Source: a virus
Taxonomy: Duplodnaviria > Caudoviricetes
DNA: 64,000 nucleotides
Strand: one strand, 5' to 3'
IMG/VR virus record: IMGVR_UViG_3300005201_000042
Location: 1 to 64,000 of that record
Shown here: in pieces, positions 1 to 64,000 of the stretch
Layout of the letters: each line of letters begins with the position of its first letter
Numbering within the stretch: position 1 is the stretch's first letter
Translations under genes and position numbers: made by a program
Notes under the pieces: model-generated
What the model was told of the DNA's origin: nothing
What the model saw: only the letters and a program-made list of their open reading frames with translations
Database searches by the model: none

Positions 1-22
1 GTTGGTAGAGCAAACGGCTCAT
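1..22 (+). other. tRNA-like fragment (D-arm, anticodon 5' stem, CAT), truncated after the anticodon
   Basis: GTTGGTAGAGC-A-AACGG-CT-CAT fits a tRNA D-loop and anticodon arm; the expected AACCGTT and T-arm do not follow; the 5' part lies outside the window. Confidence 0.3.
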
Positions 23-78
23 GTTTTAAGGGTATTTTTAATTATAGAGTCAAATTTCTTTAACTTCCATTTCTGTAG

Positions 79-108
79 AATATACCACAGATTCGTTTCT
101 TTGTACAA
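79..108 (-). promoter_or_regulatory. possible leftward sigma70 promoter
   Basis: minus strand reads TTGTAC-N18-TATATT with extended TG. Confidence 0.3.
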
Positions 109-137
109 CCCCTTTCAAATAAATTTAACTTTTAAGT

Positions 138-179
138 AAAAGGTAACCTGAAGGAAACCCTGTATTTTGGTTACCTTTT
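138..179. repeat. 11-bp inverted repeat upstream of primase
   Basis: AAAAGGTAACC (138-148) and GGTTACCTTTT (169-179), 20-nt loop. Confidence 0.6.
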
Positions 180-192
180 CGTATTAAAGGGC

Positions 193-855
193 ATGGATTT
201 CAAGGGGTTTTTCTCTAACTTGCCTCTGCTTTCTCAGGTGGATCTCTATCATTTTTACATTGAAGGGTACACGGAATCCTTAAAACTGTTCTCTGAAGTA
301 AGGGTAGTTTTGGGGGAGGATTGGCTTTCAGGGGTTCCTTTAGAGTTACAAGAGTATTTTTATAAAGTTCATTTCCCTTGTTATTTTATCCCTATATTTC
401 AGAACTCTGATTGTTACGGCTTTGTGGTCAAGGGTTTTTCAAAGATGACTCCTCGCTTCTGTAGCAACCACTTACTTCCAGGTTGTGAACGGATTAAGGG
501 TGGGGAACTGGTGATTCTGGTAGAGGGTTTTAAGGACGCTTACCTTCCTTTACTGTCTTGTAAAGGCTTACCTGTGGTGGTTATTCCTATGCTTACTTCA
601 ATCCCTAGTAAGGAGTTTCTGTGTTATTTGAATAGCATGGGTTGCTCTGTGCTGTTCATTCCTGATAATGATGTGCACAAGCAAGAGCACTCCGCTAGGT
701 TCTTTGAGTTAGCTGGTAAGGTTGGTATTAAATCGTATAGGTATGATGTCTTGGGTGTAGAGGATTTTGGGGATTTCTTTAACCCTGTTTTAAGAGATGT
801 GGCTTTAGAGCAAGCTAAGGTGTTTCGGGGTTATGTGGATAAGCTTTTAAGTTAA
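193..855 (+). CDS. DNA primase-like TOPRIM protein
   Basis: TOPRIM motifs VILVEGFKDA and FIPDND; no Zn-binding domain visible. Confidence 0.7.
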   Translation: MDFKGFFSNLPLLSQVDLYHFYIEGYTESLKLFSEVRVVLGEDWLSGVPLELQEYFYKVHFPCYFIPIFQNSDCYGFVVKGFSKMTPRFCSNHLLPGCERIKGGELVILVEGFKDAYLPLLSCKGLPVVVIPMLTSIPSKEFLCYLNSMGCSVLFIPDNDVHKQEHSARFFELAGKVGIKSYRYDVLGVEDFGDFFNPVLRDVALEQAKVFRGYVDKLLS

Positions 856-864
856 GGAGGGTGT

Positions 865-1059
865 ATGTCTGATAATTCTTCTGCTACATATAGTGGAGTT
901 GGTTTTTCTGGTCTGCTTACTCTTGTTTTCATAGTTCTTAAACTTACCAGAGTTATTGCATGGTCATGGCTATGGGTTTTAGCTCCAACATGGATTCCCA
1001 TTGCGGTGTTTCTCTTGATTATGCTTATCATTTTGCTATGGAGTTTAAATGAACATTGA
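865..1059 (+). CDS. small phage membrane protein (Transmembrane Fragile-X-F-like)
   Basis: LTLVFIVLKLTRVIAWSWLWVLAPTWIP signature; RBS AAGGAGG. Confidence 0.6.
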   Translation: MSDNSSATYSGVGFSGLLTLVFIVLKLTRVIAWSWLWVLAPTWIPIAVFLLIMLIILLWSLNEH

Positions 1060-1312
1060 AATTCCAGATGATAACTTAGAAGAAACTTTCATCACGAAAG
1101 TTACGATAATAAACCCCAATCCTGATCCTGTGCCTATCTCAGACAAGTATCATTGCTTATTTCGAGGTTCTTCTGTGGTTACTTACGGTCGGCATCTGTT
1201 CAGGTTTCCCATAACTCACATGGGTTATAAAAGATTGGTTAGTTCTTTTCAATCTGATTTTAGGGGTATGCTGAGGGTTGACTTTGGGGCGGCGGGGTTT
1301 GATGTTGTGTAG
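1049..1312 (+). CDS. hypothetical protein
   Basis: 87-aa ORF overlapping the upstream stop. Confidence 0.5.
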   Translation: MNIEIPDDNLEETFITKVTIINPNPDPVPISDKYHCLFRGSSVVTYGRHLFRFPITHMGYKRLVSSFQSDFRGMLRVDFGAAGFDVV

Positions 1313-1350
1313 TTAGCTCTCTTTCGTATAGGTTCTTGGGGTGGGGATTC

Positions 1351-2292
1351 ATGAATTTAACTTCAAAATATAGACCTTCTACTTTAAATGAAATCTACGG
1401 ACAAGATAAAATTGTCTCTTTTTTCAAGTCTGTAATAACAAATATTGATTCTGCACCACATTACTTTTTGCTTTCAGGGGCTTACGGCACTGGTAAAACC
1501 GCTATTGTCCGAGCCTTCGCTAGAGACCTCTTAGGTTCTTTAAATGCACCTAATTACATAGAGGTTGATAGTGGTGAGAAGGTTTTACAAACTAACTTTG
1601 ACGCAATAAAAAACATTCTTTTCCAAGAAGTCCCAGGCTATAAGGTTGCCGTTCTGGATGAGTCTCACTTGGTTGAGACAAAGGCACAAGAGCAGCTTCT
1701 TAAGATAGTTGAGGATTATTATGGAAAATTGATTTTATTTTTTGCCACAACTGAACCTCATAAGATGATGGACACTCTGCGTTCTCGGTTACATCACTTT
1801 TCTCTGTCTTTATTCACTGACGAGCAGTTAGTTGAATACGCCAAGGTTATCTTACAAAAAGAAAATCAAACTGTGTCTGATCAGGCTCTGGCATTGGCGG
1901 CATTAAACTCCCAGGGGCACATGAGAAATATGCTAAAGCAGGTGGAGCTAATTTTGTTTCAGGGGGAGACTGATTTCCTACAGTTTTACGCTTCTATTTT
2001 AAAAGAGATTAAGGTGTTCTTTTCTGACTTCTCTGTTGTGGATAAGACATCTGTAGAGGCTTTATCTCGCTGGCATCCGGCAGAGCTTAGGGTGTTAATG
2101 GGCTACTTTTTTCGGCAAAGCATTATTAATCCAGATGGAGACTGTAAAGACATAATTTCGCGCCATCTGGTTCCTAAGTTATTTGCTTCTTACTTACGGT
2201 TGCTTGGTTTAGTTAAAGAGCCTGATGACTTTTTTTCAGCTATATTTGTTTTCAGGCAACAGCTTAGGGCATTAAGGGGAGGTATGTCATGA
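1351..2292 (+). CDS. clamp loader AAA+ subunit (DnaX/RFC-like)
   Basis: KYRPSTLNEIYGQ, Walker A GAYGTGKT, Walker B VLDESH, LRSRL (SRC-like). Confidence 0.85.
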   Translation: MNLTSKYRPSTLNEIYGQDKIVSFFKSVITNIDSAPHYFLLSGAYGTGKTAIVRAFARDLLGSLNAPNYIEVDSGEKVLQTNFDAIKNILFQEVPGYKVAVLDESHLVETKAQEQLLKIVEDYYGKLILFFATTEPHKMMDTLRSRLHHFSLSLFTDEQLVEYAKVILQKENQTVSDQALALAALNSQGHMRNMLKQVELILFQGETDFLQFYASILKEIKVFFSDFSVVDKTSVEALSRWHPAELRVLMGYFFRQSIINPDGDCKDIISRHLVPKLFASYLRLLGLVKEPDDFFSAIFVFRQQLRALRGGMS

Positions 2293-2804
2293 GAGAGTTA
2301 CGAACTGGCTTTACTTCTTTTGAGCAGTCTCAAGAGTTCTCAAAAGAGTTTATTTCGGATGTAAATCTTCTTATTTCAAAAGTTTATAAGAAGTGGTCTC
2401 TATATGAGGATGAGGAGGAGTTTAATTCTTCCTGTTGGACTAAGATTATCAAAGCTTTAAGTATTTATAATAATCCAGAAGGCTCTCTTAATACTTATCT
2501 TAACTGGGTTGTCTGGAATGAGGCCACCAGAATTTATTCTAAGTATAGAAAGATGGCTTCTGATGATATAACAGAGAAGGTAGATGCTGATCCTTTATGG
2601 CGAAAAAATCCCGATGAACATCAAGATTTTCTTCATCGGGATAGAGTTTGTTCTTTTGCGAGGCTAGCTTTTGATATGGGTGTTTATGTAAACCAGCAGG
2701 AGTTGTATAAAAATTATCTATTAGGCAACCTTTCTCCGGCTGTGAAGTCTTTCATGTGGTTTTCTATTCTTCAAGGAAAGGGTAAAAAATTTTATGCAAA
2801 TTGA
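2289..2804 (+). CDS. sigma70 region-2-like protein (candidate phage sigma factor)
   Basis: EEFNSSCWTKIIKALSIYNNPEGSLNTYLNWVVWNEA resembles sigma region 2.2-2.4; only 171 aa. Confidence 0.5.
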   Translation: MRELRTGFTSFEQSQEFSKEFISDVNLLISKVYKKWSLYEDEEEFNSSCWTKIIKALSIYNNPEGSLNTYLNWVVWNEATRIYSKYRKMASDDITEKVDADPLWRKNPDEHQDFLHRDRVCSFARLAFDMGVYVNQQELYKNYLLGNLSPAVKSFMWFSILQGKGKKFYAN

Positions 2805-3168
2805 CTTGAGTTCAGAAGAGAAAGTGAATTTTCTTGTTTCTTTAAGTAAGAGAATGGGTTTGTCTGCAGATGAGGTTTTGTCTATGTACTTACTTTTGGA
2901 AGATAGGTTGTTTTTCCTGTTTGATTTATTACAGGATAGAACTGTTAAGTTTCCATCTATGAGGTCGTTCCACCGTGGTTTATCTTTAGCTGGTAAAACT
3001 AGACTCATAAAGTTACGGAAGCCTAGTTATGTGGTGAATGGTAATGAGACATACAGAGAGAACATTGTTTCAGGTGACTCTGTTTTCGTAGATGGTGTTA
3101 ATGTAGAGGTTGTGGGTTCTCCTCTGGCTTTTCTTGGGGGAACTTATCTTTTAGTAAAGGAGAAGTAA
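2794..3168 (+). CDS. hypothetical protein (possible transcription co-activator)
   Basis: coupled to the sigma-like gene; LFDLLQDRTVKFPS is loosely Mor-like. Confidence 0.4.
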   Translation: MQIDLSSEEKVNFLVSLSKRMGLSADEVLSMYLLLEDRLFFLFDLLQDRTVKFPSMRSFHRGLSLAGKTRLIKLRKPSYVVNGNETYRENIVSGDSVFVDGVNVEVVGSPLAFLGGTYLLVKEK

Positions 3169-3172
3169 TTAA

Positions 3173-3421
3173 ATGAAGATGCTTTTAAATATGGTGTTGA
3201 ATATCGACGAGACAAGTTTTCAGGGTCTTCAAAAGTGGAAGCCGTGCGCTTTAGACGGGCTTGCTTTAGCTTTATTCACTGGTTCTGTTGAGAAATATTT
3301 GGATGATGCAAGAGATGAATTAGATGTTTTGGAAACCAGTAAGGCTTTGTCTCTTATTGGTTACTCTGTAAATGAGATGGTGGGGCATCACACCGAACTT
3401 AGTGCTTTGGCTTCTAAATAA
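3173..3421 (+). CDS. hypothetical protein
   Basis: 82-aa ORF in operon. Confidence 0.5.
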   Translation: MKMLLNMVLNIDETSFQGLQKWKPCALDGLALALFTGSVEKYLDDARDELDVLETSKALSLIGYSVNEMVGHHTELSALASK

Positions 3422-3452
3422 TGAAGTGTAAATTAATAAGAGGAGAAATAAA

Positions 3453-3902
3453 ATGAGGGATGATTCTAGTTTGGCGGTTGTAACTCAGCAGATAGAAGGG
3501 GATCTTCAATTTATTCAGCGTAATATAAGAGATCTTTCAACAACTGCTCAGTTTGCACACATGAAGGAGTTAGAGGAGCTTCATAACTTAGCTTACTCTA
3601 ATTTGAAAGAGCAAATGGGAGCTGGTAAACCTTTATCTGTTGACCCTAGCTTAGTTTTGGAAACTTACAAAACTATATCAGGGGTTAGGATGATGGTTGT
3701 GGAGACGAAGCGAAAGGCGGCAGAGACTTTATTGAAGGCTCGCAGTTTAATAGAGGTTCCCCGTGTGTCCACAAGCACAGGGAGTAATGAGCTTCTTGTT
3801 GAAACAGATGTTTTTGACGAGGAGGTTTCTCAGGCATCTGTTGAAGGTGGTGCTGGTCTTTATGGTAATCTGGTAGATTCTGACGCTGATCCTGAAATGT
3901 AA
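3453..3902 (+). CDS. candidate terminase small subunit
   Basis: helical 149-aa protein with acidic tail directly upstream of the large terminase; RBS GAGGAG. Confidence 0.4.
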   Translation: MRDDSSLAVVTQQIEGDLQFIQRNIRDLSTTAQFAHMKELEELHNLAYSNLKEQMGAGKPLSVDPSLVLETYKTISGVRMMVVETKRKAAETLLKARSLIEVPRVSTSTGSNELLVETDVFDEEVSQASVEGGAGLYGNLVDSDADPEM

Positions 3903-3918
3903 GTAGAAGTTGGGAGGG

Positions 3919-3951
3919 GGACAGGGGAGCAAAGTATCCCCTGTCCATTTT
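3919..3951 (+). terminator. intrinsic terminator
   Basis: GGACAGGGGA/TCCCCTGTCC stem followed by ATTTT. Confidence 0.75.
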
Positions 3952-3956
3952 ATATA
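3949..3956 (+). promoter_or_regulatory. late promoter motif TTTATATA
   Basis: 5 nt before terminase ATG, no SD. Confidence 0.65.
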
Positions 3957-3961
3957 CATGT

Positions 3962-5821
3962 ATGGCTTTGGAGCTCCTTCGTCCTATAGTTCCAATTAAA
4001 GACTGGGTTTGTTCTCCTTTTTACATTGGTGGAGAGACAATTTATCCTTATTGGAAAGATGCAATTGTAGAGTATTTTCATGGGGACAAAAGGGCTTTTA
4101 TCTTTTCTGGTTCTAGTCGTCTTGGAAAATCTTATGCGGCTGCTTTCATCGTTATTAGGTTTATTTACGAGTTATCCTGTATAAAAAACTTTCCCTTACT
4201 TTTCGGTCTATCTCCTACTACGCTTCCTAAAGGTATTTATTTTTCTTTCTCTAATATGGGGGCAGATTCAACTGGTATAAGAAGAATTCAACGTATTTTA
4301 GACCAAATCCCTTATTTTAGTTATCCGTCTACTAAAAGGCGGGATGTCCAATCTCACATCTCTTTTCCTTTTCTTGAGATTTTTGGCGGCTCACGGGCTA
4401 TTCATTCTCTTGGTTCAGACTTGTTGTTTGCTATTTTCGACGAGGCTAACAAGCGTGGTAATGTAGCAAAATCAAACGCAGTACAAGACGCGGCTAACAT
4501 TTGGATGGAAATCAGAATGAGGTCTGAGTCTACTTTTTCAATTAACGGTGTTTGGGGTGGTATGGCAGGCATTATTTCCACGGCTGGTCAAAGTTCTTCT
4601 TTTGTGGATATGGAATTAGAGAAAGCAAAAACTCACGGTAATTATTTGATAAGGGAGGCAGCTGTTTACGATGTGCGTCCAGCTTCTTACTCAAAGGAAA
4701 GGTTTATAGTTTACCCAGGTGGTGCAGGTGTTCCTGCATTTATCTCTGATTCTGCTTCTCCTGAGGCTATTCAAGCAGTAAATGGTTTAGGTATGTCTGT
4801 GGAACAGTTTTTAAAAGAGAAGTCTTCTTTGCTGGTTCATCCGCCTGTTTCGTTAAAGCATTTTTATGAGGAGAGTCTTGAGGTTTCGTTACAAAACCTT
4901 TCAGGGGTTACACGGGCAGGGTCTTCTTTGTTTATTTCTAACAAGGCTTTTATAACTAAAATGTTTGACCCTAGTCTAAAGTTTCCGTCAAGTCTTATTT
5001 TCCCAGATGGTATCCCTCAACTGGGTTTATATGACTCTACTTTGCCGGAGGAACTTGTTGATGAGGATATGTTAAATGAGACTTACGATGGTCAAGCGGT
5101 TTATATCTCTGTCGACCTTGCCAGGGTGAATGACCCCACTGGTTTCTCTGCTATTTTTTATAATGAAGACTTACGAAAGATAATGCCTGTTTTAATAACT
5201 CCTCTTTCTCTGGACAGGTTTAAACCAGGTAATGAGATGGATCCTGTAAAGATGGTAGGTTTAATCACTCATTTGTATCGTCTAGGTGTAAATATAAGGA
5301 TGGTCACTGCTGATGGTTTTCAATCGGATTATTTAATTACGAGGTGTAAATTGTTACTGGGAAATGATAAGGTTGACAGATTTTCGGCTGATAAATCTCC
5401 AGTGGCACACATAACAATGCTTAACTTTATGAAACTTGGTATGTACCGTCTGTACCCTATTCCTCGATTAAAGTATGAGTTGGAGAACCTAATTTATGAT
5501 AAGGTTTCTGGCAAGGTTGACCATAACATCAATTCAGACCCTGCCAACCCTGTGTATTTTAAAGATGTGACGGATGCTTTAGCTTGTTCTTCTCACCAAT
5601 TAAGTATTTATGAGAACCTTTCCTACGAAGATTTAATGGTTACGATGGAGGTTGAGAAAGCACGTAAGTCTAGGTTGGTGGATGATGAAGATGAAGAACT
5701 AGAAGATTTTTATGGGGACGTTGTTGCAGATGAAGATGATTTTTACAGTTCTATTGATGGGTCTGAAAGGGAGCTTGAGCTTGACCCTGTGGATCAGCTA
5801 ATGAAAGATATAATGCCTTAA
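3962..5821 (+). CDS. terL: terminase large subunit
   Basis: Walker A SGSSRLGKS, Walker B AIFDEA, nuclease ISVDLARVND and KDVTDALA. Confidence 0.92.
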   Translation: MALELLRPIVPIKDWVCSPFYIGGETIYPYWKDAIVEYFHGDKRAFIFSGSSRLGKSYAAAFIVIRFIYELSCIKNFPLLFGLSPTTLPKGIYFSFSNMGADSTGIRRIQRILDQIPYFSYPSTKRRDVQSHISFPFLEIFGGSRAIHSLGSDLLFAIFDEANKRGNVAKSNAVQDAANIWMEIRMRSESTFSINGVWGGMAGIISTAGQSSSFVDMELEKAKTHGNYLIREAAVYDVRPASYSKERFIVYPGGAGVPAFISDSASPEAIQAVNGLGMSVEQFLKEKSSLLVHPPVSLKHFYEESLEVSLQNLSGVTRAGSSLFISNKAFITKMFDPSLKFPSSLIFPDGIPQLGLYDSTLPEELVDEDMLNETYDGQAVYISVDLARVNDPTGFSAIFYNEDLRKIMPVLITPLSLDRFKPGNEMDPVKMVGLITHLYRLGVNIRMVTADGFQSDYLITRCKLLLGNDKVDRFSADKSPVAHITMLNFMKLGMYRLYPIPRLKYELENLIYDKVSGKVDHNINSDPANPVYFKDVTDALACSSHQLSIYENLSYEDLMVTMEVEKARKSRLVDDEDEELEDFYGDVVADEDDFYSSIDGSERELELDPVDQLMKDIMP

Positions 5822-5824
5822 AAG

Positions 5825-5863
5825 TTATACACCCTTGTATTCTGTACGCTCTATTGGAAGCTA
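5825..5863 (+). promoter_or_regulatory. early promoter family copy (degenerate -10)
   Basis: TTATACACCC-TTGTAT; -10 GAAGCT is weak. Confidence 0.45.
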
Positions 5864-5908
5864 ATTAGGTGAATTGATAATCGTATAAGGAAATTGGAGG
5901 GAGTTGTA

Positions 5909-6181
5909 ATGTCAGAAAAAAGCGTCAGGGTTATTTGGGAAGATAGGGAAGGTAATCGATCCAGGCTATACGGAGGTGTTGATACGACCTTCTCTGCTAT
6001 TTTGAAGGTTTGGACTGCTTCTGGTAAACATCCGAATGAGTTTAACGCATTGATTGTAGGGGCAAAGGTAAAACCTCATCTGCTTGTGTCTTGTATTCTG
6101 TGGTGTTCTGGTTACGAGGTGGGTAATCTTTTTCAGGGGCTTAGGGATAGTGGACTTTGTAAGGAGGTTCCAAGAAGATGA
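5909..6181 (+). CDS. hypothetical protein
   Basis: ATG after GGAGGGAG. Confidence 0.55.
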   Translation: MSEKSVRVIWEDREGNRSRLYGGVDTTFSAILKVWTASGKHPNEFNALIVGAKVKPHLLVSCILWCSGYEVGNLFQGLRDSGLCKEVPRR

Positions 6182-6588
6182 TTGATAAACTTAAATTAGA
6201 CATTCCTTTAGGTTATGCTTTAGTTCCTGAGAAGAACTCTAGTTTAACTGCTCATTGCTCTCTTTGTTATTTTAGAGATTATGATTGTGAGAAGTTTGTT
6301 GCTTGTTCTTATAAAACAAAACGGAAGGATTCTGAAAGTGTTATTTATAAATTGGTTAAGCTTAATAATCCTAAGGATGAGGCTATAGAATCACATCAAA
6401 AGGAATCTTCTTTTTTGAAAGGTCTTATTTTGTCAGACGAAGCTAATATGTGTTTTTCGGAGATTTTCTCTGGTCTTGAGGAGAAGTTAGTTTGTCAAGA
6501 AAAGAGAATACGTTCTTTAGAAGAGACAAAACACACTTTGGTTTCTTTAATAAAGCTCGCTAACCAATATATGCAAGATGACAGTTAA
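6178..6588 (+). CDS. hypothetical Cys-containing protein with coiled-coil tail
   Basis: CSLC...C...C..RKD..VIY; ATGA overlap. Confidence 0.55.
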   Translation: MIDKLKLDIPLGYALVPEKNSSLTAHCSLCYFRDYDCEKFVACSYKTKRKDSESVIYKLVKLNNPKDEAIESHQKESSFLKGLILSDEANMCFSEIFSGLEEKLVCQEKRIRSLEETKHTLVSLIKLANQYMQDDS

Positions 6589-6679
6589 ATTTAAGAAGTT
6601 AATGTGGTACATTATATTAACAGCAGTTGGTTTGCTTGGGCTTTTACTGGTTCTTGCTATTGTTATAAGGTAGGTTGGT

Positions 6680-6865
6680 ATGCAGATAGATATTCCAGAT
6701 GAAATTTTTGCAAAAGTAGTCAGAGATTTAAGGCATTTTGAAAGTGGTCATGGAGCTAGGTCAGATTTACATGATGCTCTTTGTGTCTGTGAAACTCTGC
6801 TAGAATTCTTGGATGAGCATAAATGGTATGAGGAGAAATTAATAAGAGGACATTGTGATGAATAA
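6680..6865 (+). CDS. hypothetical protein
   Basis: 61-aa ORF with RBS. Confidence 0.5.
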   Translation: MQIDIPDEIFAKVVRDLRHFESGHGARSDLHDALCVCETLLEFLDEHKWYEEKLIRGHCDE

Positions 6866-8669
6866 AAATTACCTTAATTTTATTAGTTTCGCTCGAGGTA
6901 TTCAATGCGGTTTTAACACAAACGATATTCCATTACTTGAAGAAGAAAACGCACAACAGATTTACGACAAGGCTTTGGTCGGTCTCTGCTCTTCTTTTGA
7001 TATTGAGCAAGACATTTTAAACCAGTATAAGAACGGTGAGTTGGATTCTTGGGATGCTGTTGAACAGTTGGAAGACGAACTTGGTTATTCTTATGATGAT
7101 GCTTGTAAGAAGGTTTCTACTCTTTTTTCGGGTAAATTCTCTAGTAAGTTTGTGATCCCAAAAATAGAGGAAGCCCCCGCTTATTGGATTAGTCCAGATT
7201 GCAGAATTATTTCTGTTTATAAAAAGCACATTGATATGATTTGGGATTGTCCAGAGGCTTTTGGTTATTCTCAAAGGGATTTAGAGAATATTTACGATGC
7301 TTATAGTGAGCCTTATAGATCTGAGGGGGATGCTCGTAATTACATTGTAGATGATATGATTCTTAGACGAGGTTGGATTCGTATTCGTTTTCAGCATGTC
7401 AGTAATCTATATCATGTAGAAATTGGTGAATTACGCAATAAACGAAAAGATGCACTTTGGCTTTGGGCATCTGCCTTAGTACGAGTTAATTCACGAAAGG
7501 CTCTATCAAGAGTTATTATTTGTAAATGCGGTCAAAGCCAACCAGATTTTACAGGTTCTTTACAAGAACTAATTAACTGCAATTTATTTAGTTCTCATGG
7601 CATGGGTTTTCATCTTCTCGTTCCTATAAGTAATGTTTATGATTTTTTAAGTGTAAACCCTATTTATATGGCTTATAATAGGGGAAAGCGTAAACGATCC
7701 AAGTACCACGGCGCATTGGTCAATAATACCTTTGACGATGTTTCTACAGGGCTTTCTACGGTCTCACCTGCTTCTTCAGCATCCACAGCTTCCAGTATCA
7801 AAGCCCACCCCTCTATTCGCTTTCTAGTGGTTAATCATATTCTACATCCTACGAGAAGGCATTTGATACAGTCTTCTCTCTCTGGTTCTCTGGACACTCT
7901 TCTGTATCAAACTTACGTTACTGCTTTGGGAGGCAGGGTTTCCCCAGCTCCTGTTAATACCCCAGGTAATAATCTTAAACACACTGGTAAAAACGGACGG
8001 GTAGTGTTAAGTTTTAAGAGTGATTCAGGTCATTCCACCGAGGTTGACTTGGGAGGCAGTTTAGAGACTGGTTACGTTATACAGCAAATTGATGATGGGC
8101 TGGGTTTGTTTCCTGAAGGCACGGAGATAGGGGATCTTATTAAAAATGATGTTATACAGGAAATTATACGAGGTCAGGTTATGAGGGAAAGAGGAGATTG
8201 GAGTGTTATGAACGAGTTTGATAGAAAAGAGCCTTTTAATCTTATAAAGTCTAGTTCTGAGTACAGTTGGATTTTTTCAATGGCAAGGATGCAAGACCCT
8301 GATAACGATGTTCCCAGTTATCTTCACGATTTATTTTCTAAACTTCCTTTAGATGGATGGTTTGGTGACGATGTCAATCCAGAGCTTTGTAATAAGTTCT
8401 CTGCTCAGGTCGGTGTTAGTCCAGACTATGTTTTCTACTTTACTTTTAAGCGTGGTTCTGACAATCATTCTTTAGCAGAGTCTCCTGAAGGAGATGCATT
8501 TAAATTCTGCTCTTTGTTCCTTCAGAAAGGTTCTCAATGGTTTAAACGAGATAACCTATCTCAGGACGATTTTATTAAATGTAGAGAGTTTGTTCGTGTT
8601 GGTGATGTTTCTTCTGCTGTTTGGGAATTAAAGATGGAATCTACACCTAATAGAAATCCTTTAGCATGA
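6855..8669 (+). CDS. modular putative internal head polyprotein
   Basis: helical GYS module, WISP..GWIR domain, C-terminal MAR module; modules separated by LFSS, LIQSS, LIKSS, IFS. Confidence 0.55.
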   Translation: MMNKNYLNFISFARGIQCGFNTNDIPLLEEENAQQIYDKALVGLCSSFDIEQDILNQYKNGELDSWDAVEQLEDELGYSYDDACKKVSTLFSGKFSSKFVIPKIEEAPAYWISPDCRIISVYKKHIDMIWDCPEAFGYSQRDLENIYDAYSEPYRSEGDARNYIVDDMILRRGWIRIRFQHVSNLYHVEIGELRNKRKDALWLWASALVRVNSRKALSRVIICKCGQSQPDFTGSLQELINCNLFSSHGMGFHLLVPISNVYDFLSVNPIYMAYNRGKRKRSKYHGALVNNTFDDVSTGLSTVSPASSASTASSIKAHPSIRFLVVNHILHPTRRHLIQSSLSGSLDTLLYQTYVTALGGRVSPAPVNTPGNNLKHTGKNGRVVLSFKSDSGHSTEVDLGGSLETGYVIQQIDDGLGLFPEGTEIGDLIKNDVIQEIIRGQVMRERGDWSVMNEFDRKEPFNLIKSSSEYSWIFSMARMQDPDNDVPSYLHDLFSKLPLDGWFGDDVNPELCNKFSAQVGVSPDYVFYFTFKRGSDNHSLAESPEGDAFKFCSLFLQKGSQWFKRDNLSQDDFIKCREFVRVGDVSSAVWELKMESTPNRNPLA

Positions 8670-8672
8670 TGT

Positions 8673-8882
8673 ATGCAGTTAAATATTATCTTTGACGCAT
8701 CTTCTTTAGATGATATGCAGGTTAAACTGAATGAGCATTTTGGGCAGAAAATGCGTCTTATTAGAGTTTCTCTGTCTTTATTTGAATCTTACCATGTGCG
8801 GTTTACCGAGAAGTTTATTCCTCATATCTGGGAGTATCGTGTGGTTTGTAAAGATGGTAAGTATTTCTTTGGTTCTTTATAG
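8673..8882 (+). CDS. hypothetical protein
   Basis: 69-aa ORF. Confidence 0.5.
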   Translation: MQLNIIFDASSLDDMQVKLNEHFGQKMRLIRVSLSLFESYHVRFTEKFIPHIWEYRVVCKDGKYFFGSL

Positions 8883-8884
8883 CG

Positions 8885-8922
8885 TTATACATACTGGTAA
8901 ATTTTGTTAAAGGTGGTATGCT
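8885..8922 (+). promoter_or_regulatory. early promoter family copy
   Basis: TTATACATAC-TGGTAA-N16-TATGCT with extended TG. Confidence 0.55.
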
Positions 8923-8950
8923 TTAATAGGTAAATAGCAGGGAGATTATT

Positions 8951-9373
8951 ATGGCAAGGATTAAAGATGAGAGAACAATTCCACAGCATCTTCAGGATGG
9001 TATGGGTTTTGGGGTCGGTTACGAGGAGATACCATGGGATTTTTGGCTTGGGGATGATGCTGATTGTGGTAAATGCTCCACGATAGCTTGTAGGTATAGT
9101 GTTGAGGATGTATACTACTATTTTTGTTTTGATAGAGATTCACAAGGTGATTTTAAATTCAGAGCTTTAGTTGCATCACAAGAGTCTGGTACAGATTCTT
9201 CTCTTCCCCATAAGTGGTTTGCAAAGAAGTATACAGAACAAGATTTTGAGGGGGTTAGAAAATCAATTTGTCATTGTCAGGAGTACGCTGTTAGTGATTT
9301 AGGTTTAGTTCAGGAGGATATTCATAATCCTTTTAGTTTTATCTATAGGTTGAGGTTATCTAACGAGCTTTAG
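8951..9373 (+). CDS. free-standing MAR/FKFRAL-module protein
   Basis: paralogous to modules inside 6855-8669 and 9395-14755; RBS GGGAG. Confidence 0.65.
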   Translation: MARIKDERTIPQHLQDGMGFGVGYEEIPWDFWLGDDADCGKCSTIACRYSVEDVYYYFCFDRDSQGDFKFRALVASQESGTDSSLPHKWFAKKYTEQDFEGVRKSICHCQEYAVSDLGLVQEDIHNPFSFIYRLRLSNEL

Positions 9374-9377
9374 TTGT

Positions 9378-9385
9378 TTTATATA
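9378..9385 (+). promoter_or_regulatory. late promoter motif TTTATATA
   Basis: directly upstream of the 1.8-kaa polyvalent gene. Confidence 0.55.
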
Positions 9386-9394
9386 ATGTCTGGT

Positions 9395-12300
9395 ATGTCT
9401 ACTTTAAAAAACAAGTCTGTACCTATATTGTCAATGGCAAGGGGTCTTCCCTCGTCAGTTCCTTCTTATGTGTCTAACAGATTTAATTTCCCTGATGAGT
9501 TTGACGGTTATTATGGAGAGAATAAAAATGTTCAGAACGGGAATGTTTTTTCTCGTTATATTGAGCGCAAGGATAAAAATAATGTCCCTTTTGTTTTTCA
9601 TTTTGTTTTTGGTAGAGAGAAACATGCTTCTCTAGGGGAGTCTCTTCAGGGTAACGCATTTAAATTTAGGGCTTTATTTGTTCAGTATGGAGATAGAAGA
9701 TTTGCTAAGAAATATGAAGATGCTGCTTTTGATAACATCGAGAAAGTAGTTGTTAGTAATTTGTTATCTTCTATCAAAGTTCTTGAGTTATCTGAGGTTT
9801 CTGAAATAAGCCCGTTAATTTATATAAAAAGTGGTGTGGAAATCCACTCAAAGATAGTGGATACACGTACGTTAGATTTATTTGAAGATGCTGTCGATGA
9901 AGCTTTTACAACATCTGCTCCCGCACCTACTCCCAAGAAGGAACCAAAGCCTTCAACACAACCTGCTTCTCGCAAGTCAACTCAAAACTACGCTCATGAA
10001 GAGTCCCTTGAAGGTTTAAAAGATAAATACGTCAACACTTCGCAAGGCATTGATGGTTTTGAGGATTCTATTTACCTTCCTAATGGTGAAGAGGTTTCGG
10101 GTATCTGGAGATTAGTGGACGCTTTCTCTGTATCTCCATCTCATAACCCCTTTTCTTTTCACTCTACAAAAGGTTTCCCTCGCACTGCTGGGGGTTCGTC
10201 AGCTAATACAAGGGATTATTATAATGAAACTGACGCACAGTTACAGGTTGTTCAACTCGCAGGTGAGTTTGACGGTCGGGCTTTAGGTTACGATACTGCT
10301 GTCGTTGTTACAAAAGATGGTGTGGTTGTTTCTGGTAACAATAGGACGATGAGTTCTCAATTGGCGGCACGGAAAGGGACAGACACAAAATATATTGCTG
10401 CTCTAATAAAACGTTGTCGTTCTTTTGGTTTTACTCCTGAACAGGTTCAGGCTTTTGAGCACCCACGAGTTGTTTTTGAGATTGACTCTCAAGACTATTC
10501 TCCAGAGCATTTTGATAAATACAATCAATCTGATAAGAAGGAACAGTCTGAGGAAGCACGAATAGTAAAGTTCTCTAAAGTGTCAAAGCCTGATGTTCTT
10601 CGGGGTATTGCAGATGTTGCACGAAGGTATCAGTTTGATTTAACTCAAGTGTTTGCTATTCCTGCTGCCTGTGAAGAATTGATGTCTGTGTTTGTAAAAG
10701 CCAAAGTATTTAGTCAGGCAGAGCTTCCTAAGTACTTTGATGGAAATAAGGTGTCTTCTGCTGGTAAGCAGTTTTTATACGAATATATCTTAGGTGGTGT
10801 TTTATCCGAGCCTGTGGTTCGGGCTTTGTATTCTGAGGGTATGGGTAACTTGAAGCAAGCAGTAATTGGTTCTGCTCAGCTACTTTTAGAGAACTGGGCT
10901 TGTGGTAGTTATTCTGTTATGGACGAATTGAATGCTGCTATTCGTTACGCTATCTCATTTGTTACTGAGGTAAACAACGGCACGTTTGTAGTGCCTAAAA
11001 TTGATAAAGATGAAGCTAAAGCAATGTCTGCTGATGATAAGGTGGCTCACAACTTAAAAGCGTTCAATGTATGGGCTAGTCAAGGGGATTTGTTAGAGGA
11101 CAGGCATCCGTTGGTTTTGAAGCTTGCAGGGGCGTTGGTCTACTCTGTTCCTTTATTTAAAGATTATTTAACTAGGTTAAACACGGCTACAGCTTCTGCT
11201 GCTAAAACCGAGAGGGAAACTGAGGAGGCTGGTAACTCTGGCCTGTTCGGAGATGAGGAAGACTTTACGCCTGATCGTTATGGTTTATTAGAAAAAGCTG
11301 TAGCTTCGTGGCAAAGAAGAAATTTTGTTAAGAGAAATATATTAAGTTCTGTATTGAGGGGTAGTTTTTCTTTGTTTCCAGTTAAAAGGGATTGGAGTAA
11401 TATCTTTTCTAGTGTTGGTTCTGGGGCTAGTGTCTTTCAAAAGCTAGGAGACGTGTTAAAGTCTGGTTCTTCTTTTGTTGTTCAAAACTCTGAGTTGGGT
11501 AGCATTAGTATCGACAAAGGTTGCACGGGAAAGAATGGTTACGGGCTTTTGCACATTATCGAGGCGAGGCATTTTAGAGATAAGCTTTCTGTAGACGATC
11601 TTTGTGGTCTTATTTACAAAGTTGTAGAAGCCGCAGAAGGTGGTGAAGTTGTGTCGCATCAACCTGATCTTAAAGCTGGTCTTGATTACGGTCATGTGGG
11701 TATTGAGAAAGATGGTGTTATTGCTTATGTTAGCTTGGCTCGGTATGAAGATGTAAAAGATCGCTTCATATTAACTGGGTTTGCAATTTATGAAAAAGAA
11801 AAAGAGGCGACCGATGCTATACGAACGGGTATCGCTCAGTATGGCTACTCGCCTGAGTTCTCTTGTTTCCGATCTCAGGTGGGAGCGGTTATCGCCTCTC
11901 TTAATGGAGTATGTGGTAGTTTTTCAAATAATGCAAGTGTGTATAAAAACGGAGGTTTTATGGCAAATAATAAAACGATGGTTCGGTCTGGTCTAACTGG
12001 AGCTGGTACTGAAATGGACACAATGATTTCCGATATAAAAAATCTATTTGATAACCATCAAATTTCTGACAGTGAGGCTTATAAAAGGTTGTCAGGGCTT
12101 GGGCTTTCTGATCCTTTTATTCATAGGGTGATGGTAGATTGGTTTCATAGTAAAGAAGCTAGGCTTGCATCTGGTTTCTATCCTCATAGAAGTCTTCAAT
12201 CTCAAGCTCTCTTTCAAGACCTAAAAAACAAGATAATGAAATGGACTGCTCAAGACCCTAACAACAAAAAAGCCTATCAACAGGCTATGAAGTTGTTTAG

Positions 12301-14755
12301 GGAAAACTTCGGTAAGCATCCTCAAACTGAAAGAGACGCAAAGGTTATATTGAAGACTGCAAAGAAGATGGCTAAGACTGGTCAGATTTACGATGCAGAG
12401 TCTTTCAAACAAGAAGCCCAACAGGTAATGAATGAACAACCCCAGCAAGGTACACAAACTCAGACGCAACAGCAATCTCAAGGTCAACAAGGAAGTGTAG
12501 ACGCTTCTGATCCTGTGGCTCTGTTCAAAGCCATTCAAGCTCTCTACAGATACGGCTCTATTTCTAAAGATCAGGTTGATAAGGCTTTTAGAATGGTTGT
12601 AGGTGGTCAAGGAAGGCAAAATGCTTATAATATGTCAAACCAATCTCAAGGCGAGCAGATGGCTGCTTCCTTAAAGAGGGTTTCTTCTGGTTATGGTGCT
12701 TCTGACGATATTCCCTACGGGTTTAAACAGTTTGATCATGCAGTTAGAATCTACGACTCAAGTAAAGGTATGTTTGACCACTGGTATGCTCCTTCGGGCA
12801 TGGGAAATATCTCAGTTTATGAAAATAAGGATGGTTCTGGGCGGCTTGGCACTCTGAATTTTTCACTATTGAAGGTGTCTCCAGACCAGTTTTGGGGTTT
12901 TATTCGAGACAACGGGCTACTTGCTTCTGACGATGTTTATTCCTCTGTGGGGCTTTCTTCTGGTAAAAACCCAGGTGTAAGATTTGATAGACTTCCCAAG
13001 GGTGTTTCAGGTTTACAAATAGGTTCCAGGGTTAAATTCACACCTCTCAAGTCATCTAAAGACAATCTAGACTTTGTTGCACAGAAAGACACATTGTACG
13101 CTGGTAAAACTGGTGTTATAAGAGCAATTAAAAACGAAGTCTACAATGTTGAAATGCCAGATGAAGATGGTGTCCCAGGAGAGGTGATCTCTGCTCATAG
13201 TATGGAGTTACAGCGAGTAGCCTCTGAGGAAGAACTTTTCTCTGCCAGGGGTATTATTGCAGACCCAATGAGGGAGTACGTTCAACAATTTCTTTCTAAT
13301 ATTCCTTCTTTCACAAAAGTTCCAACAAACTACAAAGATGAACGTATTGTGAAGGAGAAACTAGAGCCTGATCATGTTTGCTATTGGTATTCCGAGACCA
13401 TTGATAATGGTAAGCCTTATACTGTTGAGTTCCACGTGTCTCCAGGTGAACCTTTTTGTGATGTGTATGTGGTTCGTGATTTTGATAATCACCCTTTGGA
13501 CGATGGAGGTTATCACATCGCAGATTTCGAAGATTGGAATTTATCTGAGGTTGATTATGTAGAGGGTTTGTTTGCTAAGGAAAAAGCTTTTACCGGGGAT
13601 AGTGCTTCTTTTGATAAAACTAAGACAAAGCCTGTAGAAGATGGTTTTGACGATGAAGATTATTCACAGATTATGGCTGGGTTGGATCCTCGAGTTTCTA
13701 TCATGTTAGAACTACATCCTGAACTTAGTCACTGGTCACCAGATGATTTAACAGTGTTATATGAATTGCAAGATAGAGGTGGGGATTATGTAGAAGATGT
13801 AAACCGTGTACTAAATACGAGAGATTCAAAGACTTTATTGTCATCTTTTGATAAATGGTCTGCCAGGGTCAGTGCTGGTCTTTCGCTTGGAAAGGGAATG
13901 TCTTTACCTGATATGGCTATTGTTTCTGGTCTAGCACGGATTTTATCTAGTGATTCTATTTCACGTCCTGATGACTCTTTATTTAAACGTGGTGATCGAG
14001 TAAAAGGGACTCCCAGTAACTATAGAAAAGAAGGTCAGTTGGGTACGGTACAAGGTGTCTCTGAGTACAGTGTTTATGGTGATTCTTGGGATATAGAATG
14101 GGACAATGGTGGTATTTCAAGAGCTTTTAAAAATGAGATTGAGCTTATTTCTTCTGGCTTGGCAAGGGTTTTGTCTGCAGGTGCTAATACTTCCACGGCT
14201 TTAACCCCAGAGGAGGTTGTAAGGGATTTTAAAGATGGCGCGATAGACTGGTATAACGCTTTTGATATGTTAGCTGATTATGAGGTATCTGATGAAGACG
14301 CAGAGAGGATGCTTGGGGTATCACGGGTTGTTCAAGGTTTCACCGAGGGTTACAACAAAACCTTAGACGTAGTGGACACTCTTGTTCATGACCCATTAAA
14401 GACAGTTGATGACGTTGCTTCTCTGCCTTTTAAGTTTTTGGACAAGGTTACTGGGAGGAGCAAGAAGAAGGTTAGGTCAAGTTATACACCCTTGTATTCT
14501 GGTGAGTTTAATCGTATACTATCTGCAGGAACAAGGAGTAGTGTTGTCGAGGAGTTCAACAAACTTCTTGAATCTGTCTTTCCTGATAAAAGATGGGAGT
14601 TGAAAAGAGCAGTTCCTATGAGAGGTGGTTGGTATACTTTAGATTTCTTAACGATAGATAAGTCAGATGTTAATTACAATGTGAAGTTTGACGAGAGGAT
14701 TTTCAAAGTTTGTAAGGATTCTAATAGTATTTGGATTATACAGGAGGATTTATAA
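9395..14755 (+). CDS. large polyvalent virion protein (ddrB-like ParB domain, PBECR-type nuclease domain, SH3/KOW-like modules)
   Basis: VVSGNNRTMS plus NTRDY (ddrB-ParB, ~10075-10500); KGCTGKNGYGLLHIIEARH (PBECR, ~11490-11830); two GxRV...GxV modules; start may be 9386. Confidence 0.7.
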   Translation: MSTLKNKSVPILSMARGLPSSVPSYVSNRFNFPDEFDGYYGENKNVQNGNVFSRYIERKDKNNVPFVFHFVFGREKHASLGESLQGNAFKFRALFVQYGDRRFAKKYEDAAFDNIEKVVVSNLLSSIKVLELSEVSEISPLIYIKSGVEIHSKIVDTRTLDLFEDAVDEAFTTSAPAPTPKKEPKPSTQPASRKSTQNYAHEESLEGLKDKYVNTSQGIDGFEDSIYLPNGEEVSGIWRLVDAFSVSPSHNPFSFHSTKGFPRTAGGSSANTRDYYNETDAQLQVVQLAGEFDGRALGYDTAVVVTKDGVVVSGNNRTMSSQLAARKGTDTKYIAALIKRCRSFGFTPEQVQAFEHPRVVFEIDSQDYSPEHFDKYNQSDKKEQSEEARIVKFSKVSKPDVLRGIADVARRYQFDLTQVFAIPAACEELMSVFVKAKVFSQAELPKYFDGNKVSSAGKQFLYEYILGGVLSEPVVRALYSEGMGNLKQAVIGSAQLLLENWACGSYSVMDELNAAIRYAISFVTEVNNGTFVVPKIDKDEAKAMSADDKVAHNLKAFNVWASQGDLLEDRHPLVLKLAGALVYSVPLFKDYLTRLNTATASAAKTERETEEAGNSGLFGDEEDFTPDRYGLLEKAVASWQRRNFVKRNILSSVLRGSFSLFPVKRDWSNIFSSVGSGASVFQKLGDVLKSGSSFVVQNSELGSISIDKGCTGKNGYGLLHIIEARHFRDKLSVDDLCGLIYKVVEAAEGGEVVSHQPDLKAGLDYGHVGIEKDGVIAYVSLARYEDVKDRFILTGFAIYEKEKEATDAIRTGIAQYGYSPEFSCFRSQVGAVIASLNGVCGSFSNNASVYKNGGFMANNKTMVRSGLTGAGTEMDTMISDIKNLFDNHQISDSEAYKRLSGLGLSDPFIHRVMVDWFHSKEARLASGFYPHRSLQSQALFQDLKNKIMKWTAQDPNNKKAYQQAMKLFRENFGKHPQTERDAKVILKTAKKMAKTGQIYDAESFKQEAQQVMNEQPQQGTQTQTQQQSQGQQGSVDASDPVALFKAIQALYRYGSISKDQVDKAFRMVVGGQGRQNAYNMSNQSQGEQMAASLKRVSSGYGASDDIPYGFKQFDHAVRIYDSSKGMFDHWYAPSGMGNISVYENKDGSGRLGTLNFSLLKVSPDQFWGFIRDNGLLASDDVYSSVGLSSGKNPGVRFDRLPKGVSGLQIGSRVKFTPLKSSKDNLDFVAQKDTLYAGKTGVIRAIKNEVYNVEMPDEDGVPGEVISAHSMELQRVASEEELFSARGIIADPMREYVQQFLSNIPSFTKVPTNYKDERIVKEKLEPDHVCYWYSETIDNGKPYTVEFHVSPGEPFCDVYVVRDFDNHPLDDGGYHIADFEDWNLSEVDYVEGLFAKEKAFTGDSASFDKTKTKPVEDGFDDEDYSQIMAGLDPRVSIMLELHPELSHWSPDDLTVLYELQDRGGDYVEDVNRVLNTRDSKTLLSSFDKWSARVSAGLSLGKGMSLPDMAIVSGLARILSSDSISRPDDSLFKRGDRVKGTPSNYRKEGQLGTVQGVSEYSVYGDSWDIEWDNGGISRAFKNEIELISSGLARVLSAGANTSTALTPEEVVRDFKDGAIDWYNAFDMLADYEVSDEDAERMLGVSRVVQGFTEGYNKTLDVVDTLVHDPLKTVDDVASLPFKFLDKVTGRSKKKVRSSYTPLYSGEFNRILSAGTRSSVVEEFNKLLESVFPDKRWELKRAVPMRGGWYTLDFLTIDKSDVNYNVKFDERIFKVCKDSNSIWIIQEDL
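14482..14520 (+). promoter_or_regulatory. early promoter embedded in CDS
   Basis: TTATACACCC-TTGTAT-N17-TATACT. Confidence 0.75.
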
Positions 14756-14946
14756 TGGCTTGGAAAACAATCTACAAAGGTACTTCAGGGGAAGAAGCAG
14801 CTATGGCTGTAGCAAATAGTCTTCGCAAGGCTGATCGTGAACGTGAAGAGTATTTGCAGAGCAAGCAACAAGCACAGGTTTCTACTCCTTCTAACAACTC
14901 AGGTAACTCTTCTGCTAACGTAGCAGCTTCTCTTAAAAGAAACTAA
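14755..14946 (+). CDS. small Q/N/S-rich protein
   Basis: ATG overlaps upstream TAA; RBS AGGAGG; ends VAASLKRN. Confidence 0.6.
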   Translation: MAWKTIYKGTSGEEAAMAVANSLRKADREREEYLQSKQQAQVSTPSNNSGNSSANVAASLKRN

Positions 14947-15175
14947 TCAACTTAAGTATGGAGCCTTATTATAAGGATATACAGTCTTTACCTTTGATGG
15001 AGTTGGAGTCTGTTAATCTCCCCCATTCAATTAGACCTTTTCCAAGTTACTGACTTATGGACTGGTAGTATTGTAAATTGTGATCTTCAACATGAGTTTT
15101 TATTCTGTTATCCTGTTAGTGAGCTTTCCATACAAATTTGAGTTAACAGGTTACCTGATTTTCGTATTAGGGTGT

Positions 15176-15571
15176 ATGTTGAAAAAAATAATTAAAGTGA
15201 GACCTCACATGAAGTCTCTTGGTCTTACTCCTTACAAGAAAGATGATATGGCTTTTTATGCGGCTTTACTAGAATCTGGCTTTGTTTCTTCTCCACGGTC
15301 TTTACGTGGTACAAGGAAAGACTCTGTTTCTGGCTTTTTATGGAAAAGGAAATTTGAATTTATAATGAAACATCGATATGGCATTTCTATAAAAGATGTC
15401 GCTTGGGCTTTAGCCTTTGTTAACAACGAGGTTAAGGGGAAGATTTCATCGAAAAAGTATGCAGATGTTTCTCTTCACAATGTGTTCTTAAATAACTATG
15501 GTTTAGTACAGGTTCAAGTCGGTTACTCTCCTAAAGAGTCAGTTATATTAAGTTGTAAGAAGTTAGCCTAG
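15176..15571 (+). CDS. hypothetical basic protein
   Basis: likely ATG after TTTTCGTATTAGGGTGT. Confidence 0.5.
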   Translation: MLKKIIKVRPHMKSLGLTPYKKDDMAFYAALLESGFVSSPRSLRGTRKDSVSGFLWKRKFEFIMKHRYGISIKDVAWALAFVNNEVKGKISSKKYADVSLHNVFLNNYGLVQVQVGYSPKESVILSCKKLA

Positions 15572-15578
15572 GAGTCTT

Positions 15579-15878
15579 ATGTTTCAGGTTGTTTGTACAA
15601 ATTGTGGTGAGAGTATTGTTGATCTTTCTATAACTTATAAATTCCATACAGTGTGTTCAGAATGTAAGTCTAAGCTGGAGGAGGCTGCTTCTTTATTACA
15701 TACTTTTGAAGACAAGATTAAAGTAGAGACAAATGTTGCACGAACTTATAGTGAGCCTTACTGTACAAAGTGTGGTAGGCTAATAACTGAGTTTGAGGAG
15801 TATGTAGTAACCAAGACAGGTGCTGTCTGTATTTCCTGTTATGCAGATGAAGGTGTTCTTTATAGTTTCAGTAGCTAA
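15579..15878 (+). CDS. zinc-finger protein
   Basis: four CxxC pairs; RBS AGGAG. Confidence 0.6.
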   Translation: MFQVVCTNCGESIVDLSITYKFHTVCSECKSKLEEAASLLHTFEDKIKVETNVARTYSEPYCTKCGRLITEFEEYVVTKTGAVCISCYADEGVLYSFSS

Positions 15879-15911
15879 TTTTTACTATAATTTCAATTTT
15901 AAATAAACCAA

Positions 15912-15949
15912 TTATACACACTTGTTATATTTTCTTCATGCGTTAATGT
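15912..15949 (+). promoter_or_regulatory. early promoter family copy
   Basis: TTATACACAC-TTGTTA-N16-TAATGT. Confidence 0.7.
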
Positions 15950-15978
15950 AGTTATATAAACTTAACGGAGGGAAGTGA

Positions 15979-16158
15979 ATGGGCGTGGTGATTGATAGAG
16001 GATTTGAAAGAAAAATCCTTGAGGTAGTTAAAGAAGATTTTGGTCTTTCTCCAAAGGAAGAAAAAAGGCTTAATTGGCTAAGTAATCAGGCAGTGGTTAT
16101 TCGTTGCGGTGATTTTGAACAGGGTTTTTCAAGGAAGCAATGGAGGGAATTTAAATGA
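15979..16158 (+). CDS. hypothetical protein (59 aa, not in ORF track)
   Basis: RBS GGAGGG; ATGA overlap with the next gene. Confidence 0.5.
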   Translation: MGVVIDRGFERKILEVVKEDFGLSPKEEKRLNWLSNQAVVIRCGDFEQGFSRKQWREFK

Positions 16159-16376
16159 AACTCTTTCAAGTGTCTATAAAATATGGTCGTAGCCCCTTTC
16201 AGTTAGCGGCTTATGTGGAAGCCGAAAGTCCGAAACAAGCAATAAGAAAATACGCAGGAATAACCTATGTTGAAAATATAAAAGAAGGCATGAGGTATCG
16301 TGCAACGAAAACCGAGTTGCATTCCAATTTTTGGGACATGGCTGGTTACTGTAGACCGCAGTATATCTGCAATTAG
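16155..16376 (+). CDS. hypothetical protein
   Basis: RBS GGAGGG. Confidence 0.55.
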   Translation: MKLFQVSIKYGRSPFQLAAYVEAESPKQAIRKYAGITYVENIKEGMRYRATKTELHSNFWDMAGYCRPQYICN

Positions 16377-16525
16377 AGATGTGAGAGGTTGGTATGTTGC
16401 TCAGGGCTTATATTATGAATCGTGTTCTAAGGAAGTGGTTTAACACTTACACTTTTGAAGAGGTACTTTGGTTGACTAAGTGTCCACTTGCATTTATGGA
16501 AATGTAAAAGGAGTAAAGAAGGTAA

Positions 16526-16732
16526 ATGACAGCGAAGGAAGCCACTCAAGAACTTACCCACATCGTTCTTCGTGTTAACACTGGTGGTCTTAGTTATGAC
16601 GAAGGTAAACTGTTAGCTTCTCCTCTTATAAAAATAATCAATGATAGACAAGCAGAGATAGCAAAGAAGTACGGTAGACGGTCTGTTCCTCTTTCCTATG
16701 GTTACGCACTTCGTACAGGAATGGTATTATGA
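16526..16732 (+). CDS. hypothetical protein
   Basis: RBS AAGGAG; ATGA overlap. Confidence 0.55.
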   Translation: MTAKEATQELTHIVLRVNTGGLSYDEGKLLASPLIKIINDRQAEIAKKYGRRSVPLSYGYALRTGMVL

Positions 16733-17097
16733 AATACTACTGTAAAATCTGCGGAACCGAATACAACTTCAAAAATGACAGTTACTTAATTAGTTGCAGA
16801 GCGCGTACTCCAGACATGATGATGGATGACGATTCGTGTGATGGAACTTTGGAACTCATCCCCGACTACGAAACGCCGGAGCAGTACGAAAAGCGCACAG
16901 GGAAGGCGTTTTCTAACAACGGGCTTGTATGGGTAAGGTTTAGAGATAGAGCTGAGGATAGTTTTGTAAAAACCCATGACAAGAGATTTTATTGGCTTGA
17001 ATATAGATTTGCTCAAACACATAGTTTTAGAGCAAATAATCTTATCGTCATTGCCGATCCGCCTGTACCGCCGCCTGACGATTGGAGACCAGAATGA
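16729..17097 (+). CDS. hypothetical protein, DWRPE family copy 1
   Basis: CxxC N-terminus, ETPEQY, ends PPPDDWRPE. Confidence 0.6.
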   Translation: MKYYCKICGTEYNFKNDSYLISCRARTPDMMMDDDSCDGTLELIPDYETPEQYEKRTGKAFSNNGLVWVRFRDRAEDSFVKTHDKRFYWLEYRFAQTHSFRANNLIVIADPPVPPPDDWRPE

Positions 17098-17453
17098 AAG
17101 ATAAAATGAACAATGGCTTTTATTGCACTGCTGATTATTTCGACACGATTGAAGGTGGGATTTGTAAAGACCCATGCAATAGTACCCCTAAATGCCATAC
17201 ATTATGCAAACATCTTCACCGTAAATACCCTACAGTAGATCAATTTTATGATGAGTATAAAACGGATTATACAGATGAACAGCCTGTTTGGTTGCTAATT
17301 GGCTATTGTGGGGGAGGTGATTGGGAAATATTTTCACTAAAAGAAGCAAGAGAAAAAATCATGTTAATTGATTTGGAGACTGGTTGGGACTTTGTTGTTG
17401 TATGCGCCTGTACTCCGTTTGGAAAGCCTGACAATGATTGGAGACCGGAATGA
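17094..17453 (+). CDS. hypothetical protein, DWRPE family copy 2
   Basis: HRKYPTVDQF, ends KPDNDWRPE; ATGA overlap. Confidence 0.6.
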   Translation: MKDKMNNGFYCTADYFDTIEGGICKDPCNSTPKCHTLCKHLHRKYPTVDQFYDEYKTDYTDEQPVWLLIGYCGGGDWEIFSLKEAREKIMLIDLETGWDFVVVCACTPFGKPDNDWRPE

Positions 17454-17719
17454 AAAACAAAGGGAGGTCTTTGATGTTGAATAAACCTCTTTTTAAAGAA
17501 GGTGATATCATAAGGATTAAAACAGAGGCACGTGTAAACAAGGAGTTTCCAAAATATTTATACACTCCATCAACAAAGGCTCTAATGGGGAAACTATTTG
17601 AGGTAAGGCGTGTTCGTCCAGGAAATGACAACTGTTCAGTTCCTTATGGTAATAGGTATGTGATTGGCAATCAGTATATTACTGTTTATGAAAGCATGAT
17701 TGAGGGAATAGTAATTTAA
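17450..17719 (+). CDS. hypothetical protein (SH3-like)
   Basis: FKEGDIIRIK; ATGA overlap. Confidence 0.5.
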   Translation: MKNKGRSLMLNKPLFKEGDIIRIKTEARVNKEFPKYLYTPSTKALMGKLFEVRRVRPGNDNCSVPYGNRYVIGNQYITVYESMIEGIVI

Positions 17720-18700
17720 ATGACTGAGTTCTTTGCTAAACACGAACATGAGATTTTCCCTGTCCACTCTGCTGGAGCTATTGTTTCTGATATAGAAAAT
17801 TACATCCACGGTAAGGGCAGGTTACACAAAACTCTTGGTATGTTCTTTGACCGTCTCCGTTATTCTTATACCAGAAAAGACAGCAAGTACACTCCAATGC
17901 AGGTTTTAATGGACGAGGCTTTACTGGAGTTACTTTGGAAGAGGGTAGATAGCAAGCCTAAATTATTTTCTGAAGGACGTGGTTCTGTAAAGAGTTTTAC
18001 CACAGCCATTGGTGTTGGCTGGTCAAAGTGTCGAAGTGTGGCTAACTTCCCGGTTCGTGAGGCAAGTAAGATATTTAAGAAATACTGTCCACCTGGCGGT
18101 TTAATCTGTGATCCTTCTGCTGGTTTTGGTTCACGGATGTCTGCAGCTTTACTTGACGGTTATGGTTATGTGGCTACTGATCCAAACAAGGAATTGTACA
18201 AAGTTTTATACGACTATTATCATACCTTGTTGGACACTGAATTTGTGAAAAAAGACCAAGAGTTTGGGGTTTACTGCCAAGGCTCTGAGGTGTTTATTCC
18301 TGAGTTAGAGGCTAAAGTAGACTTTGTTTTCACTTCTCCACCTTACTTTAACCTTGAGAAGTATTCAGACGATAGCTCTGCTTCAACAAGGAACTACAAT
18401 AACTTTGCTTTATGGGGTAAGGAGTATGTTATTCCTACAGTTAAAAATATCAAAGCTTACTTAAAGCCAGGTGCAAAGGCTTGTATCAATATTAAGAATC
18501 TGCCAGGGCTAAAACTTTACGATTGTTGGGCACAGGTGTTTAGAAAGGTTGGTGGTTTTAGGGAGTTAGAACCTCATCGTATAAGTGTGGTGAGGCGGCA
18601 GTACGATGTTCGTAAGGGAAATAACTTATCTGAGAAGCTAAAGAACTACTGGAAGTACGCTTCTGAAGAGATGTGTATGGTTTTCGAGAAGGAGGGTTAA
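17720..18700 (+). CDS. DNA amino-methyltransferase (N4-C/N6-A)
   Basis: SAM motif ICDPSAGFGSR precedes catalytic FTSPPYF. Confidence 0.85.
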   Translation: MTEFFAKHEHEIFPVHSAGAIVSDIENYIHGKGRLHKTLGMFFDRLRYSYTRKDSKYTPMQVLMDEALLELLWKRVDSKPKLFSEGRGSVKSFTTAIGVGWSKCRSVANFPVREASKIFKKYCPPGGLICDPSAGFGSRMSAALLDGYGYVATDPNKELYKVLYDYYHTLLDTEFVKKDQEFGVYCQGSEVFIPELEAKVDFVFTSPPYFNLEKYSDDSSASTRNYNNFALWGKEYVIPTVKNIKAYLKPGAKACINIKNLPGLKLYDCWAQVFRKVGGFRELEPHRISVVRRQYDVRKGNNLSEKLKNYWKYASEEMCMVFEKEG

Positions 18701-18701
18701 T

Positions 18702-19034
18702 ATGGGAAGAAATCCTAATTGTATTTTGTGTGGTCAGACTCTTCCTGCATGGGTAGAAGGTTATTGTACAAGCTGTTCTGAAGAGGTTCTACAATGGGCA
18801 AAAGATAACGATGTTAACCCTCGTTTGCCGTTAGAAGAAATCTTTAGAGACATACGTTTGGCTAGATCAAGAAGAGCTGCTAAGAAATTGGATGAAGAGC
18901 TTTCTGCACAAGAAGATGCTGTAACCAGTGGTGCAAAAAATTGTGAGTCATGTGGCTATCTCCTTAGTGAGTGTGGACGTGTTCCTGTAGGTGGGTATAA
19001 CGCGCCTGTACAAACTTGTTGGGTGTCTTCTTAG
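18702..19034 (+). CDS. zinc-finger protein
   Basis: CILC, CTSC, CESC; RBS AAGGAGG. Confidence 0.55.
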   Translation: MGRNPNCILCGQTLPAWVEGYCTSCSEEVLQWAKDNDVNPRLPLEEIFRDIRLARSRRAAKKLDEELSAQEDAVTSGAKNCESCGYLLSECGRVPVGGYNAPVQTCWVSS

Positions 19035-19070
19035 AGGTGGCTCAAGGGGTTTCAAAAAAGGAGGGTTGAT

Positions 19071-19220
19071 ATGGCAAGGTCAAGAAAAAAAAATCAACAC
19101 AGAGGTTGGGGTCAGAAGGGTTGTTTTGGTAATCCTAAACCAAATCATTATTCTGAGGACGAGTATGTTCCTACCATCCGGCATCAGAAGGGTGGTAAGC
19201 ATTCAAGGCATCAAAGATAA
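19071..19220 (+). CDS. small basic protein (49 aa, not in ORF track)
   Basis: RBS AAGGAGG; MARSRKKNQHRG...; TAATG overlap with the next gene. Confidence 0.55.
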   Translation: MARSRKKNQHRGWGQKGCFGNPKPNHYSEDEYVPTIRHQKGGKHSRHQR

Positions 19221-20023
19221 TGTTTGACACAACTCTTCTTGAGGATCATGGTGATCTCTGTTTCAAACGAGATGATCTTTTCGAGCTTAACGGTATGTAC
19301 GGGGCTAAGGTTCGGGCTTGTCTTCACTTGTGCTCTATAGCGAGGCTTAACGGTTACAAAACAGTTGTTTCTGCTGGTTCTCGTTTATCTCCTCAACTAG
19401 CTATTCTAGGCACTGTGGCAAAGCATATAGGTTTAAAGGCGGTAGGTTTCACTGCGGCTGGACGTTCAACTCCTTTTATTAAACAGGCTGAATCTTTAGG
19501 TGTCGAGGTACATAAGGTTCCTGCTGGTTATTCTAATGTGATACAGAAAAGAGCAAAGGATTTAGCGGGGGCTTTAGGGGCTTTCCTTATTCCTTTTGGC
19601 ATGAAAGATCTATCTTCAATTGAGTTAACGAAGGCATCCTTTATAGAGTCTTTTGAGCCAAACGTAGGGTTTCTAAAGACAAGAAATCGTCTTGTGGTAG
19701 TAGCTGGTTCAGGGGTTAACCTTATCGGTATCTTAGAAGGTATACGCTTTGTCGGTTCTTCTATCAATGTATTGGCTGTTATGGTCGGTCATGATTGCAG
19801 GAAGTATGTGTATAACTCTTGTCCGTGGGTGTCTGAAAAACAGTTGGAGTTTGTAAAGTCTGCTCAACCTTATCACGAGCTAAGCACCTATAATCAGGTG
19901 AACGGGGTAGATGTAGATTCAAGGTATGAGGGAAAAGCAATTCCGTATTTAAAGCCAGGGGATGTGTTTTGGCTTATTGGGAAAGCGGTCACTTCTCCTG
20001 TAGTAGTTCAGAGGGAGGTGTAA
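19220..20023 (+). CDS. PLP-dependent enzyme, D-cysteine desulfhydrase/ACC deaminase-like (fold type II)
   Basis: FKRDDL..GAKVR (Schiff-base Lys), VVAGSG, DSRYEGKA. Confidence 0.8.
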   Translation: MFDTTLLEDHGDLCFKRDDLFELNGMYGAKVRACLHLCSIARLNGYKTVVSAGSRLSPQLAILGTVAKHIGLKAVGFTAAGRSTPFIKQAESLGVEVHKVPAGYSNVIQKRAKDLAGALGAFLIPFGMKDLSSIELTKASFIESFEPNVGFLKTRNRLVVVAGSGVNLIGILEGIRFVGSSINVLAVMVGHDCRKYVYNSCPWVSEKQLEFVKSAQPYHELSTYNQVNGVDVDSRYEGKAIPYLKPGDVFWLIGKAVTSPVVVQREV

Positions 20024-20027
20024 TTAT

Positions 20028-20459
20028 ATGAAGGTTGCCATTGATTTTGATGGAACGTGCGTAACCCACGAGTTTCCGAATATTGGTCATGACATAGGAG
20101 CTGTCCCTGTATTAAAGAAGTTACAAGAGGCAGGTCACCAACTTATCTTATTTACAATGAGGTCAGGAAAGGAGTTGTTAGAAGCTGTGGAATGGTTTTC
20201 GGGACATGGTATTTCTTTGTATGGAGTTAATTGGGATCCAACACAGAACGAATGGACAGACTCTCCTAAAGCGTACGCTAATCTTTATATAGACGATGCT
20301 GCTCTTGGGTGTCCTTTAATGTTCCCCACTAATAAGTATCCCGTGGTTACAGAAAACCCCTCAACAAGACCCTTTGTAGACTGGTCTAAGGTTGAAGAAA
20401 TGTTGTCTCTCTGGTTTTCTACTTACGGGGTGAATCCTAATACAGAATTGGTTCTTTAG
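20028..20459 (+). CDS. HAD-superfamily phosphatase
   Basis: AIDFDGT, LFTMR, YIDD motifs. Confidence 0.8.
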   Translation: MKVAIDFDGTCVTHEFPNIGHDIGAVPVLKKLQEAGHQLILFTMRSGKELLEAVEWFSGHGISLYGVNWDPTQNEWTDSPKAYANLYIDDAALGCPLMFPTNKYPVVTENPSTRPFVDWSKVEEMLSLWFSTYGVNPNTELVL

Positions 20460-20477
20460 TTTTTGAATTTTTCTTTC

Positions 20478-20485
20478 TTTATATA
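20478..20485 (+). promoter_or_regulatory. late promoter motif TTTATATA
   Basis: intergenic, upstream of 20531. Confidence 0.55.
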
Positions 20486-20530
20486 CAAATAGGCGTACAT
20501 TTCAGATATGTAAAATAATCAGAGGTTTAT

Positions 20531-22957
20531 GTGGCTGAGAAAAAGAAAGAAGAAAGTGTTTCTAAAGTATTTACTCCCTTCGGTGTTCTGGTGGGAGATG
20601 CTGGGGCTAGGAAGGCTTTTGATGCTGAATCTTTTTACGAGGAAGTATTAAAACCATCTGAAAAAGCCCAGTACGAGAAGTTTAAAGTTGATTTTTTAAA
20701 AAATCCAAAAGACAAAGTTAAAAAAGTATCGGCTGGTTTTATTCCGTGGAAAAAGCTCATTGTTCAATCTAAAAGCAGGAACCATTTAATTTTAGACAAA
20801 CTGTGGTCTAGCACATGGGCATTAAACAAAGAGGCTATTCCAGGGTTTATTGATTTAATTGAAAAACTAAGAGAGAAATACTCCACTGTTCTGGGGGATG
20901 ATAAGTTACTTGAATATTTGGAGGCGGCTCAACACCGTGCAAGGGAGCTTGAGGCTTCTGGCGAGGTAGACGGTAATAAGTCTGAGTCTAAACCTGCTGT
21001 CACAAACAGTTCTCTCAACGCTCAGAAGTCTGCCAGTGATTTAGAATACTTCTATAATTCAAGGAACATGGTTACGAATAAACCTATATTTAGCTCTGCT
21101 ACAGAAATTAAAGTGGGTGATCGAATCTCTTACCACGGAACGAGTGTTATGAGCCCAGGTATGTTCTTAGGGTTAGTTGCTCATATTGACGAGGGCATAG
21201 CCACTCACGGTTACTCGTCACCCAACACTGTTTTGACTGTTAAGAAGTTAGATGAAGATGGCTGTCTTAATGACGGTTACTCAATTACTAAGATTGATAT
21301 TACACAAGTAGATTCTGTAAATGGTAAACGTTATTGTGCTAATCCCCATCTTCCTTTTACATCTCAATCAGTGTCTATTATGTCTGCTAAAACAAGAGAT
21401 CAATCAAGAAAAATACAAGAACATATGTTAAGCTTTTTTGATAATTACGAGAGTCTTTTAAATGAAGCTGAGTCTGCACAAGATTCACCAGAGGGTCTTC
21501 GCAGGCTAGTTGAGGGTGGTTCTTTTGAATGTTATAACGACGATGTTCACCAGTTTTTAAATGAATTGTATGGTACGCCACCTGAAGCTCAAGGTAAATA
21601 TAGTGATGACGTTGCTTGGAACAGGTATGTTTCTCTTTTAACTATAGAGCTTTCCAATATTTTGAGGAATCCGTGGGGTGGTGGTAAGAATTACATTGCT
21701 CAAGGGTTAAAGAGAGGGTTATCTCAATCTATTACAACCAATGCTGCTGGCATTCCTATTAATACAGACCGATGGGATGCCGAGCCTTGTACCACTGTGG
21801 ATGGTATTCCTGTTTGGATTATAGAAGATACCTACTCAGATTATTCAGGTAGACACGAAGGTTATCTTGTGGATTACGGTGATCCTGATGATGGGGATTT
21901 TTTAGGTAAGTTGGCTTTTCCTTTAGATACTGAGTTATGGGAAATTGAAGAGGAAGTTAGGAAGGGGTTTGAGTCTCATAGAGAGGCTATTTCCTCACGT
22001 AAAATATTCTCTCGACCTAACTCTCAGTATAACTTTGCAGGTCTTGCTTGGCTTCAAGGTTTGTGTTCAGGTAAATACTCTGTCTTCGAGTTCAAACAAG
22101 GTTTACAGGAAGCTGGTTATTCTCCTAGTACAATTCAAAGGCTTATTAACTTTTACATGAATAACCGGTCTGATGATTCTTCCAGTGATACAAGTCTTTT
22201 AAATGAGATGGCTAGTATGCTTGCATCCTCTCGCATGATTAAATCTAGTTCTCCTATGATGCCTGAAACTAACGATCCAAAAATGTTATCTAGGTACCTG
22301 TCAATTTTTGACAAGTTTAAATCAGGGGGGTATCCAGATATTAAGTCTGTTGTTAAGGATTTAAATTGGTTTGGAGTTCCTGTTTCAAAGGCTAAAGAAC
22401 TTGTTAAGGCATGGGGGAATAGTAACTTAACCTCTTCTTTTATTAGATCAGGTGCTGAAGGTGTAGACCAGCAAGCCTACAACAATTACATACAACAACT
22501 GGTTGCTACTGGCGTTCCTGAAGATCAGGCTAGGCAAATGGCGGATCAGTTGGTTAATCAAATAAAGCAGAACCAGGCACAGTTTGTACAGAACATTCAA
22601 CAACCTGCTCAGGGTCAGAATAATTCTTCTCTTGCTGCGTCTTTTAGGAGAGTTATTAAATCAGGTCTCCCTGTCAACTACGACGATGATGAAGAACTTT
22701 GTTGTGAGATTTGTGGTTCGCCTGACGGTGTTTGTATTTGTGGTGCAGAGGAATCTGTAGACGATCAGATAGAAGACTTTATTGATGGTTTGGCTCCTGA
22801 ACTTAAGGGTCAAATTCAAGCTATTAATAAAGGCTTAATGACTGAGGACGAGCTATTGGAGTGGATACGGGAGCAGTTATCTGTGGGTTATAAAATAGAT
22901 GAGTCTTTTGCTCCAGTTATTTTAGAACAAGCTGTATGTACACTTGGAGGTATATAA
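20531..22957 (+). CDS. modular putative internal head polyprotein
   Basis: modules split by IFSS, IMSA, IFSR, LASS, IKSS, LTSS, IRSG, IKSG; repeated helical GY/GV modules. Confidence 0.6.
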   Translation: MAEKKKEESVSKVFTPFGVLVGDAGARKAFDAESFYEEVLKPSEKAQYEKFKVDFLKNPKDKVKKVSAGFIPWKKLIVQSKSRNHLILDKLWSSTWALNKEAIPGFIDLIEKLREKYSTVLGDDKLLEYLEAAQHRARELEASGEVDGNKSESKPAVTNSSLNAQKSASDLEYFYNSRNMVTNKPIFSSATEIKVGDRISYHGTSVMSPGMFLGLVAHIDEGIATHGYSSPNTVLTVKKLDEDGCLNDGYSITKIDITQVDSVNGKRYCANPHLPFTSQSVSIMSAKTRDQSRKIQEHMLSFFDNYESLLNEAESAQDSPEGLRRLVEGGSFECYNDDVHQFLNELYGTPPEAQGKYSDDVAWNRYVSLLTIELSNILRNPWGGGKNYIAQGLKRGLSQSITTNAAGIPINTDRWDAEPCTTVDGIPVWIIEDTYSDYSGRHEGYLVDYGDPDDGDFLGKLAFPLDTELWEIEEEVRKGFESHREAISSRKIFSRPNSQYNFAGLAWLQGLCSGKYSVFEFKQGLQEAGYSPSTIQRLINFYMNNRSDDSSSDTSLLNEMASMLASSRMIKSSSPMMPETNDPKMLSRYLSIFDKFKSGGYPDIKSVVKDLNWFGVPVSKAKELVKAWGNSNLTSSFIRSGAEGVDQQAYNNYIQQLVATGVPEDQARQMADQLVNQIKQNQAQFVQNIQQPAQGQNNSSLAASFRRVIKSGLPVNYDDDEELCCEICGSPDGVCICGAEESVDDQIEDFIDGLAPELKGQIQAINKGLMTEDELLEWIREQLSVGYKIDESFAPVILEQAVCTLGGI

Positions 22958-25296
22958 TGAACGACGATGAAAAGAACGAAGACATCAATGAAGATGAAAA
23001 CGAAGGTGATTCTGTAGACACAGCTTCTACAGGTGACGATTTCTCTCCTGATGAGGGTGAAGACTCTCTTGACTTTGGTTCTGTCAATGAAGAGGGAGAA
23101 GGTGATGTTGACGAGGGATTTATGGACGAAGTCAACTCTCTTGATGAATTCGGTTCTGACTCTCCTTCTCTCTCCAAAGAAGAGACTATAGATGCTTTAC
23201 AGGCAATCACAGAAATAGCTAATATTATTCTTGCCACTGAGGGTGTCACTGATGGTGAACAGCCTACCTCTGAAGAAGTAAACTTTGTTTTGGACGAGGT
23301 TCAGGACTTGGCGGCTGGCTTTGATAAACCTTCTGATGCTGATGATGGTACAGGTGAGGAAGACTTAAGTGCTTTACCTGCTGAGACTGAGCCTTTAGGT
23401 GAGTTTGACGAGGAGGGTTTTGACGAGGGAGTTGAAGAAGAATTCCCTGAGGAGATAGAAGCCTCTCTTGTTCGTGTCATGGTTGCTGGTAAGCCTGTAA
23501 GGTCTAGGTGTACAAGACCTGTTATCGGGCTAGAAGATATCGGTGGTGTCCCTGCTCTGCTTTGCAGTGGTGTTGGTGCAGTTCCTAACCTTGATGAGGA
23601 AGACGAGCCAGCCGCAGATGCAGTTTTTGAGACCGCAGTTCTTAATAACGGTGATTCTAAAGCTATTCAGTCTAAATTCACGAAGGTTGGTTCTTTCAAG
23701 AAATGGGTTATGCAGAGTAAAGCTCATAAATTGGCTTGGAGAATCGCTTCGTCAAAGTACAGAAGGCTTGTAAAACAGTCTGCTAAAACTCCTAGAGAAA
23801 AAGCCGCTGTTTTCTTCTTGGCTAACAGTTTATACAACAAGGTTATAAAAAGTTCTGGTAATAAACTATTTAAGACCTTCTCAGGTAAATCTCCCAGAGC
23901 TATTCGCAAGGTTAGTCTGGCTTTATCCAATCGTAAACTTGAGAACAAGTCAACAAAGGTTCTCTTCTCCGATTACAACGGGTACAGAAATTATGAAACT
24001 TGGAACGCCTCGCTTTATATAACTAAGGACGAGGCATTAAATAGCAGGGCGAGGCGGTTAGCTCAGTCTGGCGTAAGAGATTACGACAAGTTTATTCAGT
24101 CTATGGGTTTGGCTGGCAAGAAAACGCCTGATGGTGTTGAGTGGTCAAGTTCAAAGATTGATCGTGGGCAGATGGGAGAAGTTCTGTCTAATTTAACAAG
24201 TTCAGTTCGTGGAGGTTCTGGTATGAATAAAAGACCAGTGAGGTCAGCAACTCAAGCAGACAAACAAGGTGATTTAGTAACTGTACAAGACGACACAAAG
24301 ACAGGTGTTAGTCTTTCAGGTCAAACTTTATCTGATAGTGCTATTGAGGACTCTAATACTGAAAGAGTGCTAAATGTGGATGGTGGAGATACCTCTCAGA
24401 TAACTGACGTAAACAACACTGGTGATGATGGTGACCTTGTAGCAGACCTTGACGCAGGTACAGAAGTAAGTGCTTCTGAGTATGGGTTTGATAATCAGGA
24501 GATGGTTGGTGTTGAACTCCCCATTGAAAATGAGAATCAGACCCAGGTATTGGAAATGAAATCCATTGGTTCAGGTGTTTATATACTACAGCAATCTTAT
24601 ATTTCTCCAGGTGCTGGTAGGCTTTCTTTCACGAAAGGTAAGGAAGCTGCTAAGATTATAAGTAGAAATACCAGACCTGCAGAAATAAAAGCCAATGTAA
24701 ATCGGGTGCTTTCACTTGGTAACACTGGTAAAGGTCTTTTACTTCGGTCTTCTCCTATCTTGGGTATTATTGCTATTGAAGCACCTTATCAGAAAGGTTT
24801 AAAGAATTCTGAGTATTCAGTTTTCTCCAGGGTCGGTGTAAACCTTATCAATGAAAAAGGTTATTACATCCCTCAATCAAAAGGTGCTAAGAATTTTATC
24901 GCATCTGCTTCGTCTATGAAAGGCATAAGGAGAGGTTCACAAGTAAAGAACTTATTCTCTGAGGTTGAAGGGGCTTATGTTGGTTATCTCAAAAACAAGG
25001 TTTACGGTCTGATAAAGCAGAACAAAGTGTTAAGAGCCAGTTTGGATAAATCCCTTAAAGCCGCAGCGAGAGATAGGATTTTGGCTTCGCAAGCTCTTAA
25101 TAAAGAACAGAGGTCAGCAAGACAGCACGTTGCTTCGGCTATGCAAAGTCTTAATGACATAAAGAAACAAACGGCCGAAGCAGAGGCTCAGAGGGTTATT
25201 GCAAGTTCAGCTTCTGCTGTTAGGGAAAATGCTCTTAATGACAAGGCGAGAACGGAAGCTAATACTGCTCATCTTTTGAAAATGATGAGGTGGTAG
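22957..25296 (+). CDS. prohead core/scaffold-like protein with inserted cargo domain
   Basis: very acidic N-terminus, C-terminal coiled coil, many [ILV]xS sites; YNGYRNYETWN domain inserted at ~23974-24200. Confidence 0.6.
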   Translation: MNDDEKNEDINEDENEGDSVDTASTGDDFSPDEGEDSLDFGSVNEEGEGDVDEGFMDEVNSLDEFGSDSPSLSKEETIDALQAITEIANIILATEGVTDGEQPTSEEVNFVLDEVQDLAAGFDKPSDADDGTGEEDLSALPAETEPLGEFDEEGFDEGVEEEFPEEIEASLVRVMVAGKPVRSRCTRPVIGLEDIGGVPALLCSGVGAVPNLDEEDEPAADAVFETAVLNNGDSKAIQSKFTKVGSFKKWVMQSKAHKLAWRIASSKYRRLVKQSAKTPREKAAVFFLANSLYNKVIKSSGNKLFKTFSGKSPRAIRKVSLALSNRKLENKSTKVLFSDYNGYRNYETWNASLYITKDEALNSRARRLAQSGVRDYDKFIQSMGLAGKKTPDGVEWSSSKIDRGQMGEVLSNLTSSVRGGSGMNKRPVRSATQADKQGDLVTVQDDTKTGVSLSGQTLSDSAIEDSNTERVLNVDGGDTSQITDVNNTGDDGDLVADLDAGTEVSASEYGFDNQEMVGVELPIENENQTQVLEMKSIGSGVYILQQSYISPGAGRLSFTKGKEAAKIISRNTRPAEIKANVNRVLSLGNTGKGLLLRSSPILGIIAIEAPYQKGLKNSEYSVFSRVGVNLINEKGYYIPQSKGAKNFIASASSMKGIRRGSQVKNLFSEVEGAYVGYLKNKVYGLIKQNKVLRASLDKSLKAAARDRILASQALNKEQRSARQHVASAMQSLNDIKKQTAEAEAQRVIASSASAVRENALNDKARTEANTAHLLKMMRW

Positions 25297-25334
25297 TTAT
25301 ACAGACTTGTTATCTGGTTTACGTATTGTAAGCT
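25297..25334 (+). promoter_or_regulatory. early promoter family copy
   Basis: TTATACAGAC-TTGTTA-N16-TAAGCT. Confidence 0.65.
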
Positions 25335-25359
25335 AGGTTTATCTTTTGGGGGGTATTAT

Positions 25360-26934
25360 ATGGGTACGCAATACGATAATTTCTATTGTCCAGCTGATTC
25401 AGATAATTACGGTGATGAGCTAGCAAATTTGATGGGTGCCTTTGAGAGAGAGGAAATTTGCGAGGCTGAGTTTGTAGAAATTCTTAAGAAGAATGGGTAC
25501 TCGCCTTCTCAGATTGAGGCTAATCTTAAAGAGGTTGAGTTTAATCGTACTGCATACCCTTTAGAGTTAGAATTAAAAGCAAGAGCAAGAGGGGTTAACC
25601 AATCAATGAAAAACTTTGATACATTTTTAAACGCTTGTGAGTCTATTAAATATTTAGACTCTGTTGTTAAGGAAGGGGACACTTACACCCTTATCGGTTG
25701 TGGTAAAACTTTACAGATTAAAGAACGAGTTGACAGCAAAGGCAATCGAGAAGTTCTGCTCTGGAGTAAAACCGAGCCTTCTAACCTTCACAAGGTAGTT
25801 GGTAACGATGTAGAGAAGATTCTCCCTCGCTTGGTTGTACAACACTTCACTGGTATAAAGTCTAGTGTTGAATTCACAGACCACGAAAATCACAAGCATA
25901 TTTTTGAAGACGTTGGTTTCTTTCCTGTCTCTGTTCATAGTGATATGGTCAGGTTTGGGGATGCTACTGGCAGAAAATGGGTATGCAGTGCAGGTGGTTC
26001 TAACGTTCCCAATATTACTCTGGCTTTTTACAAACTCTTGTACGATGGTCGGACGGATATGTCTGCAATGATGTTACCTAAGCTCACTCCTCTGGACGAT
26101 GTTAAAGTAATCAAGTCAGGCAAAGGTGGCAAAGATGTAGAGGTTTTTGAACTTCCTAAATTCCCAGAACCTTCTGAGGATTTTATTGTGTCTTCTGTAG
26201 AAGACTTTAAGAGAGCTGTTCCTAATTACGAATCTTTTATGATGTTTCCGCATCAAGGCGATGTGCCTGCTTATGGTCATTCCATTGTTTCTGGTATGGT
26301 GGTTTCGTCTGCCGATAGACCTTTTATTACATCTGCTGAGAAGAAGATGAGAGGGTTTATTAAGTCTTCGGATGAATTAGATTGGAAGGCTTATCAAACT
26401 TTTTCTGATATAGTTGATGGTCTCATGGCTCAGGGTTATTCTGAAGCTGACGCATTGAAACTTGCAAATGAGTTAAGAGGTAAGGACTCTGCATCATCAT
26501 CCGCTAAAAGACCGATTAAGTCAGTTACTGAGGGAAAAGGCAGTTTTCTCAACCATATGGCAAAACAAAGCGGTAAATCTATTACAGATAAACAAGGTAA
26601 TCCTTTAGACCCAGATAAAATGTATCAGGATAATGGTTCTGGCTATGAAGAGATGGGGCAATCTCTACAGTCAGGTAAGAGACCCATTAAGTCAGGTTTA
26701 ACTTTTGAAGGTGTAGATCCTAAAGTCTGTGATGGTTATTTAAACTACCTTCTTGGTGGGGGTGTTCCTGTAGATAAAGCGATGGAGCTAACACAAGATT
26801 TTGTTAATCGTATAATTGAGGACTGTGATAGGTTTGCGGTTAGTGAATATGTAAATCGTGGTATTGACGAATATAATAAAAGCCTTCCCCAATCACGGAA
26901 ACAACCCCAAACTTTTACCCAGCCCACTATGTAA
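25360..26934 (+). CDS. modular putative internal head polyprotein
   Basis: GIKSS, VIKSG, FITSA, FIKSS, RPIKS x2; helical GYS/GVP modules. Confidence 0.6.
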   Translation: MGTQYDNFYCPADSDNYGDELANLMGAFEREEICEAEFVEILKKNGYSPSQIEANLKEVEFNRTAYPLELELKARARGVNQSMKNFDTFLNACESIKYLDSVVKEGDTYTLIGCGKTLQIKERVDSKGNREVLLWSKTEPSNLHKVVGNDVEKILPRLVVQHFTGIKSSVEFTDHENHKHIFEDVGFFPVSVHSDMVRFGDATGRKWVCSAGGSNVPNITLAFYKLLYDGRTDMSAMMLPKLTPLDDVKVIKSGKGGKDVEVFELPKFPEPSEDFIVSSVEDFKRAVPNYESFMMFPHQGDVPAYGHSIVSGMVVSSADRPFITSAEKKMRGFIKSSDELDWKAYQTFSDIVDGLMAQGYSEADALKLANELRGKDSASSSAKRPIKSVTEGKGSFLNHMAKQSGKSITDKQGNPLDPDKMYQDNGSGYEEMGQSLQSGKRPIKSGLTFEGVDPKVCDGYLNYLLGGGVPVDKAMELTQDFVNRIIEDCDRFAVSEYVNRGIDEYNKSLPQSRKQPQTFTQPTM

Positions 26935-26946
26935 CAAGTAGTGGGC
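26922..26946 (+). other. hairpin spanning the stop codon (no U-tract)
   Basis: GCCCACTA/TAGTGGGC. Confidence 0.5.
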
Positions 26947-26962
26947 GGACAACTAAGAATAT

Positions 26963-27001
26963 CTATACACCCTTGTTTTCTAGAAGTCGCTATGCTATAT
27001 T
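26963..27001 (+). promoter_or_regulatory. early promoter family copy
   Basis: CTATACACCC-TTGTTT-N17-TATATT. Confidence 0.7.
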
Positions 27002-27005
27002 AAGT

Positions 27006-27296
27006 ATGGCGGAACAAGCTTTATCGGCAATTAACCAAACTTTGGATACTTGGTTTCTAAGTTACACTAAGAAATTGTTTGCGTACTATGGAGAAGGGAC
27101 TTATGGGCATTCTGCAGAGACCAACGCTTGGCAAATATCTATTCCAGATAATAATTTGAAAGTGAGTATTGGCTGGTCTGCTGAGCAAGGGGATTATGTT
27201 TACATAGTAATCAAAGATGGTTCTAGAAAGGATGGAAGGGTTCAGAGTTTAAAGGATCTGAAACTTTTATTTCCAGATGTTTTTGGGGGGTCTTAA
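27006..27296 (+). CDS. hypothetical protein (probably leaderless)
   Basis: ATG 4 nt after the -10, no SD; C-terminus resembles the tail modules of 27277-28404 and 43514-47125. Confidence 0.55.
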   Translation: MAEQALSAINQTLDTWFLSYTKKLFAYYGEGTYGHSAETNAWQISIPDNNLKVSIGWSAEQGDYVYIVIKDGSRKDGRVQSLKDLKLLFPDVFGGS

Positions 27297-28404
27297 ATTG
27301 ATTAATGAACAGCACTTGAGAAAAGAGATCCATAAATTTACGTCTTCTGTACTTTCTCAAATGTCCGAAGAGCAATTAAATAAACTTAGTAGAGACCTTC
27401 AAGAAGATTCTGATATGCTTACGTCTTCTACTCAGTTTGTAGATGATTCTGCTAGTAACAATGGCGTTCCTTCTTATTTCATAACAAGTAGTGGGCGTAT
27501 AGTAGACGATTCATACGAAGGCGGTTTATGGGTTTCTCCTCAAGGCAAGGCTTATGAGGTTACAGGGGATCATTCGGAATATATTTTAGAGTATCCCTCT
27601 TTATTTGGAATAGACGTTTCTGGTTTTGAATCAGACGATACCTTTGGCTTAGATGATTCTGATAGAGATGTTTTATATGAACAAGCTTATTCCAAAGGCT
27701 GGGCTAGGGTTCGCATTGTTGACGGAGATATATTTGTAGATGTCATCCGTTCAATTAATACAGATAGGTTTCTTTCAAAGGTAGTTCAGTGTATTCTTGA
27801 TTATGGCGTTCCTTATGACTCAGCTATTCATGTTGAAGTGTTAGAGGACTCTGGTCAATATTCTAATTCAAACGAGTCTTTATCTTCTCTGCTCACAAGT
27901 CGTTACTCTGCCAAGGCTGGTCTTTTTAATGTCCAGGCGAAATGGATACAGGGTTTGCTTACGAGGGAAGAAGCTATAGCGGAGTTGGTAAAGACGGGCA
28001 AGTCCAGGGAAATAGCTAATAAGATACTGGACTCTTGGGGTACGAGGTTTTCGAGTTATACACCCTTGCATTCTGGCACGGGTATTGCTAATCTTATAAT
28101 TAGCTCACCAGACAAAGATTATGAAGTAGCTAAAAGTGGTACACGTTACTGGTTAGACGGGGTTTGTAAGCGTATACAATCTAATCTTGGGAAGAAGGGT
28201 ATTAAGGCTACGATAAGTCCAATAACGAACTTAACCTGGAGGGTTGTCGTGGGTCAGAAGGTTGTCTTTCAAGTTATTTACTCATCCTCTAATAATGTGG
28301 ACTTCTTTGATTATACTTATTTTAATGCCTCTGGGAAATCCTTTTCAGGTCAGGTAAGACGTATGGAAGATTTAAAGGGTTTAATTTCTAAGGTAGGGGT
28401 TTGA
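27277..28404 (+). CDS. modular protein: WISP domain, GYS-like module, promoter-linked tail module
   Basis: LTSS, ITSS, LTSR, IISS separators; true start may be TTG 27298. Confidence 0.6.
   Translation: MFLGGLKLINEQHLRKEIHKFTSSVLSQMSEEQLNKLSRDLQEDSDMLTSSTQFVDDSASNNGVPSYFITSSGRIVDDSYEGGLWVSPQGKAYEVTGDHSEYILEYPSLFGIDVSGFESDDTFGLDDSDRDVLYEQAYSKGWARVRIVDGDIFVDVIRSINTDRFLSKVVQCILDYGVPYDSAIHVEVLEDSGQYSNSNESLSSLLTSRYSAKAGLFNVQAKWIQGLLTREEAIAELVKTGKSREIANKILDSWGTRFSSYTPLHSGTGIANLIISSPDKDYEVAKSGTRYWLDGVCKRIQSNLGKKGIKATISPITNLTWRVVVGQKVVFQVIYSSSNNVDFFDYTYFNASGKSFSGQVRRMEDLKGLISKVGV
28056..28094 (+). promoter_or_regulatory. early promoter embedded in CDS
   Basis: TTATACACCC-TTGCAT-N17-TAATCT with extended TG. 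Confidence 0.7.
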
Positions 28405-28405
28405 T

Positions 28406-28636
28406 ATGCATGACGATGTTGATGAACAGATTCTTGGAGTTTTAAAAAATCTTTCTCCCGAGGCTCTTGCTTGTCGTGTAAAAGAAGTCAATTACTTACG
28501 AAAAAAGTACCCTGATTTCTTTCCTAGTTCTCAGGTCTCTTCTGGTGTAAAAATTTTAAATGAAGACAGGGTTGCTCTTGACCAGGCTTTTGCAAAATTA
28601 GACCAAGAAGGCTTTAAAAGGTTGGCAAATGAATAA
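28406..28636 (+). CDS. hypothetical protein, paralog of 47127-47459
   Basis: LKNLSPEA...YPDFFPSS vs IKSLSPES...YPNMFSSS. Confidence 0.6.
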   Translation: MHDDVDEQILGVLKNLSPEALACRVKEVNYLRKKYPDFFPSSQVSSGVKILNEDRVALDQAFAKLDQEGFKRLANE

Positions 28637-28999
28637 AGAAGAATTTTTAACTGCTTATCGTACCTTAGTTAAAAGAGCATTTAATTTTTCGGAGATTGGT
28701 CGGTGTGAGGGTCTATTGGCTTTAGAGTCCCTTGTTGACAAAGATAAGGTTGATAAAAGGGATATTTTGAATATGGTGTTCAGCTTGTAATTGATGGTAC
28801 GGAGCCTGCTTTTTTGGATAAGATTTTGTCTAATTTAATATCCTTAGAAGAAAATGCCTATTTAACACATTTTAAAACTATTCAAAAAGAGGCTGTGTTG
28901 ACTCTTCAGAGTAATGCAAATACTCGCCTTCTGATGCTTTTACTAAACTCCTATTCTGATCTTCCATTAAGTGACCCTATCTTCGGTTTGCAAGAATAG
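28629..28999 (+). pseudogene. MotA cytoplasmic-domain-like gene with 1-bp deletion
   Basis: MNKEEFLTAY...GRCEGLLALE; GATATTTTGAA lacks one T relative to paralog RDVFEYG; homology resumes in the other frame (EYGVQLVIDGTEP). Confidence 0.75.
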
Positions 29000-29038
29000 T
29001 ATTCCTCCCTTGTCTCTTCTCTGCTGGTATGATACCTT
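29000..29038 (+). promoter_or_regulatory. early promoter family variant
   Basis: TATTCCTCCC-TTGTCT-N17-TACCTT; same position as the 47836 copy relative to the MotA-like gene. Confidence 0.55.
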
Positions 29039-29056
29039 GATGGTAAGAGGTATTGT

Positions 29057-29932
29057 ATGAATAAACAAGTATTTATAGGTTCTGTAGACAAGTACGAGGA
29101 GGTCTCTTTCCTCACCGAGGCTGCAATGCAGGAGCAACTTCGAAGTAATAAAGATATTTTAAGCATGGGTCAGGATGGTGTTCGTGTCATTGGTTTTGAG
29201 GTTCCATGGAGAAAATCAGACAAAAAGAACGGTAGGATTGATCTTTTAATAGATTACGAGCTTTTTGTGGCTGTTGTGGAGCTTAAAAATGATAAGTTAA
29301 CCCTTGATCATTTAGCCCAGTTAATGTCTTATTTAGATGGTTCTTCTGTTAAGGAGAGTGTCCCTCTCTATTATGATGCAGAACTTTCACAGAGAAAAGG
29401 GTTAGAATCAGAGACCCGAGGTATTTTAGTTGGTTTCTCATGGGATTTCGACCTTCTGGCTCAGATTAGAGGGGATTCTAAGTTAAAATCGAGGGTTGCT
29501 CTTGTTTCATACAACCGTTTTAAAGATTCTAATGACCAGTATTTTCATGTGGTGGACTTGGTTCATCCCTTTGATTTTACAAAAAGAGATTATTCTAAGT
29601 ATACTCTTGAGGGTGACTCTACTCCATATGTTAAGAATTGGGTTGTCTATGCCTGTGTTAAGAGGTTTTTAGCGGATAACAATTCTGTTTCTTTCAAGAA
29701 CTTAAAGGATAAAATTAAAGATGAAGAGGATACTTACACAAAACGGGTTCCTATTCTTCTTGAGGCTGGTAACTTAGATGATCACAAATATAAAGACCGC
29801 TACCTTATAAATAAACCTCTTAAATGTGGGGAGGTGACTTTTGTTGTTCAAGGTTATTGGACAATTGGGGATGAGGAGCTTTATAAGAATATTGCTATTA
29901 ATTTAGGTTACCCATTAACTAAGCTTAACTAG
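29057..29932 (+). CDS. PD-(D/E)XK endonuclease, NucS/EndoMS-like N-terminus
   Basis: GRIDLLI...VVELK...QLMSY. Confidence 0.7.
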   Translation: MNKQVFIGSVDKYEEVSFLTEAAMQEQLRSNKDILSMGQDGVRVIGFEVPWRKSDKKNGRIDLLIDYELFVAVVELKNDKLTLDHLAQLMSYLDGSSVKESVPLYYDAELSQRKGLESETRGILVGFSWDFDLLAQIRGDSKLKSRVALVSYNRFKDSNDQYFHVVDLVHPFDFTKRDYSKYTLEGDSTPYVKNWVVYACVKRFLADNNSVSFKNLKDKIKDEEDTYTKRVPILLEAGNLDDHKYKDRYLINKPLKCGEVTFVVQGYWTIGDEELYKNIAINLGYPLTKLN

Positions 29933-29992
29933 TTTCTCTCCTTTCGTATAAGGTGTCTAAGCACTAAACTATTCTTCTCTTTCCTTTGTTGC

Positions 29993-30000
29993 TTTATATA
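29993..30000 (+). promoter_or_regulatory. late promoter motif TTTATATA
   Basis: intergenic, upstream of 30042. Confidence 0.55.
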
Positions 30001-30041
30001 ACAAGTGCAAGCGGTAATGTTTATGTTGTTGGGGGTATATA

Positions 30042-31865
30042 ATGAGTGTTGTTCATTCTTCAGTTAAGAGACCTATTAAGTCTCTTGTCCAGCCTTCTGC
30101 TCGACATGGTTCTAATTCTCGTTCAGATAAAGAAATGTGGGACTCTTATTGGAACCATGAGCCTTTTCTTTCTGACGCAGGTAAGTTTAACTTACCTGCC
30201 TATATAGACAATTTCAGAAGGGGTCTTGCAGATGAGGAATCTCTTAGGGCTTTTCTTTTGTCTCAGGGTTATGAGGAGTCTGTGGTGGAGTTTGTCTTAA
30301 ATAAAGAGGTGGAGAGAAAAAAACAAATAGACGAATACAACTCCACCACAGGTAATAGTATGTCTTATTCTTCACTTAAGAGACCTGTTAAGTCTTCTTC
30401 CTCTAACCTTAAATCCCTAGTAAAATCAGCAAAAGAGTTTCAGTTCAAATTATTTGACACAGGGGCTTTCCAACTTGACTTATCGCAAGACAACAACGGC
30501 TCTCCTTTATGCTCAAGCATAAAAGGTTCAATTGACGCAGGTGCGGTTCTCTCAATTGCCAGCAGGGATGGTTACACGTTCCACGACCTCTCTCAAGGGG
30601 TTAATTTGTCTGGTTCTCCTATCCTTGATGAATACAAGTCCTTACTAACGTCCACAGCTTCTCTTACGCCTGTGGAATACAAACCTATCAAACGCCAACT
30701 TGAAACTTGGGTACTTTCTGGCAAAGAGTTAGACAAAGAGCTTGCTTCGTGGGGTTTAAACAACCCAGGGCAGGTTTTCCAGTCGATGAAGGTGTTAGGG
30801 ATTGATCTTTCGGGTAAGGATACTGTGCCTGTTCGGTCTTCTGTTCAACAAGGACAACGCTTGGGTTTTAAGAAGCCCGTTGCTTCAACAGGCAATGGGC
30901 AGTTAGTCAAATCCAGTAACGACATTTATACAAGATACTTAAGTCTTCTTAATGAGGGGATCTCTGACAGACATGCAAGAAATCAATTAGTGGAAGAGTT
31001 TGGTCAATCTGCTGAGGGTGATTCTTATGCCTCTTTTATTGACGAAGTAGAGGCTCAAGATGGGGGTCAATTTTTAGGTTCAAGTGCTGCGCCTGACTCT
31101 GACGTAGGCATAGCTTTGCAGTATGTTTTTGATAATGACATTCCTCACGATTTTGAACGGGTTTATGAGGCTCTGGTTATGTCTGGCTTATGGGAAGGTG
31201 AGGATGAGGATTCTGTATTTGACCTTGCCTTCTTGGTTTGTAACGAGTTAGGTGTTCCTCTTGCATCCTCTGTTAAGAGGTCTATTAAGTCTTCTGCTGG
31301 GGGCTTTGGTACAGATGATTATTACAAACTTAAAACTGTTTATATGCATAATCTTCTTCGCCAGGGTTATTCTGAAGAAGACGCGGATAGGATGGCTGAT
31401 GAATATGTAGTAAACTTCCGAGGTGATTTAGAAACAGAAGGTGAGGGTGCAATTCAGAGAAACTGGAACAAGTCTAACCCCACGTCTCCCATGCAGTTTG
31501 ATGTAAACTCTTCTAACAAACGCATCCCCATTCAGCAAGACTTTAAGGGCATGTTGGAGATGATAAAAAACTGGCTTAAGAGGGTGCATGAGGGTCTAAT
31601 GGAGCAAAGCGTTTTTTACTCCAACCTTATGCGACTTTTGAGAGGTAATGGTTACCCTGGGAGCAAGGCGAATACTATTTATGAGGAGTTAATGGCTGGT
31701 AAACCTGTAGAGGCTGTTATGGCCAGTCTTCGGCGTGTGGGGAGTTCTGCTTCTGTGGGAGATTATTGGGGAGATGAGGAGAGGCATCGCAGATTTTCTT
31801 CTGTTTCAAGGTCTAAGGCTGTAGATAAGCAACCCACGGGTTTTCAGAAGCCCACTGCTCGGTAG
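30042..31865 (+). CDS. modular putative internal head polyprotein
   Basis: more than 10 sites such as VHSS, RPIKS, RPVKSS, LVKSA, PVRSS, LVKSS, PLASS, IKSS. Confidence 0.65.
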   Translation: MSVVHSSVKRPIKSLVQPSARHGSNSRSDKEMWDSYWNHEPFLSDAGKFNLPAYIDNFRRGLADEESLRAFLLSQGYEESVVEFVLNKEVERKKQIDEYNSTTGNSMSYSSLKRPVKSSSSNLKSLVKSAKEFQFKLFDTGAFQLDLSQDNNGSPLCSSIKGSIDAGAVLSIASRDGYTFHDLSQGVNLSGSPILDEYKSLLTSTASLTPVEYKPIKRQLETWVLSGKELDKELASWGLNNPGQVFQSMKVLGIDLSGKDTVPVRSSVQQGQRLGFKKPVASTGNGQLVKSSNDIYTRYLSLLNEGISDRHARNQLVEEFGQSAEGDSYASFIDEVEAQDGGQFLGSSAAPDSDVGIALQYVFDNDIPHDFERVYEALVMSGLWEGEDEDSVFDLAFLVCNELGVPLASSVKRSIKSSAGGFGTDDYYKLKTVYMHNLLRQGYSEEDADRMADEYVVNFRGDLETEGEGAIQRNWNKSNPTSPMQFDVNSSNKRIPIQQDFKGMLEMIKNWLKRVHEGLMEQSVFYSNLMRLLRGNGYPGSKANTIYEELMAGKPVEAVMASLRRVGSSASVGDYWGDEERHRRFSSVSRSKAVDKQPTGFQKPTAR

Positions 31866-31893
31866 GTGGTGGGCGTTCTAAAGACCGTCAAAG

Positions 31894-31932
31894 TTATACA
31901 TCCTTGTTATCTCAAGATTCCAGTCGTATACT
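31894..31932 (+). promoter_or_regulatory. early promoter family copy
   Basis: TTATACATCC-TTGTTA-N17-TATACT. Confidence 0.75.
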
Positions 31933-31939
31933 ATTTGAC

Positions 31940-32467
31940 ATGAGCAGGAAAACCGATAAAACTAAACAGAGTCTCTCTCTAATGACTAAGGAAGAACAGG
32001 AAAGTTTCTGGCTTTCACAAGTAAAAAGAAAGAATGCTATCTGGTCAATGTCTATGGTGGGGGATTTAACGGAACTTCCTGAGGGAGTGCCTTCGCCTGT
32101 TTATGAGGGTGGTCAACAAATTGGGGTTGTGGATATTCCTTCTGAGCTTTATAAGCTTGTAGACATAAGTAGAAGTGTAATTGTGTTTGCTTCTAATATA
32201 ACTAGCGATGGGGCTTCTAGTGCTTTCACGATTAATGCTCTGGGTGCTTGGGATGTTCCAGAGGTGGATTTTAATTGGGGCTTAACACAAGGGGTCAGAG
32301 ATTTGGCTTTTAGGTGTAAGCGTTTATATCCTTGTAATGTTCCAAAGGGCTTTAATATAGATAGTCTTATTGAGTTGTTAACTAACGGGAACGTAAGATC
32401 TTTTATTCTGGATTATGGTAAGTTACAAGATAATGTAAAAGAGATAATAAGGCAAAGGGGTCTTTAA
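31940..32467 (+). CDS. hypothetical protein (probably leaderless)
   Basis: ATG 7 nt after TATACT, no SD. Confidence 0.55.
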   Translation: MSRKTDKTKQSLSLMTKEEQESFWLSQVKRKNAIWSMSMVGDLTELPEGVPSPVYEGGQQIGVVDIPSELYKLVDISRSVIVFASNITSDGASSAFTINALGAWDVPEVDFNWGLTQGVRDLAFRCKRLYPCNVPKGFNIDSLIELLTNGNVRSFILDYGKLQDNVKEIIRQRGL

Positions 32468-32469
32468 CA

Positions 32470-34404
32470 ATGGCAGTAGAATTTGACGATGTAAAAGAGA
32501 TAGTTCGGGCTGTGGCTCTCCGCTTGGATAGTCCTTCATCCAAATATAGTTTTATCTTTTCAGAGTCAGATGATGCAGTTGAGGTTAGTATCGAGGTTTC
32601 TGGTTCTCTTGACCCAATATTTGTTTTTGTGGTTGATGCAGAGCGGTTCAGGGTTCTCAAAGCTTTAGACCTTGATCAAGACAGCTACGTTTCTTTCGCT
32701 TATCACAGTCATGTAGAGCTTCTATCTTATATAATTCAATACTTCTACCCTGTTTATTTTAAGCTTTCTAATTACGGTACTCTTAATTCTATGTTATCAA
32801 GGGTTTTGGGTAAGCGAATTAGGATATGGAAAGATTTACTCAGGGTTATCTGTGAGGCTGGTCAGGTTGAGTTTTACGATCGAGGTAAGGTCTTTAAAGT
32901 GTTAGAAACTAATTTTGCCTATAATTTAGAAAATCAAACTCTCACGGTTTCTGGAGAGTTGAATGATGTTTATAAATGTCGAACCACTATGGAACTTATT
33001 ACAACCTTGTTTACGGTTTTGGCTTACATTTTCCAGTTAAATGAGTTAGAGATAAACCCTCTTTTCGGTGTTCAACTTGTTGAAGAAGGGGATGATTCTT
33101 TATTTGACGCTGAGATGGCTATGGGTGAAGACATTGATTCTATGGGTATGGGTGGGGGCGATATCGGTGGGGACATGGGAGAAGGGGAAGATTTAAGTAA
33201 CGAGTTTGTCCCTGCTGGAGATTCTGTGGAGAATACTGCGCCAGATATGAGTGAAGGTAAGAATGAGATTATGGACGAGGTTAATGCTAATTACTCTCCT
33301 TCTAAAGGCAATAAGCCTATTTTGTCTGCTTTTATCACATCAGGGGGAGGTGCATGGTTTTCTCCTCAAGGAAAGTTTTACCTGCTCGATAGTTCTCATG
33401 AACAATTTGTGAATGAGAACGGAAGTCTTTTTAATTGTCCTACTTCGTTAAGTGGAGACGACCTTGTTTCTCATGCTTTAACTAAGGGCTGGGTACGTAT
33501 TCGAGGAGAACAGTCAGATATTAACGTAGAAATTCACTCTGGTTCACGATGTGTTTCAAGGTTGTCTGCTGTGGCTCATTACTTGGTTAGTGAGGCAGGT
33601 CACGATCCATCCAGCTCTATTGCTTTAGATATTTACAGCTCTCCTGAGAATAAGGGAGTTTCTATAAGGTGCACCTTACAAGAGTTAATGGACGAATCTG
33701 CATCTATCCCTTCTTATTTAACTTCTGCAAAGAATTACACAGTGGTTGAAGAAGCTGTCTACAAATCAGGGGGAGTTAAAGAACCAGTCTTTTCTGACTA
33801 CGATGATAATATAGTTTTAGAGGCTTCTACTTCAGTCACTCCTGTACATAATGTTAGTGCTGCCCTCTTGGAAATTTTAGGTTTATGTGTGGAATACGCT
33901 AGAGAAGTTTCAGTGGCTTTTTCAAGGCTTGCAGCTGGTCGGTTTTTGATGAGTGCAAAAGGTGGTAGTGGTGTTGAGGAAGATGTGTCTGATTTTCTTG
34001 CCTATCTTAGTAAAACAGAGTCTTATATAAGTCAGATTAACAGCAGATTAAGAGACGCAAAAAGACTTCAAGATGCAGGTTTACGAGGGAGTATTCAAGT
34101 AAAAGAGACTAATAGGTTTATTGATTCTCTTAACGACCGTAATTTGTCTATAGGTGCAGACTTCTTTGATTTATTAGAGCGGACAAAGGAAGCAGAGGAG
34201 GATTTGAAGGTTCTCCTGTCTGCTGTTGAGAAGGCTAAGTCCTCAATAGGAAATATGAGAAAATTGTTTTCTGAAACGGACGAGTTAATAACATATTTGG
34301 AAGTTCATAGTCCAAATATAAAAGGGAAGGTGAATCATATAATACTTCCTTCCACAGAAGATCCTGACAAGCAAATAGTTTCTGAGGCTGTGTTTACAGA
34401 GTAA
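32470..34404 (+). CDS. modular protein with acidic linker, WISP domain and coiled-coil tail
   Basis: PILSAFITSG before WFSPQG...GWVRIR; YLTSA after. Confidence 0.6.
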   Translation: MAVEFDDVKEIVRAVALRLDSPSSKYSFIFSESDDAVEVSIEVSGSLDPIFVFVVDAERFRVLKALDLDQDSYVSFAYHSHVELLSYIIQYFYPVYFKLSNYGTLNSMLSRVLGKRIRIWKDLLRVICEAGQVEFYDRGKVFKVLETNFAYNLENQTLTVSGELNDVYKCRTTMELITTLFTVLAYIFQLNELEINPLFGVQLVEEGDDSLFDAEMAMGEDIDSMGMGGGDIGGDMGEGEDLSNEFVPAGDSVENTAPDMSEGKNEIMDEVNANYSPSKGNKPILSAFITSGGGAWFSPQGKFYLLDSSHEQFVNENGSLFNCPTSLSGDDLVSHALTKGWVRIRGEQSDINVEIHSGSRCVSRLSAVAHYLVSEAGHDPSSSIALDIYSSPENKGVSIRCTLQELMDESASIPSYLTSAKNYTVVEEAVYKSGGVKEPVFSDYDDNIVLEASTSVTPVHNVSAALLEILGLCVEYAREVSVAFSRLAAGRFLMSAKGGSGVEEDVSDFLAYLSKTESYISQINSRLRDAKRLQDAGLRGSIQVKETNRFIDSLNDRNLSIGADFFDLLERTKEAEEDLKVLLSAVEKAKSSIGNMRKLFSETDELITYLEVHSPNIKGKVNHIILPSTEDPDKQIVSEAVFTE

Positions 34405-34466
34405 CTTTCGTATAAGTTGGTTGAGGTTTGTATAAACAAGGGTAGCCCTATCTTTAAGGAGGCGTT

Positions 34467-34637
34467 ATGATAATCAATTATACAGAAGTGCATCACTTTG
34501 TTGGGGATCGCATTTCTTATGTGGACGGTTGTGCAGTTATAACCAACGGTGGTAAGTTTGTGAATCGTGTTCCTATTGAATCAATAGTGTCTATAGAAGA
34601 GGATGACGATGTTGAGGAGGTCTCTCATGAATCTTAA
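34467..34637 (+). CDS. hypothetical protein (56 aa, not in ORF track)
   Basis: RBS AAGGAGG. Confidence 0.5.
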   Translation: MIINYTEVHHFVGDRISYVDGCAVITNGGKFVNRVPIESIVSIEEDDDVEEVSHES

Positions 34638-34818
34638 ACCTGGTGACGTTGTACAGTTAAATGGTTCTAAAGTTAAAATGGTTGTAGAGTGGGTGGATAA
34701 AAATAAAGTTCATTGTGTGTGGTTTGATCTTCAGAACTCCCTTGAAAGAGATTCCTTTAGTCATGAATGTCTCTTTCAAGATTTTCCAATATCGGGTTTA
34801 AGGTATGACATACAATGA
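34627..34818 (+). CDS. YodC/DUF2158-like protein
   Basis: LKPGDVVQLN..KMVV...VHCVWFD. Confidence 0.65.
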   Translation: MNLKPGDVVQLNGSKVKMVVEWVDKNKVHCVWFDLQNSLERDSFSHECLFQDFPISGLRYDIQ

Positions 34819-35080
34819 TTTAGTTTCATTCCTTCGTTCCACCTGCCCTGCTCATATTGAAGTAATGATGGGTGAAGACGATATGCTCTGTGTGGACGAT
34901 CATACCTCTGGTTCTCAAGCCTATATTAAATACTCAGGTGGTTTAGACTTTTCACTTCAAGGTGTACACAATGACGACAAGACAGACACTAAAATATTTT
35001 CATTTAAAAACGAAGCCGAGATGTTAGCAATAATCACCCCAAAAGTTTTAGAGCTGTTGGACGGTGTCCGTAGGGTGTAG
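34805..35080 (+). CDS. hypothetical protein
   Basis: 91-aa ORF. Confidence 0.5.
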   Translation: MTYNDLVSFLRSTCPAHIEVMMGEDDMLCVDDHTSGSQAYIKYSGGLDFSLQGVHNDDKTDTKIFSFKNEAEMLAIITPKVLELLDGVRRV

Positions 35081-35091
35081 CTATTCCATAC

Positions 35092-35099
35092 TTTATATA
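35092..35099 (+). promoter_or_regulatory. late promoter motif TTTATATA
   Basis: upstream of portal RBS. Confidence 0.6.
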
Positions 35100-35118
35100 A
35101 GTAGGAGGAGTTTATGCT

Positions 35119-37158
35119 ATGCCGATGTTCACGTCTTTAAAAAGTAGGCTACCGCAGATAGGTGAGAAATTACAAAAGTTTATTTTAGGTGCAGATGACG
35201 AAGAGTTAATTTCAAGGGTAAAAAACTACACTAATCACGCTAGTTATGGAGCAGACATCTGGGGTGATTCTTCCTCTATGCAGACTCTTGGCTTGCTTCG
35301 TGAAGTCCCTGCAATGCTTCGAGATCCTATTATTCAATCTTGTATCGGTATTATTATGGAGACTTCTTTTCAGATGAATGATAAGAATAAAGTTCTCTGG
35401 CCTGTGTCTTCTTATGATTCAATCAAGAAGGAGTTAGAAAACTTCCATGAAAAAGTAAACATGAGCCAGCACGCAGTTATTCTGGGGTTTAATCTTTTAC
35501 CGTGGGGTAATTTGCCTTACAAGCACCACTTTGATAAAGATGGTAAATTCTCAGACTTTACTCCTATTCCAGACTTCACAAAGGTTGTTCCTGTTGTTGT
35601 TTCTGGTAAGACCTTAGGGTTTATGGTTGGTAATCAGTTTTGTTTCCCTTACGAGTTTTCTTATGCTCAGTTAGAGTTCTATAAAAATCTTGGGGGGATT
35701 TACAAAAGTAACTTTGTACAGTTCTCAGGGAATATGGACGGTAAAGATGTATTCGGAGAGGACTTTCAGAATGAGTTTGTTGTTGCACCTTCTTATTTGT
35801 CCACTGCGGCAAGACCGTGGAAGAATATAAATATAATTGAAGACGCTCTACTTTTAAATCGAATGGATCAATCTAATTACTACAGAATATTCTCAGTTCT
35901 GGTCGGAGGTTCTGTTACTTCTAAGTCAGCTATAAGGACTCTTAACTACTATCGTAACTTGTTTAAGAAGGTTCGCAGGGTGTCTTATAATTCTTCTGGT
36001 ATGGCTTCATCTGGTGTAGGGAATGAGTTTGAGATAATACTTCCTAAAACTGAAAAACAGGGTTTAGAGGTTACTGACGTGGGAGGAACCGTGGATATTA
36101 AGGCTCTTAAAGACCTTGATGTTCAGTACAACAAGCTTTTTGCGGCTCTTAAGGTTCAACCCTCTCAGATTGGTTTTGGAGAGGAGCAGACAAACGCTAT
36201 CGGGGATACTAATGGACAGTCTTACGACCGGCGTTTAGCAAGAACCTGTAAGATGCTGGTTTACTCCGTTCAAAAGACAATCAAGAATTTTGATTATCTA
36301 TACCTTCGCTCTCGAGGTTATGATGTTTCTTTAGATGACTGGTCTTATGGTTCTGTTTCTCTTTCTGTGTTGGAGGATCAAGATAGGGGTACAACTCTAA
36401 AAACTGCAATTGAAAATTTAAAGAGTTTTGCTGAGGTTCTCACTTCTTTACAACTTCAAGAATACAATAAGTCTTATCTGGTTGAATCTGTCTTAGGTTC
36501 TGCTCTGTCTTCTGTTGGAGTGGATGTGAAAGAGCTATTAAAAGTTCCAGAGGGTCAGGAAGCACCTATGGAAGCAGAAGGTGGAGCTGAGGGTGCACCT
36601 CCCCTGTTAGCATCTAGGCAACCCAACCAAATAAATTATAAGAACGCCTATCTAACAAGTATGTTTGATACTATGGAGACAGTTAAGCTAGCTTCTCCAG
36701 AGATTATACAGTCCATGCGAGCTTCTATGTTGGGAAAGGCAGATTCAAATGTTAAAATGATTTCATCTTCAAAAGGTTCTAATATTTTGCCAGCTGCTAT
36801 TTTGGATGATACTACTGCTTATACCTATCCTGAAGAAGCCCAGGTTGATTTAACTGGTCAAGTTGGTTTTATTCAAGGTGAGACTTCACAGATTGTTAGT
36901 GACTTGAATAAAGCTAAATCAAAGAAGTGTGAGGATATGGCTACACTTGATTTTAATACGTCTATTTTAGTTCCAAGTGATTTAAAGATGACTCTTGGAG
37001 ATTACAACACTGCTGGTATCCGTGCTTTGGGTACAGGTTACATTAACTCAAGGGGTGAGGTAATTCTCACGAACAAGGCTGATGTGGCTACTTTCTTATC
37101 GATGAAGCGGTCTGGTTTACTGTCTTGTTTGGTTTCGCGGCTTTATCAGGTTCCGTAG
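35119..37158 (+). CDS. portal protein (T4 gp20-like)
   Basis: IEDALLLNRMDQSNYYRIFSVLVG matches the gp20 EDALVIYR..RRxF pattern; size and position fit. Confidence 0.8.
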   Translation: MPMFTSLKSRLPQIGEKLQKFILGADDEELISRVKNYTNHASYGADIWGDSSSMQTLGLLREVPAMLRDPIIQSCIGIIMETSFQMNDKNKVLWPVSSYDSIKKELENFHEKVNMSQHAVILGFNLLPWGNLPYKHHFDKDGKFSDFTPIPDFTKVVPVVVSGKTLGFMVGNQFCFPYEFSYAQLEFYKNLGGIYKSNFVQFSGNMDGKDVFGEDFQNEFVVAPSYLSTAARPWKNINIIEDALLLNRMDQSNYYRIFSVLVGGSVTSKSAIRTLNYYRNLFKKVRRVSYNSSGMASSGVGNEFEIILPKTEKQGLEVTDVGGTVDIKALKDLDVQYNKLFAALKVQPSQIGFGEEQTNAIGDTNGQSYDRRLARTCKMLVYSVQKTIKNFDYLYLRSRGYDVSLDDWSYGSVSLSVLEDQDRGTTLKTAIENLKSFAEVLTSLQLQEYNKSYLVESVLGSALSSVGVDVKELLKVPEGQEAPMEAEGGAEGAPPLLASRQPNQINYKNAYLTSMFDTMETVKLASPEIIQSMRASMLGKADSNVKMISSSKGSNILPAAILDDTTAYTYPEEAQVDLTGQVGFIQGETSQIVSDLNKAKSKKCEDMATLDFNTSILVPSDLKMTLGDYNTAGIRALGTGYINSRGEVILTNKADVATFLSMKRSGLLSCLVSRLYQVP

Positions 37159-37167
37159 TGGTGTTTT

Positions 37168-37368
37168 ATGGTAATTAGTCTAACTGAAGACGAGTATAAA
37201 GCCTTAAGAGATGGAATGCTAAATACTCCCTATGAGTCAAACGGCATTAGAACTCTATTTACTGGTCTGTCAAATAATACCCGCTCTGTTATCTCAGTCA
37301 ATGCAGAGACAGGTCTGTGCAAGTTCTACTTTGGTGACTATGACATGGATTTACCAAGAGGATGGTGA
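37168..37368 (+). CDS. hypothetical protein
   Basis: 66-aa ORF. Confidence 0.5.
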   Translation: MVISLTEDEYKALRDGMLNTPYESNGIRTLFTGLSNNTRSVISVNAETGLCKFYFGDYDMDLPRGW

Positions 37369-37554
37369 GTGTATATGGCTTGTTACGAATGTGGTTTCCT
37401 TTGGAAGTTGTCATGTAGGTTTTCCAATTACGTCAGGTGTGTGGATTATCCTTTTGTTAAGTGGGATAACTGTTCTGATTGTGTGGTTATTTCTTGGTGT
37501 CCTTATAAATTAAACAGCAAGGAGTGCAGGTTACACAGGAGATGTGGAAAATAA
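37369..37554 (+). CDS. Cys-rich small protein
   Basis: 9 Cys in 61 aa. Confidence 0.45.
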   Translation: MYMACYECGFLWKLSCRFSNYVRCVDYPFVKWDNCSDCVVISWCPYKLNSKECRLHRRCGK

Positions 37555-37727
37555 AAGACACTGAACTTATATGGGAAGATTCTCCCTTCGATCCCTCAGA
37601 ATTTATGTGGCTGAATAGTGGTTTTGATATCTCAACTAATATCATACACAGTGTTGAACGTATAAATAACCCAATACGTAAGAAACCACTTTTACTTAAT
37701 GATCTTATAGAGATATTGTCTATTTAA
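37542..37727 (+). CDS. hypothetical protein
   Basis: RBS AGGAG. Confidence 0.45.
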   Translation: MWKIKDTELIWEDSPFDPSEFMWLNSGFDISTNIIHSVERINNPIRKKPLLLNDLIEILSI

Positions 37728-37748
37728 GTTGTCCTCTTTTGCACTCAC

Positions 37749-37756
37749 TTTATATA
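37749..37756 (+). promoter_or_regulatory. late promoter motif TTTATATA
   Basis: upstream of protease; overlaps the CTCACTT/AAGTGAG inverted repeat. Confidence 0.6.
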
Positions 37757-37775
37757 CAAGTGAGCGAGGTGACCG

Positions 37776-38831
37776 ATGGGACAATGGATTTTCGGTAAGG
37801 CATCCCCTGTTTCTTTGTCTGATAAAGGCAAGCAGTTATTAAAATCTTCAGGTTGTATTGTAAGTGATTATGTTGGTGAGTCTGGTTCTTCCAGCAATGG
37901 TCTTCTCTGTACCTTTAAATCTGTTCCTATTGCCTTCTACGACGTTCCTACGCTCAATCAGATGGTATTTAGCCGTAAGCTCTGGGAATGTCTGTTAGAG
38001 AACCAATATCTCAAACAATCAATGGAGAACGGTTCACACTATGGAGAGGCTAAACACGCCGACCGTGATGAGGTTTATCTTGATGAAATAGCTTGCAGGG
38101 TGAACAAGTTCTGGTTCGGTGATAACAATATTCTTTTGGGTGATGTAGACATTCCAGACACTCCTAAAGGACGAATTGTTCATTCCCTTGCTAAAATCAG
38201 CAGGGTTGGTATATCTTCCAGGGGTTTTGGCGAGTTAAGGAACAGGGACGATGGTTTAAAGGACGTTATTCCTGACCAGTATATGCACGTCTGCTGGGAC
38301 ATGGTTGCTTTCCCTGCTGTGCCTGACGCTCACATGACTTTAATTACTGGGGATTCACCTTATGACGAGACAATCAATATGTCCACGGAGCTTCGTAACT
38401 TGATAAGGGAGGCTTATCAAAGGAATCCTAAAGACAAGGCTTTACAAAAGTTGGTTTCCACTGCAAAGATACCCACTGGTAAGAAGTACGATTTTTCACT
38501 TAAAAATGATCTAGACAGAGCAATAATCTCTCATGAGTTAAAGAGGAGAAATAGTTATCCACCCTTGCATTCTAGAGGCATAAGTCGTATAATGAGTTCT
38601 AGAAGAACAATTTCTGCAGCAGTGGCTTATATTTCACAGGCAGTAGGTTCTTTTTATACTGGGGCTTCTTGGAGATTGTCTGTTGAAAATCTACCTGAGG
38701 CTACTTTGGATAATAAGGGTTCTGTTCAGTCTCTTAGTATTTACTATAAGGTAACTAATAAAGAGAGTAGAAAAACTTTTAATATCCGTGCAGTGGTTTC
38801 TTCAAATGGTTTTCAGTTAAGGAGGGGTTAG
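37776..38831 (+). CDS. prohead core protease (T4 gp21-like) with C-terminal extension
   Basis: NQMVFSRKLW, YGEAKH, VGISSRGFG, WDMVAFPA. Confidence 0.88.
   Translation: MGQWIFGKASPVSLSDKGKQLLKSSGCIVSDYVGESGSSSNGLLCTFKSVPIAFYDVPTLNQMVFSRKLWECLLENQYLKQSMENGSHYGEAKHADRDEVYLDEIACRVNKFWFGDNNILLGDVDIPDTPKGRIVHSLAKISRVGISSRGFGELRNRDDGLKDVIPDQYMHVCWDMVAFPAVPDAHMTLITGDSPYDETINMSTELRNLIREAYQRNPKDKALQKLVSTAKIPTGKKYDFSLKNDLDRAIISHELKRRNSYPPLHSRGISRIMSSRRTISAAVAYISQAVGSFYTGASWRLSVENLPEATLDNKGSVQSLSIYYKVTNKESRKTFNIRAVVSSNGFQLRRG
38555..38593 (+). promoter_or_regulatory. early promoter embedded in CDS
   Basis: TTATCCACCC-TTGCAT-N17-TATAAT. Confidence 0.75.
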
Positions 38832-38833
38832 TT

Positions 38834-39022
38834 ATGGCTCAAGTTGTTAAGATTACTAAGGAGAATGAGAACAAGTACTTTTTTGACTTTAATGAGAAAG
38901 CTATCTTAAGTGGTATGGAATCCGCTATTCCCCAGTTAGAGTCTTGGGGGGTGATTCCTAAACAATCTCCAAGAAGTAAAGAGAAAATTGCATCTACATT
39001 AAAAATTCTTAGTGGTAAATAA
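38834..39022 (+). CDS. hypothetical protein
   Basis: RBS AAGGAGG. Confidence 0.55.
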   Translation: MAQVVKITKENENKYFFDFNEKAILSGMESAIPQLESWGVIPKQSPRSKEKIASTLKILSGK

Positions 39023-39055
39023 TATTGTTTTAGTTATTTCTAAAGGGGGTCAGAG

Positions 39056-39284
39056 ATGGCAGAACGGATAATAATCAAAACTCCAGACCGTGTTATAACG
39101 GGAGATGAAGCCTTAAATTACCCTCTCTATAAATTGGGATTTTAAAGCTCAGTTGGAAGCCAGTCTTCCTCAACTAGATGCTTTACTTCGTTCTCATGGT
39201 GTTTCCGATCAGGTTCCTTCTAAAGACAAAGTAGCTGCTTCTCTGGATAAGTATAACAAACAGCATAATATTGTTGCTTCTTAA
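39056..39284 (+). pseudogene. frameshifted tandem paralog of 38834-39022
   Basis: frame 0 stops at 39145; the +1 frame gives LEASLPQLDA..SKDKVAASL, like MESAIPQLES..SKEKIASTL. Confidence 0.55.
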
Positions 39285-39290
39285 TAACTA

Positions 39291-39611
39291 ATGACCTTCT
39301 ACCACAGAATTAGTGAGGAGCGATGGAAACAGATACAAGAAGACGGTGAGTTGTTTGGCATTTCCTGTGGTTTGGACGGCTGGGATAAGGTAAATAAAGA
39401 CAGGGTTAACCGAATGCGTTACACTTATCTTTCTCCTGATGACTGGGGAGAAAGTTATGGTACGGTTCTGTTAGTTGTTGAGTACGAGCCTAAGCGAGAG
39501 GACTTTGGTAAGAAACATAACTACGGTTTTGATCCACCCCCAGGTCAACATTGTATTCAATTTTCTGTGTTTGAGCCTATTCCTTTATCTCAAGTAAAAA
39601 GAGTAAACTAG
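39291..39611 (+). CDS. hypothetical phage protein
   Basis: 106-aa ORF. Confidence 0.55.
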   Translation: MTFYHRISEERWKQIQEDGELFGISCGLDGWDKVNKDRVNRMRYTYLSPDDWGESYGTVLLVVEYEPKREDFGKKHNYGFDPPPGQHCIQFSVFEPIPLSQVKRVN

Positions 39612-39727
39612 TTTTATTTTCCCTATAATTCAAAAATTAAATATATTTTCTATTTTCTCTCCTCGATGATCTGTGTAAATAACTCTTGATATATTTCTGA
39701 AAAATCCTCGATTTTAATTTTCTTGTT

Positions 39728-39735
39728 TCTATATA
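39728..39735 (+). promoter_or_regulatory. late promoter variant TCTATATA
   Basis: upstream of major capsid gene. Confidence 0.45.
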
Positions 39736-39777
39736 AAAACATCCTAACAAGGAAATTTATTTAACGAGGTTAAACAA

Positions 39778-41244
39778 ATGATTGAATCAATGGATGAACA
39801 GGGTGTACGTTCTGCTCTGGCTAGTCGGTTTCAGAATGTAGCTGCTTCGGCAGGTGGGGGTAAACCCAGCATATATCAAGATCTAATTGCAAGTTCTGCC
39901 GCAGCTTACCAGAGGAAGTGGAAAAAAGAACTTCCCCAGTCTGTTAAAGCGGTTCTAATGCAGTCTCTTGATAAGATGACCCAGATATTCCAGAACCGTG
40001 ATCGGGTTTCGAGAGAAACAATCATGTCTGCGGTGTCAGATATAGCTAAAGTAGACAATCCTATTACTCTGGCTTACAACCTGATGTCAATTCTTATTCC
40101 TAACTTTGCTTACACTGAGGTTATCGGAATTCAGCCCATTCCTACAAAGGAATCTCCTGTTTTCTATCCGAGGATTGTGGCGAATGAGAATAGGAATAAT
40201 GTGACAAAAGGCTCTGTTCTGCTTGGGTCAACAAACTGGACAGCAAGTAACTCGTTCACAACTAACCAGGTAGCTTCTCCTGTGACTGTTGGTAATACTA
40301 CGGCTCTTTCTTTTACTGCACCTGAAGGTAATATTACGCCGGGTAGCCTTGCGATTACATTGAAGCTTGTAGGCTTGGGTACTTACGTGGTGTTTGATGA
40401 TGGTAAAGGGGTTTTAGTTCCTATTTCTGGTGTCACTGCCTCTACGGCTGGTACAGTAAACTACGCTACTGGTGGGGTTTCTTTAACCTTAGCCGCAGCG
40501 GCTCCAGCTAACTCATCGGCATCCGCTCGCTATCGTTATGAGTTTGCAGATACTACAAAACCTGCACAGGCTAAGCTTGAATGGGTAACTGAGAAAGTAC
40601 GTGCAGAACCCTACAGAATTCGCACAATTTACGAACTTGATGATTTCTTCCAGGTCAAGCAAGTTCTGAGCAACTACGATATTGACTCGGTTCTTTCAAG
40701 TTCGGTGGCAGGTTATATAAACAAAGAAATCAGCGGGAATGTCTTTGATGACATTCTTCTGAAGACTGATGCTGACTTTGCGTGGAATTCGTCTAATCCG
40801 AGTGGTGTTGCTTGGGCGTTGCACAGGTTGTCTTTAATGCAGACATTTGTAAGGGCTGGCAATGGTATTCGTCAGAACATTGCACGTGCTGGAGGTAATA
40901 TTGCCATCTGCGGTAATGAGTGGATGAACTTCATTGAGACTTTGGGTGACGATCTTTGGAAACCAGAGAAGTTTACTGAAGAACCAATAGGGCCTTACGT
41001 TGCAGGTACTTTGGCTGGTAAATTCAAGATTCTTAAGAATCAGGATTACCCTGATACCAAAGCGGCAATGGTGTACAAAAGGGATGACGTGGATGCTTCA
41101 ATTGTTGGTGGTGTGTTCATCGGTTTGTATGCTACTAACCCAGTGGCAATGGACGACCTTAAGGTTATTCAGGGCATGGGCACTCAGTTTGGGTGGCTCA
41201 AGACCTTTGATAACTCAATAGTGTCTCTTACGTTACAGCAGTAG
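39778..41244 (+). CDS. major capsid protein (T4 gp23-like)
   Basis: IPNFAYTEVIGIQPIPTKESPVFY, INKEI, GTLAGKFKILKNQDY; between protease and terminator. Confidence 0.88.
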   Translation: MIESMDEQGVRSALASRFQNVAASAGGGKPSIYQDLIASSAAAYQRKWKKELPQSVKAVLMQSLDKMTQIFQNRDRVSRETIMSAVSDIAKVDNPITLAYNLMSILIPNFAYTEVIGIQPIPTKESPVFYPRIVANENRNNVTKGSVLLGSTNWTASNSFTTNQVASPVTVGNTTALSFTAPEGNITPGSLAITLKLVGLGTYVVFDDGKGVLVPISGVTASTAGTVNYATGGVSLTLAAAAPANSSASARYRYEFADTTKPAQAKLEWVTEKVRAEPYRIRTIYELDDFFQVKQVLSNYDIDSVLSSSVAGYINKEISGNVFDDILLKTDADFAWNSSNPSGVAWALHRLSLMQTFVRAGNGIRQNIARAGGNIAICGNEWMNFIETLGDDLWKPEKFTEEPIGPYVAGTLAGKFKILKNQDYPDTKAAMVYKRDDVDASIVGGVFIGLYATNPVAMDDLKVIQGMGTQFGWLKTFDNSIVSLTLQQ

Positions 41245-41254
41245 TTAGAATTGT

Positions 41255-41285
41255 GTCTGCCCTAGCCTTCTAGGGCAGACTTCTT
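41255..41285 (+). terminator. terminator after capsid gene
   Basis: GTCTGCCCTAG/CTAGGGCAGAC stem followed by TTCTT. Confidence 0.8.
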
Positions 41286-41343
41286 ATAAATGTTATACCT
41301 TTGTGGGTATGTGGATTGAAATAACTAAATCAAGGAGAGGAAA

Positions 41344-41826
41344 ATGTCAGATAAGAGTAAGAAAGAGTCAGGTGCGGAGCCTGAGTCTCTTTTGGTTATG
41401 CCAGTTAGTGGTAAGTACTGTGAGATAATATCAGGTTCGGAGTCTTTTAAGATATGGAAGGTTCATCCGAATACTCCTGATTCTATTGGAACAAAGATTC
41501 CTTATGATGTTGGTGTTGAGTTTCTAAGTAAGACACCACCTGTTATCACTGTAGTTCCTGTGGTTAAAGATGGGAAGTTTGTTTCCCAGCTTTTAGAGGA
41601 AGACCAGGCAAAGATTCAAGAAGCTTTAGCTAGAGGTTTCTCTGGCGGTAGGAATTATAACGAGGATACCACTAAAGGTGTTGCTGTTACTGATCCGAAG
41701 GCTTTAGAGAAAACTGCTAAGCTACTTCAGGAACAGACTGTGAAAAACAAGGTTTTAGAAGACCAGCTTGCTGACCTTACTTCAAGGTTGGTTAATTTAG
41801 AGAAGTCAGGAGCTTCTGGCAAATAG
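41344..41826 (+). CDS. hypothetical virion-associated protein
   Basis: RBS AAGGAGAGG; coiled-coil tail. Confidence 0.5.
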   Translation: MSDKSKKESGAEPESLLVMPVSGKYCEIISGSESFKIWKVHPNTPDSIGTKIPYDVGVEFLSKTPPVITVVPVVKDGKFVSQLLEEDQAKIQEALARGFSGGRNYNEDTTKGVAVTDPKALEKTAKLLQEQTVKNKVLEDQLADLTSRLVNLEKSGASGK

Positions 41827-41829
41827 CTT

Positions 41830-42549
41830 ATGGTTTCTATTCGAACACGTAAGAAGTCCGAGTTAACGGCTTATTTAGAGAGACGTACTTCAAAGATGCC
41901 TATCGTGTTGGATCAAGATGACTTTCATTTACAAATAGAGCGAGGAGTTAGTTTGCTTAATGATGAGCTTTTTAACCCTCGCTCTGTTTTATTAACCAAT
42001 GCCAAGAATGGTTTACTGGATGTCACTGCTTTTAATATTGATGAAATATGTACAGTTTATTATTCACAAGACACTGTAAGTAATCTGCTGGCTGGCATGG
42101 ATTTGGGTGTTGGTTTCCTTCCACTCATTGAATCTCAAACAATGCCTATTTCTTCTCTTGAGTCTACGATTGATTTATTGGTTTTGAAGAGTGTAATAAA
42201 CATGGTTCAAAGAAAAATGTTTAACTCCACTGATTATGTTTTACTTCCTATAGATTCAAATGGTCATCAGTATTTAGAGGTTAGGAATCCAGGTAATTTA
42301 TTCTGGGTTGAGTACCTGCCTTATATAAATCCCAACGACAATGAGTGGGCTTTATACGAGAATGAGTATCTATTCCTTTCTGAGTTGTGCTATGCATATA
42401 TTTGTCATGCTAACGTTGAGGCTCAGGCTCAGGCTTCTATTCTTGGTGTTGGTAAAGAGGCTGTTAATTTAGTTCAGTACTGGGATCAGAAGATAGAAAA
42501 AATAATAAAAAATTTTCAAGACGGTTCTATCATAAATTACATGGGTTAA
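41830..42549 (+). CDS. putative neck/head completion protein
   Basis: position after capsid; size resembles gp13-type adaptors. Confidence 0.45.
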   Translation: MVSIRTRKKSELTAYLERRTSKMPIVLDQDDFHLQIERGVSLLNDELFNPRSVLLTNAKNGLLDVTAFNIDEICTVYYSQDTVSNLLAGMDLGVGFLPLIESQTMPISSLESTIDLLVLKSVINMVQRKMFNSTDYVLLPIDSNGHQYLEVRNPGNLFWVEYLPYINPNDNEWALYENEYLFLSELCYAYICHANVEAQAQASILGVGKEAVNLVQYWDQKIEKIIKNFQDGSIINYMG

Positions 42550-42826
42550 TTGTATTGGAGGTTACTATGGATGCAAAACAAGTTACAGATTTAGGTGTAT
42601 TTAAAAGTCACTCCTCTAAGAGTCTTTTTTCTTCTAAATATGACACTGCAATAAAGAAGTTTTCCAGACAAAAAAAGGGTAAACGAACTATGTAGTTACG
42701 ACATAGCTGTGTGACTGTCTAATAAATTTCCTGAGTTATCTGTGAGTGAGGCGATGGCTAAGTTGAAGCAACTTCGTGCTGATTTGCCTGTTAATCATGG
42801 ATATAACGGCTTATTTATGTAGTGTT

Positions 42827-42864
42827 TTATACACACTTGTTATATAAATTCCTTCTGTTAAGGT
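42827..42864 (+). promoter_or_regulatory. early promoter family copy
   Basis: TTATACACAC-TTGTTA-N16-TAAGGT. Confidence 0.7.
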
Positions 42865-42893
42865 AGTAATATCTTGATTAAAGGAGTAGGAAA

Positions 42894-43085
42894 ATGAAAA
42901 AAGAAAAAGATGAGCAATTGAAAGAAGCTATTATTGACAATCTGCTTTACATTGTGGCTCAAGCTCTTAAGCAAGTAGATCGGTTGAGATCTGGGGATTT
43001 AGACGGAACTCTTTTGAACGACGTTAGGTCATCAAGAGAAAGCATTGAAAAATTGGCTTATGTAAGAGCCAGAGAGCTTATCTGA
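42894..43085 (+). CDS. hypothetical protein
   Basis: RBS AAGGAG. Confidence 0.55.
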   Translation: MKKEKDEQLKEAIIDNLLYIVAQALKQVDRLRSGDLDGTLLNDVRSSRESIEKLAYVRARELI

Positions 43086-43119
43086 AAAATGTTTAAATCT
43101 TAATTAAAGGAGGGATGAA

Positions 43120-43299
43120 ATGAGTACAAATGGGTTTTCCGAAAAAGAATTCTTAGAGGGTAAGGTTTTACGTTATCTTATATTTCTTAAAGATGACCTG
43201 ATGGAGAGAGGTTACACGGAAGAAGGTGCTGAGAAAGCTATTGCAGGTGCTTTACCTTACTGTATATTCCAACATGCACAATTAAACAAAATAGGTTAG
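43120..43299 (+). CDS. free-standing GYS-module protein (59 aa, not in ORF track)
   Basis: LMERGYTEEGAE; RBS AAGGAGG. Confidence 0.55.
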   Translation: MSTNGFSEKEFLEGKVLRYLIFLKDDLMERGYTEEGAEKAIAGALPYCIFQHAQLNKIG

Positions 43300-43302
43300 C
43301 TT

Positions 43303-43470
43303 ATGAAAAGTAAGTACTCTGTTGAGAAGAGAACCGCTGACGAACGCTTTACTCTTACAATTCCAGGTTTGGACTATGCTGTTGGGGATGTTTACTTTGT
43401 TTTAAAAGAGCATGAGCAAGTTGTCGCTTGGGCACATACAGAGGATGGTGCTTGGGCTTGTAGACTCTAA
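43303..43470 (+). CDS. hypothetical protein (55 aa, not in ORF track)
   Basis: ORF ends just before the terminator. Confidence 0.45.
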   Translation: MKSKYSVEKRTADERFTLTIPGLDYAVGDVYFVLKEHEQVVAWAHTEDGAWACRL

Positions 43471-43476
43471 CTTAAC

Positions 43477-43508
43477 GCCATCCTTCGGGATGGCTTTCGT
43501 TTTATATA
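43477..43508 (+). terminator. terminator fused to late promoter, copy 1
   Basis: GCCATCC-TTCG-GGATGGC-TTT then TTTATATA (43501-43508). Confidence 0.85.
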
Positions 43509-43513
43509 CTAAT

Positions 43514-46500
43514 ATGAATAATTTTGTCTCTGTGTCTTCAAAGCCTTTAGTTATACGAATATCATCCTCTGCTAATCCAGGCTATATTTCAAAAGCTGTA
43601 ACTACTGTTAAGAGGTTTCTAGACAACGTTGGTGCTTGGTATAAGTATCACAGAAGCAATAAATCGAATAGTGAGTATTTTCTGGTTGAACGTCCGAATG
43701 ACAGGATGTCTCCGGAGGTTGACGTTCGTGTTTCAGATCACAATCTCCCACACGTATATGATCAACCAGACCTAGATATTGACCCCAGTTCTCCAGGTCG
43801 TATTGGTTCTTACTCTGTTCCAGAGGCTCTAGACTTGCTTGAGGGCTTCTTTGACGGGGAATACGTAAATATAGTTGAGGGTGAGCCTATTGTGTCTTCT
43901 AAAACTTATACACCCTTGTATTATGGCAATCGCAAGGGTATTATAAAGAGTAGTAGACGGGAGGCAACGCTTGAACGGTTTAACAAGATTGAGCAAACTC
44001 AACCAGATGTATGGCGTATATTACATACAAAGGCATCCGATCCTAGTATGCAGGGTTATAATACCCTTTTGGGTGTGGGTTCTTGGGACTATCACCAAGA
44101 TTCAACTTTAGCTGGTTTGATTAGGGATTCTTGGAAAAAAGGTTATACTACTTTCTTCTTGGAAGACAACGAGGTTGTTCATGGTTTTTTAGCTTTTATG
44201 GTTAGTGGTGATACAATTTATAATGTTAAGACTTTTTCAGTGGTTAGGGACGTTAAAAACGGAGAGGATTTAAAGAGGTTTGTGAGGGATTACGTGCCAA
44301 ACTATAATTTAGTTTGGGAGGCACGTGAGGACAACAAAGCATGTAAGCGTTACGAGGATATAACGAGGTTGTATGGTGGTACTGTTACACCGAGTACAGA
44401 AAATCCTAACCATCTCATTTTTAAGATTAGAAAGGGGTCTGTGCCGAATTCCACACGGGTTTCTTTACATTCTCATAGCAGGTTGGAGCAAAGCTATAAA
44501 AATAGGTTTTCCTCATCCTCACCCACGGTTTGCAGTGAGTTCGGAGCTTCTTTTAAGCAGTTTTCACTGGAGAATAGTTCTTCTGCAATCAAGAATAGAC
44601 GATTTACAAGAAACATTAAAATCTTAAGTACTTTTAACGAACAAGCCTATTCAGATTGGTTTTTAGAAGAATCCTCTAGGTTTCTTGGTAAATCTGAGGA
44701 TGAAGTTCTTTCTCTCCCAAATTACAAAGATAAGCTAGACACTTTTTTGGATGAGGCACGTGAATGGCATTCTATGTCTCAAGAGGAAAGGGAAAGGTGG
44801 TATTTGTCAGGTGCTGGTAGAACTATTTGTACGTCTTCTGTTGTGCGTTTTTTATGGGCGGATAAGTCTTATCCATCCTTGTATTCTAAACTTTCTCAAG
44901 GTAATATTAACAAGTCTATGGGTCGTAAGTTTATTTTTAATTCCAAAGAGATGCTCTCAGGCGGTGTTTGGATAAGCCCTTCTGGAGATATGTTTGGTGT
45001 TCCTTTGACTCATATAAAAGCTGTAATAGAAGACCCTGCTAAGTTTGGTTTATCTGTTGAACAGTTAAAGGCTATTTACAATAAGCATAACGAGGGTATT
45101 GGATCAGAGGGGGACGCAAGAGACGAGGTTATTTCTTTGCTCATTTTTAATGGCTGGGTAAGAATTAGGTTTTACCCAGGCGAGTATTTTCATGTAGAGT
45201 TAAATAAATTAAGTCAAAAATATAAAAATGTTTTATTCTCTTGGGCTTCTAAAGTGATCAGTAAGTCTCCAGAGAAGAAAGCTCTTTCTGTCATTATTTG
45301 CGAGAGACTAGGAAATTTTGAATATTCTTTTAAATTAGAAGATTTGCAGGTTTCTTTTGTTTCTTCTGGTAAAACTGGAGATTTAGCTTATTGGATAAGT
45401 CCTTCGGGAGAGCTTATAAGTACGCATGGTAGTCATACAAGTACAGTAGTGGAAACTCCTGAGGTTTTTGGTTTTACAGAGGAAGAAGTTAATACTTTAT
45501 TTTCGGTCGGTGAGGAGGAAGCTGTTCTTAAGTGTTTAATAGGTAACGGTTGGATAAGGCTTCGTTATCAGGCTGGTTGTTATTTTGTCTCTGTGTTGTC
45601 TTTGTCTCCAGAGACCCAGCAAAGGTTGCAGAACTGGGCTTTGCATGAGGGGAACGAAGATAAGGATACTACAGTTATTATTGAGATGTTGGTTTCATTT
45701 AACGTTATAAAGGTTACTTTACGAGATGTTTCTAGAGGTGTTTTTTCACATGATGCTTCCCTGCCTATCCATTCATCGGTTGATTATGATGAGTGGAGTC
45801 TTATTCCTAGTAGTCTTAGAACAATAGGAAACGCACAACTAATCGAGTCTGCTACTATTCAAGACCTATTAGACGAGAACGATAAGAACCCAGAGTTTAC
45901 TCACAGGGCAGAGCATTTAGACGCTACGAAGGCTCAGGGTGATTCAGAAATTACTCGCTGTTACGCTTCCACAGTCGAGTTAAGAACCAAGTCTGAGCAT
46001 TTTAAGGAGAATAATACCTATTATCGGCAATGGGTACTTTTTAAGGATTTTGTTTCAATAGCACGGGACAAGAAGATCAAACTTGAGGACGCTGTGGATT
46101 ATGCTATTAACTTTTGTGATATAACTATTAGATGTTCCTGCCCTGATTTTTTGTATAGAGGGTACTCTTACATGGGTGATCAGCTTGGTTATCTTTATGG
46201 TCTCCCAAGAGAGAAGCGGTTTCCTAAAAGAAATAACCCCAATCTTAAGCTTGCGGTTTGTAAGCACTCGGATATAGCATTAGAACATCTCCTTAAAAAT
46301 AAAGAGAAACTTATAAAAATGTTTGGTGTATATTACAAGAGGATAAAAGAGACTCCACCTGACACTATGATTGCTGTCCCTGCTAAAGCCGCAGAGGAAA
46401 AGAAAGAGGAGTCTATTGAGGACTTCTTAGCTGGTTTTGACGAGGATGGAAATAAAATATCAGAAGAAAAAGCAGACCTTAAAGAAGATGACGGTGTTGA

Positions 46501-47125
46501 GACTATTTCAGAACAAGACCCTGACTCTGGTGTTATTAAAATAGACACAAAACTTGCCGAGGGTAATTTACCGCCAGACCAGCAGGTTAAGTACGCAGGC
46601 GATGAAGATAAACCTGTGGACGAAAACACTCTAGAAAATGTGGCTGATTCTATTTCCGATGAGGAAGAAGAGGAATTAGCCACTCAGATTGACGAAGCTT
46701 CTCTTTCTGGTTCTCCTAGGAATGATAATGAGAAGTTCATGCACGAGTGGTCTTTCCAGCGGTTTAAACCTAATACTTATACAGACTTGTATCCTAATAA
46801 TTATCATGCTAGTCTTATAACAAGTTCACCAGACAAAGATTATGAACCTGCTAAGTCTTATGTAAGAAACTGGTTGGACAGTATTTGTAAGAGTGTTCAA
46901 GCGAACCTAAAAAAGAAGGGTGTTGTTTCTACAATAAGTCCTGTAACAGGTTTGACTTGGAAAGTAGCAGTAGGTCAGAAGGATGTTCTTAAAATAGACC
47001 TTTCCTTCCCTTCTGGTAATTACTGCTTTAGTTATACATATTTAGATAGAACAAGTAAATCATTTTCAGGAAAGACTATGAAAATGGATGCTTTAATACA
47101 GCTTGTTCCAAAGGTTGGGGTTTGA
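43514..47125 (+). CDS. large modular virion protein: RVSDH domain, GNAT-like domain, two WISP domains, SWIM Zn finger, acidic region, tail module
   Basis: start moved from 43412 because a terminator and late motif lie upstream; CSCPDF...CKH SWIM; EDNKACKRYE GNAT-like. Confidence 0.65.
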   Translation: MNNFVSVSSKPLVIRISSSANPGYISKAVTTVKRFLDNVGAWYKYHRSNKSNSEYFLVERPNDRMSPEVDVRVSDHNLPHVYDQPDLDIDPSSPGRIGSYSVPEALDLLEGFFDGEYVNIVEGEPIVSSKTYTPLYYGNRKGIIKSSRREATLERFNKIEQTQPDVWRILHTKASDPSMQGYNTLLGVGSWDYHQDSTLAGLIRDSWKKGYTTFFLEDNEVVHGFLAFMVSGDTIYNVKTFSVVRDVKNGEDLKRFVRDYVPNYNLVWEAREDNKACKRYEDITRLYGGTVTPSTENPNHLIFKIRKGSVPNSTRVSLHSHSRLEQSYKNRFSSSSPTVCSEFGASFKQFSLENSSSAIKNRRFTRNIKILSTFNEQAYSDWFLEESSRFLGKSEDEVLSLPNYKDKLDTFLDEAREWHSMSQEERERWYLSGAGRTICTSSVVRFLWADKSYPSLYSKLSQGNINKSMGRKFIFNSKEMLSGGVWISPSGDMFGVPLTHIKAVIEDPAKFGLSVEQLKAIYNKHNEGIGSEGDARDEVISLLIFNGWVRIRFYPGEYFHVELNKLSQKYKNVLFSWASKVISKSPEKKALSVIICERLGNFEYSFKLEDLQVSFVSSGKTGDLAYWISPSGELISTHGSHTSTVVETPEVFGFTEEEVNTLFSVGEEEAVLKCLIGNGWIRLRYQAGCYFVSVLSLSPETQQRLQNWALHEGNEDKDTTVIIEMLVSFNVIKVTLRDVSRGVFSHDASLPIHSSVDYDEWSLIPSSLRTIGNAQLIESATIQDLLDENDKNPEFTHRAEHLDATKAQGDSEITRCYASTVELRTKSEHFKENNTYYRQWVLFKDFVSIARDKKIKLEDAVDYAINFCDITIRCSCPDFLYRGYSYMGDQLGYLYGLPREKRFPKRNNPNLKLAVCKHSDIALEHLLKNKEKLIKMFGVYYKRIKETPPDTMIAVPAKAAEEKKEESIEDFLAGFDEDGNKISEEKADLKEDDGVETISEQDPDSGVIKIDTKLAEGNLPPDQQVKYAGDEDKPVDENTLENVADSISDEEEEELATQIDEASLSGSPRNDNEKFMHEWSFQRFKPNTYTDLYPNNYHASLITSSPDKDYEPAKSYVRNWLDSICKSVQANLKKKGVVSTISPVTGLTWKVAVGQKDVLKIDLSFPSGNYCFSYTYLDRTSKSFSGKTMKMDALIQLVPKVGV
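43906..43944 (+). promoter_or_regulatory. early promoter embedded in CDS
   Basis: TTATACACCC-TTGTAT-N17-TATTAT. Confidence 0.65.
46777..46815 (+). promoter_or_regulatory. early promoter embedded in CDS
   Basis: TTATACAGAC-TTGTAT-N17-TAGTCT with extended TG. Confidence 0.65.
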
Positions 47126-47126
47126 T

Positions 47127-47459
47127 ATGCCTAAGTTTAAAGATGAGACTGACAGGCTTTTGTTTGAGGGTATAAAAAGTCTCTCTCCTGAGTCTTTTGT
47201 TAGGCTTAAGGGTGAGATTGAGCAAGCAAGAGCTTCTTATCCAAATATGTTTTCTAGTTCTCTTGTTACTAGCTCAGTTAATGGAAAGCAAAGAAGGAAA
47301 TCTGGAAAACCAACAGAAGATGAAGAAATTAGATCTGATAATTCTCACTTGGTTGTTCGGGGTCTAAATAAAGAGGAAAGAATCGCTTTGTTGTTAAAAG
47401 CTCATCCTTCTTATTCTTATGAGGCTATTTCTTCTCTCGTAGATGGCAATTATGAATAA
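47127..47459 (+). CDS. hypothetical protein, paralog of 28406-28636 with extension
   Basis: LSPES...YPNMFSSS. Confidence 0.6.
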   Translation: MPKFKDETDRLLFEGIKSLSPESFVRLKGEIEQARASYPNMFSSSLVTSSVNGKQRRKSGKPTEDEEIRSDNSHLVVRGLNKEERIALLLKAHPSYSYEAISSLVDGNYE

Positions 47460-47826
47460 TAAAGAAGAATTTTTAACGGCTTATCGTGCTGTTGTTGAAC
47501 GAGCTTTAAAGCTTTCTGAAGTGGCTCGGCGTGAGGGTTTATTAGCTTTAGAAGAATCTATTGACGTGGACAAAGCTAGGAATCGAGATGTTTTCGAATA
47601 TGGGCTTCAGTTTGTTGTCGATGGTACAGAGCCAGCAATACTAAATAAGATATTATCCAATATAATTGAGCAAGAAGAGAACGTTTATAAATCGCATTTA
47701 ATGGTCATTCAAAAAGAGGCTGTTTTGGCTATCCAAGAAGGAATGACTGTTAGACTTCTTGCTTGTCTTTTAAACTCCTATTCTGATCTTCCATTAAGTG
47801 ACCCTATCTTCGGTTTGCAAGATTAA
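47443..47826 (+). CDS. soluble MotA cytoplasmic-domain-like protein
   Basis: ARREGLLALEE and YGLQFVVDGTEP match the MotA loop; no transmembrane helices. Confidence 0.75.
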   Translation: MAIMNNKEEFLTAYRAVVERALKLSEVARREGLLALEESIDVDKARNRDVFEYGLQFVVDGTEPAILNKILSNIIEQEENVYKSHLMVIQKEAVLAIQEGMTVRLLACLLNSYSDLPLSDPIFGLQD

Positions 47827-47835
47827 ATTAAATAG

Positions 47836-47873
47836 TTATACACTCTTGTTATATTATTCTCTTGTGTTAATGT
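47836..47873 (+). promoter_or_regulatory. early promoter family copy
   Basis: TTATACACTC-TTGTTA-N16-TAATGT. Confidence 0.7.
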
Positions 47874-47905
47874 TAATATATCAAATTTTATTAAGAAGTG
47901 AGTTT

Positions 47906-48337
47906 ATGAAAAAGGAATTTAATTTTAGGTCAGATGGTTTGGAGATTAACGGGAAATTTTATAAAGGTCAGTGGTTAAGTGACCGTTGGCATAACGGAGA
48001 AGTTACTTCCACACTCCCTGCACCACCTGTAGAGTTCCATGTTCCTCAGAAATCGAACTTTCCAAAGAATACAGGGCTGGATTTTGTTCTTGGTACCCGT
48101 CCGAATAGAGTAGGAATTATTTTTGATGTGGTAGTTTTTGATACTAACCATGAATTTTACAATAAGGCTTTAAAATCTTGGGTTGCTTATGTAACCAACG
48201 ATTTAACTGAAACTGCGTCTAACTTTAAAGATTTGCTTACAAAAGATGATTACCCTGAGTATGCAAAGAAGTATGTATCTGATCTTCTTGATAATAACCT
48301 GAGAAATCAAGCTATTTTGAAAAGTTTGGTGGCTTAA
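47906..48337 (+). CDS. hypothetical protein
   Basis: start moved to the ATG downstream of the promoter. Confidence 0.55.
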   Translation: MKKEFNFRSDGLEINGKFYKGQWLSDRWHNGEVTSTLPAPPVEFHVPQKSNFPKNTGLDFVLGTRPNRVGIIFDVVVFDTNHEFYNKALKSWVAYVTNDLTETASNFKDLLTKDDYPEYAKKYVSDLLDNNLRNQAILKSLVA

Positions 48338-48364
48338 TTTTAATTAAATCTTGCCTAACTTAAC

Positions 48365-48397
48365 GCCATCCTTCGGGATGGCTTTTTGTTTTATATA
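48365..48397 (+). terminator. terminator fused to late promoter, copy 2
   Basis: GCCATCC-TTCG-GGATGGC-TTTTT then TTTATATA (48390-48397). Confidence 0.85.
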
Positions 48398-48402
48398 TCA
48401 TT

Positions 48403-48897
48403 ATGGGTTATGAAAATCTCTCTACTTATGATTTCTTTTTACGGTTTCAAGATAAGTGTTTAGAAAAAGTTGGCCAACCTTGTACTATTTGGGTTCCTAA
48501 ACAACAAGTAACTCTTGGGTATGAGGATCTGGGTAAATGGGTTGAGCAATGGACAGGGGTTTCTAACATTTCTAATTCCTTTTCTGTTTTTCAAGCAAAT
48601 ATTTGGATTGAGTTTAATGTTAAGCGTGGTGTTTATTACCACTTTAATTTAGATCCTAATGATGAAGATAATAAACAACTTGTAATGGCTTATCTCCCTA
48701 CAAATTCTCTTGTTCGTGAAGGAGCTTTTATTAGAACGGCTGTTTCTGATGGGGCTAGTGTTTGGGGTGACCATACATTCTCTGTTGTAAGGGTAGTTGA
48801 GGAAGGGCAATTTAAAACTTTAAAGCGTACTTATTTTCTTCGTCCAGTTGTTTCTGCTGAGTTAAATAGTTTATTGGATGTCAGGAGTGTAAAGTGA
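48403..48897 (+). CDS. putative neck protein
   Basis: position; beta-rich head-closure-like pattern. Confidence 0.45.
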   Translation: MGYENLSTYDFFLRFQDKCLEKVGQPCTIWVPKQQVTLGYEDLGKWVEQWTGVSNISNSFSVFQANIWIEFNVKRGVYYHFNLDPNDEDNKQLVMAYLPTNSLVREGAFIRTAVSDGASVWGDHTFSVVRVVEEGQFKTLKRTYFLRPVVSAELNSLLDVRSVK

Positions 48898-49592
48898 TAG
48901 GAGGTAATCTTTCCACTTACGTAACTTTTAAGTTATTTCAACTTTTTAAAGATCGTCTCCTTCCCCTTGTGAATGAGTATCGGAGAGATGATAAAACTAC
49001 TGACATTTACAAACACATCTTCCTTGCACCTGAATCTTTCTCAAAAAAACGAGCTTTTCAGGTTAGGGGTGTGTCTTCTCCCTTTGTTTGTTTGTGGGCG
49101 GCTTCTCCTTTGTCTTATAATAAGGCTTTTTACTCACGGTCTGTTCTTCCCATTGATTTTGAGTATACAGACTGTTTAAAGTGTGATCCCTGCACAAAAG
49201 ATAAAGACTGTCCAGGTTTAAAGATGGACAGAGGTTTTCTTTACGATTACGAGCAGAAATTTGAATTATCCTCTAGTTCTTTCTTTGCAGACTTTAGGGC
49301 ATCTATCATGCAAGATTTATTGGGCATGGATCGGATTCGATATTTCGATATTAATGTTGATGAGCTTTTACCCGGATACTCTTGTAAAATAGAACTTCTG
49401 TTAGAAAATTTAGTTCAAAATGAGACTGTTGATCAGGTTGGTGGTAACAGGTCTTTTGATTTAGGTGCTAAATACAACTTAAAAATAACTCTTCCAGTTC
49501 TTTCTAAACCAGAGTTATACATAACAAAAATTAAAGCTTTCTCTGCTAACTTAGCAGATTGGTTAGCAGAATCTAAAGAACTAACTCCTTAA
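48894..49592 (+). CDS. putative tail terminator/completion protein
   Basis: position before sheath. Confidence 0.45.
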   Translation: MIGGNLSTYVTFKLFQLFKDRLLPLVNEYRRDDKTTDIYKHIFLAPESFSKKRAFQVRGVSSPFVCLWAASPLSYNKAFYSRSVLPIDFEYTDCLKCDPCTKDKDCPGLKMDRGFLYDYEQKFELSSSSFFADFRASIMQDLLGMDRIRYFDINVDELLPGYSCKIELLLENLVQNETVDQVGGNRSFDLGAKYNLKITLPVLSKPELYITKIKAFSANLADWLAESKELTP

Positions 49593-49601
49593 TTTATTTG
49601 C

Positions 49602-49609
49602 TTTATATA
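49602..49609 (+). promoter_or_regulatory. late promoter motif TTTATATA
   Basis: upstream of the sheath operon. Confidence 0.6.
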
Positions 49610-49627
49610 TCACTGACGGAGGTTGTG

Positions 49628-49897
49628 ATGGCTTTTGTAATAAAAAATTCAAGTCGGTATGTGGGAGAGGTTCAGATTAATGGTGAATGGGTTATTGTTC
49701 ATCCAGGCGAGTCTGTCACTTCTAAAGTGAAGCCTCCACCTTTATCTCCAAATCTAAAAGTATATTTTGTTGATGATACTAAAGTAAATGCACAAAGGTC
49801 TACTCATAAAAAAGATCAAAAGGGAAAGAACCAGGACAAAACCTCTGATAAAGGTGTTGCTTCAGATGCATCTGTTCCTTCCAGTCCTATATCTTAA
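49628..49897 (+). CDS. small protein preceding sheath
   Basis: RBS GGAGG. Confidence 0.5.
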   Translation: MAFVIKNSSRYVGEVQINGEWVIVHPGESVTSKVKPPPLSPNLKVYFVDDTKVNAQRSTHKKDQKGKNQDKTSDKGVASDASVPSSPIS

Positions 49898-49908
49898 CGG
49901 AGAATTTT

Positions 49909-51468
49909 ATGGATAAAAAATCGGGAGTTTATTACTATTTATCAGATAATTCACTTCGTGTTGGCGGTAGCTCTTCTTTTGCAGGCATCGTTCCTATGTA
50001 CACTGTAAAAGGTGACGTGGGTAAATTAATCAAGGTAAATGCTAGGGATTATCGGGAGAAATTGGGGTTTGACCTATCTTACAATCAAAATTATGTGGGT
50101 TTAGATAGAATTCTTTCTTCAGTGGCAAATGTTGAAGTCTTACGTTGTAACTTAAGTCCGACAGTTGCTTATAAGATATGGGAGGAGGATGGTGATCCTC
50201 TTGTTTACGTTCCTGATGCTTATGGCAGTGCAGACGCTGTAGAGGGGGCTTCTCTTTTAAATACTGTTTGGGTAGCAATGACTTCTCCAGGGTCATGGGG
50301 GGATAATCATTTTGTTTGTTTTTCTGTGGAGGGTACTATAGGGAATATAGATGCAGTCTATACTCTTCATAATTATACTGTGGTTAAGGGGGTCTCTTCA
50401 CTTATTGGAAACTACAAATTCTCTCTTTCTGAGGCCTCAGATATTTATTATAAGAATATTTCCTTTGGGGATATAGTTTTTGGTTTTAAAGGTGATTTTC
50501 CGTCTGACCCATCATTTTTTGTAGATGTTGCTCGTGATGGTCTTCCTAACGATCCTATTTACAGATTGCATCCAGGTAGTAATGGCTCTAAGGTGTCCTC
50601 TGCTCTGGATGTTTCTGGTCTTTTTGCTGCTATAGACAAGTCACCGGCAAATATAGTGGTAATGAATGGTTTTATTGAGGCTCCTGAAAATAGGGATCAG
50701 GGGGTGGCTGTTATCCAAGCTATCTATAATTACTGTGGTCAACAAGACAGGTCAGTTCTATTGGATGCCCCTGTTCTTACAGAGTCAGGTATATTAAGGG
50801 CTTCTGAGGGTTTATATGAGTGGTCTAAAAATCTTCTAAGCAGGGAGTTTGGGCAGTTTGTTCAGGTAGCAGCCAGACCAGATCAAATGGTTATTGACGA
50901 TGTTACTATCCTAATACAGCCATCTGTTTTCTTGTTTCAGATTTACGCAAGGATGTTTGCTAATTACGGTCATATTAATTTTGTTCCTGCAGGTAATACT
51001 TACGGGTCTGTCTCGGTTAGTAATCTTATGGATTCTGATTTCCATTTGTACGGAGATGAGCTTAAGACAAATAGGATTAATTACTTGACTGATACTTCTC
51101 AGGGAGTTTGTATGTGGGAGTATCGAACCTTGTACAATCAAGGAGGTTCAGACTTATCCTATTCTAATACTCCATATATTTTAAGAGATTTAAAAGGGCG
51201 ATTGATGTCATTTATGGAAAATTTTACTTTTAGGTATTCTACTCCTATTGACTTACTAACAATTCGTTCTGGTTTAGATTCTATATTAAGTTACTTTGTA
51301 AGGAATTTTTTCTTAGTGAATTATGTTTTGAATGTCCCTTCTTTTGAGGAAGCTCAAGCGGCTGGTAGGGAATTAGATATTGAAATAGCTGTTGCAGTTA
51401 TTAATTCTGCAGATGTAATTACCCTCAAGGTTAATCTCCAGAATGCGGCTAGTTTAAGGGCATCTTAA
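49909..51468 (+). CDS. tail sheath protein
   Basis: VLLDAP, NRINYL, RTL..SDLSY, IAVAVINSADVITLKV. Confidence 0.82.
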   Translation: MDKKSGVYYYLSDNSLRVGGSSSFAGIVPMYTVKGDVGKLIKVNARDYREKLGFDLSYNQNYVGLDRILSSVANVEVLRCNLSPTVAYKIWEEDGDPLVYVPDAYGSADAVEGASLLNTVWVAMTSPGSWGDNHFVCFSVEGTIGNIDAVYTLHNYTVVKGVSSLIGNYKFSLSEASDIYYKNISFGDIVFGFKGDFPSDPSFFVDVARDGLPNDPIYRLHPGSNGSKVSSALDVSGLFAAIDKSPANIVVMNGFIEAPENRDQGVAVIQAIYNYCGQQDRSVLLDAPVLTESGILRASEGLYEWSKNLLSREFGQFVQVAARPDQMVIDDVTILIQPSVFLFQIYARMFANYGHINFVPAGNTYGSVSVSNLMDSDFHLYGDELKTNRINYLTDTSQGVCMWEYRTLYNQGGSDLSYSNTPYILRDLKGRLMSFMENFTFRYSTPIDLLTIRSGLDSILSYFVRNFFLVNYVLNVPSFEEAQAAGRELDIEIAVAVINSADVITLKVNLQNAASLRAS

Positions 51469-51479
51469 GGAGGTAGTAG

Positions 51480-52076
51480 ATGTTTAAGATTTTGGATAAA
51501 TTATTACTTTCAGGTATGTCTCTTTCGATTACAGATATGAAAACAAGTGTAGGGGAGCTTCAGCGTAATTATTTATTTAAGTTAGAAGTTGAGAGCTACC
51601 CGTCATTAGTTGACGCTGAGTTTGATAAAGCAAAGTCTCTTAGTAAGGGTGTTGACTTGTATTTAACAAAGGGTATTTGGCCTGAGAGGAAGACTAATCC
51701 TATTGCTGTTCCGTGGTCAGGGGAGACTTATTATCACTCTGGTAAAGACGAGTCTAATAAGATAGGTCAGCTAACCTTCAGGTTAGATGAAGGCATGGCT
51801 ATTAAAGATTTCTGGGAGGCTTGTAAAAATTTAACTGGAAATCTGGAGAATCACGCGGCTATTAATAAACCCTTTCAAACTCTTACTTTGGGTATTTATA
51901 TGGTGAATGTGGGTAAGAATAAAGTAACTGATTATAGAAGGCTTGTGGATGTTCTGGTTTATTCTGTGGAGACTCTTGATCTTGGGAAGGAGAGTGATGG
52001 TATTGCTACATTTACGGTAAGCATTTCTTGGGATAGGCAAGAAAAAGACAATTCTAAACGTGGTCAGACTATTTAG
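51480..52076 (+). CDS. tail tube protein (gp19-like)
   Basis: RNYLFKL, VPWSGETYYHSG, LDL...IATFTVSISWD. Confidence 0.78.
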   Translation: MFKILDKLLLSGMSLSITDMKTSVGELQRNYLFKLEVESYPSLVDAEFDKAKSLSKGVDLYLTKGIWPERKTNPIAVPWSGETYYHSGKDESNKIGQLTFRLDEGMAIKDFWEACKNLTGNLENHAAINKPFQTLTLGIYMVNVGKNKVTDYRRLVDVLVYSVETLDLGKESDGIATFTVSISWDRQEKDNSKRGQTI

Positions 52077-52093
52077 GCAAGGAAGGATGATGA

Positions 52094-52795
52094 ATGGCTG
52101 TCGGTCTTCCAGGTGGTATGGGTATTCCAGGAATATCAAATTCTCCAGCATTTATAACTGGTGAGCCTCGCAGAGAGTATTTATTTAAGTTTTTGTTGGT
52201 GTCTGCTCTTTCTCCATCTGAGAAAAAGAAGCCTTCATGGGTTATTTCTTTACTTTCAAATGTGTTTTTGACCTATGTGTCCAGTTTGGCAGAGCAGGTT
52301 AATTTACCTCCTTCTAAACTTACGATTGGAAATGTGGCATTAAGCACCCTGCAATATCCTTATGTTAAAGGTTTTGAGACCCCGAATTTTTCTGTGGTTT
52401 ATTTGGAAGATGAGTTAGGGTCTGTCTTCAGGTTTCATAAGATGTGGCAGGATAATATAAGGGGTTCTTCTGAAGATGTAGATTCTCTTACAGGTGGGGA
52501 TAAAGTTTCTGGTGGTTCTGGACTTCAATTTGAACCTTTGGGGAATGTTTGTTGTACAGCTGTTTACTCCCCTACGAAGCCTTTACCATTACCTATTCCC
52601 TTGCCTGTGGATCTTCCTTTAGGTGCAGATGTTTTCCCTTATGTTTTTCCTTCGGAGATTCAACGGTCACCTGCTAATAAAAGCGGGGCAAATTTAGCAA
52701 AAGTGACAGTAACGTATACGAGGGTACCAGATATTAGTGAGTGGAACTACTCCAAAAGAGGGTCAAAAGCGGTTTCATTGAAAGATGTAGATTAG
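52094..52795 (+). CDS. tube-like baseplate protein (gp48/gp54-like)
   Basis: REYLFKF, VNLPPSKL, tube fold pattern. Confidence 0.55.
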   Translation: MAVGLPGGMGIPGISNSPAFITGEPRREYLFKFLLVSALSPSEKKKPSWVISLLSNVFLTYVSSLAEQVNLPPSKLTIGNVALSTLQYPYVKGFETPNFSVVYLEDELGSVFRFHKMWQDNIRGSSEDVDSLTGGDKVSGGSGLQFEPLGNVCCTAVYSPTKPLPLPIPLPVDLPLGADVFPYVFPSEIQRSPANKSGANLAKVTVTYTRVPDISEWNYSKRGSKAVSLKDVD

Positions 52796-52804
52796 GAGGG
52801 ATTT

Positions 52805-53578
52805 ATGGGAAGAACAAAGTTTAAGTTAGCTACGGGGTCTCTTTCATACTTGAAAGAAGTTACAATCGATTTGGAGTTAAAGGCTAAACATTACGATGCT
52901 TTAGTGGCAGCAGATGAGAATTCATATGAACGTGCTGTGTTGGGTGCTTTAAAGGATTTAATGGATGAAGACCCATTTCAGTTGACAATGCAAGAGTTAT
53001 ATCACTTGTGGTTATATGTGAAGGTCACTTCTCTTGGGTCTAAGATCACAACTAACGTGCGGTGTAGACACATTGTACGTGATTCTCATGGGGATCGTGA
53101 GTGTGGCTGTCTTAACACTACGGACTACTCTCTTTTGGAGTCTGATATTGTTTACGCATCTAAAGATTTCAAAATTCCTGAGATCACATTTATTTCTGGG
53201 GGTAAATCACAGCTTTATGAGATTCGTCCACCGACAATGGCTCAGGAGTTGGACTTATTTGCTTACTTTCAAGAGAAAGGTGTTTCAAAGAGCTCTCTTT
53301 TGGAAGATAAATTGCAAACTTTAGAGTATGCAAAACATCGCATATTAATTCACTTAAGGAATAAGGAAACTGGAGACAGTTTTTTTGATCGTCAACAGCG
53401 GGAGATGGCTGTTAAAGACATAGCAGATAATTCTTTATTGTTTCTAAAAACTGCGGGGGAGAAGATGAAGCAGGTTAATTCTTTTGGAGTTTCTCATCAG
53501 CGAATGAATTTAATTTGTAAGGAGTGTGGTGGAAAGTTATCTTTCCACCTACCTCTGCAAGCTGGATTATCTATGTAA
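52805..53578 (+). CDS. baseplate hub/tail assembly chaperone (gp26-like)
   Basis: IRPPT, CRH..CGC and CKECG Zn pairs. Confidence 0.65.
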   Translation: MGRTKFKLATGSLSYLKEVTIDLELKAKHYDALVAADENSYERAVLGALKDLMDEDPFQLTMQELYHLWLYVKVTSLGSKITTNVRCRHIVRDSHGDRECGCLNTTDYSLLESDIVYASKDFKIPEITFISGGKSQLYEIRPPTMAQELDLFAYFQEKGVSKSSLLEDKLQTLEYAKHRILIHLRNKETGDSFFDRQQREMAVKDIADNSLLFLKTAGEKMKQVNSFGVSHQRMNLICKECGGKLSFHLPLQAGLSM

Positions 53579-53783
53579 TTATGGTGATGATGTATTTCAT
53601 CTTCATAAGAATGTTATTGTGCCATTATGCTGGCTTGGGTTTGGGTCAATAAAGGATTTATTAGATTTACCGATTTCTTTACTTAATCGGTATTCAAAGA
53701 TAATGGAGGAAGAAGGGATGATGGATAAATTTCATTCTTTTAGAGACCCTTATTATAGGTCTAAGCTAAGAGGGCTTTTCTAA
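53526..53783 (+). CDS. tail assembly chaperone C-terminal partner
   Basis: lies between chaperone and TMP; overlaps the upstream gene in the +1 frame; start uncertain. Confidence 0.45.
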   Translation: MVESYLSTYLCKLDYLCNYGDDVFHLHKNVIVPLCWLGFGSIKDLLDLPISLLNRYSKIMEEEGMMDKFHSFRDPYYRSKLRGLF

Positions 53784-56104
53784 TGGCTATTGAGCTTCCT
53801 TCTGGGGATTCTGGTACTAGAAATCTTCCTGTTCCTGTTGCACCCTCTTTTCCAGCAGGTCTTGGTGAAAGAGGTGTCTCGGCTTCCCCAAAAGTTAAAG
53901 ATGGTTTAGAGCCTATAATCATGTCAATGGATTTAATAAACGAGTCTATTGACATGATAGCTTCTGTTGTTTCTGAATCAGACATGAAGCAATTTTCTGT
54001 GTCAGATCTTGACAAGCTATTTCAAAAGTATCTCTCCAAGCAAGCTCTCTCTGACGCCATCACTTTAGCTTTTACGAAACAAAGTCCACCAGCAATAGAT
54101 TCTTCTTTACTGGTTCGGCAACAGGTAAAGGCTAATGAAGTGATTCAGAAACAACCGTCTGGCAGATTTGAAGATGTATTTTCTAAGCGGTCTTCGTCTT
54201 TAAAGAGTTCCAGTACTAAAAAAGGTGGATCTTTTGAAGATGGTTATAACAAAGTAGTTGACACTGCCTATACGACTACTCACGATCCTCTGAAGTTGCT
54301 TGATAAACTTATCCCAAGTCTTGCAGGCTTATTCAAGAAAGGTTCAAAAGAAAAATCAAATAAGAAAGAGTCTTTTTATGGGCAGGGGGATGTAGAAGAG
54401 GGGTCTTTTTACGGTTCTTTTGGCTCTCAGGCTTCAAAGTCTATAAGAAGCACTATGAGAAGCATCGAAGGTGTTTCGGACGTAGGAGGTTATTTTGCAG
54501 GAGGCAGACCTCTTGGTACTGCTACAGATCCTATTTATATATTAAATGCTAAAGAAGATGGGGTTACATCATCGAAGGATGATATTCAAGAGGAGGCAAT
54601 TAAGGTAGGTATTCAAGCAGATAAAACTTTAACAGATACTTTAGAAGATCCGGAGCAGTCTTCTTTTGCAAATTTTGTAACTGCTGGGGGTGATAGGAAA
54701 GGTTCTGGTTCAAAGAAAGATGGCAAAGAGAAAGATTCAGGTTGGAAAACAGTTTTAATTGTGGGTATGGTTCTAGCAGCTTTAGTAATTTTCAAAGATG
54801 TTGTTGAGAAGATATTTGACAAGGTTCTAATTCCTTTGGGTGAGATTTTGATTGATTTCTTACAGGCGTTAAAAGAACCTTTTATAGCATTTATTTCAGC
54901 TTTTCTTGATGTGGCTGTGGTAGTTTTTGGTATCATCAAGGATGTTCTGGAGGCAATAAAACCTTACTTAATTCAGATGGCAGAGGCATTCTGTAGCATA
55001 TTTGTTGTCTGGTTAGGCATTGTACAGGAAATTCTTTTAGCAGTTAAGCCTTATATAATTTCAATTGCAGAGGTTATTGCTGGTACTGTTTTGGTTGTCT
55101 TAACCATCATCAAAGATATTTTGGTGGCTATTGCACCCCATCTTATTTTTATTGCTGGTCTTTTTGGGGGTATTGCTGTAAAGATAGTGGGGGCTATTGA
55201 TAATGTTGTAAGTATAATAACTTATCCTCTTCGAATAATGGCAAAGATTTTGGATACGCTTGAGCCTCATATAATTAGAATTGCAAACTTTGTAGGTGGT
55301 GTTATAGCAGATTGGTTTGAGAATAATGAGGATAAGATAAAGTCAATAATGACCCATTTGTCAAATATAGCAAGTGGTGTAGCTCAAATTGTATCCTCGT
55401 TTTTAAGTGGTTTTGGGAAGCATTCAGAAGGTATAGGTGATGCTGTTGGAGGCATCCTTGAGAAAACTTTAACAAGTATCGACAGTTTTCTTGGTAAATT
55501 AACCCCTATTTTAGATAGAGTGTCAGATGGTCTTTTTTCAATAGCGGGGGTCTTTGCCAATATTTTTGGGGATGTAGGGAAGGCTGCAGGTGAATTAGGA
55601 AATAGGGCATGGAATGCTACAGGGGGACGGTTTCTAAGGTGGACAGGTCTTATTTCAGATGAAGATGAGTCAAGGTCATCAAGCTCTCCTGCCTCTTTTG
55701 AGGTTTTAAAGGATGTCTTAGGTATAGATTCTTCAAGCGATCAAATTGTTCTTTTACAAGGTATTCATAAAAATGTAGAGGTGATTGCAAATCTTTTATT
55801 TGAGGTTCATAAAGAGGTTGCCTCATCTATAATCAGTGCTAAGAAGTCTAACGATCTAATTATTTCTTCTGACGGTCAGATTTTTGAGCCTTCTCCTCAA
55901 GACTCTATCTTTGCAGTTAAGAACGGCAGTGTTTCTCTTCAACCTTCTTACCCTGTTTCCAGTGTTTCCGCCAATCCAAGTGTAGGCACAGAGTCAACTC
56001 AGAAGTCCCAGACTTCTAATGTGACAAATGTATATAATTCGTCTTCAAATGTGGATTTAAGTGGTATAAATCCTTTTTCTGAGTTTTGTCCTGTTGGGGT
56101 TTAA
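53783..56104 (+). CDS. tape measure protein
   Basis: long amphipathic/hydrophobic helical repeats; position. Confidence 0.78.
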   Translation: MAIELPSGDSGTRNLPVPVAPSFPAGLGERGVSASPKVKDGLEPIIMSMDLINESIDMIASVVSESDMKQFSVSDLDKLFQKYLSKQALSDAITLAFTKQSPPAIDSSLLVRQQVKANEVIQKQPSGRFEDVFSKRSSSLKSSSTKKGGSFEDGYNKVVDTAYTTTHDPLKLLDKLIPSLAGLFKKGSKEKSNKKESFYGQGDVEEGSFYGSFGSQASKSIRSTMRSIEGVSDVGGYFAGGRPLGTATDPIYILNAKEDGVTSSKDDIQEEAIKVGIQADKTLTDTLEDPEQSSFANFVTAGGDRKGSGSKKDGKEKDSGWKTVLIVGMVLAALVIFKDVVEKIFDKVLIPLGEILIDFLQALKEPFIAFISAFLDVAVVVFGIIKDVLEAIKPYLIQMAEAFCSIFVVWLGIVQEILLAVKPYIISIAEVIAGTVLVVLTIIKDILVAIAPHLIFIAGLFGGIAVKIVGAIDNVVSIITYPLRIMAKILDTLEPHIIRIANFVGGVIADWFENNEDKIKSIMTHLSNIASGVAQIVSSFLSGFGKHSEGIGDAVGGILEKTLTSIDSFLGKLTPILDRVSDGLFSIAGVFANIFGDVGKAAGELGNRAWNATGGRFLRWTGLISDEDESRSSSSPASFEVLKDVLGIDSSSDQIVLLQGIHKNVEVIANLLFEVHKEVASSIISAKKSNDLIISSDGQIFEPSPQDSIFAVKNGSVSLQPSYPVSSVSANPSVGTESTQKSQTSNVTNVYNSSSNVDLSGINPFSEFCPVGV

Positions 56105-56442
56105 CCCTTTCTAAGTGTCCATAGGTTTCCCATGGAGTCGTAAAGTTCTATATCTGGGTTCGGTGTGGCAACAGCAATAAGTATTAACGGTGCAAAGAAC
56201 ATAAGTAGTCCCACCACTGTTTTTTGAATGTCTCCGCTAAGGATTCCTACCCACGATCCGAGGAACCAAGCTGCAATGTACAAGAATCCTTTTGAGTTAA
56301 TAAATCTTATTGCACCTGTTTTAACCTCGTTTTCTATAATGATGCATATTATAAGCCAAATTAGTAAAGCAGCTACTGTCAGCACAACTACTTTCAAAAC
56401 CGCACCTAGTATGAACTTCCCGATATTTACAAGTACTTCCAT
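56101..56442 (-). CDS. membrane protein, sole minus-strand gene
   Basis: RBS GAAAGGAG, 3 hydrophobic segments, own promoter. Confidence 0.7.
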   Translation of the reverse strand: MEVLVNIGKFILGAVLKVVVLTVAALLIWLIICIIIENEVKTGAIRFINSKGFLYIAAWFLGSWVGILSGDIQKTVVGLLMFFAPLILIAVATPNPDIELYDSMGNLWTLRKG

Positions 56443-56464
56443 AGTTTCTCCTTTCTGTTTAATT

Positions 56465-56503
56465 ACTGTAGCATATGATAGAGGTATAAACAAGTGTCTA
56501 TAA
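56465..56503 (-). promoter_or_regulatory. early promoter family copy (minus)
   Basis: TTATAGACAC-TTGTTT-N17-TACAGT with extended TG. Confidence 0.7.
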
Positions 56504-56509
56504 GCTTAT

Positions 56510-56517
56510 TTTATATA
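56510..56517 (+). promoter_or_regulatory. late promoter motif TTTATATA
   Basis: 5 nt before ATG 56523. Confidence 0.65.
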
Positions 56518-56522
56518 TGTAC

Positions 56523-57377
56523 ATGGCTTTAGGTATGCTGTTAAGCGGTTTTTCTCCTATAACTCTTTATGACAGGTATACTCTTCCTTCAGAGAAGGCT
56601 TCTACGAATGCTTGTCAGGTGAGGATACACTGTCCAGGGAAGCAAAGAACAATTTATGCTATGTTATCAGAAGGGTTTGTTATCTCATCTAAATCTGAGT
56701 GGAAGAGTCTTTTTGGTAGTGGGGGCAGTGGTGTTGCTGGTGCTGATCTTGGAAAGGTTATAGGGATAATAGATAATTCTGCTCAGTTTATTGCTGGGTA
56801 TACTTTACGTCAACCTTATTTTGGACGTAAGTACTGGTGTGGTACAGACCCATTAAAGTTTTCTCTTACTTTTCAGTTTGTTTCTTTTTCCGATGCAAAA
56901 GCTGATGTGTATGACCCTATGGTAAGCTTGCTGTCTCTTCTTTATCCTCGAAAGAGTTCTTTAGATGAAACGGCTCATTTATTTGAGGCTTATTTTATTC
57001 CGGGACCCAACTTATTTTACAATGTTTCTTCAGGTTCCAATGGTGATGATGGAGATAGAGTTGAGATTACTATGGGGAATTTTTTGAGCTTTAAAGGTTG
57101 TTATATTAATTCTGTGTCTTTTCACGTGGAGAATTCATTTAGTACAGATGGTTATCCAAATTGTGTCAAGGCAGAGATGGCATTTGAAACTATGGACGTT
57201 GCTTTTGTGAATGGTGATGGAGCTTTTATGGAGAAAGGGTTTGGGGATGCTTCTGTGGATATTGGTGATGGGGTGGCTTCTCTTAAAGAGTTAGCTAATC
57301 ATTTGTTTGAGGAAGGGAAAAATCTGGTTACCAAGACAAAGGATGTACTTTCAGGTTTTTTGTCTTTAAAATTTTAA
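56523..57377 (+). CDS. baseplate/tail tube initiator-like protein
   Basis: PLKFSLTFQF, FKGCYINSVSF; position after TMP. Confidence 0.6.
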   Translation: MALGMLLSGFSPITLYDRYTLPSEKASTNACQVRIHCPGKQRTIYAMLSEGFVISSKSEWKSLFGSGGSGVAGADLGKVIGIIDNSAQFIAGYTLRQPYFGRKYWCGTDPLKFSLTFQFVSFSDAKADVYDPMVSLLSLLYPRKSSLDETAHLFEAYFIPGPNLFYNVSSGSNGDDGDRVEITMGNFLSFKGCYINSVSFHVENSFSTDGYPNCVKAEMAFETMDVAFVNGDGAFMEKGFGDASVDIGDGVASLKELANHLFEEGKNLVTKTKDVLSGFLSLKF

Positions 57378-57389
57378 ATAGGAGTTTAT

Positions 57390-57632
57390 ATGTTTTTAGC
57401 CTCTTCAACTCTTCCTTATTCACTTTATTTTTTAATGATTGATAAGATGTCTAATATAGACGGTGCCTTTTCTCATCGACCAGACAAGCTAATTTCTGTT
57501 CATTACGGAACTGATTTTTTTGCAGAAGCTTTTTGTAATGAGGCAAGTAATGTTTCTCCTATTTCTTTAGAAACAGGTACGAAGTATTTACTGCCTTCAA
57601 GGTTGTTCCAGAAACATTTTATGGGTGTTTAA
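57390..57632 (+). CDS. LysM/gp53-like baseplate protein
   Basis: RPDKLISVHYG...GTKYLLPS. Confidence 0.55.
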   Translation: MFLASSTLPYSLYFLMIDKMSNIDGAFSHRPDKLISVHYGTDFFAEAFCNEASNVSPISLETGTKYLLPSRLFQKHFMGV

Positions 57633-58451
57633 ATGGAGTCTCTTATTAATCTTGATGAAAATGCTAATCTAGTCACTAGAGCTTCCTTAACACAGGATTT
57701 TAGAGACGTACACTCTAAATGCTGGGTAGTTTTTTCTTTACCGGTTGACACATATTTTAGAGAGGGTTCTGGTTTTACTTGCTGGGGCACACAATGGGAG
57801 GCAATTTCTTATAAGAAGATTGCTGTCAATGAGGGAGTCTTTACTTACTCTGTTATTGGTTATCCTTTTGGTATTTCTTCTGTCGTGGCTTCAAAGCAGG
57901 TTTCTCTATCTAACCTAGCTAGAGATAGAGGTGTTTCATTTGATTCAAAGGTTTCAACAGATTTTAATTTTGAGTTTCCTCTTCGGAATCTTCCTCTTGG
58001 GGTTTTGCTTTATAAGTACAGGTATAATTCTATAGAGGTTAATGTATCTGATCCTGCACAAGCTTGGTTTATATTTTATGACGAGAGGGGTCTAGTTGGA
58101 CAGACTTACGCTTCTATGGCTCGAGGTGAGCTAAAGACGTATGATATGGATATGTGTCGTTTTATGGGTGGTTCTGTAAGTTTTGTGAGAGACTATCAGG
58201 CTACAGGTTACTTTCGAGACCACCCTCCGAGCAAGCATTCGTATAAGAGGTTAATTAGTTCATTTATTGGGGATAAGTTTGATGTCAAAGGAAGGTTTCC
58301 AGCTATGATTGGTTCCAGGTATAAGTTTTCAGGAGAAGAGGAAACTTTAGCTTCGAAGTATAATAAGTTAATTTTAGTGAGGCAGAAGTACGATTCAACG
58401 AAACTTCCTTTACCGTGGACGTTAACTTTTGGTCAATTGTTGGTAGGTTAA
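57633..58451 (+). CDS. baseplate hub-like protein
   Basis: position between LysM-like and spike genes. Confidence 0.45.
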   Translation: MESLINLDENANLVTRASLTQDFRDVHSKCWVVFSLPVDTYFREGSGFTCWGTQWEAISYKKIAVNEGVFTYSVIGYPFGISSVVASKQVSLSNLARDRGVSFDSKVSTDFNFEFPLRNLPLGVLLYKYRYNSIEVNVSDPAQAWFIFYDERGLVGQTYASMARGELKTYDMDMCRFMGGSVSFVRDYQATGYFRDHPPSKHSYKRLISSFIGDKFDVKGRFPAMIGSRYKFSGEEETLASKYNKLILVRQKYDSTKLPLPWTLTFGQLLVG

Positions 58452-58452
58452 T

Positions 58453-59199
58453 ATGGGAGGTGTTTTATGTAAGGGTGATCCTTCTGGTGTGGAGGCAACA
58501 GGTGTTTATCAGGGTGTTTTAGTTGAAGACATGATTGACACTGTTAAGAGGGTAAAGAAGCCTTTTATAGATGTTTTTATTGAGGGTATGTTTTTTAAAG
58601 ATGCTGATTATCCTCTTACGTATGTTCCAATGTTTAATATGGTTCTGCCTCTAAAAAAAGATCAAAAAGTGTTTGTATATTTTAATCAAGATAACCAGCG
58701 TTATCCTGTGTTGTGGAAGCTAGCAGATGAAGTAAGTAAAGAGTATATAGATAAATACGGGTTTCCTAAGGGTGGCTTGGTTTCCTTCCCTGATGCTGAG
58801 GATACCACTGAAGTAACAAAGTTTTCGGACTTCTGCTGGTTTATTGGCACAAAATCTTATGGAGTGTTTAACTGGGGTGAACAATGTGTTTTATTAAACA
58901 AAGATAGCATCATAACAAATGCTAGAGGCAGTTTGCAATATAAATCTGGAGGAGACTTTGTAGTTGAGTCTTTTAATGATATTATATTGAAGTCTACTGC
59001 AGGGAAGGTGACTTTAAATGGGACGGGTCAAGATTTAGGTTCAGTATTGTGTGATCTTGTTCAGCATCTTCTTACCTATCTTCCTACAGCTACTGTTGCT
59101 CTTCCTACAGGGTCTGTGTGCCCTGTTTATTCTCCAACGTTTATGTCTGACTTAAATTCTGTCTTAGGTAGTTTTCAAACAGGTTTCAAAGGTAGTTAA
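58453..59199 (+). CDS. baseplate central spike (gp5/gpV-like)
   Basis: OB-fold LPLKKDQKVFVYF...RYPV, followed by beta-helix repeats. Confidence 0.65.
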   Translation: MGGVLCKGDPSGVEATGVYQGVLVEDMIDTVKRVKKPFIDVFIEGMFFKDADYPLTYVPMFNMVLPLKKDQKVFVYFNQDNQRYPVLWKLADEVSKEYIDKYGFPKGGLVSFPDAEDTTEVTKFSDFCWFIGTKSYGVFNWGEQCVLLNKDSIITNARGSLQYKSGGDFVVESFNDIILKSTAGKVTLNGTGQDLGSVLCDLVQHLLTYLPTATVALPTGSVCPVYSPTFMSDLNSVLGSFQTGFKGS

Positions 59200-59326
59200 T
59201 TTTAATCATAATTTAGATTTTCGTGGGGGTGAGTGTGAAGGAACCAAAGATACTAACACATATGTAATCATAAAACAGAGTGTATTTATTACTAGAATAT
59301 TATTTATTAAAGTTAAGTGTCTTTCT

Positions 59327-59334
59327 TTTATATA
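59327..59334 (+). promoter_or_regulatory. late promoter motif TTTATATA
   Basis: 5 nt before ATG 59340. Confidence 0.65.
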
Positions 59335-59339
59335 TTGTT

Positions 59340-59603
59340 ATGGTCGAGTTCTCAGAAAACCTATCTAAGCGGTATGAAGGTGGTTCTGCCACTGTACAAC
59401 GTGCTTATTACAGGTTAGCTGTCAGGGTTGGTGAGATTCCTTATTTTGGTAGAGGTTTAGACCTACAAGATTTCCCTATTGGGGAAGATATATCAGGTGC
59501 TGTTCTTAGTGTTCTGTCTGATCTTAATGCAGATATTGATGTTTCTGGGGACAGAGTCTGTGTTGCAGGGGTTATGTTAGATGTTCCAAGAGGTTCCTTT
59601 TGA
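59340..59603 (+). CDS. baseplate wedge gp25-like
   Basis: GEIPYFGRGLDL; small size; position. Confidence 0.55.
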   Translation: MVEFSENLSKRYEGGSATVQRAYYRLAVRVGEIPYFGRGLDLQDFPIGEDISGAVLSVLSDLNADIDVSGDRVCVAGVMLDVPRGSF

Positions 59604-61786
59604 GTGACTTTTTAACGCATTTCAGGTCTTTTTTCTCTGATGAGGAGCGGGAGTCAGAGCTTTACAAGATTCTAGCCACCATTGGTGTAAATACTGAAAA
59701 AACAATTTTAGAAGAATTAAATGCTGAGGTACGCAGATCTTCTGAGGCTTCTATGTTTTCAGAAAACAAATTAAGGAGCTGGCTTGCTTTTTTCTTAACC
59801 CCTGTACGGAATGCTGTTTCTGCTACTGGTTTTGGTCGTGTTGTTCTTAACTCTATGAAAGATAGTAAAGATAATCTTGCTACTGTTTCTAAAGGGGCTA
59901 TTTTAATAGGGCGAAATGGTAAGGAGTATCAAATACAGAATGATCTTACCTTAGATTTAGGTTGTTCTACTCCATTCTCTTTTGTTCAGGGTACCGAGGT
60001 GGTTCTTGACCAGCCTTATTCAGAGTTTATTGCTATTCCTCTTGGGAGTAGTATGGTTGATCTGTCTTACACGAAGGTTTCATATTCAGGGGTTAGTGGG
60101 AGTGGTGTTATTCCTCAGGTAGCTACTTTTCCTTCTTACCCAAAAGATTTAGAAGAAGTTTTCCCTGATGTTAATGCTGCAGTTCATAATTTTGCAGGCG
60201 GTGTTGTAGGTTATACTTCTCTGTGGAATCCTTTATTAAAGAGTATGAAGTCACTGTGGGATGCTGTGGTAGGTGTTAGTGTTCGTCCACGTTCTGGTTT
60301 TTTTCCTTTTATTTTTAATAATACTTTATATATAAAGATTTTTCCAGGTGGAAACTCTGGTGATGTAGACTATGTTCCTTTTCCAGAAGGTCAAACTGTA
60401 CATATTTCATATTTGATTTCAGATGGGGCAGCTGGTAATCTTTCTCAAAACGAGTTGATGTCTTTTAGTGGAGACAGCAGTCCTAAAACTGAAGATAATG
60501 TGGACGTAGATGTCACTCTTTATAATGACGAAGCTATAAGTGGTGTTAATCCTCCCATCCAATCAGAATTAGTGAATAAACTAAGACAGCATTTCTTTGC
60601 ATCTACTCACATTTCGTCTATTCCAGAGTACTCTGCGTGGTTCTTATCTCAGGCAGGTATTGGTGATTGTTTAGTTGTTTCTGATTTTGAACGTTGGCGG
60701 TTATCTAATAGGAAGGATTTTACTGGTTTTGACTTGACTGGAGCTATGAGTGTTTATCTGGTACATGACAATGGTACTATTGTTATTCCTAGAACTCCGG
60801 CTGGTTATATTCCTTTTATAACCAATATAAACAACAGGCTAGTTTCTCTTATGGATGCTGCTTTCTTAGAATACAAGGAGCCTCGAGTATTCTGGCATTA
60901 TTTTGTAGTTCAGTTCAGAGCGGTTTCATCTGAGGTTGCTTTTATAGAACACGTGAAGGCGGCTTTACGAGATTTGTATTCTATTTTGTGGGTTCGGCAG
61001 AGTGGTTCCTCTCTATTTAGAGATTTAGACATGAATTTAATTACGGATGCCGTTAAGGGAAATTTTGATGTTTCTGGTCTTAGGATTACTCCTTATCATT
61101 ATTACGAGTATGTGTCTTCTCGTTTTGTTGGGGTTATTTCGGAAGGTTCTGAGGGTGAAGGTTCTGAGGGTGAAGGTTCTGAGGGTGAAGGTTCTGAGGG
61201 TGAAGGTTCTAAGTTTATGGTTTCAATCCCAATTTATTATGGAGAGAAGCCAGGGGGTTGGTACGAGTACTGGGAGGTTAATTCCGAAGGAGAGCTAGGG
61301 CATTATGAAAGGGTTAACGGTCTTTTAGATTTTAAAAACGGGGTTATTGACGAGGCTAATTTTATCCCAGGTTCTCCTTATGGTATCTATAAGGAGTTTA
61401 TTGAACTTGGAGGGAATGCTTGTAAGATATACCGTTACGAGGCAAGATTACTTTCTGAGGGTGACCCCTCTGCTGGCTGGGATTGGTCATCTTTATATCT
61501 TGATCCAAATCCTTTTGAGGCTGGGGTTAGGAAAAATGACAGTGTTACTTTTAATATCTGGAATTTGGCTCCAGGTGTTTTGAGGTGTTTTTGGGGAATA
61601 GCTAATGAGGGGTTAGTTCCTGTTGGGAATAACTTGTCTTCTGATTTTGGTATTAGGAAGCTTCCTAATATAATAGAGGTCTCTCAAGGTGGGAGTTTGT
61701 ATGTTGGAGCTATTCCTTCTACTGGACATCTTCCTTCTGGGACAACTTACTTTGGGGATTCAGTACGTTTTGAAAAATATTCTTAA
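59600..61786 (+). CDS. baseplate wedge gp6/J-like
   Basis: ISYLISDGAAGN, SGVNPP..EL; position. Confidence 0.7.
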   Translation: MSDFLTHFRSFFSDEERESELYKILATIGVNTEKTILEELNAEVRRSSEASMFSENKLRSWLAFFLTPVRNAVSATGFGRVVLNSMKDSKDNLATVSKGAILIGRNGKEYQIQNDLTLDLGCSTPFSFVQGTEVVLDQPYSEFIAIPLGSSMVDLSYTKVSYSGVSGSGVIPQVATFPSYPKDLEEVFPDVNAAVHNFAGGVVGYTSLWNPLLKSMKSLWDAVVGVSVRPRSGFFPFIFNNTLYIKIFPGGNSGDVDYVPFPEGQTVHISYLISDGAAGNLSQNELMSFSGDSSPKTEDNVDVDVTLYNDEAISGVNPPIQSELVNKLRQHFFASTHISSIPEYSAWFLSQAGIGDCLVVSDFERWRLSNRKDFTGFDLTGAMSVYLVHDNGTIVIPRTPAGYIPFITNINNRLVSLMDAAFLEYKEPRVFWHYFVVQFRAVSSEVAFIEHVKAALRDLYSILWVRQSGSSLFRDLDMNLITDAVKGNFDVSGLRITPYHYYEYVSSRFVGVISEGSEGEGSEGEGSEGEGSEGEGSKFMVSIPIYYGEKPGGWYEYWEVNSEGELGHYERVNGLLDFKNGVIDEANFIPGSPYGIYKEFIELGGNACKIYRYEARLLSEGDPSAGWDWSSLYLDPNPFEAGVRKNDSVTFNIWNLAPGVLRCFWGIANEGLVPVGNNLSSDFGIRKLPNIIEVSQGGSLYVGAIPSTGHLPSGTTYFGDSVRFEKYS
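61142..61210 (+). repeat. 15-bp tandem repeat x4.6 (EGSEG)n
   Basis: GAAGGTTCTGAGGGT exact repeats. Confidence 0.95.
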
Positions 61787-62402
61787 TTTTGAAAGAAACA
61801 TTGAAAAATATGTGTTAAAAAATACTCCTTCAAATCTTCCTGTAATATCTAAATATGTTGAATGTTACATGAAGGCGATGTTTAGGTCTGAGCTTATCAA
61901 TCAGTCTCTTAATAATTTAGAAGCTTGTTTTGGTGATGGTTTAGAGTCTTCTCAAGTTTTTGATAATGGTAAAAATGAATATGTAGAGACTTGGTCTGAG
62001 GGGGATTGTACACACTTTATTTTAAAAGATTTTTGTTCTATTGTAGGTTTTACTTACAAGCCAGAGTATAAAGAGGCTATCTTACGGTCATTTAATTTCA
62101 AAGGTATTCAATTTTATAGGTGGTTATTTTCTACATACTTAGAGGTTCCTATTCTCGATATTTATGTATCAAGGAGTGTTGAGGAGACAAGTTGGTCTGT
62201 TACCGATCCAGAAGATAAGTCAGCTTTCACAGATATTCCAGGAGCTTTCACGGATCTTTCTGTTCGTGGTTTCACATTGTTGAATATTATGTTTAGATCA
62301 AGAGATAAGGAAAAGGTTTTTACAAAGTTGAATAAATACAAGGATCTTTTTTCTATGGTTTTACCTGCACGTTTCTTTGTGAATTTTTTCTTTGGTGCTT
62401 AA
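61770..62402 (+). CDS. baseplate wedge gp7/I-like
   Basis: ends MVLPARFFV; start uncertain (TTG 61770). Confidence 0.5.
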   Translation: MKNILNFERNIEKYVLKNTPSNLPVISKYVECYMKAMFRSELINQSLNNLEACFGDGLESSQVFDNGKNEYVETWSEGDCTHFILKDFCSIVGFTYKPEYKEAILRSFNFKGIQFYRWLFSTYLEVPILDIYVSRSVEETSWSVTDPEDKSAFTDIPGAFTDLSVRGFTLLNIMFRSRDKEKVFTKLNKYKDLFSMVLPARFFVNFFFGA

Positions 62403-62426
62403 ATAGTATTGTTTTACATATATAGT

Positions 62427-64000
62427 ATGGCATTAGAGATTGTTTATAAGTTTCACACTCCTTTAGAGAGTCACTTACTTTCAAAGCCTTTTTTTGCCAC
62501 ATCTCACGAGGGCTGGGTTTATGAGCCTACTTTCAGATCAAATGGTGGGGATATATTTCTTTCAAACCTTTCTTTTTTTTACGCTGGTCGAGAGGTTTTG
62601 GGTTATGATGACGAATTTGCTACTCAACGTCTTTTTCATGTCACCTATCCAGAAGGTCTCTCTTATTCAGATCTTTCTCCAAGTAATCCTCCTGTTGCTA
62701 TCGGGTTTTGTTTTCCTTATATGTTTGATAGAGATCAGCTAATTTCTAACTCCTTATTTTATTTGCTTAAAGAAGAAGACTTCCCTTTTAATGGTTTTAT
62801 TTTAGGCAGGCTTTATCATGATGGTTCTAAGTGGTGTTTTTCTACGGGCTGTACTGATTTTGCAGATAGGTATTTCATTGATAATAGTTTAACTAGTCTT
62901 CGGGTAGCGGAAAAGCCGCTAAGAGGTGACTCTTATACTCCTTTTTGTCCTCATTTTTTTCTTAAGCATTATAACTCTGTTACAGAGTCTTCTCTTATCC
63001 TACTTCCCCACGTTAATGGTGACTTAGTCACTACAAAGGTACTTTCTTCTGAGGGTGTTTTCCTAGAAGATCCTGTAGAGGACAATTACTATGCACTTGG
63101 TTATCGTGGGGTGGTTTCTGGGGATAAGGGCTTAGAAGATAGCTACGAGATACCATTTGAAGTTTTAGGTTCGGGGGAGACTCAAGAAGAAGCTCTAAAG
63201 GCTTGTTTAGATCCTGTGTCTGGTTTATTTAACGTGCCTATAGCTTTAGTTAAGTGGTCTTTATCAGAAAGCGAGATAATTCACTTCTCTAAGATTAATT
63301 GTCTTCCCTCTTCTCGATCAAGTTTTCTTATTGCTGTCTTAAGAGACTCCGATTTAGCAATTTCCCAAAATAAAATAGCAGAAGGTTATCCGGAGCCTTC
63401 AAAAAACAGCCTTGTGTACGTAGTTTTTACTAATGGTAATTTAAATCCTGCTATGAAGTTGAATATTCGTTTGGGGTCTTCAGGAGGTTATTTAAGGAAT
63501 GTTATTTTTAACGACACAGCCAGTAATCCAGGTTTGTTTAATCCAGGCGATGTTGTTTTATTTCATTTTGATGGCGAGTCATACACTCAATTGTTGTCAA
63601 CCAGTTTTCAAGCTCGAACTATTGCTTCAGAGGACTCAGGTAGGTTGTTAACTGGTGGTGAGGATGACGGTTCATTTGGGGAGTCTCTTCCTGTAGTTTC
63701 TAATATAGACGACAATTCTGCTGATATGGCTATCCCTAATGTTGAGGCTATTAAAAATTATATTACTGAGTTTGCTTTTAAGAAGATATATCCACCAGGT
63801 GCTATTTATATGACTACGACGCCTATTCCAGATTTAAATGATTTCTTAGGTTGTCGATGGGAGCCATGGGGACAAGGTCGTGTTCCCATTGGTGTTGGTG
63901 TTGGCGTAGCTAACTCTTCTTCTGGTCTTCACGCTATTGGGATACCTGTTGCTCCAACTATTTCAGAAGCGAATACGAGGGGTGGGGCTGCTACACATAC
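62427..64000 (+). CDS. tail fibre/baseplate gp10-like protein, runs off the window
   Basis: frame appears open to the end; IYPPGAIYMT..RWEPWGQGRVPIGVG gp10-C-like motif. Confidence 0.7.
   Translation, partial: MALEIVYKFHTPLESHLLSKPFFATSHEGWVYEPTFRSNGGDIFLSNLSFFYAGREVLGYDDEFATQRLFHVTYPEGLSYSDLSPSNPPVAIGFCFPYMFDRDQLISNSLFYLLKEEDFPFNGFILGRLYHDGSKWCFSTGCTDFADRYFIDNSLTSLRVAEKPLRGDSYTPFCPHFFLKHYNSVTESSLILLPHVNGDLVTTKVLSSEGVFLEDPVEDNYYALGYRGVVSGDKGLEDSYEIPFEVLGSGETQEEALKACLDPVSGLFNVPIALVKWSLSESEIIHFSKINCLPSSRSSFLIAVLRDSDLAISQNKIAEGYPEPSKNSLVYVVFTNGNLNPAMKLNIRLGSSGGYLRNVIFNDTASNPGLFNPGDVVLFHFDGESYTQLLSTSFQARTIASEDSGRLLTGGEDDGSFGESLPVVSNIDDNSADMAIPNVEAIKNYITEFAFKKIYPPGAIYMTTTPIPDLNDFLGCRWEPWGQGRVPIGVGVGVANSSSGLHAIGIPVAPTISEANTRGGAATH

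Follow-up and report, generated by a model that had tools for sequence, protein, structure and literature searches.

A recurrent AT-rich octamer beside SD-less start codons is a probable late promoter in a phage with T4-type virion genes

The window analysed here is a stretch of 64,000 nt, positions 1 to 64,000 of an 86-kb record from an uncultured phage that is 60% complete and belongs to a genome of 39% GC. The phage has matches to T4-type portal, prohead protease, capsid and baseplate proteins, together with a clamp loader. The octamer TTTATATA, referred to below as the box, recurs through the window and is listed in Table 1 with the neighbouring start codons and terminators. Spacers (N) are counted in nucleotides from the end of the box to the start codon, and SD sequences were called from the duplex dG with a generic anti-SD. 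The 12 intergenic boxes of the 86-kb record all precede packaging, virion or large uncharacterised genes, and at 7 of them the start codon lies 5–9 nt past the box.

Table 1. Candidate late boxes, terminators and associated gene starts in the window.
Feature	Position	Strand	Remarks
Intrinsic terminator hairpin, 10 bp, 7 GC	3919..3946	+	U-tract enters box 3949
Candidate late box TTTATATA	3949..3956	+	5 nt before terL ATG 3962; predicted leaderless
Large terminase gene terL, SD-less start	3962..5821	+	phrog_2, E 1.6e-5; 62 homologues
Candidate late box	9378..9385	+	before gene of 1786-aa protein; ATGs at 9386 (N0) and 9395 (N9); no SD
Intragenic box	9819..9826	+	aligns with promoter and start of shorter orthologues in relatives
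Candidate late box	20478..20485	+	45-nt spacer with SD, then GTG 20531 (808 aa)
Candidate late box	29993..30000	+	41-nt spacer with SD, then ATG 30042 (607 aa)
Candidate late box	35092..35099	+	19 nt before portal ATG 35119 (Portal_T4); AGGAGG SD between
Candidate late box	37749..37756	+	19 nt before prohead protease ATG 37776 (Peptidase_S77); SD between
Variant TTTCTATA, one mismatch	39726..39733	+	44 nt before major capsid gene 39778 (Gp23)
Terminator hairpin GCCATCCTTCGGGATGGC and U-tract	43477..43494	+	6 nt before box 43501; z -4.6
Candidate late box	43501..43508	+	5 nt before ATG 43514, 1203-aa protein; predicted leaderless
Terminator hairpin GCCATCCTTCGGGATGGC, second copy	48365..48382	+	7 nt before box 48390; z -4.6
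Candidate late box	48390..48397	+	5 nt before ATG 48403, 164 aa; predicted leaderless
Candidate late box	49602..49609	+	15/18 nt before GTG 49625 / ATG 49628; GGAGG SD between
Candidate late box	56510..56517	+	5 nt before ATG 56523, 284 aa, PmgG-like; predicted leaderless
Candidate late box	59327..59334	+	5 nt before ATG 59340, 87 aa; predicted leaderless
Variant TTTACATA, one mismatch	62413..62420	+	6 nt before ATG 62427; no SD

A preliminary description of this DNA had placed the box exactly 5 nt before SD-less ATG codons at 3962, 43514, 48403, 56523 and 59340, and all five coordinates agree with ours. An SD is absent at each of these starts (dG -1.5 or weaker); across the record, dG is -6 or lower at 61 of 119 gene starts, compared with 16% of random positions. 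A search upstream of these ATGs and over the following 60 codons gave no alternative in-frame start with an SD for any of the five. In terL, the only other in-frame start is a TTG at codon 3; homologues share the N-terminus (MALELL...) from the first residue onward, and residues 2–12 are kept despite synonymous changes, indicating that coding constraint begins at the ATG. The 48403 gene has no other in-frame start of any kind upstream or within 60 codons, and the alignment of its protein with the orthologue in a complete relative (G001, described below) starts at residue 1. The 56523 gene lies directly 3' of the tape-measure gene, and phrog_1114 matches the ORF at 56517–57374, the sole PHROG match among the genes at 43514, 48403, 56523 and 59340. 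These four had been put forward as neck or baseplate candidates, and no significant Pfam match was found for any of them. The database call of the 43514 protein begins upstream and translates the box in frame (MAFVLYTNM...).

The boxes with longer spacers reported ahead of 9395, 20531, 30042, portal, protease and the sheath operon are likewise present, with spacers of 9–45 nt, and the variants upstream of the capsid gene and 62427 each proved to differ from the box by one mismatch. The box at 49602 heads a block with putative sheath (49909) and tube (51480, phrog_45) genes. The 62427 protein has a Gp10_C match, and its variant TTTACATA also precedes terL in one relative (L037) and another gene in a second (L027). 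An TTTCGTATAAG motif lies 48 nt upstream of the box at 29993.

The window contains 24 exact copies of the box (17 on the plus strand and 7 on the minus strand), whereas 100 dinucleotide-preserving shuffles gave 4.58 ± 2.32 copies, with a maximum of 10; none reached 24. In the 86-kb record there are 20 copies on the coding strand and 9 on the other. Considering ORFs of 60 aa or longer and taking the first in-frame ATG or GTG as the start, 14 of the 20 coding-strand boxes lie no more than 80 nt upstream of an ORF start, among them the 12 intergenic sites; of the 9 boxes on the other strand, none does. An ATG at N5 follows 5 of the 20 plus-strand boxes of the record (binomial P = 4e-5, or 6e-4 once 16 offsets are allowed for). 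The pattern TTTATATA-N5-ATG occurs five times in the window on the forward strand and not at all on the reverse strand, and a reversed-pattern control also gave 0 matches. Genome-wide enrichment of the octamer at -13, proposed earlier as a check, was found: with 5 of 119 gene starts it is the joint commonest fixed-position 8-mer. It ties with TTTTATAT at -14 (5 starts), which is the same sequence overlapped with a shift of one base.

The intergenic boxes also share their flanks. The 12 sites of the record give the consensus TT-R-Y-TTTATATA-N4-Y-R, with T at -4 in 10, T at -3 in 9, a purine at -2 in 10 and a pyrimidine at -1 in all 12; past the box, the 5th nucleotide is a pyrimidine and the 6th a purine, each in 10 of 12. 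The 8 intragenic copies lack this signature, and only one of them has a pyrimidine as the 5th nucleotide. No conserved -35 region was seen upstream of the 12 intergenic boxes. The last base of the box is A, and it is therefore a misfit with the TANNNT of ordinary -10 elements. Top-ranked hairpins end 2–7 nt 5' of three of the five N5 boxes (3949, 43501 and 48390); the hairpin at 3919..3946 ranks first among the terminators in positions 1–20000, with dG -21.5 kcal/mol and z -4.4. Outside the window, a further terminator stands before the box at record position 83783, and the z values of these terminators range from -4.4 to -6.2. Terminators also precede several sites in relatives. Since they end only 2–7 nt before the boxes, there is no room for another promoter or a leader.

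The use of SD sequences divides sharply with spacing. When starts from the record, from G001 (the complete relative) and from 10 close loci are pooled, an SD is found at 0 of 21 starts with N of 9 or less and at 18 of 23 with N of at least 13, with none at N10–12. Within the short class of the record and close relatives, 12 of 17 spacers are exactly N5 and the others are N6–N9. In the N15–N23 class the SD begins 7–12 nt past the box, so that the start of transcription must be near the box. What can be read directly from the sequences is the motif, with its enrichment, flanks and conservation, and this SD dichotomy.

Conservation was assessed using nine relatives whose contigs reach the start of terL, and in which the protein is 66–83% identical. 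A box with at most one mismatch lies 5–6 nt before the terL ATG or GTG in eight of the nine: it is exact at N5 in five, has one mismatch at N5 in two and is exact at N6 in one, the remaining sequence being degenerate. The T at -1 of the terL box is kept in 9 of 10 aligned rows, while the upstream sequence and the spacer have diverged. These close relatives are few in number and not fully independent, as several come from related samples. Orthologues of the 1786-aa protein have the box at N5 (L027, L029), N6 (L023) and N7 (L022). In three relatives (L024, L026 and L036) an upstream ORF stops 1–2 nt 5' of the terL box, so that termination–reinitiation could contribute there. The terL starts are ATG in five relatives and GTG in four; a GUG at the 5' end initiates leaderless translation poorly in E. 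coli, yet is used in mycobacteria, and the four GTG starts count against a leaderless reading. More distant relatives have no box at N5 before terL, which is SD-led instead. The complete relative G001 (142,789 bp, with terminal repeats) has a terL 39% identical to ours and carries 19 boxes on the coding strand and 8 on the other, with 16 of the 19 no more than 80 nt from an ORF start. It includes SD-less cases at N6 and N7, the N6 case being the orthologue of the 59340 gene.

In T4, gp55 reads the late promoters, TATAAATA, together with gp33 and the gp45 clamp. Like these promoters, the box described here is a single 8-bp AT-rich element with no -35, placed before packaging and virion genes; the two sequences agree at 6 of 8 letters and differ at the others. 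An excerpt of PMC1524935 places the T4 late box at -13 to -6, and +1 would therefore fall on the A of the N5 ATGs. If this geometry holds here, +1 is the 6th nucleotide past the box, where both the conserved purine and the N5 starts lie. T4 itself differs in that only 2 of 32 of its boxes adjoin a start codon (ATG at N4–8), compared with 4 for a reversed control. Profiles for gp55 (phrog_234, phrog_12791), gp33 (phrog_254) and gp45 (phrog_223) gave no match in the 60%-complete record or in the complete G001, and those for gp55 and gp33 recovered T4's own genes as a positive control. G001 has an ORF weakly resembling sigma-70 region 2 (20 bits, under the 24-bit cut-off), of which no homologue was found in the 86-kb record.

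The proposal of the preliminary description, a late promoter with its transcription start on the start codon, is thus supported by the enrichment, the flanks, the terminators, the conserved spacing, the SD split and the T4 geometry; gp55 and gp33 were not found in the 60%-complete record or in G001. We consider the proposal as a whole to be probably correct, with promoter function, the exact start site, late timing and leaderless translation inferred from the comparisons above. The box would be a -10-type element without a -35 box that drives packaging, virion and other late-class genes in a very distant T4-like clade, and transcription would start at the purine 6 nt past it, as in T4. For terL at 3962 and the genes at 43514, 48403, 56523 and 59340, the A of the ATG would be the first base of the mRNA, so that the five messages would lack a leader and their translation would proceed with no SD. 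The leader is predicted to be only 0–4 nt for the box at 9378 (start at 9395), and the same would hold for 62427 and, past the end of the window, for the start at 83799 of the record. Short leaders with a normal SD would be made at portal, protease, the sheath block, 20531 and 30042. Strong terminators, whose U-tract runs into the box, would insulate the 83799 unit as well as three of the five predicted to be leaderless.

The alternative that deserves most attention is that the box promotes the SD-led genes, and that translation of the N5 genes relies mainly on SD-independent initiation on longer transcripts that read through or begin upstream, the AU-rich RNA of the box at -13..-6 serving in place of the SD as an unstructured site like those to which ribosomal protein S1 binds. 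The box is indeed AU-rich and occupies the SD position, and co-transcription and coupling are possible in L024, L026 and L036, because the upstream ORF ends so close to the box with no terminator between. We nevertheless judge this unlikely: a spacing so concentrated on exactly N5 is sharper than an enhancer needs, the pyrimidine and purine at nucleotides 5 and 6 are shared with SD-led sites, where the box is far upstream of the ribosome-binding site, and strong terminators stand directly 5' of three of the five sites and of several in relatives. A RegA-like system, in which a translational repressor of the T4 kind would bind UUUAUAUA-N5-AUG as its RNA operator, is very unlikely. T4 RegA sites are described in an excerpt of PMC3014915 as AU-rich, unstructured and either overlapping the AUG or directly 5' of it, and a conserved 124-aa ORF (2794–3168) follows the clamp-loader genes, in the position of T4 regA. 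However, SD-led starts have the same box 15–45 nt upstream, clear of the ribosome-binding site, and RegA targets early and middle mRNAs, whereas the boxed genes are for packaging and the virion. The 124-aa ORF itself has no Pfam Translat_reg match or significant PHROG match, and a PDB sequence search with its orthologue alignment gave only a match of 0.16.

A virus of a methanogenic archaeon, with the box as an archaeal TATA element and transcription starting about 23 nt downstream, has to be considered since all 8 letters of TTTATATA are those of the methanogen 'A box' (TWTATATA in M. jannaschii; PMC2699501, in excerpt), and methanogens use SD sequences too. The geometry already contradicts this reading, which we regard as extremely improbable. 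According to the same excerpt, 94% of promoters have their start 23 ± 2 nt past the box, whereas 7 of our 12 intergenic sites have their start codon 5–9 nt past it, and the SD of the N15–N23 class would escape transcription; nor are the 4 nt before the box, TT-R-Y, a purine-rich BRE. Moreover, the record contains four sigma-70-like TTGNNN-N17-TATAAT/TATACT units, hairpin-plus-U-tract terminators, and matches to a DnaB-type helicase and a bacterial-type SSB. Mere chance, in the form of a functionless AT-rich 8-mer recurring in AT-rich intergenic DNA, would be in keeping with the base composition, with the 8 of 20 plus-strand copies that are intragenic and with the 7 minus-strand copies in the window, but its probability is negligible: it is already contradicted by the shuffles, the N5 spacing, the strand test (minus-strand copies never precede ORFs) and the retention of box and spacing in relatives whose flanks have diverged.

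A few other phages are already known to have genes arranged in this leaderless way. The cI mRNA of lambda from PRM is leaderless and begins with AUG; it represents one regulatory gene of a temperate phage with an ordinary sigma-70 promoter, not a late structural class. The closest parallel is in Thermus phages. In the excerpted preprint on Lalka27a (bioRxiv 10.64898/2026.04.20.719267), transcription starts 6 bp past a distinct late -10 box, most transcripts lack a leader and have the start codon's A or G as their 5' end, and the reader is thought to be the host RNA polymerase modified by a phage factor; phiYS40 is cited there as having late promoters with leaderless transcripts. The box of these Thermus phages is TAGGGT with a C at -25, compared with TT-R-Y-TTTATATA here, and their hosts belong to a phylum in which leaderless genes are common (PMC12340547, in excerpt). 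Unlike that setting, the present phage has a strong SD at about half of its genes, and only about half of its predicted late promoters adjoin the start codon. In Deinococcus-Thermus, the same excerpt describes a TANNNT -10 motif a few bp before the start codon, again with a -10-like element that keeps a short, constant spacing to an SD-less start and forms the whole promoter of a leaderless gene; that motif is cellular and read by the housekeeping sigma, whereas TTTATATA belongs to a phage, ends in A and marks one gene class.

The intragenic copies noted earlier at 9819, 20284 and 24014 were located, and further ones lie at 24578, 54534 and 60325; the plus strand of the 86-kb record holds 8 exact intragenic copies, compared with roughly 3 expected by chance, an excess that counts against the promoter reading. 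Shorter orthologues of the 1786-aa protein begin at its residue ~136–141, and the copy at 9819 is possibly a relic or an internal promoter.

The octamer TTTATATA (the box) occurs 24 times in the window against an expectation of 4.6 ± 2.3, a count that no shuffle reached. We write Nx for x nucleotides between the end of the box and the start codon. As the preliminary description had it, the box stands at N5 before an ATG five times on the coding strand, an arrangement found zero times on the other strand and zero times in the reversed control. Over the whole record, 5 of the 20 coding-strand boxes have an ATG at N5 (P = 4e-5, or 6e-4 allowing for 16 offsets). The same description had proposed looking for positional enrichment at −13, and this was found: across 119 gene starts the box ties as the commonest fixed-position 8-mer. 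The five N5 ATGs lack a Shine-Dalgarno sequence (SD), each heads a long ORF, and none has an alternative start with an SD; 3962 and 48403 have no in-frame start upstream. The remaining sites listed there, the two variants and the intragenic copies were all located. A chance origin of the box is excluded.

The window is the initial 64 kb of an 86,115-bp viral record, which is estimated to be 60% complete. Its long ORFs are all on the plus strand and its GC content is 39%. Matches to protein families are sparse and weak, yet consistent with a distant T4-like phage, as shown in the table. PHROG and Pfam also gave tail tube, tape measure, T4_baseplate and Gp10_C matches among the structural genes, and past the end of the window there are matches to polymerase, DnaB-type helicase, primase, SSB and ligase. 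The ligase is an ATP-dependent DNA ligase of 828 residues (record 80646-83132; L006:16646-19129) with a LAGLIDADG homing endonuclease match at residues 221-336, and is probably an intein-bearing ligase. A strong SD (duplex dG <= -6 with a generic anti-SD) is present at 61 of 119 gene starts, compared to 16% of random positions; because about half of the gene starts carry one, the host uses SD-dependent initiation. A GmhA-like gene (20028-20459) matches two Bacteroidota genomes at 43-48% identity. The Bacteroidota host that this match would suggest fits poorly with the strong SD usage, and the match is not decisive.

Features of the phage record and of the terL boxes in its relatives (window coordinates unless marked as record)
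Feature	Position or locus	Strand	Remarks
Clamp loader	1336	+	phrog_5846, 3.7e-41
Conserved 149-aa protein	3453-3902	+	directly upstream of terL; no family or PDB match
Large terminase (terL)	3962	+	weak family match
T4-type portal	35119	+	family match
Prohead protease S77	37776	+	family match
Gp23 capsid	39778	+	family match
Boxes at N5	3949, 43501, 48390, 56510, 59327	+	ATGs 3962, 43514, 48403, 56523, 59340
terL box exact, N5	L021, L022, L023, L024, L027
terL box with one mismatch, N5	L026, L037		TCTATATA in L026, TTTACATA in L037
terL box exact, N6	L036
terL box degenerate	L031
Terminator hairpin GCCATCCTTCGGGATGGC	43477-43494, 48365-48382; record ~78650		three copies
One-base variant of GCCATCCTTCGGGATGGC	L027 ~1808-1825		ahead of terL in a relative
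Sigma-70-like units	14490-14530, 31900-31940, 38560-38600; record 64725-64765		inside or at ends of late-region ORFs
Repeat TTATACACACTTGTTATA(T/C)A	15905-15930, 42820-42845; record 72700-72726, 78660-78685
Motif (T)TTTCGTATAAG	1316-1330, 5873-5890, 29936-29952, 34400-34416; record 65067-65083, 67060-67075, 74925-74941, 79101-79117

Twelve copies of the box are intergenic, 11 within the window and one at record position 83783. They have T at −4 in 10 cases and at −3 in 9, a purine at −2 in 10 and a pyrimidine at −1 in all 12; downstream, the fifth nucleotide is a pyrimidine in 10 (T in 8) and the sixth a purine in 10. Position counts over these 12 sites limit the conservation to −4 to +8 around the box, with none near −35. 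The element is a single AT-rich 8-bp box lacking a conserved −35 element, and by these counts the functional motif extends beyond the octamer. A simple rule that would place T before the box at short-leader sites and C at SD-led sites holds in the record (7/7 and 5/5) and fails in the relatives. All 12 boxes with the signature precede terL, portal, protease, the sheath/tube block, tail genes or large unknown genes. The replication block at 64-83 kb contains no signature box, and the two exact copies there (67350 and 74483) lack the flanks.

Most of the eight intragenic copies are probably due to chance, because they do not carry the flanking signature (the fifth nucleotide is a pyrimidine in only one of them). 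The exception is 9819, whose position corresponds to the promoter and start codon of shorter orthologues in relatives. It lies within the gene for the giant protein, a 1786-residue ORF starting at 9395. The N-terminus of this protein (9395-9815, about 140 residues) is missing from the orthologues in four relatives, which start at the position of the internal box; this reflects a fusion at the N-terminus, or else two genes that have been read as one.

Relatives were sought in several ways. Megablast of 3000-23000 against a phage collection found nothing, and viral contigs scanned with a single terL protein yielded no relative; an alignment-based scan returned only loci with approximately 40% identical terL, in which terL is SD-led. 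A metagenome scan using a terL alignment gave 17 loci, of which nine reach the terL start, with 66-83% protein identity; L028 (a duplicate of L027) and six loci without the 5′ end were left out. In L033 (terL 42% identical) the box is absent and there is an SD-like AGGAG. The terL start codon in the nine relatives is ATG in five and GTG in four, and T precedes it in 9 of the 10 aligned rows. Both the spacer and the sequence upstream of the box are variable, with a hairpin in some loci and the stop codon of the preceding ORF in others. The sequence is under coding constraint from the start codon onward, residues 2-12 being kept with synonymous changes. Three of the 17 aligned terL homologues were over-called from upstream codons, such that the box is read in frame as ..LYT/LYN.. 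before the start, and the record's own 1203-residue protein (43514) was likewise called from an upstream codon with the box in frame. For this protein the N-terminus provides no comparison: homologues cover only 28-41% of it, and their N-termini are unrelated. In L023, terL (5611-8793; P0007) is split by about 1.4 kb, and the database protein has 1061 residues; the interruption fits an intein or other insertion after approximately residue 40.

The spacing recurs at other genes. The giant protein orthologues have the box at N5 (L027, L029), N6 (L023) and N7 (L022), and over all close loci the 15 coding-strand boxes include N5 seven times, N6 twice, and N7, N18, N19, N47 and N75, compared to none for the five boxes on the other strand. 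The distant relative G001 is complete at 142,789 bp, with a terL 39% identical, and has the box as TTTATATATTT 19 times on the coding strand versus 8 on the other. Most of its boxes are followed by SD-bearing leaders; SD-less N6-N7 arrangements precede three genes, of which the one with N6 is orthologous to 59340. The feature is real and conserved. The box is old and the set of predicted leaderless genes varies, since distant relatives keep the box but have an SD-led terL.

Several lines of evidence bear on promoter function and on where transcripts would begin. A look-up of sequencing runs for 43400-53399 returned none. The scanned regions have their strongest terminator-like hairpins immediately ahead of boxes 3949, 43501 and 48390, ending 2-7 nt before them, and a large hairpin also precedes box 83783 (z from −4.4 to −6.2 over these hairpins). 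The interval from hairpin to ATG is less than 20 nt and is nearly all U-tract and box. Functional terminators at these places would require transcription to begin anew, with a leader of at most a few nucleotides. We then pooled start codons from the record, the ten close loci and G001. An SD (dG <= -6) is present at 0 of 21 starts at N9 or less, versus 18 of 23 at N13 or more, N10-12 being unoccupied. Starts of the N15-N23 class have an SD that begins 7-12 nt past the box; for it to be transcribed, the transcription start must be no more than about 8 nt from the box. The spacing to the start codon is fixed, at N5 in five genes here and seven in close relatives, and at N6-N9 in five more. In T4 the late box lies at −13 to −6, that is, box, five nucleotides, +1 (PMC1524935). 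By this geometry, +1 coincides with the conserved pyrimidine/purine step and with the A of the N5 ATGs. Taken together, these observations suggest that the box is probably a late promoter, from which some of the late genes would be expressed as mRNAs with no leader or almost none.

The main alternative is that the N5 genes lie on longer transcripts and are initiated independently of an SD, the AU-rich box then acting at the RNA level. This would be most plausible at loci whose upstream ORF ends against the box, and overall we consider it unlikely. An RNA role for the box as a RegA-like operator is also unlikely, since at SD-led genes the box lies well clear of the ribosome-binding site. We considered a methanogen TATA-box promoter on account of identical letters (TTTATATA matches TWTATATA; PMC2699501), and rejected it on geometry. 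The methanogen start site is reported at 23 ± 2 nt past the TATA box (PMC2699501), whereas start codons here lie 5-9 nt past 7 of the 12 boxes and the SDs of the N15-N23 class begin 7-12 nt past it. In addition, the bases upstream are TT-R-Y rather than a purine-rich BRE.

A late promoter of this kind resembles those of T4 in its single-box architecture, its implied geometry and its site before packaging and virion genes. The T4 late consensus is TATAAATA, with A/T variants at the first position and CTAAATA in Aeh1 (PMC1524935); TTTATATA has 6 of 8 letters in common with it and does not match the consensus itself. T4 differs in having no excess of adjacent start codons: an ATG lies at N4-8 in 2 of 32 boxes, versus 4 in the reversed control. 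Because the proteins that define a gp55-type promoter were not found here, we do not class the box as one. The closest described behaviour is that of the Thermus phages. The late promoters of Lalka27a have their own −10 box with the start 6 bp downstream, most transcripts being leaderless, and leaderless late transcripts were seen earlier in phiYS40 according to the same preprint (bioRxiv 10.64898/2026.04.20.719267). In Deinococcus-Thermus, an ORF-adjacent −10 motif is described as a common mode of expression (PMC12340547). What these systems have in common with the present phage is a −10-like box at a fixed few base pairs before an SD-less start. The box departs from the TANNNT form of Deinococcus-Thermus, as its TATATA ends in A; in a shifted reading, TATANN, the final place is T in 4 of 12 sites (counted by eye). 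By contrast, phiKZ is described as without leaderless transcripts and AR9 as having leaders of 26-491 nt. Our search of the literature on leaderless transcripts, phage late promoters, gp55 and this motif found neither the present motif nor the clade. No new principle is established, the architecture being already in print for Thermus phages.

Candidates for the protein that reads the box were sought with profile searches. The gp55 profiles phrog_234 and phrog_12791 gave no match at E<=10 in the present record (60% complete), G001 (complete), G002 or G003, although small divergent proteins can escape such profiles and 40% of the present genome is missing; as a control, phrog_234 finds T4 gp55 at 2.5e-70. 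The gp33 profile phrog_254 matched nothing in the record or G001 (T4 gp33 is found at 1.6e-33), nor did the gp45 clamp profile phrog_223. A conserved 220-residue ORF (193-855) lies upstream of the clamp loader with two small ORFs between, roughly in the place of gene 45 in T4. No sigma or late-transcription family was found by PHROG or Pfam among 74 window ORFs, 39 beyond it and 33 unknowns searched at lenient thresholds. The T7-type RNA polymerase family PF00940 gave no match, but its control also matched in no genome, so this negative carries little weight.

A candidate reader is a 207-residue ORF of G001 (L047:1171-1791 (-); G001:C1:31303-31461 (-)), which has a weak match to sigma-70 region 2 (Pfam 17.8-20 bits, below the cut-off) and a phrog_351 match at 5.5e-5. 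It has no homologue in the 86 kb of the present record, which lacks 40% of the genome. The conserved protein upstream of terL is a further lead only. AlphaFold (3453-3899, 8 orthologues) predicted three helices and a disordered acidic tail with a pLDDT of 60, a quality too low for fold comparison, and there is an invariant C-terminal G-h-[F/Y]-G-x-L motif, which is not present at the polymerase C-terminus. By analogy, the tail resembles the clamp-binding tails of gp33 and gp55 and might belong to a clamp-binding transcription factor; the protein may just as well be the small terminase. Profile searches of the PDB returned nothing for alignment A4 and one weak, insignificant match (E 0.16) for alignment A5, of a 124-residue ORF (2794-3168) with its orthologues.

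If the box does act as a leaderless late promoter, the rule of box, five nucleotides and start codon would fix gene starts that automatic callers miscall in this uncultured, very divergent T4-like clade, and would define the late regulon in genomes where most proteins are unannotated. It would also extend leaderless late expression past the Thermus phages, where experiments have shown it, to a phage with strong SDs elsewhere. A bolder proposal, which we regard as unlikely, is that being leaderless serves regulation rather than arising by accident in a compact genome, with a fixed subset of late genes held at +1 of the late promoter across the clade. This subset would comprise the large terminase, the giant protein, and the genes that follow the tape measure or head the baseplate block, starting with ATG or GTG, while portal, protease and sheath retain SDs. 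Were this true, and were the phage to alter host translation late, the timing or the amount of translation would differ between the two classes. Each terminator-promoter-ATG cassette would in that case form an expression unit that is insulated and dosed on its own, within a host that uses SDs.

Other dispersed motifs were observed, and are listed in the table. The recurrence of the GCCATCCTTCGGGATGGC hairpin suggests a mobile or copied terminator-promoter cassette. A sigma-70-like unit, GTTATACA(C/T)CCTTG(C/T)AT-N17-TATAAT/TATACT, occurs in four copies, all with a 17-nt spacer, which may be early promoters for the host polymerase or a repeated cassette. Small SD-led ORFs (15979, 42894, 72777 and 78787) have the related repeat TTATACACACTTGTTATA(T/C)A 50-110 nt ahead of them, and the copy of this repeat at 78.7 kb comes after one of the CCATCCTTCGGGATGG hairpins. 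Another dispersed motif, (T)TTTCGTATAAG, is found ahead of replication genes (clamp loader, exonuclease, helicase, polymerase and the SSB block), and two copies lie in the late region. Its copies mostly have SD-bearing leaders, and two of them stand 7 and 9 nt before the SD-less ATGs 65089 and 67084; the motif may be a middle-class promoter.

Follow-up and report, generated by a model that had tools for sequence, protein, structure and literature searches.

Can the head protease of a T4-type phage abandon the residue after which it cuts, and can its substrates follow? The question is raised by the window analysed here, 64,000 nucleotides of an 86-kb, approximately 60% complete contig from an uncultured contractile-tailed phage. 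The window is a head-gene region with a capsid protein, portal and prohead protease of the T4 type. T4 gp21 cuts after (I/L)-x-E in scaffold, internal proteins and gp23, and the original prediction for this DNA proposed instead a P1-Ser specificity for the protease, with eight large ORFs as strings of modules separated by [ILV]-x-S. Every characterised T4-type prohead protease cuts after Glu (PMC5694885). All eight ORFs were found, on the + strand as are all features below; for three of them we use the longest-ORF starts (9374, 22936 and 43412) rather than the internal ATGs given originally (9395, 22957 and 43514).

We place at roughly 0.6 the probability that the P1 preference of this S77 protease changed from Glu to Ser with all substrates following, and that each big ORF strings together modules with the motif at the joints. 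We infer this Ser code from the position of the capsid site, statistics that mirror those of Glu-type phages, conserved sites in linkers and at module boundaries, a cassette in the protease itself, and the finding of no other protease on the contig; read from sequence, the P1-Ser specificity originally proposed is thus well backed.

A Ser motif in long head-region proteins

Together the eight ORFs contain 92 instances of [ILVM]-x-S-[SAG] where within-protein shuffling predicts 36.5 (z = 9.5; 0 of 300 shuffles reached 92). Elsewhere in the genome (14,384 aa) there is no such excess (65 vs. 68.6 expected), the enrichment being confined to the ORFs, and with residues other than S, A or G at P1′ the motif is not in excess (0.90×). 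In an unbiased scan of a-x-b patterns, I-x-S ranked first (62 vs. 34.9) and R-x-I second; given S[SAG], Ile occupied P3 in 38 cases with 10 expected (P = 2e–12). The R/K-P prefix that had been noticed ahead of the motif is genuine, with an excess of Arg at P5/P6 and of Pro at P4. When all 20 residues were scanned at P1, Ser was the sole outlier (z = 9.4), followed by Q (3.0), A (2.5) and E (1.4); E before [SAG] was found 30 times in the eight ORFs (23.4 expected), and the Glu motifs [ILV]xE and [SAG]xE were not enriched in the head proteins (1.23× and 0.91×). Site codons are varied and the codon usage of P1 Ser resembles overall usage; the signal is therefore one of protein rather than a DNA repeat.

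The pattern is inverted in a positive control set comprising T4 gp21, gp22, gp67 and gp68 and six cultured Glu-type phages, where [ILVM]xE[SAGT] reached 107 vs. 31.9 expected (3.35×) and the Ser motif only 9 vs. 20.2 (0.45×). Other Ser-type phages share the enrichment, in the pre-portal ORFs of G001 (27 vs. 14.2) and the pre-capsid ORF of L025 (14 vs. 6.7). Among close relatives the Ser motif makes up 1.4–3.3% in long ORFs vs. 0–1% elsewhere, and among more distant Ser-type phages the enrichment is only about 2-fold.

The sites also behave as a class. P1 Ser was kept in 68% of orthologue pairs (which are not independent of one another) vs. 46% for other Ser (P = 3e–8), with P2 unconstrained. 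Boundaries of gene fusion or fission lay no more than 3 residues from a site in 6 of 14 independent cases (1.36 expected, P = 1.2e–3), and free-standing genes begin at P1′. Of the 24 sites in the two AF2 models, 21 fall in segments with pLDDT < 50; the models are themselves of low confidence (mean pLDDT 53 and 44) and built on shallow alignments.

Five ORFs, in the stretch between the terminase and portal genes where the polyprotein ORFs sit, carry the signal individually, three of them strongly (P < 0.001). ORF 9374 (9374–14755; 1793 aa) has 28 sites vs. 9.1 expected (z = 6.6); it includes a DdrB-like ParB domain at residues 237–361 (PF18763, 36.1 bits), the single module in the set with a recognisable conflict-type domain, and it ends in a module common to the protease tail, with an HSP to residues 257–340 of the protease of relative L008. 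ORF 25360 (25360–26934; 524 aa) has 11 sites vs. 2.1 expected (z = 6.4), K-R-P-I-K-S↓V and K-R-P-I-K-S↓G among them (arrows mark predicted cuts); all 11 are in pLDDT < 50 segments, and sites 253 and 278 are kept in 4 of 4 orthologues. ORF 30042 (30042–31865; 607 aa), with 13 sites vs. 4.3 expected (z = 4.5), is modelled as five folded blocks whose linkers hold the strong sites (14, 118, 266, 291, 347, 409, 417, 490 and 568), 10 of the 13 sites being in low-pLDDT segments; its modules are reshuffled across nine homologues, and it is the only ORF with sites at its start (V-H-S↓S-V-K-R-P-I-K-S↓L). The signal is weaker (P ≈ 0.02) in ORF 20531 (20531–22957; 808 aa; 9 sites vs. 4.1, P = 0.018), whose modules are common piecewise to relatives (split HSPs to L004 and L001 proteins), and in ORF 22936 (22936–25296; 786 aa; 10 sites vs. 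4.7, P = 0.015), which contains DUF7249 (PF23907) at residues 346–420 and has 9 of its 10 sites kept in both orthologues.

For the other three, ORFs 6855, 27277 and 43412, the excess is not significant singly (P = 0.09–0.18), so that their case comes from shared modules; the proposal of modular [ILV]-x-S polyproteins stands for the set as a whole and for five ORFs singly, and not for these three taken one at a time. ORF 6855 (6855–8669; 604 aa; 6 sites vs. 3.3, P = 0.10) combines a W-x-S-P module with a ‘MAR’ module that follows W-I-F-S↓M at the C terminus, and its modules are also present in ORFs 43412, 9374 and 8951. The last of these (8951–9373; 140 aa) is, by BLAST boundaries, a free-standing ‘MAR’ module that starts at the very point where the fused copies follow I-F-S↓ in ORF 6855 and I-L-S↓ in ORF 9374. 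ORF 27277 (27277–28404; 375 aa; 5 sites vs. 3.0) is a three-module protein, with a W-x-S-P module, then P-L-H-S↓G...L-I-I-S↓S as its cassette, and a ‘SPDKDYE...KVGV’ module at the C terminus; in L004 and L008, 104-aa genes that stand alone start at what is residue 266/267 of ORF 27277, 1 residue from P-L-H-S↓G. ORF 43412 (43412–47125; 1237 aa; 10 sites vs. 6.2, P = 0.09), 3′ of the capsid gene, has two W-x-S-P modules, two Y-T-x-L-Y cassettes and a ‘SPDKDYE...KVGV’ end module, with module boundaries at 514 and 655 lying 2–3 residues from sites. We add a ninth candidate that had not been listed, ORF 32470 (32470–34404; 644 aa; 8 sites vs. 4.6, P = 0.08), in which a conserved N-terminal domain (1–286) is followed by P-I-L-S↓A-F-I-T-S↓G and then a W-x-S-P module; the starts of free-standing W-x-S-P genes in three relatives map 1 residue from its site 291. 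Other modules of the ORFs gave no family or fold match.

The architecture is of the polyvalent type: several unrelated domains share a chain, the make-up is mosaic from one relative to the next, and the genes lie beside virion genes. A T4-type N-terminal leader, shared and removed by a single cut, was not found in these ORFs, whose N-termini are unrelated and whose sites are mostly internal.

The protease and its predicted sites in protease, portal and capsid

The gene order of portal (35119–37158), protease (37776–38831) and capsid (39778–41244) is identical in four relatives and puts the protease where S77 members lie, flanked by the portal and major capsid genes in a head module of the gp20/gp23 type. 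The protease (351 aa) belongs to Peptidase S77, the T4 gp21 family (PF03420, 38.7 bits with a cut-off of 27; phrog_207, E = 6e–21). Its predicted catalytic His (in GEAKHA) and Ser (in GISSRGFG) are kept in alignments with T4 (G-E-L-N-H-P, G-V-S-S-R-G) and six cultured phages, and it aligns over the Ser motif to the T4 gp21 structure 5JBL. The sole difference noticed was H-A/T in place of H-P following the catalytic His; comparison with T4 and the cultured phages yielded no change that would explain a new S1 pocket. A six-frame search of the contig gave this S77 match alone (39.4 bits), and neither S78, ClpP or MPTase-PolyVal domains nor any other protease family was found on the contig. With the contig about 60% complete, the uncovered 40% or so of the genome could encode another protease.

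From residue ~260 the protease has a C-terminal extension carrying a double-site cassette (38553–38615; S-Y-P-P-L-H-S↓R-G-I-S-R-I-M-S↓S), a candidate site of self-cleavage, which would release the catalytic domain from the C-terminal module that follows; this module has a homologue in ORF 9374 (residues 1697–1779). Proteases from three relatives, and no fewer than 20 proteins of the head region, carry the cassette too, in the form S-Y-T-P-L-Y-S↓G-x4-[AG]-I-[FM]-S↓[MSA]. Motifs had been pointed out originally in the tails of both protease and portal, and both appear to hold up: the protease sites are kept in relatives, as is the portal's candidate [IV]-x-S↓S at residue 550 (portal of 679 aa; phrog_213, with PF07230 in relatives), which reads ISS↓S, IAS↓S, ISS↓S and VTS↓S at residues 548–551 of four phages.

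Two N-terminal motifs had also been claimed for the major capsid protein (488 aa; T4 gp23 family, PF07068; 476 homologues at E ≤ 1e–3), of which ETIMS↓A is kept in relatives and LIAS↓S varies (S/N/Q). The former is the predicted maturation site, I82-M83-S84↓A85 (40021–40032), assigned by alignment column, where a cut would take off an 84-residue propeptide. It is kept as I-[MT]-S-A in L001 and L004, and six cluster representatives carry the form [IL]-x-S-A, making nine clade members overall. In the MAFFT alignment I-M-S84 shares its column with L63-T64-E65↓A66 of T4 gp23, the [LIMF]-x-E of ~110 homologues and L-R-E10↓S of gp24, in a register uncertain by one residue: the S84 match requires a one-residue gap, T4 itself has a 15-residue insertion there, and in the profile-profile alignment the E column falls on A85, not S84. 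The nearest outgroups, in ungapped register, read I-K-E-A and V-S-A-A. The Glu cleavage of characterised S77 members, a trait common to them all but no part of how the family is defined, is not what the computed capsid column predicts here, its residue being Ser.

Under the Ser code, the recognition rule would be [I>L,V,M]-x-S↓[S,G,A], frequently with K/R-R/K-P ahead, and the substrates would be the capsid protein, the protease's own tail and five to nine long head-region proteins, which together have ~55 sites above chance. The long proteins and the protease would enter the prohead core, perhaps through the shared C-terminal modules downstream of the Y-T-P-L-Y-S cassette, and once the shell had assembled the protease would cut the tags. 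Densely tagged unstructured stretches would become short peptides and leave as T4 gp22 fragments do, and folded modules of ~60–200 residues would be freed as separate head proteins. Cutting of the motif, S77 as the cutter, packaging of the proteins (from gene position and the one module common to the protease), the originally proposed injection of the products as small effectors, and roles of the modules after injection are all inferred.

Alternative readings of the motif

The code might be real and the long proteins mainly scaffold or core, diced and expelled before packaging rather than injected as cargo. We think this unlikely as the main role, although the two roles are not mutually exclusive. 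No separate scaffold gene was recognised for this phage, and the scaffold-protease fusions of cultured relatives measure 435–705 aa vs. the 351 aa here. Several conserved, motif-dense stretches modelled with low confidence, among them residues 165–348 of ORF 25360 with sites 5–43 residues apart, may resemble the degraded T4 gp22-type scaffold more than cargo, and in T4 itself gp22, gp67 and gp68 end up as small peptides. Many of the predicted products, however, are folded modules of 60–200 residues, too big for the pores of the shell; modules also occur as free-standing genes; and the DdrB-ParB of ORF 9374 is known from head-packaged polyvalent proteins.

It is improbable that the motif goes uncut, as a conserved inter-domain linker, a recombination junction, or a docking or targeting peptide binding, for example, the capsid interior or DNA, in view of the basic K-R-P-I-K prefix. 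Like that prefix, the elements Y-T-P-L-Y-S and G-F-x-K-P-T-A, which recur, do resemble binding peptides, and the junctions at which the motif lies are reshuffled among relatives. Yet the same tetrapeptide logic stands in for the Glu site of the capsid, constraint on P3, P1 and P1′ with P2 free is the pattern of protease subsites, the free-standing genes start exactly at P1′, the statistics mirror those of the proven substrates of T4, and the varied codons speak against simple recombination scars.

It is also improbable that the sites are genuinely cut by another reader (a protease encoded beyond the contig, one supplied by the host, or an autoprocessing module that escaped recognition) with S77 still Glu-specific: an incomplete contig and the failure to find an S1-pocket change would allow it, and so would a conserved [ST]-[KR]-E80 four residues upstream of S84 in most clade capsids, which could be a Glu-type site, but E80 is missing in P0023 and P0013, capsid and protease have conserved Ser sites where T4-type phages have Glu sites, Glu motifs lack here the 3.35× enrichment seen in Glu-type relatives at matching gene positions, and the contig has no further protease family. 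A host enzyme following the rule of signal peptidase I (small residue at -1, aliphatic at -3) would require a hydrophobic h-region, which the sites, read off the sequences, lack.

Relation to known head proteases and polyvalent proteins

The Ser-recoded system proposed here resembles that of T4 gp21 (substrates gp23, gp24, gp22, gp67, gp68, IPI-III and Alt) in protease family, portal-protease-capsid order, homologous position of the capsid site, hydrophobic P3, free P2 and small P1′, and, as predicted from the sequence alone, in many core-protein sites and self-processing. It differs in P1, in the absence of a common N-terminal capsid-targeting leader, and in substrates that are long chains of modules bearing as many as 28 sites, where T4 has single proteins that lose a short leader. 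The gp21-like proteases of phiKZ (gp175), 201phi2-1 and SPN3US (gp245) process 8–19 head proteins, portal and ejected proteins included, cutting propeptides at several sites with Ser preferred at P1′, and SPN3US gp245 removes its own C-terminal peptide (PMC5694885, PMC10052503). Multi-site cutting, self-trimming and P1′ Ser would be shared, but the giant-phage enzymes cut after Glu (S/A/G-x-E or A-x-E) and mostly trim N-terminal propeptides rather than dice a chain of modules.

For polyvalent proteins it has been proposed that they travel with the DNA and that an embedded zincin-like MPTase splits them into units (Iyer et al. 2017, PMC5512222). The ORFs share with them long chains of unrelated, reshuffled domains beside virion genes, and the DdrB-ParB of ORF 9374; in contrast, there is no MPTase on this contig, and the joints bear a tag of the head-protease type. 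A small P1 is feasible in the assemblin/gp21 fold class, because herpesvirus assemblins cut L/V-x-A↓S/T. Assemblin (Peptidase S21) has been described as homologous to phage prohead proteases (Cheng et al. 2004). The likeness is one of site logic only (L/V at P3, small uncharged Ala at P1, Ser/Thr at P1′, as in YLQA↓T and VQA↓S), together with a release site that separates protease from C-terminal assembly domain; assemblin differs in P1 Ala rather than Ser, a Ser-His-His triad and few substrates, and a Pfam scan at E ≤ 0.01 gave no S21 match.

What is new here is the proposed Ser recoding of the cleavage code. We suggest tentatively, at a little short of even odds, that a T4-type lineage recoded its whole head proteolysis from P1-Glu to P1-Ser, in capsid, protease and more than 50 polyvalent-protein sites, and that the tag also serves to load small proteins as a few chains that are freed inside the capsid. 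CBASS sensors detect gp21-type proteases via I/L-x-E bait loops (PMC12991175, 2026 preprint); because of this, Ser recoding is a plausible route of immune evasion and could be an escape from protease-sensing CBASS immunity. If true, a natural Ser-specific clade would show that the specificity of the gp21 family is open to change and that dozens of substrates can change along with it, and would offer matched sets of enzymes and substrates for finding the specificity determinants of the assemblin/gp21 fold. Mature capsid proteins and head contents could then be predicted by a simple rule across an uncultured phage group, and foreign proteins could be loaded into phage capsids and released there by means of a second, orthogonal tag. 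The polyprotein layout may point to a wide occurrence of polyvalent proteins cut up by the head protease.

Capsid site, protease and genome setting

The long head-region ORFs of this uncultured phage were confirmed to be chains of modules delimited by a short motif, as the original prediction held. We write the motif as [ILVM]-x-S|[SAG], with the bar at the presumed cut and P3, P1 and P1' as positions around it, and call phages Ser-type, Glu-type or Ala-type after the P1 residue at the capsid site or in head proteins. From sequence comparison we give a probability of about 0.6 to the reading that this is a cleavage code, for which the S77 prohead protease (T4 gp21 family) would have switched P1 from Glu to Ser, with the long head proteins as its substrates.

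The window, with ~39% G+C and all genes on the + strand, is part of an 86,115-bp virus contig that is ~60% complete by CheckV. It carries a large terminase gene (weak match, 3962-5821), portal (35119-37158), S77 prohead protease (37776-38831) and gp23-type capsid protein (39778-41244) genes and, after the head module, tail sheath, tube and tape-measure genes from 49.9 kb. Also present are a clamp-loader-type AAA ATPase gene (1336-2292), a DNA methyltransferase-like gene (17720-18700), a PALP/threonine-dehydratase-like gene (19220-20023) and, in the tail region, a PmgG-like gene (56517-57377). Capsid identity to the closest cultured phages is only ~25%; closer relatives, with identical gene order, are the metagenomic contigs L001/L009, L004, L006 and L008. 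Relatives were found by exact-protein look-ups, the viral-contig scan returning no loci and the metagenome scan two; for following co-variation, the contigs of the closest phages of Glu-type (P0013) and of Ala-type (P0016) were too short or ended at the capsid gene. One Ser-type relative (L013/L016/L017), with 38% capsid identity, is located on contig C23 (182 kb) of a 2.7-Mb bacterial genome assembly (G001). It is either a prophage or else a jumbo phage binned there, from which the clade's host could be learned.

It is established that T4 gp23 is cut at E65|A66 and gp24 after E10, and the T4 record annotates both as cleaved by gp21. When 122 full-length capsid-family cluster representatives were aligned with these two proteins, I82-M83-S84|A85 of the window, the site predicted in the capsid N-terminus, shared a column with L63-T64-E65|A66 of gp23 and L-R-E10|S of gp24. 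This column holds [LIMF]-x-E in ~110 distant homologues and [IL]-x-S-A throughout the window's clade (the six representatives P0010, P0012, P0014, P0017, P0019 and P0023, and three relatives); the two nearest outgroups, which align ungapped, have I-K-E-A and V-S-A-A. Profile-profile alignment was shifted by one residue, placing E over A85; the conserved P-N-[LF] core lies 24 vs 23 residues away. With T4 as master, hhalign gave a different register at low confidence, because of T4's insertion, and a search of PDB sequences with the capsid-alignment profile gave no match. A possible alternative is a Glu-type site at [ST]-[KR]-E80, four residues upstream of S84, which is absent in two clade members.

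The protease itself bears the motif in its tail, again as predicted, in a conserved double-site cassette (S-Y-P-P-L-H-S|R-G-I-S-R-I-M-S|S) directly after the catalytic domain. The same cassette, in the form S-Y-T-P-L-Y-S|G-x4-A-I-F-S|M/S/A, precedes the C-terminal modules of at least 20 head-region proteins of this phage and its relatives, and the C-terminal module of the protease has its homologue in the final part of ORF 9374. Self-cleavage is documented at the C terminus of SPN3US gp245 and the N terminus of gp21. At protease residues 22-25 (window 37839-37850), L-L-K-S-S is invariant in four related phages and fits L-K-S|S; by analogy with the nine-residue N-terminal self-cleavage of gp21, this could be an activation cut. 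An alignment of seven Ser/Ala-type with seven Glu-type proteases revealed no convincing discriminating residue for the S1 pocket; the two sets differed only in P-A-V-P vs P-[SG]-x-x and, after the catalytic His, in H-A/T vs mostly H-P. No S78, ClpP or MPTase-PolyVal domain was found on the contig.

Motif enrichment in the long ORFs

The eight suspected polyproteins, named by their starts (6855, 9374, 20531, 22936, 25360, 27277, 30042 and 43412), contain 92 matches to [ILVM]-x-S-[SAG] where within-protein shuffles gave 36.5 (z 9.5), and the contig's other 14,384 residues contain 65 where 68.6 were expected, so that the excess is confined to the ORFs for which it was predicted. When all a-x-b residue pairs in these ORFs were scanned without bias, I-x-S came top (62 vs 34.9 expected), followed by R-x-I, and Ser was the sole outlier among the 20 P1 residues tested (z 9.4, with Glu at z 1.4). 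The expected R/K-P before the motif appeared as elevated Arg at P5/P6 and Pro at P4, the strongest form being K-R-P-[IV]-[KR]-S|[SGA]. The eight ORFs differ in enrichment: taken individually, it is highly significant in ORFs 9374, 25360 and 30042, moderately so in 20531 and 22936, and not significant in 6855, 27277 and 43412, nor in a ninth candidate that resembles these three (32470-34404).

An embedded promoter or DNA repeat was rejected as the cause. The motif is written in varied codons, TCN and AGY encode P1 Ser at genome-wide proportions and the flanks hold no enriched promoter-like k-mer; the constraint is therefore on protein. The octamer TTTATATA occurs in three of the 92 motif windows (1.6 expected); of its five copies in the eight ORFs, three have a motif site no more than 36 nt away, a number too low to account for the motif. 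Low-complexity Ser-rich sequence was ruled out, since Ile at P3 is enriched 3.8-fold before an S[SAG] dipeptide (38 vs 10 expected, p 2e-12) and the excess vanishes when P1' is other than S, A or G. Glu-type codes ([ILV]xE, [SAG]xE) showed no enrichment in the head proteins.

The same test was applied to T4 gp21, gp22, gp67 and gp68 together with protease-scaffold fusion proteins from six Glu-type phages in culture, where [ILVM]xE[SAGT] was found 107 times vs 31.9 (3.35-fold) and the Ser motif nine times vs 20.2. For proven substrates of T4 the method thus returns the proven T4 code, and the window has the same signature with Ser for Glu. Other Ser-type phages share the Ser signature at lower strength: four G001 pre-portal ORFs have 27 vs 14.2, the L025 pre-capsid ORF has 14 vs 6.7 and the L014 portal nine vs 3.0.

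Modules and their joints

The picture of module strings joined at the motif was borne out by reshuffled blocks, recurring modules and tags at the joints. Blocks of ORF 30042 are recombined differently among its homologues with the tags conserved, as at the joint G-V-P-L-A-S-S-V-K-R-S-I-K-S-S vs ...S-S-F-K-R-P-V-Q-S-S. All-against-all BLAST found a W-x-S-P module in ORFs 6855, 27277, 32470 and 43412 (two copies), a 'MAR' module in 6855, 9374 and the free-standing module gene 8951, and a 'SPDKDYE...KVGV' end module in 27277 and 43412. The starts of free-standing genes coincide with the tag in fused copies: M-D-G-G-L-W-V-S-P starts in three relatives match F-I-T-S|G-G-G-A-W-F-S-P and E-M-L-S|G-G-V-W-I-S-P, the start of gene 8951 (M-A-R...) corresponds to W-I-F-S|M-A-R and P-I-L-S|M-A-R, and the start of a 104-aa gene lies a single residue away from P-L-H-S|G. 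Six of the 14 independent boundaries lie within three residues of a site (1.36 expected, P 1.2e-3). The counterparts of ORFs 20531 and 22936 form a single 1184-aa protein in L001, so fusion and fission also occur at gene boundaries; in the window, ORF 22936 begins 22 nt upstream of the stop of ORF 20531 (20531-22957).

In orthologue alignments P1 Ser was kept in 68% of pairs vs 46% for other Ser, and P2 was variable. The sites lay mostly in low-confidence linkers: in AF2 models of low overall confidence, 21 of 24 sites (10 of 13 in ORF 30042, 11 of 11 in ORF 25360) were in segments of pLDDT<50 between predicted folded blocks.

Several long head proteins of the window and of L001, L004, L006 and L008 share a second junction or end element, ...G-F-[QT]-[KQ]-P-[TA]-[AVM]-x, which may be a C-terminal docking peptide. 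It ends ORF 30042 (...T-G-F-Q-K-P-T-A-R, 31800-31865) and ORF 25360 (...T-F-T-Q-P-T-M, 26900-26934) and is internal as L-G-F-K-K-P-V-A-S|T (30870-30890); other such proteins stop directly after ...L-G-F.

Possible roles of the modules and the proposed Ser code

PHROGs and Pfam searches of the modules gave only DdrB-ParB (ORF 9374), DUF7249 (ORF 22936) and weak matches, and Foldseek found no PDB match to the ORF 30042 model at E<=0.001. The long proteins would be packaged and cut at the sites; their injection, and a role for the modules as effectors delivered with the DNA, are hypothetical. Part of the tagged sequence, especially residues 165-348 of ORF 25360, may instead be disposable scaffold, because the clade's protease is short (351 aa) and the interval from protease to capsid gene shows no recognisable scaffold gene, whereas cultured and more distant relatives (L019-L024, L013, L014) have protease-scaffold fusions of 435-773 aa.

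Polyvalent proteins are predicted to be processed through embedded MPTase domains (PMC5512222), which are absent here. Herpesvirus assemblins, homologous to phage prohead proteases, cut L/V-x-A|S/T. All characterised T4-like proteases (T4, phiKZ, 201phi2-1, SPN3US) cut after Glu (PMC5694885), whereas the window motif has Ser. CBASS CD-NTases sense gp21 via I/L-x-E loops (2026 preprint, PMC12991175), and such sensing is a possible selective reason for recoding to Ser, a link that we draw ourselves.

What the first reader, a model, noticed from the sequence alone, without database searches (positions are those of the whole stretch)
8280..9840. A free-standing gene starts exactly where its fused paralogs follow the cleavage motif
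Seen: a ~130-aa module (MAR...PS/QY/HL...FxF.R...FKFRAL) occurs three times in tandem. It is the C-terminus of 6855-8669 (WIFS|MAR, ATG 8280), the stand-alone gene 8951-9373 with its own early promoter (starts MAR), and the N-terminus of 9395 (PILS|MAR, ATG 9434). The DNA TCAATGGCAAGG is shared by the two fused copies. Inference: this natural control supports [IL]-x-S as the module boundary, and it shows one effector made both as an early protein and as virion cargo.
Basis: partly seen in the sequence, partly recalled or inferred. Interest (0 to 1): 0.75.

Follow-up and report, generated by a model that had tools for sequence, protein, structure and literature searches.

The report
Portable phage domain with cleavage-tag leader
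An uncultivated T4-like phage carries three old, diverged copies of a previously undescribed 130-residue domain, one free-standing and two fused to large head-associated proteins behind a conserved Ile-Phe-Ser tag; this fits, but does not prove, that the phage's head protease cuts such domains loose for delivery into the host.

Summary
Three homologous ~130-aa modules lie at 8280-8666 (C-terminus of ORF 6858-8669), 8951-9373 (free-standing) and 9434-9832 (N-terminus of a 1786-aa DdrB-ParB polyvalent protein). Pairwise E-values are 3e-9, 4e-14 and 2e-4. The free-standing gene starts at the Met that follows I-F-S or I-L-S in the fused copies.

New here:
- The module is an unannotated family of about 30 relatives. 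Its AF2 model is confident (pLDDT 92) and has no fold match.
- The three copies belong to three separate subfamilies, so they are not a recent triplication.
- The tag before the Met is conserved across the family: Ser at -1 in 26 of 29 junctions and Ile at -3 in 22 of 29. A second [ILV]-x-S|[SAG] site lies 9-10 residues upstream.
- I-x-S-[SAG] is 2.6-fold enriched (z about 10), but only in the large ORFs upstream of the portal gene and in the polyvalent protein. Three related contigs show the same. Codon use points to selection on the protein.
- In relative L007, module 3 ends the upstream gene instead of starting the downstream one.

The genome encodes a T4 gp21-type (S77) protease. Cleavage and packaging remain inferred. 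"One effector" is wrong, and "early" is only plausible. Other genomes in this scan gave similar lineage-specific head-protease codes.

The parts
6858..8669 (+). ORF-A, 603 aa from ATG 6858 (GTG 6855 one codon upstream). A modular protein whose last 129 aa are module copy 1.
   Evidence: Orthologues are P0008 (592 aa), P0005/L007 (413 aa) and P0017. L007 lacks a ~170-aa middle block that starts at T-L-F-S|G. The AF2 model has low-pLDDT linkers at residues 92-103 and 456-479.
8238..8279 (+). Bipartite leader of copy 1: L-I-K-S|S-S-E-Y-S-W-I-F-S|.
   Evidence: The same two-site layout precedes the module in most relatives. P0017 carries the orthologous leader.
8280..8666 (+). Module copy 1, in the subfamily of P0017, P0009, P0003 and P0007.
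   Evidence: clade support 100/98.
8277..8288 (+). First copy of the 12-nt TCAATGGCAAGG. Its partner is at 9431-9442, 1154 bp downstream.
   Evidence: The codons used, TCA, GCA and AGG, make up only 17%, 28% and 30% of their families.
8673..8882 (+). 69-aa ORF between copy 1 and copy 2. No family hit and no SD; it is unclear whether it is a real gene.
8884..8922 (+). Sigma70-like promoter candidate for copy 2: GTTATACA upstream element, TGGTAA as -35, TG-extended TATGCT as -10.
   Evidence: by comparison with 15 family members. This copy is weaker than the consensus.
8951..9373 (+). Module copy 2: free-standing, leaderless, 140 aa, with SD GGGAG at 8940-8944.
   Evidence: AF2 gives pLDDT 92.2 and pTM 0.87. 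No Pfam, PHROG, PDB or fold match.
9378..9433 (+). TTTATATA box (9378-9385), ATGs at 9386 and 9395, and a 13-16-aa leader ending K-S-V-P-I-L-S|.
   Evidence: The leader DNA is homologous to the linker inside ORF-A of relative L007.
9434..9832 (+). Module copy 3, in the subfamily of P0005 and P0008. It ends at I-K-S|G.
   Evidence: support 100/99.
9819..9838 (+). In-frame relic of the ancestral polyvalent-gene promoter and start: TTTATATA, 9 nt, then GTG at 9836.
   Evidence: It aligns with TTTATATA-N7-ATG of the L007 and L009 polyvalent genes, whose products start at the residue matching the window's V-E-I-H-S-K.
9836..14755 (+). Body of the polyvalent protein. The DdrB-like ParB domain spans about 10082-10456. 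The whole ORF holds 28 [ILV]-x-S-[SAG] motifs against 8.3 expected.
   Evidence: PF18763, 36.1 bits against a cut-off of 27.6.
37776..38831 (+). T4 gp21-type prohead protease (MEROPS S77), the presumed processing enzyme.
   Evidence: PF03420 at 38.7 bits, phrog_207. The catalytic Ser in G-I-S-S-R-G-F-G and His94 align with T4 gp21, PDB 5JBL.

Best explanation
The ~130-aa module is an autonomous alpha/beta domain of unknown biochemical activity. It is one of the interchangeable host-directed domains that this phage clade strings into head-associated 'polyvalent' proteins. Its N-terminal edge is an almost invariant Met. In most family members the Met follows a conserved two-site leader, [ILV]-x-S|[SAG]-x3-[FY]-[QK]-x-I-F-S|M-A-[KR]. 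This leader is the local form of a clade-wide I-x-S-[SAG] motif. Inference: that motif is the recognition site of the phage's own gp21-type (S77) prohead protease, here with Ser rather than Glu before the cut, and the leader may also act as a capsid-targeting tag like the T4 CTS. On that reading, copies 1 and 3 are loaded into the prohead as parts of ORF-A and the polyvalent protein, cut free, and injected with the DNA. Copy 2 has no leader but has its own SD and a sigma70-like promoter, so it would be made in the cytoplasm and not packaged. If the cut module is the functional unit, stop and start codons can move relative to the modules. This is seen: module 3 is the C-terminus of ORF-A in L007 and the N-terminus of the polyvalent protein here. 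Shown: the homology, the domain edge, the motif conservation and enrichment, the gene-boundary shift and the presence of the protease. Inferred: cleavage, packaging, expression timing and effector function.
For: - Homology of the three copies. Family of about 30 proteins.
- Domain edge: 3 proteins start at the Met, and the AF2 model is ordered from residue 1 at pLDDT 92. The leader in full-length ORF-A has pLDDT below 50.
- Junction conservation over 29 junctions with upstream sequence: Ser at -1 in 26, Phe or Leu at -2 in 26, Ile at -3 in 22, and a second canonical site 9-10 residues upstream. P0004 has two modules, each with its own leader.
- Motif enrichment: [ILV]-x-S-[SAG] occurs 98 times against 37.5 expected in the large ORFs. 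Ser is the only residue enriched at that position (z 10.6), with Ile at -3 (z 10.9). The other 75 ORFs show no enrichment.
- The unbiased per-ORF scan picks 9374, 22936, 25360 and 30042.
- Replication in relatives: L004 gives 20 against 5.3 and 22 against 3.8; L007 gives 18 against 6.2; L009 gives 19 against 5.8.
- Codons at the motif follow genome usage, so selection acts on the protein.
- An S77 protease with catalytic Ser and His is present.
- The capsid protein has a conserved I-[MT]-S|A exactly where identity jumps from 55% to 79%.
- Module 3 and its leader are orthologous between the window and L007 but sit in different genes.
- In L004 a module gene with a 17-aa leader lies in the head cluster.
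- A TTTATATA box precedes the polyvalent gene as well as terL, portal and protease.
- Effector context: DdrB-ParB, an S-AdoMet lyase fused to the module in P0009, and a Mu Gam neighbour for P0006.
Against: - No proteomic or biochemical data exist for this uncultivated clade.
- Every S77 protease characterised so far cuts after Glu: T4 at L/I-x-E, phiKZ and SPN3US at S/A/G-x-E (PMC9026906, PMC10052503).
- The capsid protein also has a conserved phiKZ-type S-[RK]-E four residues upstream of the Ser site, so the Glu rule is not excluded.
- Met after the Ser is not a preferred residue of the general motif. Its near invariance is better explained by folding or by use as a start codon.
- P0006 carries an F-L-S leader but sits in an early-looking region next to Gam.
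- A mechanical test of whether indels between orthologues end at motifs was not significant: 5 of 18 boundaries against 3.4 expected, p 0.25.
- The retained TTTATATA-N9-GTG inside the polyvalent ORF offers a way to make the body without cleavage.
Confidence: 0.5

Rival explanations
1. There is no cleavage. ORF-A and the polyvalent protein act as intact multidomain proteins. The I-x-S-[SAG] motif and the I-F-S leader are conserved inter-domain linkers or docking peptides, for example for binding the scaffold or portal or for folding. The free-standing gene simply uses the conserved Met as its start.
For: Some polyvalent proteins are packaged or transferred unprocessed, such as N4 vRNAP, ArdC and TraC1 (PMC5512222). 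Met after the Ser is atypical for the motif. The leader is modelled as a helix, at low confidence.
Against: A tetrapeptide 2.6-fold enriched, with preferred K/R-P upstream and small residues downstream, confined to head-proximal giant ORFs in a genome with a gp21-type protease, matches how T4, phiKZ and SPN3US cleavage motifs look in sequence. Double sites 7-10 residues apart recur, as in known propeptides that are cut several times.
Confidence: 0.25
2. The conserved ATG is an internal translation start. In the fused genes the module is also, or only, made as a separate nested product, so no protease is needed. The shared ATGGCAAGG reflects selection on the initiation region.
For: Met is kept in 31 of 32 junctions, and the exception has Val, which could be GTG. 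GCA is the second codon in 6 of 7 independent loci although it makes up only 28% of Ala codons. About 44% of genes here lack an SD, and many appear leaderless.
Against: There is no SD before 8280 or 9434, whereas copy 2 has GGGAG. No promoter of either family ends at these ATGs. This model does not explain protein-level conservation of 10-15 residues upstream of the Met across distant relatives.
Confidence: 0.1
3. The junction is cut, but by another enzyme: a host protease (for instance a Prp-like cysteine protease, whose L27 site hydrophobic-F-A|S-K-K looks loosely similar; this is from my own knowledge) or an unrecognised autoprotease in the polyvalent proteins.
For: The junction has the shape hydrophobic-Phe-small|x-x-Lys. 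Polyvalent proteins often carry their own peptidase domains (PMC5512222).
Against: No Prp family match in the phage genome. No peptidase domain was found in ORF-A or the polyvalent protein. The host is unknown. The motif enrichment follows the head-gene neighbourhood, where the S77 protease lies.
Confidence: 0.08
4. Coincidence or annotation artefact: the short leaders are untranslated DNA read in frame, and h-x-S before the Met is chance.
For: [ILV]-x-S alone occurs about once per 36 residues. I-F-S codons are AT-rich and look like -10 boxes. A chance I-L-S|M-A arises from a promoter at 26963.
Against: Copy 1 and about 20 relatives are embedded deep inside long ORFs. The tag is conserved with varying codons: ATT TTT, ATA TTG, ATC TTT, TTC CTT and ATA TTT TCT. 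Copy 3's leader is homologous to coding sequence in L007.
Confidence: 0.02

Closest known systems
Phage T4 internal proteins IPI, IPII, IPIII and Alt, with the capsid-targeting sequence (CTS) and the gp21 prohead protease (PMC9026906)
   Same: The head genes are of T4 type (Gp20 portal, S77 protease, Gp23 capsid protein). Short N-terminal leaders of about 10-20 aa end in a hydrophobic-x-X motif. Diverse, fast-evolving host-directed proteins would be loaded into the head and injected. T4 also keeps paralogues in both compartments: Alt is packaged, ModA and ModB are early genes (own knowledge).
   Different: The residue before the presumed cut is Ser, not Glu. Tags are internal as well as N-terminal and join many modules in proteins of 600-1800 aa. 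The domain is unrelated to IPs or Alt. Nothing has been shown experimentally.
Polyvalent proteins of phages and conjugative elements, including DdrB-like ParB proteins (Iyer et al. 2017, PMC5512222)
   Same: A DdrB-ParB domain scores above the Pfam cut-off. Many unrelated domains sit in one polypeptide. The gene lies among late and head genes. The same domain is also found solo. Mosaic shuffling between relatives is seen. An anti-restriction partner domain, S-AdoMet lyase, is fused to the module in P0009.
   Different: No MuF or zincin-type autopeptidase was found. Processing would rely on the prohead protease and a repeated tetrapeptide. The ~130-aa module matches no Pfam family, so it is probably not among the domains catalogued there.
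phiKZ, 201phi2-1 and SPN3US ejection proteins cut by gp175/gp245 at S/A/G-x-E (PMC10052503, PMC9026906)
   Same: The protease family is the same. Multiple redundant sites occur within propeptides, and paralogous cargo families exist.
   Different: Those enzymes cut after Glu and almost only remove N-terminal propeptides. Here the motif ends in Ser and separates internal modules.
Herpesvirus assemblin sites (V/L/I)-x-A|S (own knowledge; the gp21 fold is assemblin-like)
   Same: Hydrophobic at P3, small residue at P1, small residue at P1'.
   Different: A different virus lineage. This is a resemblance only and was not tested.

Membership tests
Polyvalent protein with DdrB-like ParB domain (PF18763; Iyer et al. 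2017) | DdrB-ParB domain scoring above the curated cut-off | tested here: met
   36.1 bits against a cut-off of 27.6, residues 230-354 of the 9395 protein. The L007 and L009 orthologues carry it too.
Polyvalent protein with DdrB-like ParB domain (PF18763; Iyer et al. 2017) | Several unrelated domains in one polypeptide, the same domains also occurring solo, and a phage late or head-gene context | tested here: met
   The module is seen solo, N-terminal, C-terminal, internal and doubled. A TTTATATA box is shared with terL, portal and protease.
T4-type CTS / gp21 processing of internal head proteins | S77 prohead protease encoded, with catalytic Ser and His | tested here: met
   PF03420 at 38.7 bits against a cut-off of 27. 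Ser in G-I-S-S-R-G-F-G and His94 align to T4 gp21, PDB 5JBL (the pairwise E-value there is weak, 0.09).
T4-type CTS / gp21 processing of internal head proteins | Cleavage motif ending in Glu (L/I-x-E, or S/A/G-x-E) | tested here: not met
   26 of 29 junctions end in Ser and 1 in Glu. [LI]-x-E followed by a small residue is not enriched, while [ILV]-x-S-[SAG] is, at z 10.6.
T4-type CTS / gp21 processing of internal head proteins | Short N-terminal leader that targets the protein to the prohead and is removed | not testable with these tools
   Leaders of 7-22 aa exist in sequence. Targeting and removal need virion proteomics.
Any described protein domain family for the ~130-aa module | Significant match to Pfam, PHROGs, PDB sequences or a solved or predicted fold | tested here: inconclusive
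   No Pfam or PHROG hit for any of 24 members over the module. PDB profile search gave E >= 0.46. Foldseek gave E >= 0.07. The best VIA-align Z was 5.7, below the tool's stated noise level of 7-8.
RraB (PF06877, regulator of RNase E) | Score above the gathering threshold over the domain | tested here: inconclusive
   Only P0012 matches, at 21.1 bits against a cut-off of 23.3, over half the profile. No RraB-like chain appeared among the 50 fold rows shown.

The most novel reading that the evidence does not exclude
This clade's gp21-family prohead protease has switched from cutting after Glu to cutting after Ser, at [K/R]-P-I-x-S|[S/A/G]. The 10-15-residue leader, aromatic-Q-x-I-F-S, is a portable load-and-cut tag. 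Any domain placed behind it, at the start, middle or end of any late gene, is delivered into the host as a separate protein. Gene boundaries therefore drift freely relative to modules. Leaderless paralogues let the phage supply the same type of activity a second time from within the cell.
Probability: 0.4. Interest if true: 0.7.

Novelty: new variant of a known kind. Interest (0 to 1): 0.55.

Why it matters
If the tag is a real protease and targeting signal, it gives a sequence rule for reading the giant hypothetical proteins of this uncultivated phage clade. The related contigs come from metagenomes; one bacterial contig with a module gene also carries a Treponema-type TP_1001 Pfam domain, but no host or habitat was established. 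The rule would turn those giant proteins into lists of separately delivered effectors. It would also extend the known specificity range of S77 head proteases beyond Glu. The three-way arrangement here is a ready-made experiment: the same domain type with no leader, with a 13-aa leader, and embedded after 475 residues. The domain itself is a new, confidently folded family that travels with anti-restriction functions (DdrB-ParB, SAM lyase, Gam), so it is a reasonable candidate for an anti-defence or host-takeover protein.

Tried and rejected
- Nucleotide search of 7.8 kb against 50,697 phage records: no match. tblastn of copy 2 against the same collection: no match.
- IMG/VR scan with the polyvalent N-terminus: nothing confirmed.
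- Word-based protein search with the family alignment: only 5 proteins, no names.
- ESM Atlas: best feature score 0.75, structure TM <= 0.5, uninformative.
- Fold searches: no convincing match. The weak rows include small inhibitor and immunity proteins (TriTu, DddI, PsiB, Ugi, AcrIIA11) at Z 3.9-5.4. That is within noise, so I draw no function from it.
- AF2 of whole ORF-A: mean pLDDT 59. It is usable only for locating linkers.
- DNA-level origin of the motif, such as in-frame -10 or TTTATATA boxes: rejected, because codons at the motif mirror genome-wide usage.
- Phage-encoded Prp-type protease: not found.
- Automated test that orthologue indels end at motifs: not significant (p 0.25). By eye, several large indels do start or end at a motif: T-L-F-S|G in ORF-A; V-R-S|G to L-A-S|G; the C-terminal block after V-R-S|S. 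MAFFT gap placement is too arbitrary to count on this.
- Co-variation test: does the one junction ending in Glu (P0011) come from a phage with a Glu-type code? Its contig is only 1.8 kb, and so is P0028's.
- Recent tandem triplication: rejected by the tree.

Full report
**Setting.** The window is the first 64 kb of an 86-kb IMG/VR virus record estimated at about 60% complete. All long ORFs are on the + strand and GC is 37-43%. The phage has no close cultured relative. A 7.8-kb nucleotide query found nothing in 50,697 phage records, and TerL is 26% identical to Vibrio SIO-2-like phages. The head genes are of T4 type: a Gp20-like portal at 35119-37158, an S77 prohead protease at 37776-38831 and a Gp23-like capsid protein at 39778-41244.

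**The observation.**
- Pairwise BLASTP gives E 3e-9 (copy 1/2), 4e-14 (copy 1/3) and 2e-4 (copy 2/3) at 26-32% identity.
- A profile of the three finds no fourth copy in the genome.
- TCAATGGCAAGG occurs only at 8277 and 9431. ATGGCAAGG also heads copy 2, and a fourth, unrelated copy lies at 19071.
- Copy 2 has a GGGAG Shine-Dalgarno. The in-frame ATGs of copies 1 and 3 have none. Across the genome, 56% of gene starts have an SD-like word against 17% of internal Met codons.

**What the module is.** A profile search of 1.8 billion representatives found 31 proteins, 22 of them at E<=1e-10. One, P0026, is a repeat protein that I set aside.
- None of 24 aligned members matches Pfam or PHROGs over the module. 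A PDB sequence-profile search was empty.
- With that alignment AF2 gives a confident model: pLDDT 92.2 and pTM 0.87. It has a five-stranded sheet with flanking helices and is ordered from residue 1.
- Foldseek against PDB and BFVD and the exhaustive VIA-align search gave nothing above noise; the best Z was 5.7. The domain is a new family of unknown activity.
- Its company suggests host-directed or anti-defence roles. It sits on a DdrB-ParB polyvalent protein here and in L007 and L009. It is fused to an S-AdoMet lyase domain in P0009. P0006 lies next to Mu Gam in an integrase-bearing element. It is fused to TPR repeats in P0021 and to a membrane region in P0019.
- Polyvalent proteins with DdrB-ParB, solo versions of their domains and processing before packaging are described in PMC5512222.

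**The copies are old paralogues.** In a maximum-likelihood tree of 31 module instances the three copies fall in different places.
- Copy 1 groups with P0017, P0009, P0003 and P0007 (support 100/98).
- Copy 3 groups with P0005 and P0008 (100/99).
- Copy 2 lies in an unresolved group near P0006 and P0002.

Each is therefore closer to proteins of other phages than to its neighbours, and "one effector made twice" is not right. Against that depth, the identical M-A-R codons in all three copies are unexpected, roughly 1 in 100 from codon usage, and orthologues mostly have Lys at the third position. I cannot explain this. Short-tract conversion, recombination at the junctions (the two 12-mers flank exactly 1154 bp) or selection on an initiation region are all possible.

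**The junction.** The key result is that homology does not stop at the Met. Of 32 module instances, 3 begin at the Met: window copy 2, P0019 and P0020. In the 29 with upstream sequence:
- position -1 is Ser in 26;
- position -2 is Phe in 20 and Leu in 6;
- position -3 is Ile in 22.

Nine to ten residues further up lies a second [ILV]-x-S followed by S, A, G or N, often with an aromatic residue and Gln between the two sites. Free-standing relatives carry this as a 7-22-aa N-terminal leader (P0006, P0010, P0015, P0022, P0002). P0004 has two modules, each with its own leader. The Met is therefore the edge of the fold, and the tag is a separate conserved element. In the low-confidence model of whole ORF-A the leader (456-479) and the earlier junction (92-103) fall below pLDDT 50, while the module core reaches 85-94.

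**A clade-wide motif.** [ILV]-x-S alone is too common to mean anything, at about one per 36 residues. With a small residue after it the picture changes.
- An unbiased per-ORF shuffle test singles out 9374-14755 (28 against 8.3), 22936 (10 against 4.2), 25360 (11 against 1.8) and 30042 (13 against 4.0) among 84 ORFs.
- Scanning all 20 residues at the Ser position, only Ser stands out (98 against 37.5, z 10.6). At -3, Ile stands out (43 against 9.3, z 10.9). The other 75 ORFs show nothing, and T4-like L/I-x-E is not enriched.
- Upstream there is a preference for K/R then Pro; [KR]-P-[ILV]-x-S occurs 8 times against 0.6 expected.
- The enrichment recurs in related contigs: L004, whose capsid protein is 76% identical, L007 and L009.
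- Codons at the motif follow genome usage, so the constraint is on the protein, not on embedded DNA signals.
- The capsid protein keeps I-[MT]-S|A-V at residue 84/85, exactly where identity to L004 rises from 55% to 79%. This is the pattern expected of a propeptide boundary. A phiKZ-type S-[RK]-E lies four residues upstream, however, and could equally be the site.
- The protease keeps the catalytic Ser and His of T4 gp21.

**Gene boundaries move around the module.** L007 is syntenic: terL, then ORF-A, then the DdrB-ParB protein.
- There, ORF-A (413 aa) ends with module 3 and a stop. After 55 nt and a TTTATATA box the polyvalent gene starts with M-Q-V-F-S-K.
- In the window, module 3 is instead the N-terminus of the polyvalent protein.
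- DNA alignment shows that its 13-aa leader is the remnant of the L007 ORF-A linker.
- The L007 and L009 promoter-plus-start, TTTATATA-N7-ATG, survives in frame inside the window ORF as TTTATATA-N9-GTG at 9819-9838.

So a module gene was split from ORF-A and then fused, by a deletion of about 60 nt, to the next gene. ORF-A in the window carries a module of another subfamily, as in P0017. Such moves are harmless if the protein is cut at the tags. They are also compatible with uncut multidomain proteins, and the retained internal start could still produce the body alone.

**Expression signals.** TTTATATA is enriched, with 24 copies against 4.6 expected. It lies just upstream of terL, portal, protease and the polyvalent gene, so that gene is probably co-expressed with head genes. 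The copy before 8951 has the upstream element and an extended -10 but a weakened -35. "Early" is an inference.

**Weighing it.** The anatomy matches the T4 scheme in which a short capsid-targeting sequence ending in the protease motif loads diverse internal proteins that are then cut and injected (PMC9026906). The tag here ends in Ser, whereas every characterised S77 enzyme cuts after Glu (PMC9026906, PMC10052503). I put about 0.5 on cleavage by the head protease at or near the tag. Which of the two sites is used is open, because Met is not a preferred residue after the motif. The main rival is an uncleaved linker or docking peptide (0.25). Internal initiation at the conserved ATG (0.1) and another protease (0.08) follow. 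A mechanical test of indel ends against motifs was not significant, so I do not lean on it.

**Relation to earlier notes.** First-stage notes on this genome proposed the same motif, the TTTATATA box and the promoter family; I tested these here. Follow-up reports on other genomes in this scan describe comparable lineage-specific head-protease codes, including one ending in Ser. They are not independent evidence, but they show the theme is recurrent.

Noticed in passing
window 25297-47836 and beyond (for example 25297, 26963, 28056, 31894, 38555, 43906, 46777): A 15-plus-member promoter-like family, GTTATACAcCCTTGtt-N16/17-TAnnnT. Several copies lie inside long ORFs, where the -10 box encodes I-x-S (for example R-I-M-S-S in the protease C-terminal part at 38555). 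The copies at 28056 and 46777 are followed by the same ~25-nt sequence, suggesting a repeated cassette.
   Followed up: partly
window 3949, 9378, 20478, 29993, 35092, 37749, 43501, 48390, 56510, 59327: TTTATATA occurs 24 times against 4.6 expected. It sits 5-27 nt before the starts of terL, portal, protease and other structural genes, often with no SD. This is a late-promoter-like box with possibly leaderless mRNAs.
   Followed up: partly
window 13919-13960 and 14144-14190: The polyvalent protein repeats a linker S|G-L-A-R-[IV]-L-S|[SA] with two motif sites 7 residues apart. It flanks a ~65-aa block that is absent from the L007 orthologue.
   Followed up: partly
window 39778-40035 (capsid protein N-terminus): The first 84 residues are much less conserved than the rest (55% against 79% identity to L004). 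They end at a conserved I-[MT]-S|A and contain S-S-A-A-A-Y-Q, which resembles the module leaders. This is a candidate propeptide.
   Followed up: partly
L009 10001-11770 (P0009): In a syntenic relative, the gene in the ORF-A position encodes an S-AdoMet lyase domain (PF23780, 37.5 bits) followed by the leader and module. The contig's left end carries cellular-looking genes, so this may be a prophage or a chimeric assembly.
   Followed up: no
window 19071-19217: The fourth ATGGCAAGG starts a small, very basic ORF (M-A-R-S-R-K-K...) unrelated to the module.
   Followed up: no
window 8673-8882: A 69-aa ORF with no SD and no family match fills the gap between copy 1 and the promoter of copy 2. The whole 8670-9433 segment is absent from L007.
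   Followed up: no
window 32470-32580: The 644-aa ORF just upstream of the portal gene has an N-terminal S-K-Y-S-F-I-F-S|E about 34 residues in, resembling the module leader.
   Followed up: no
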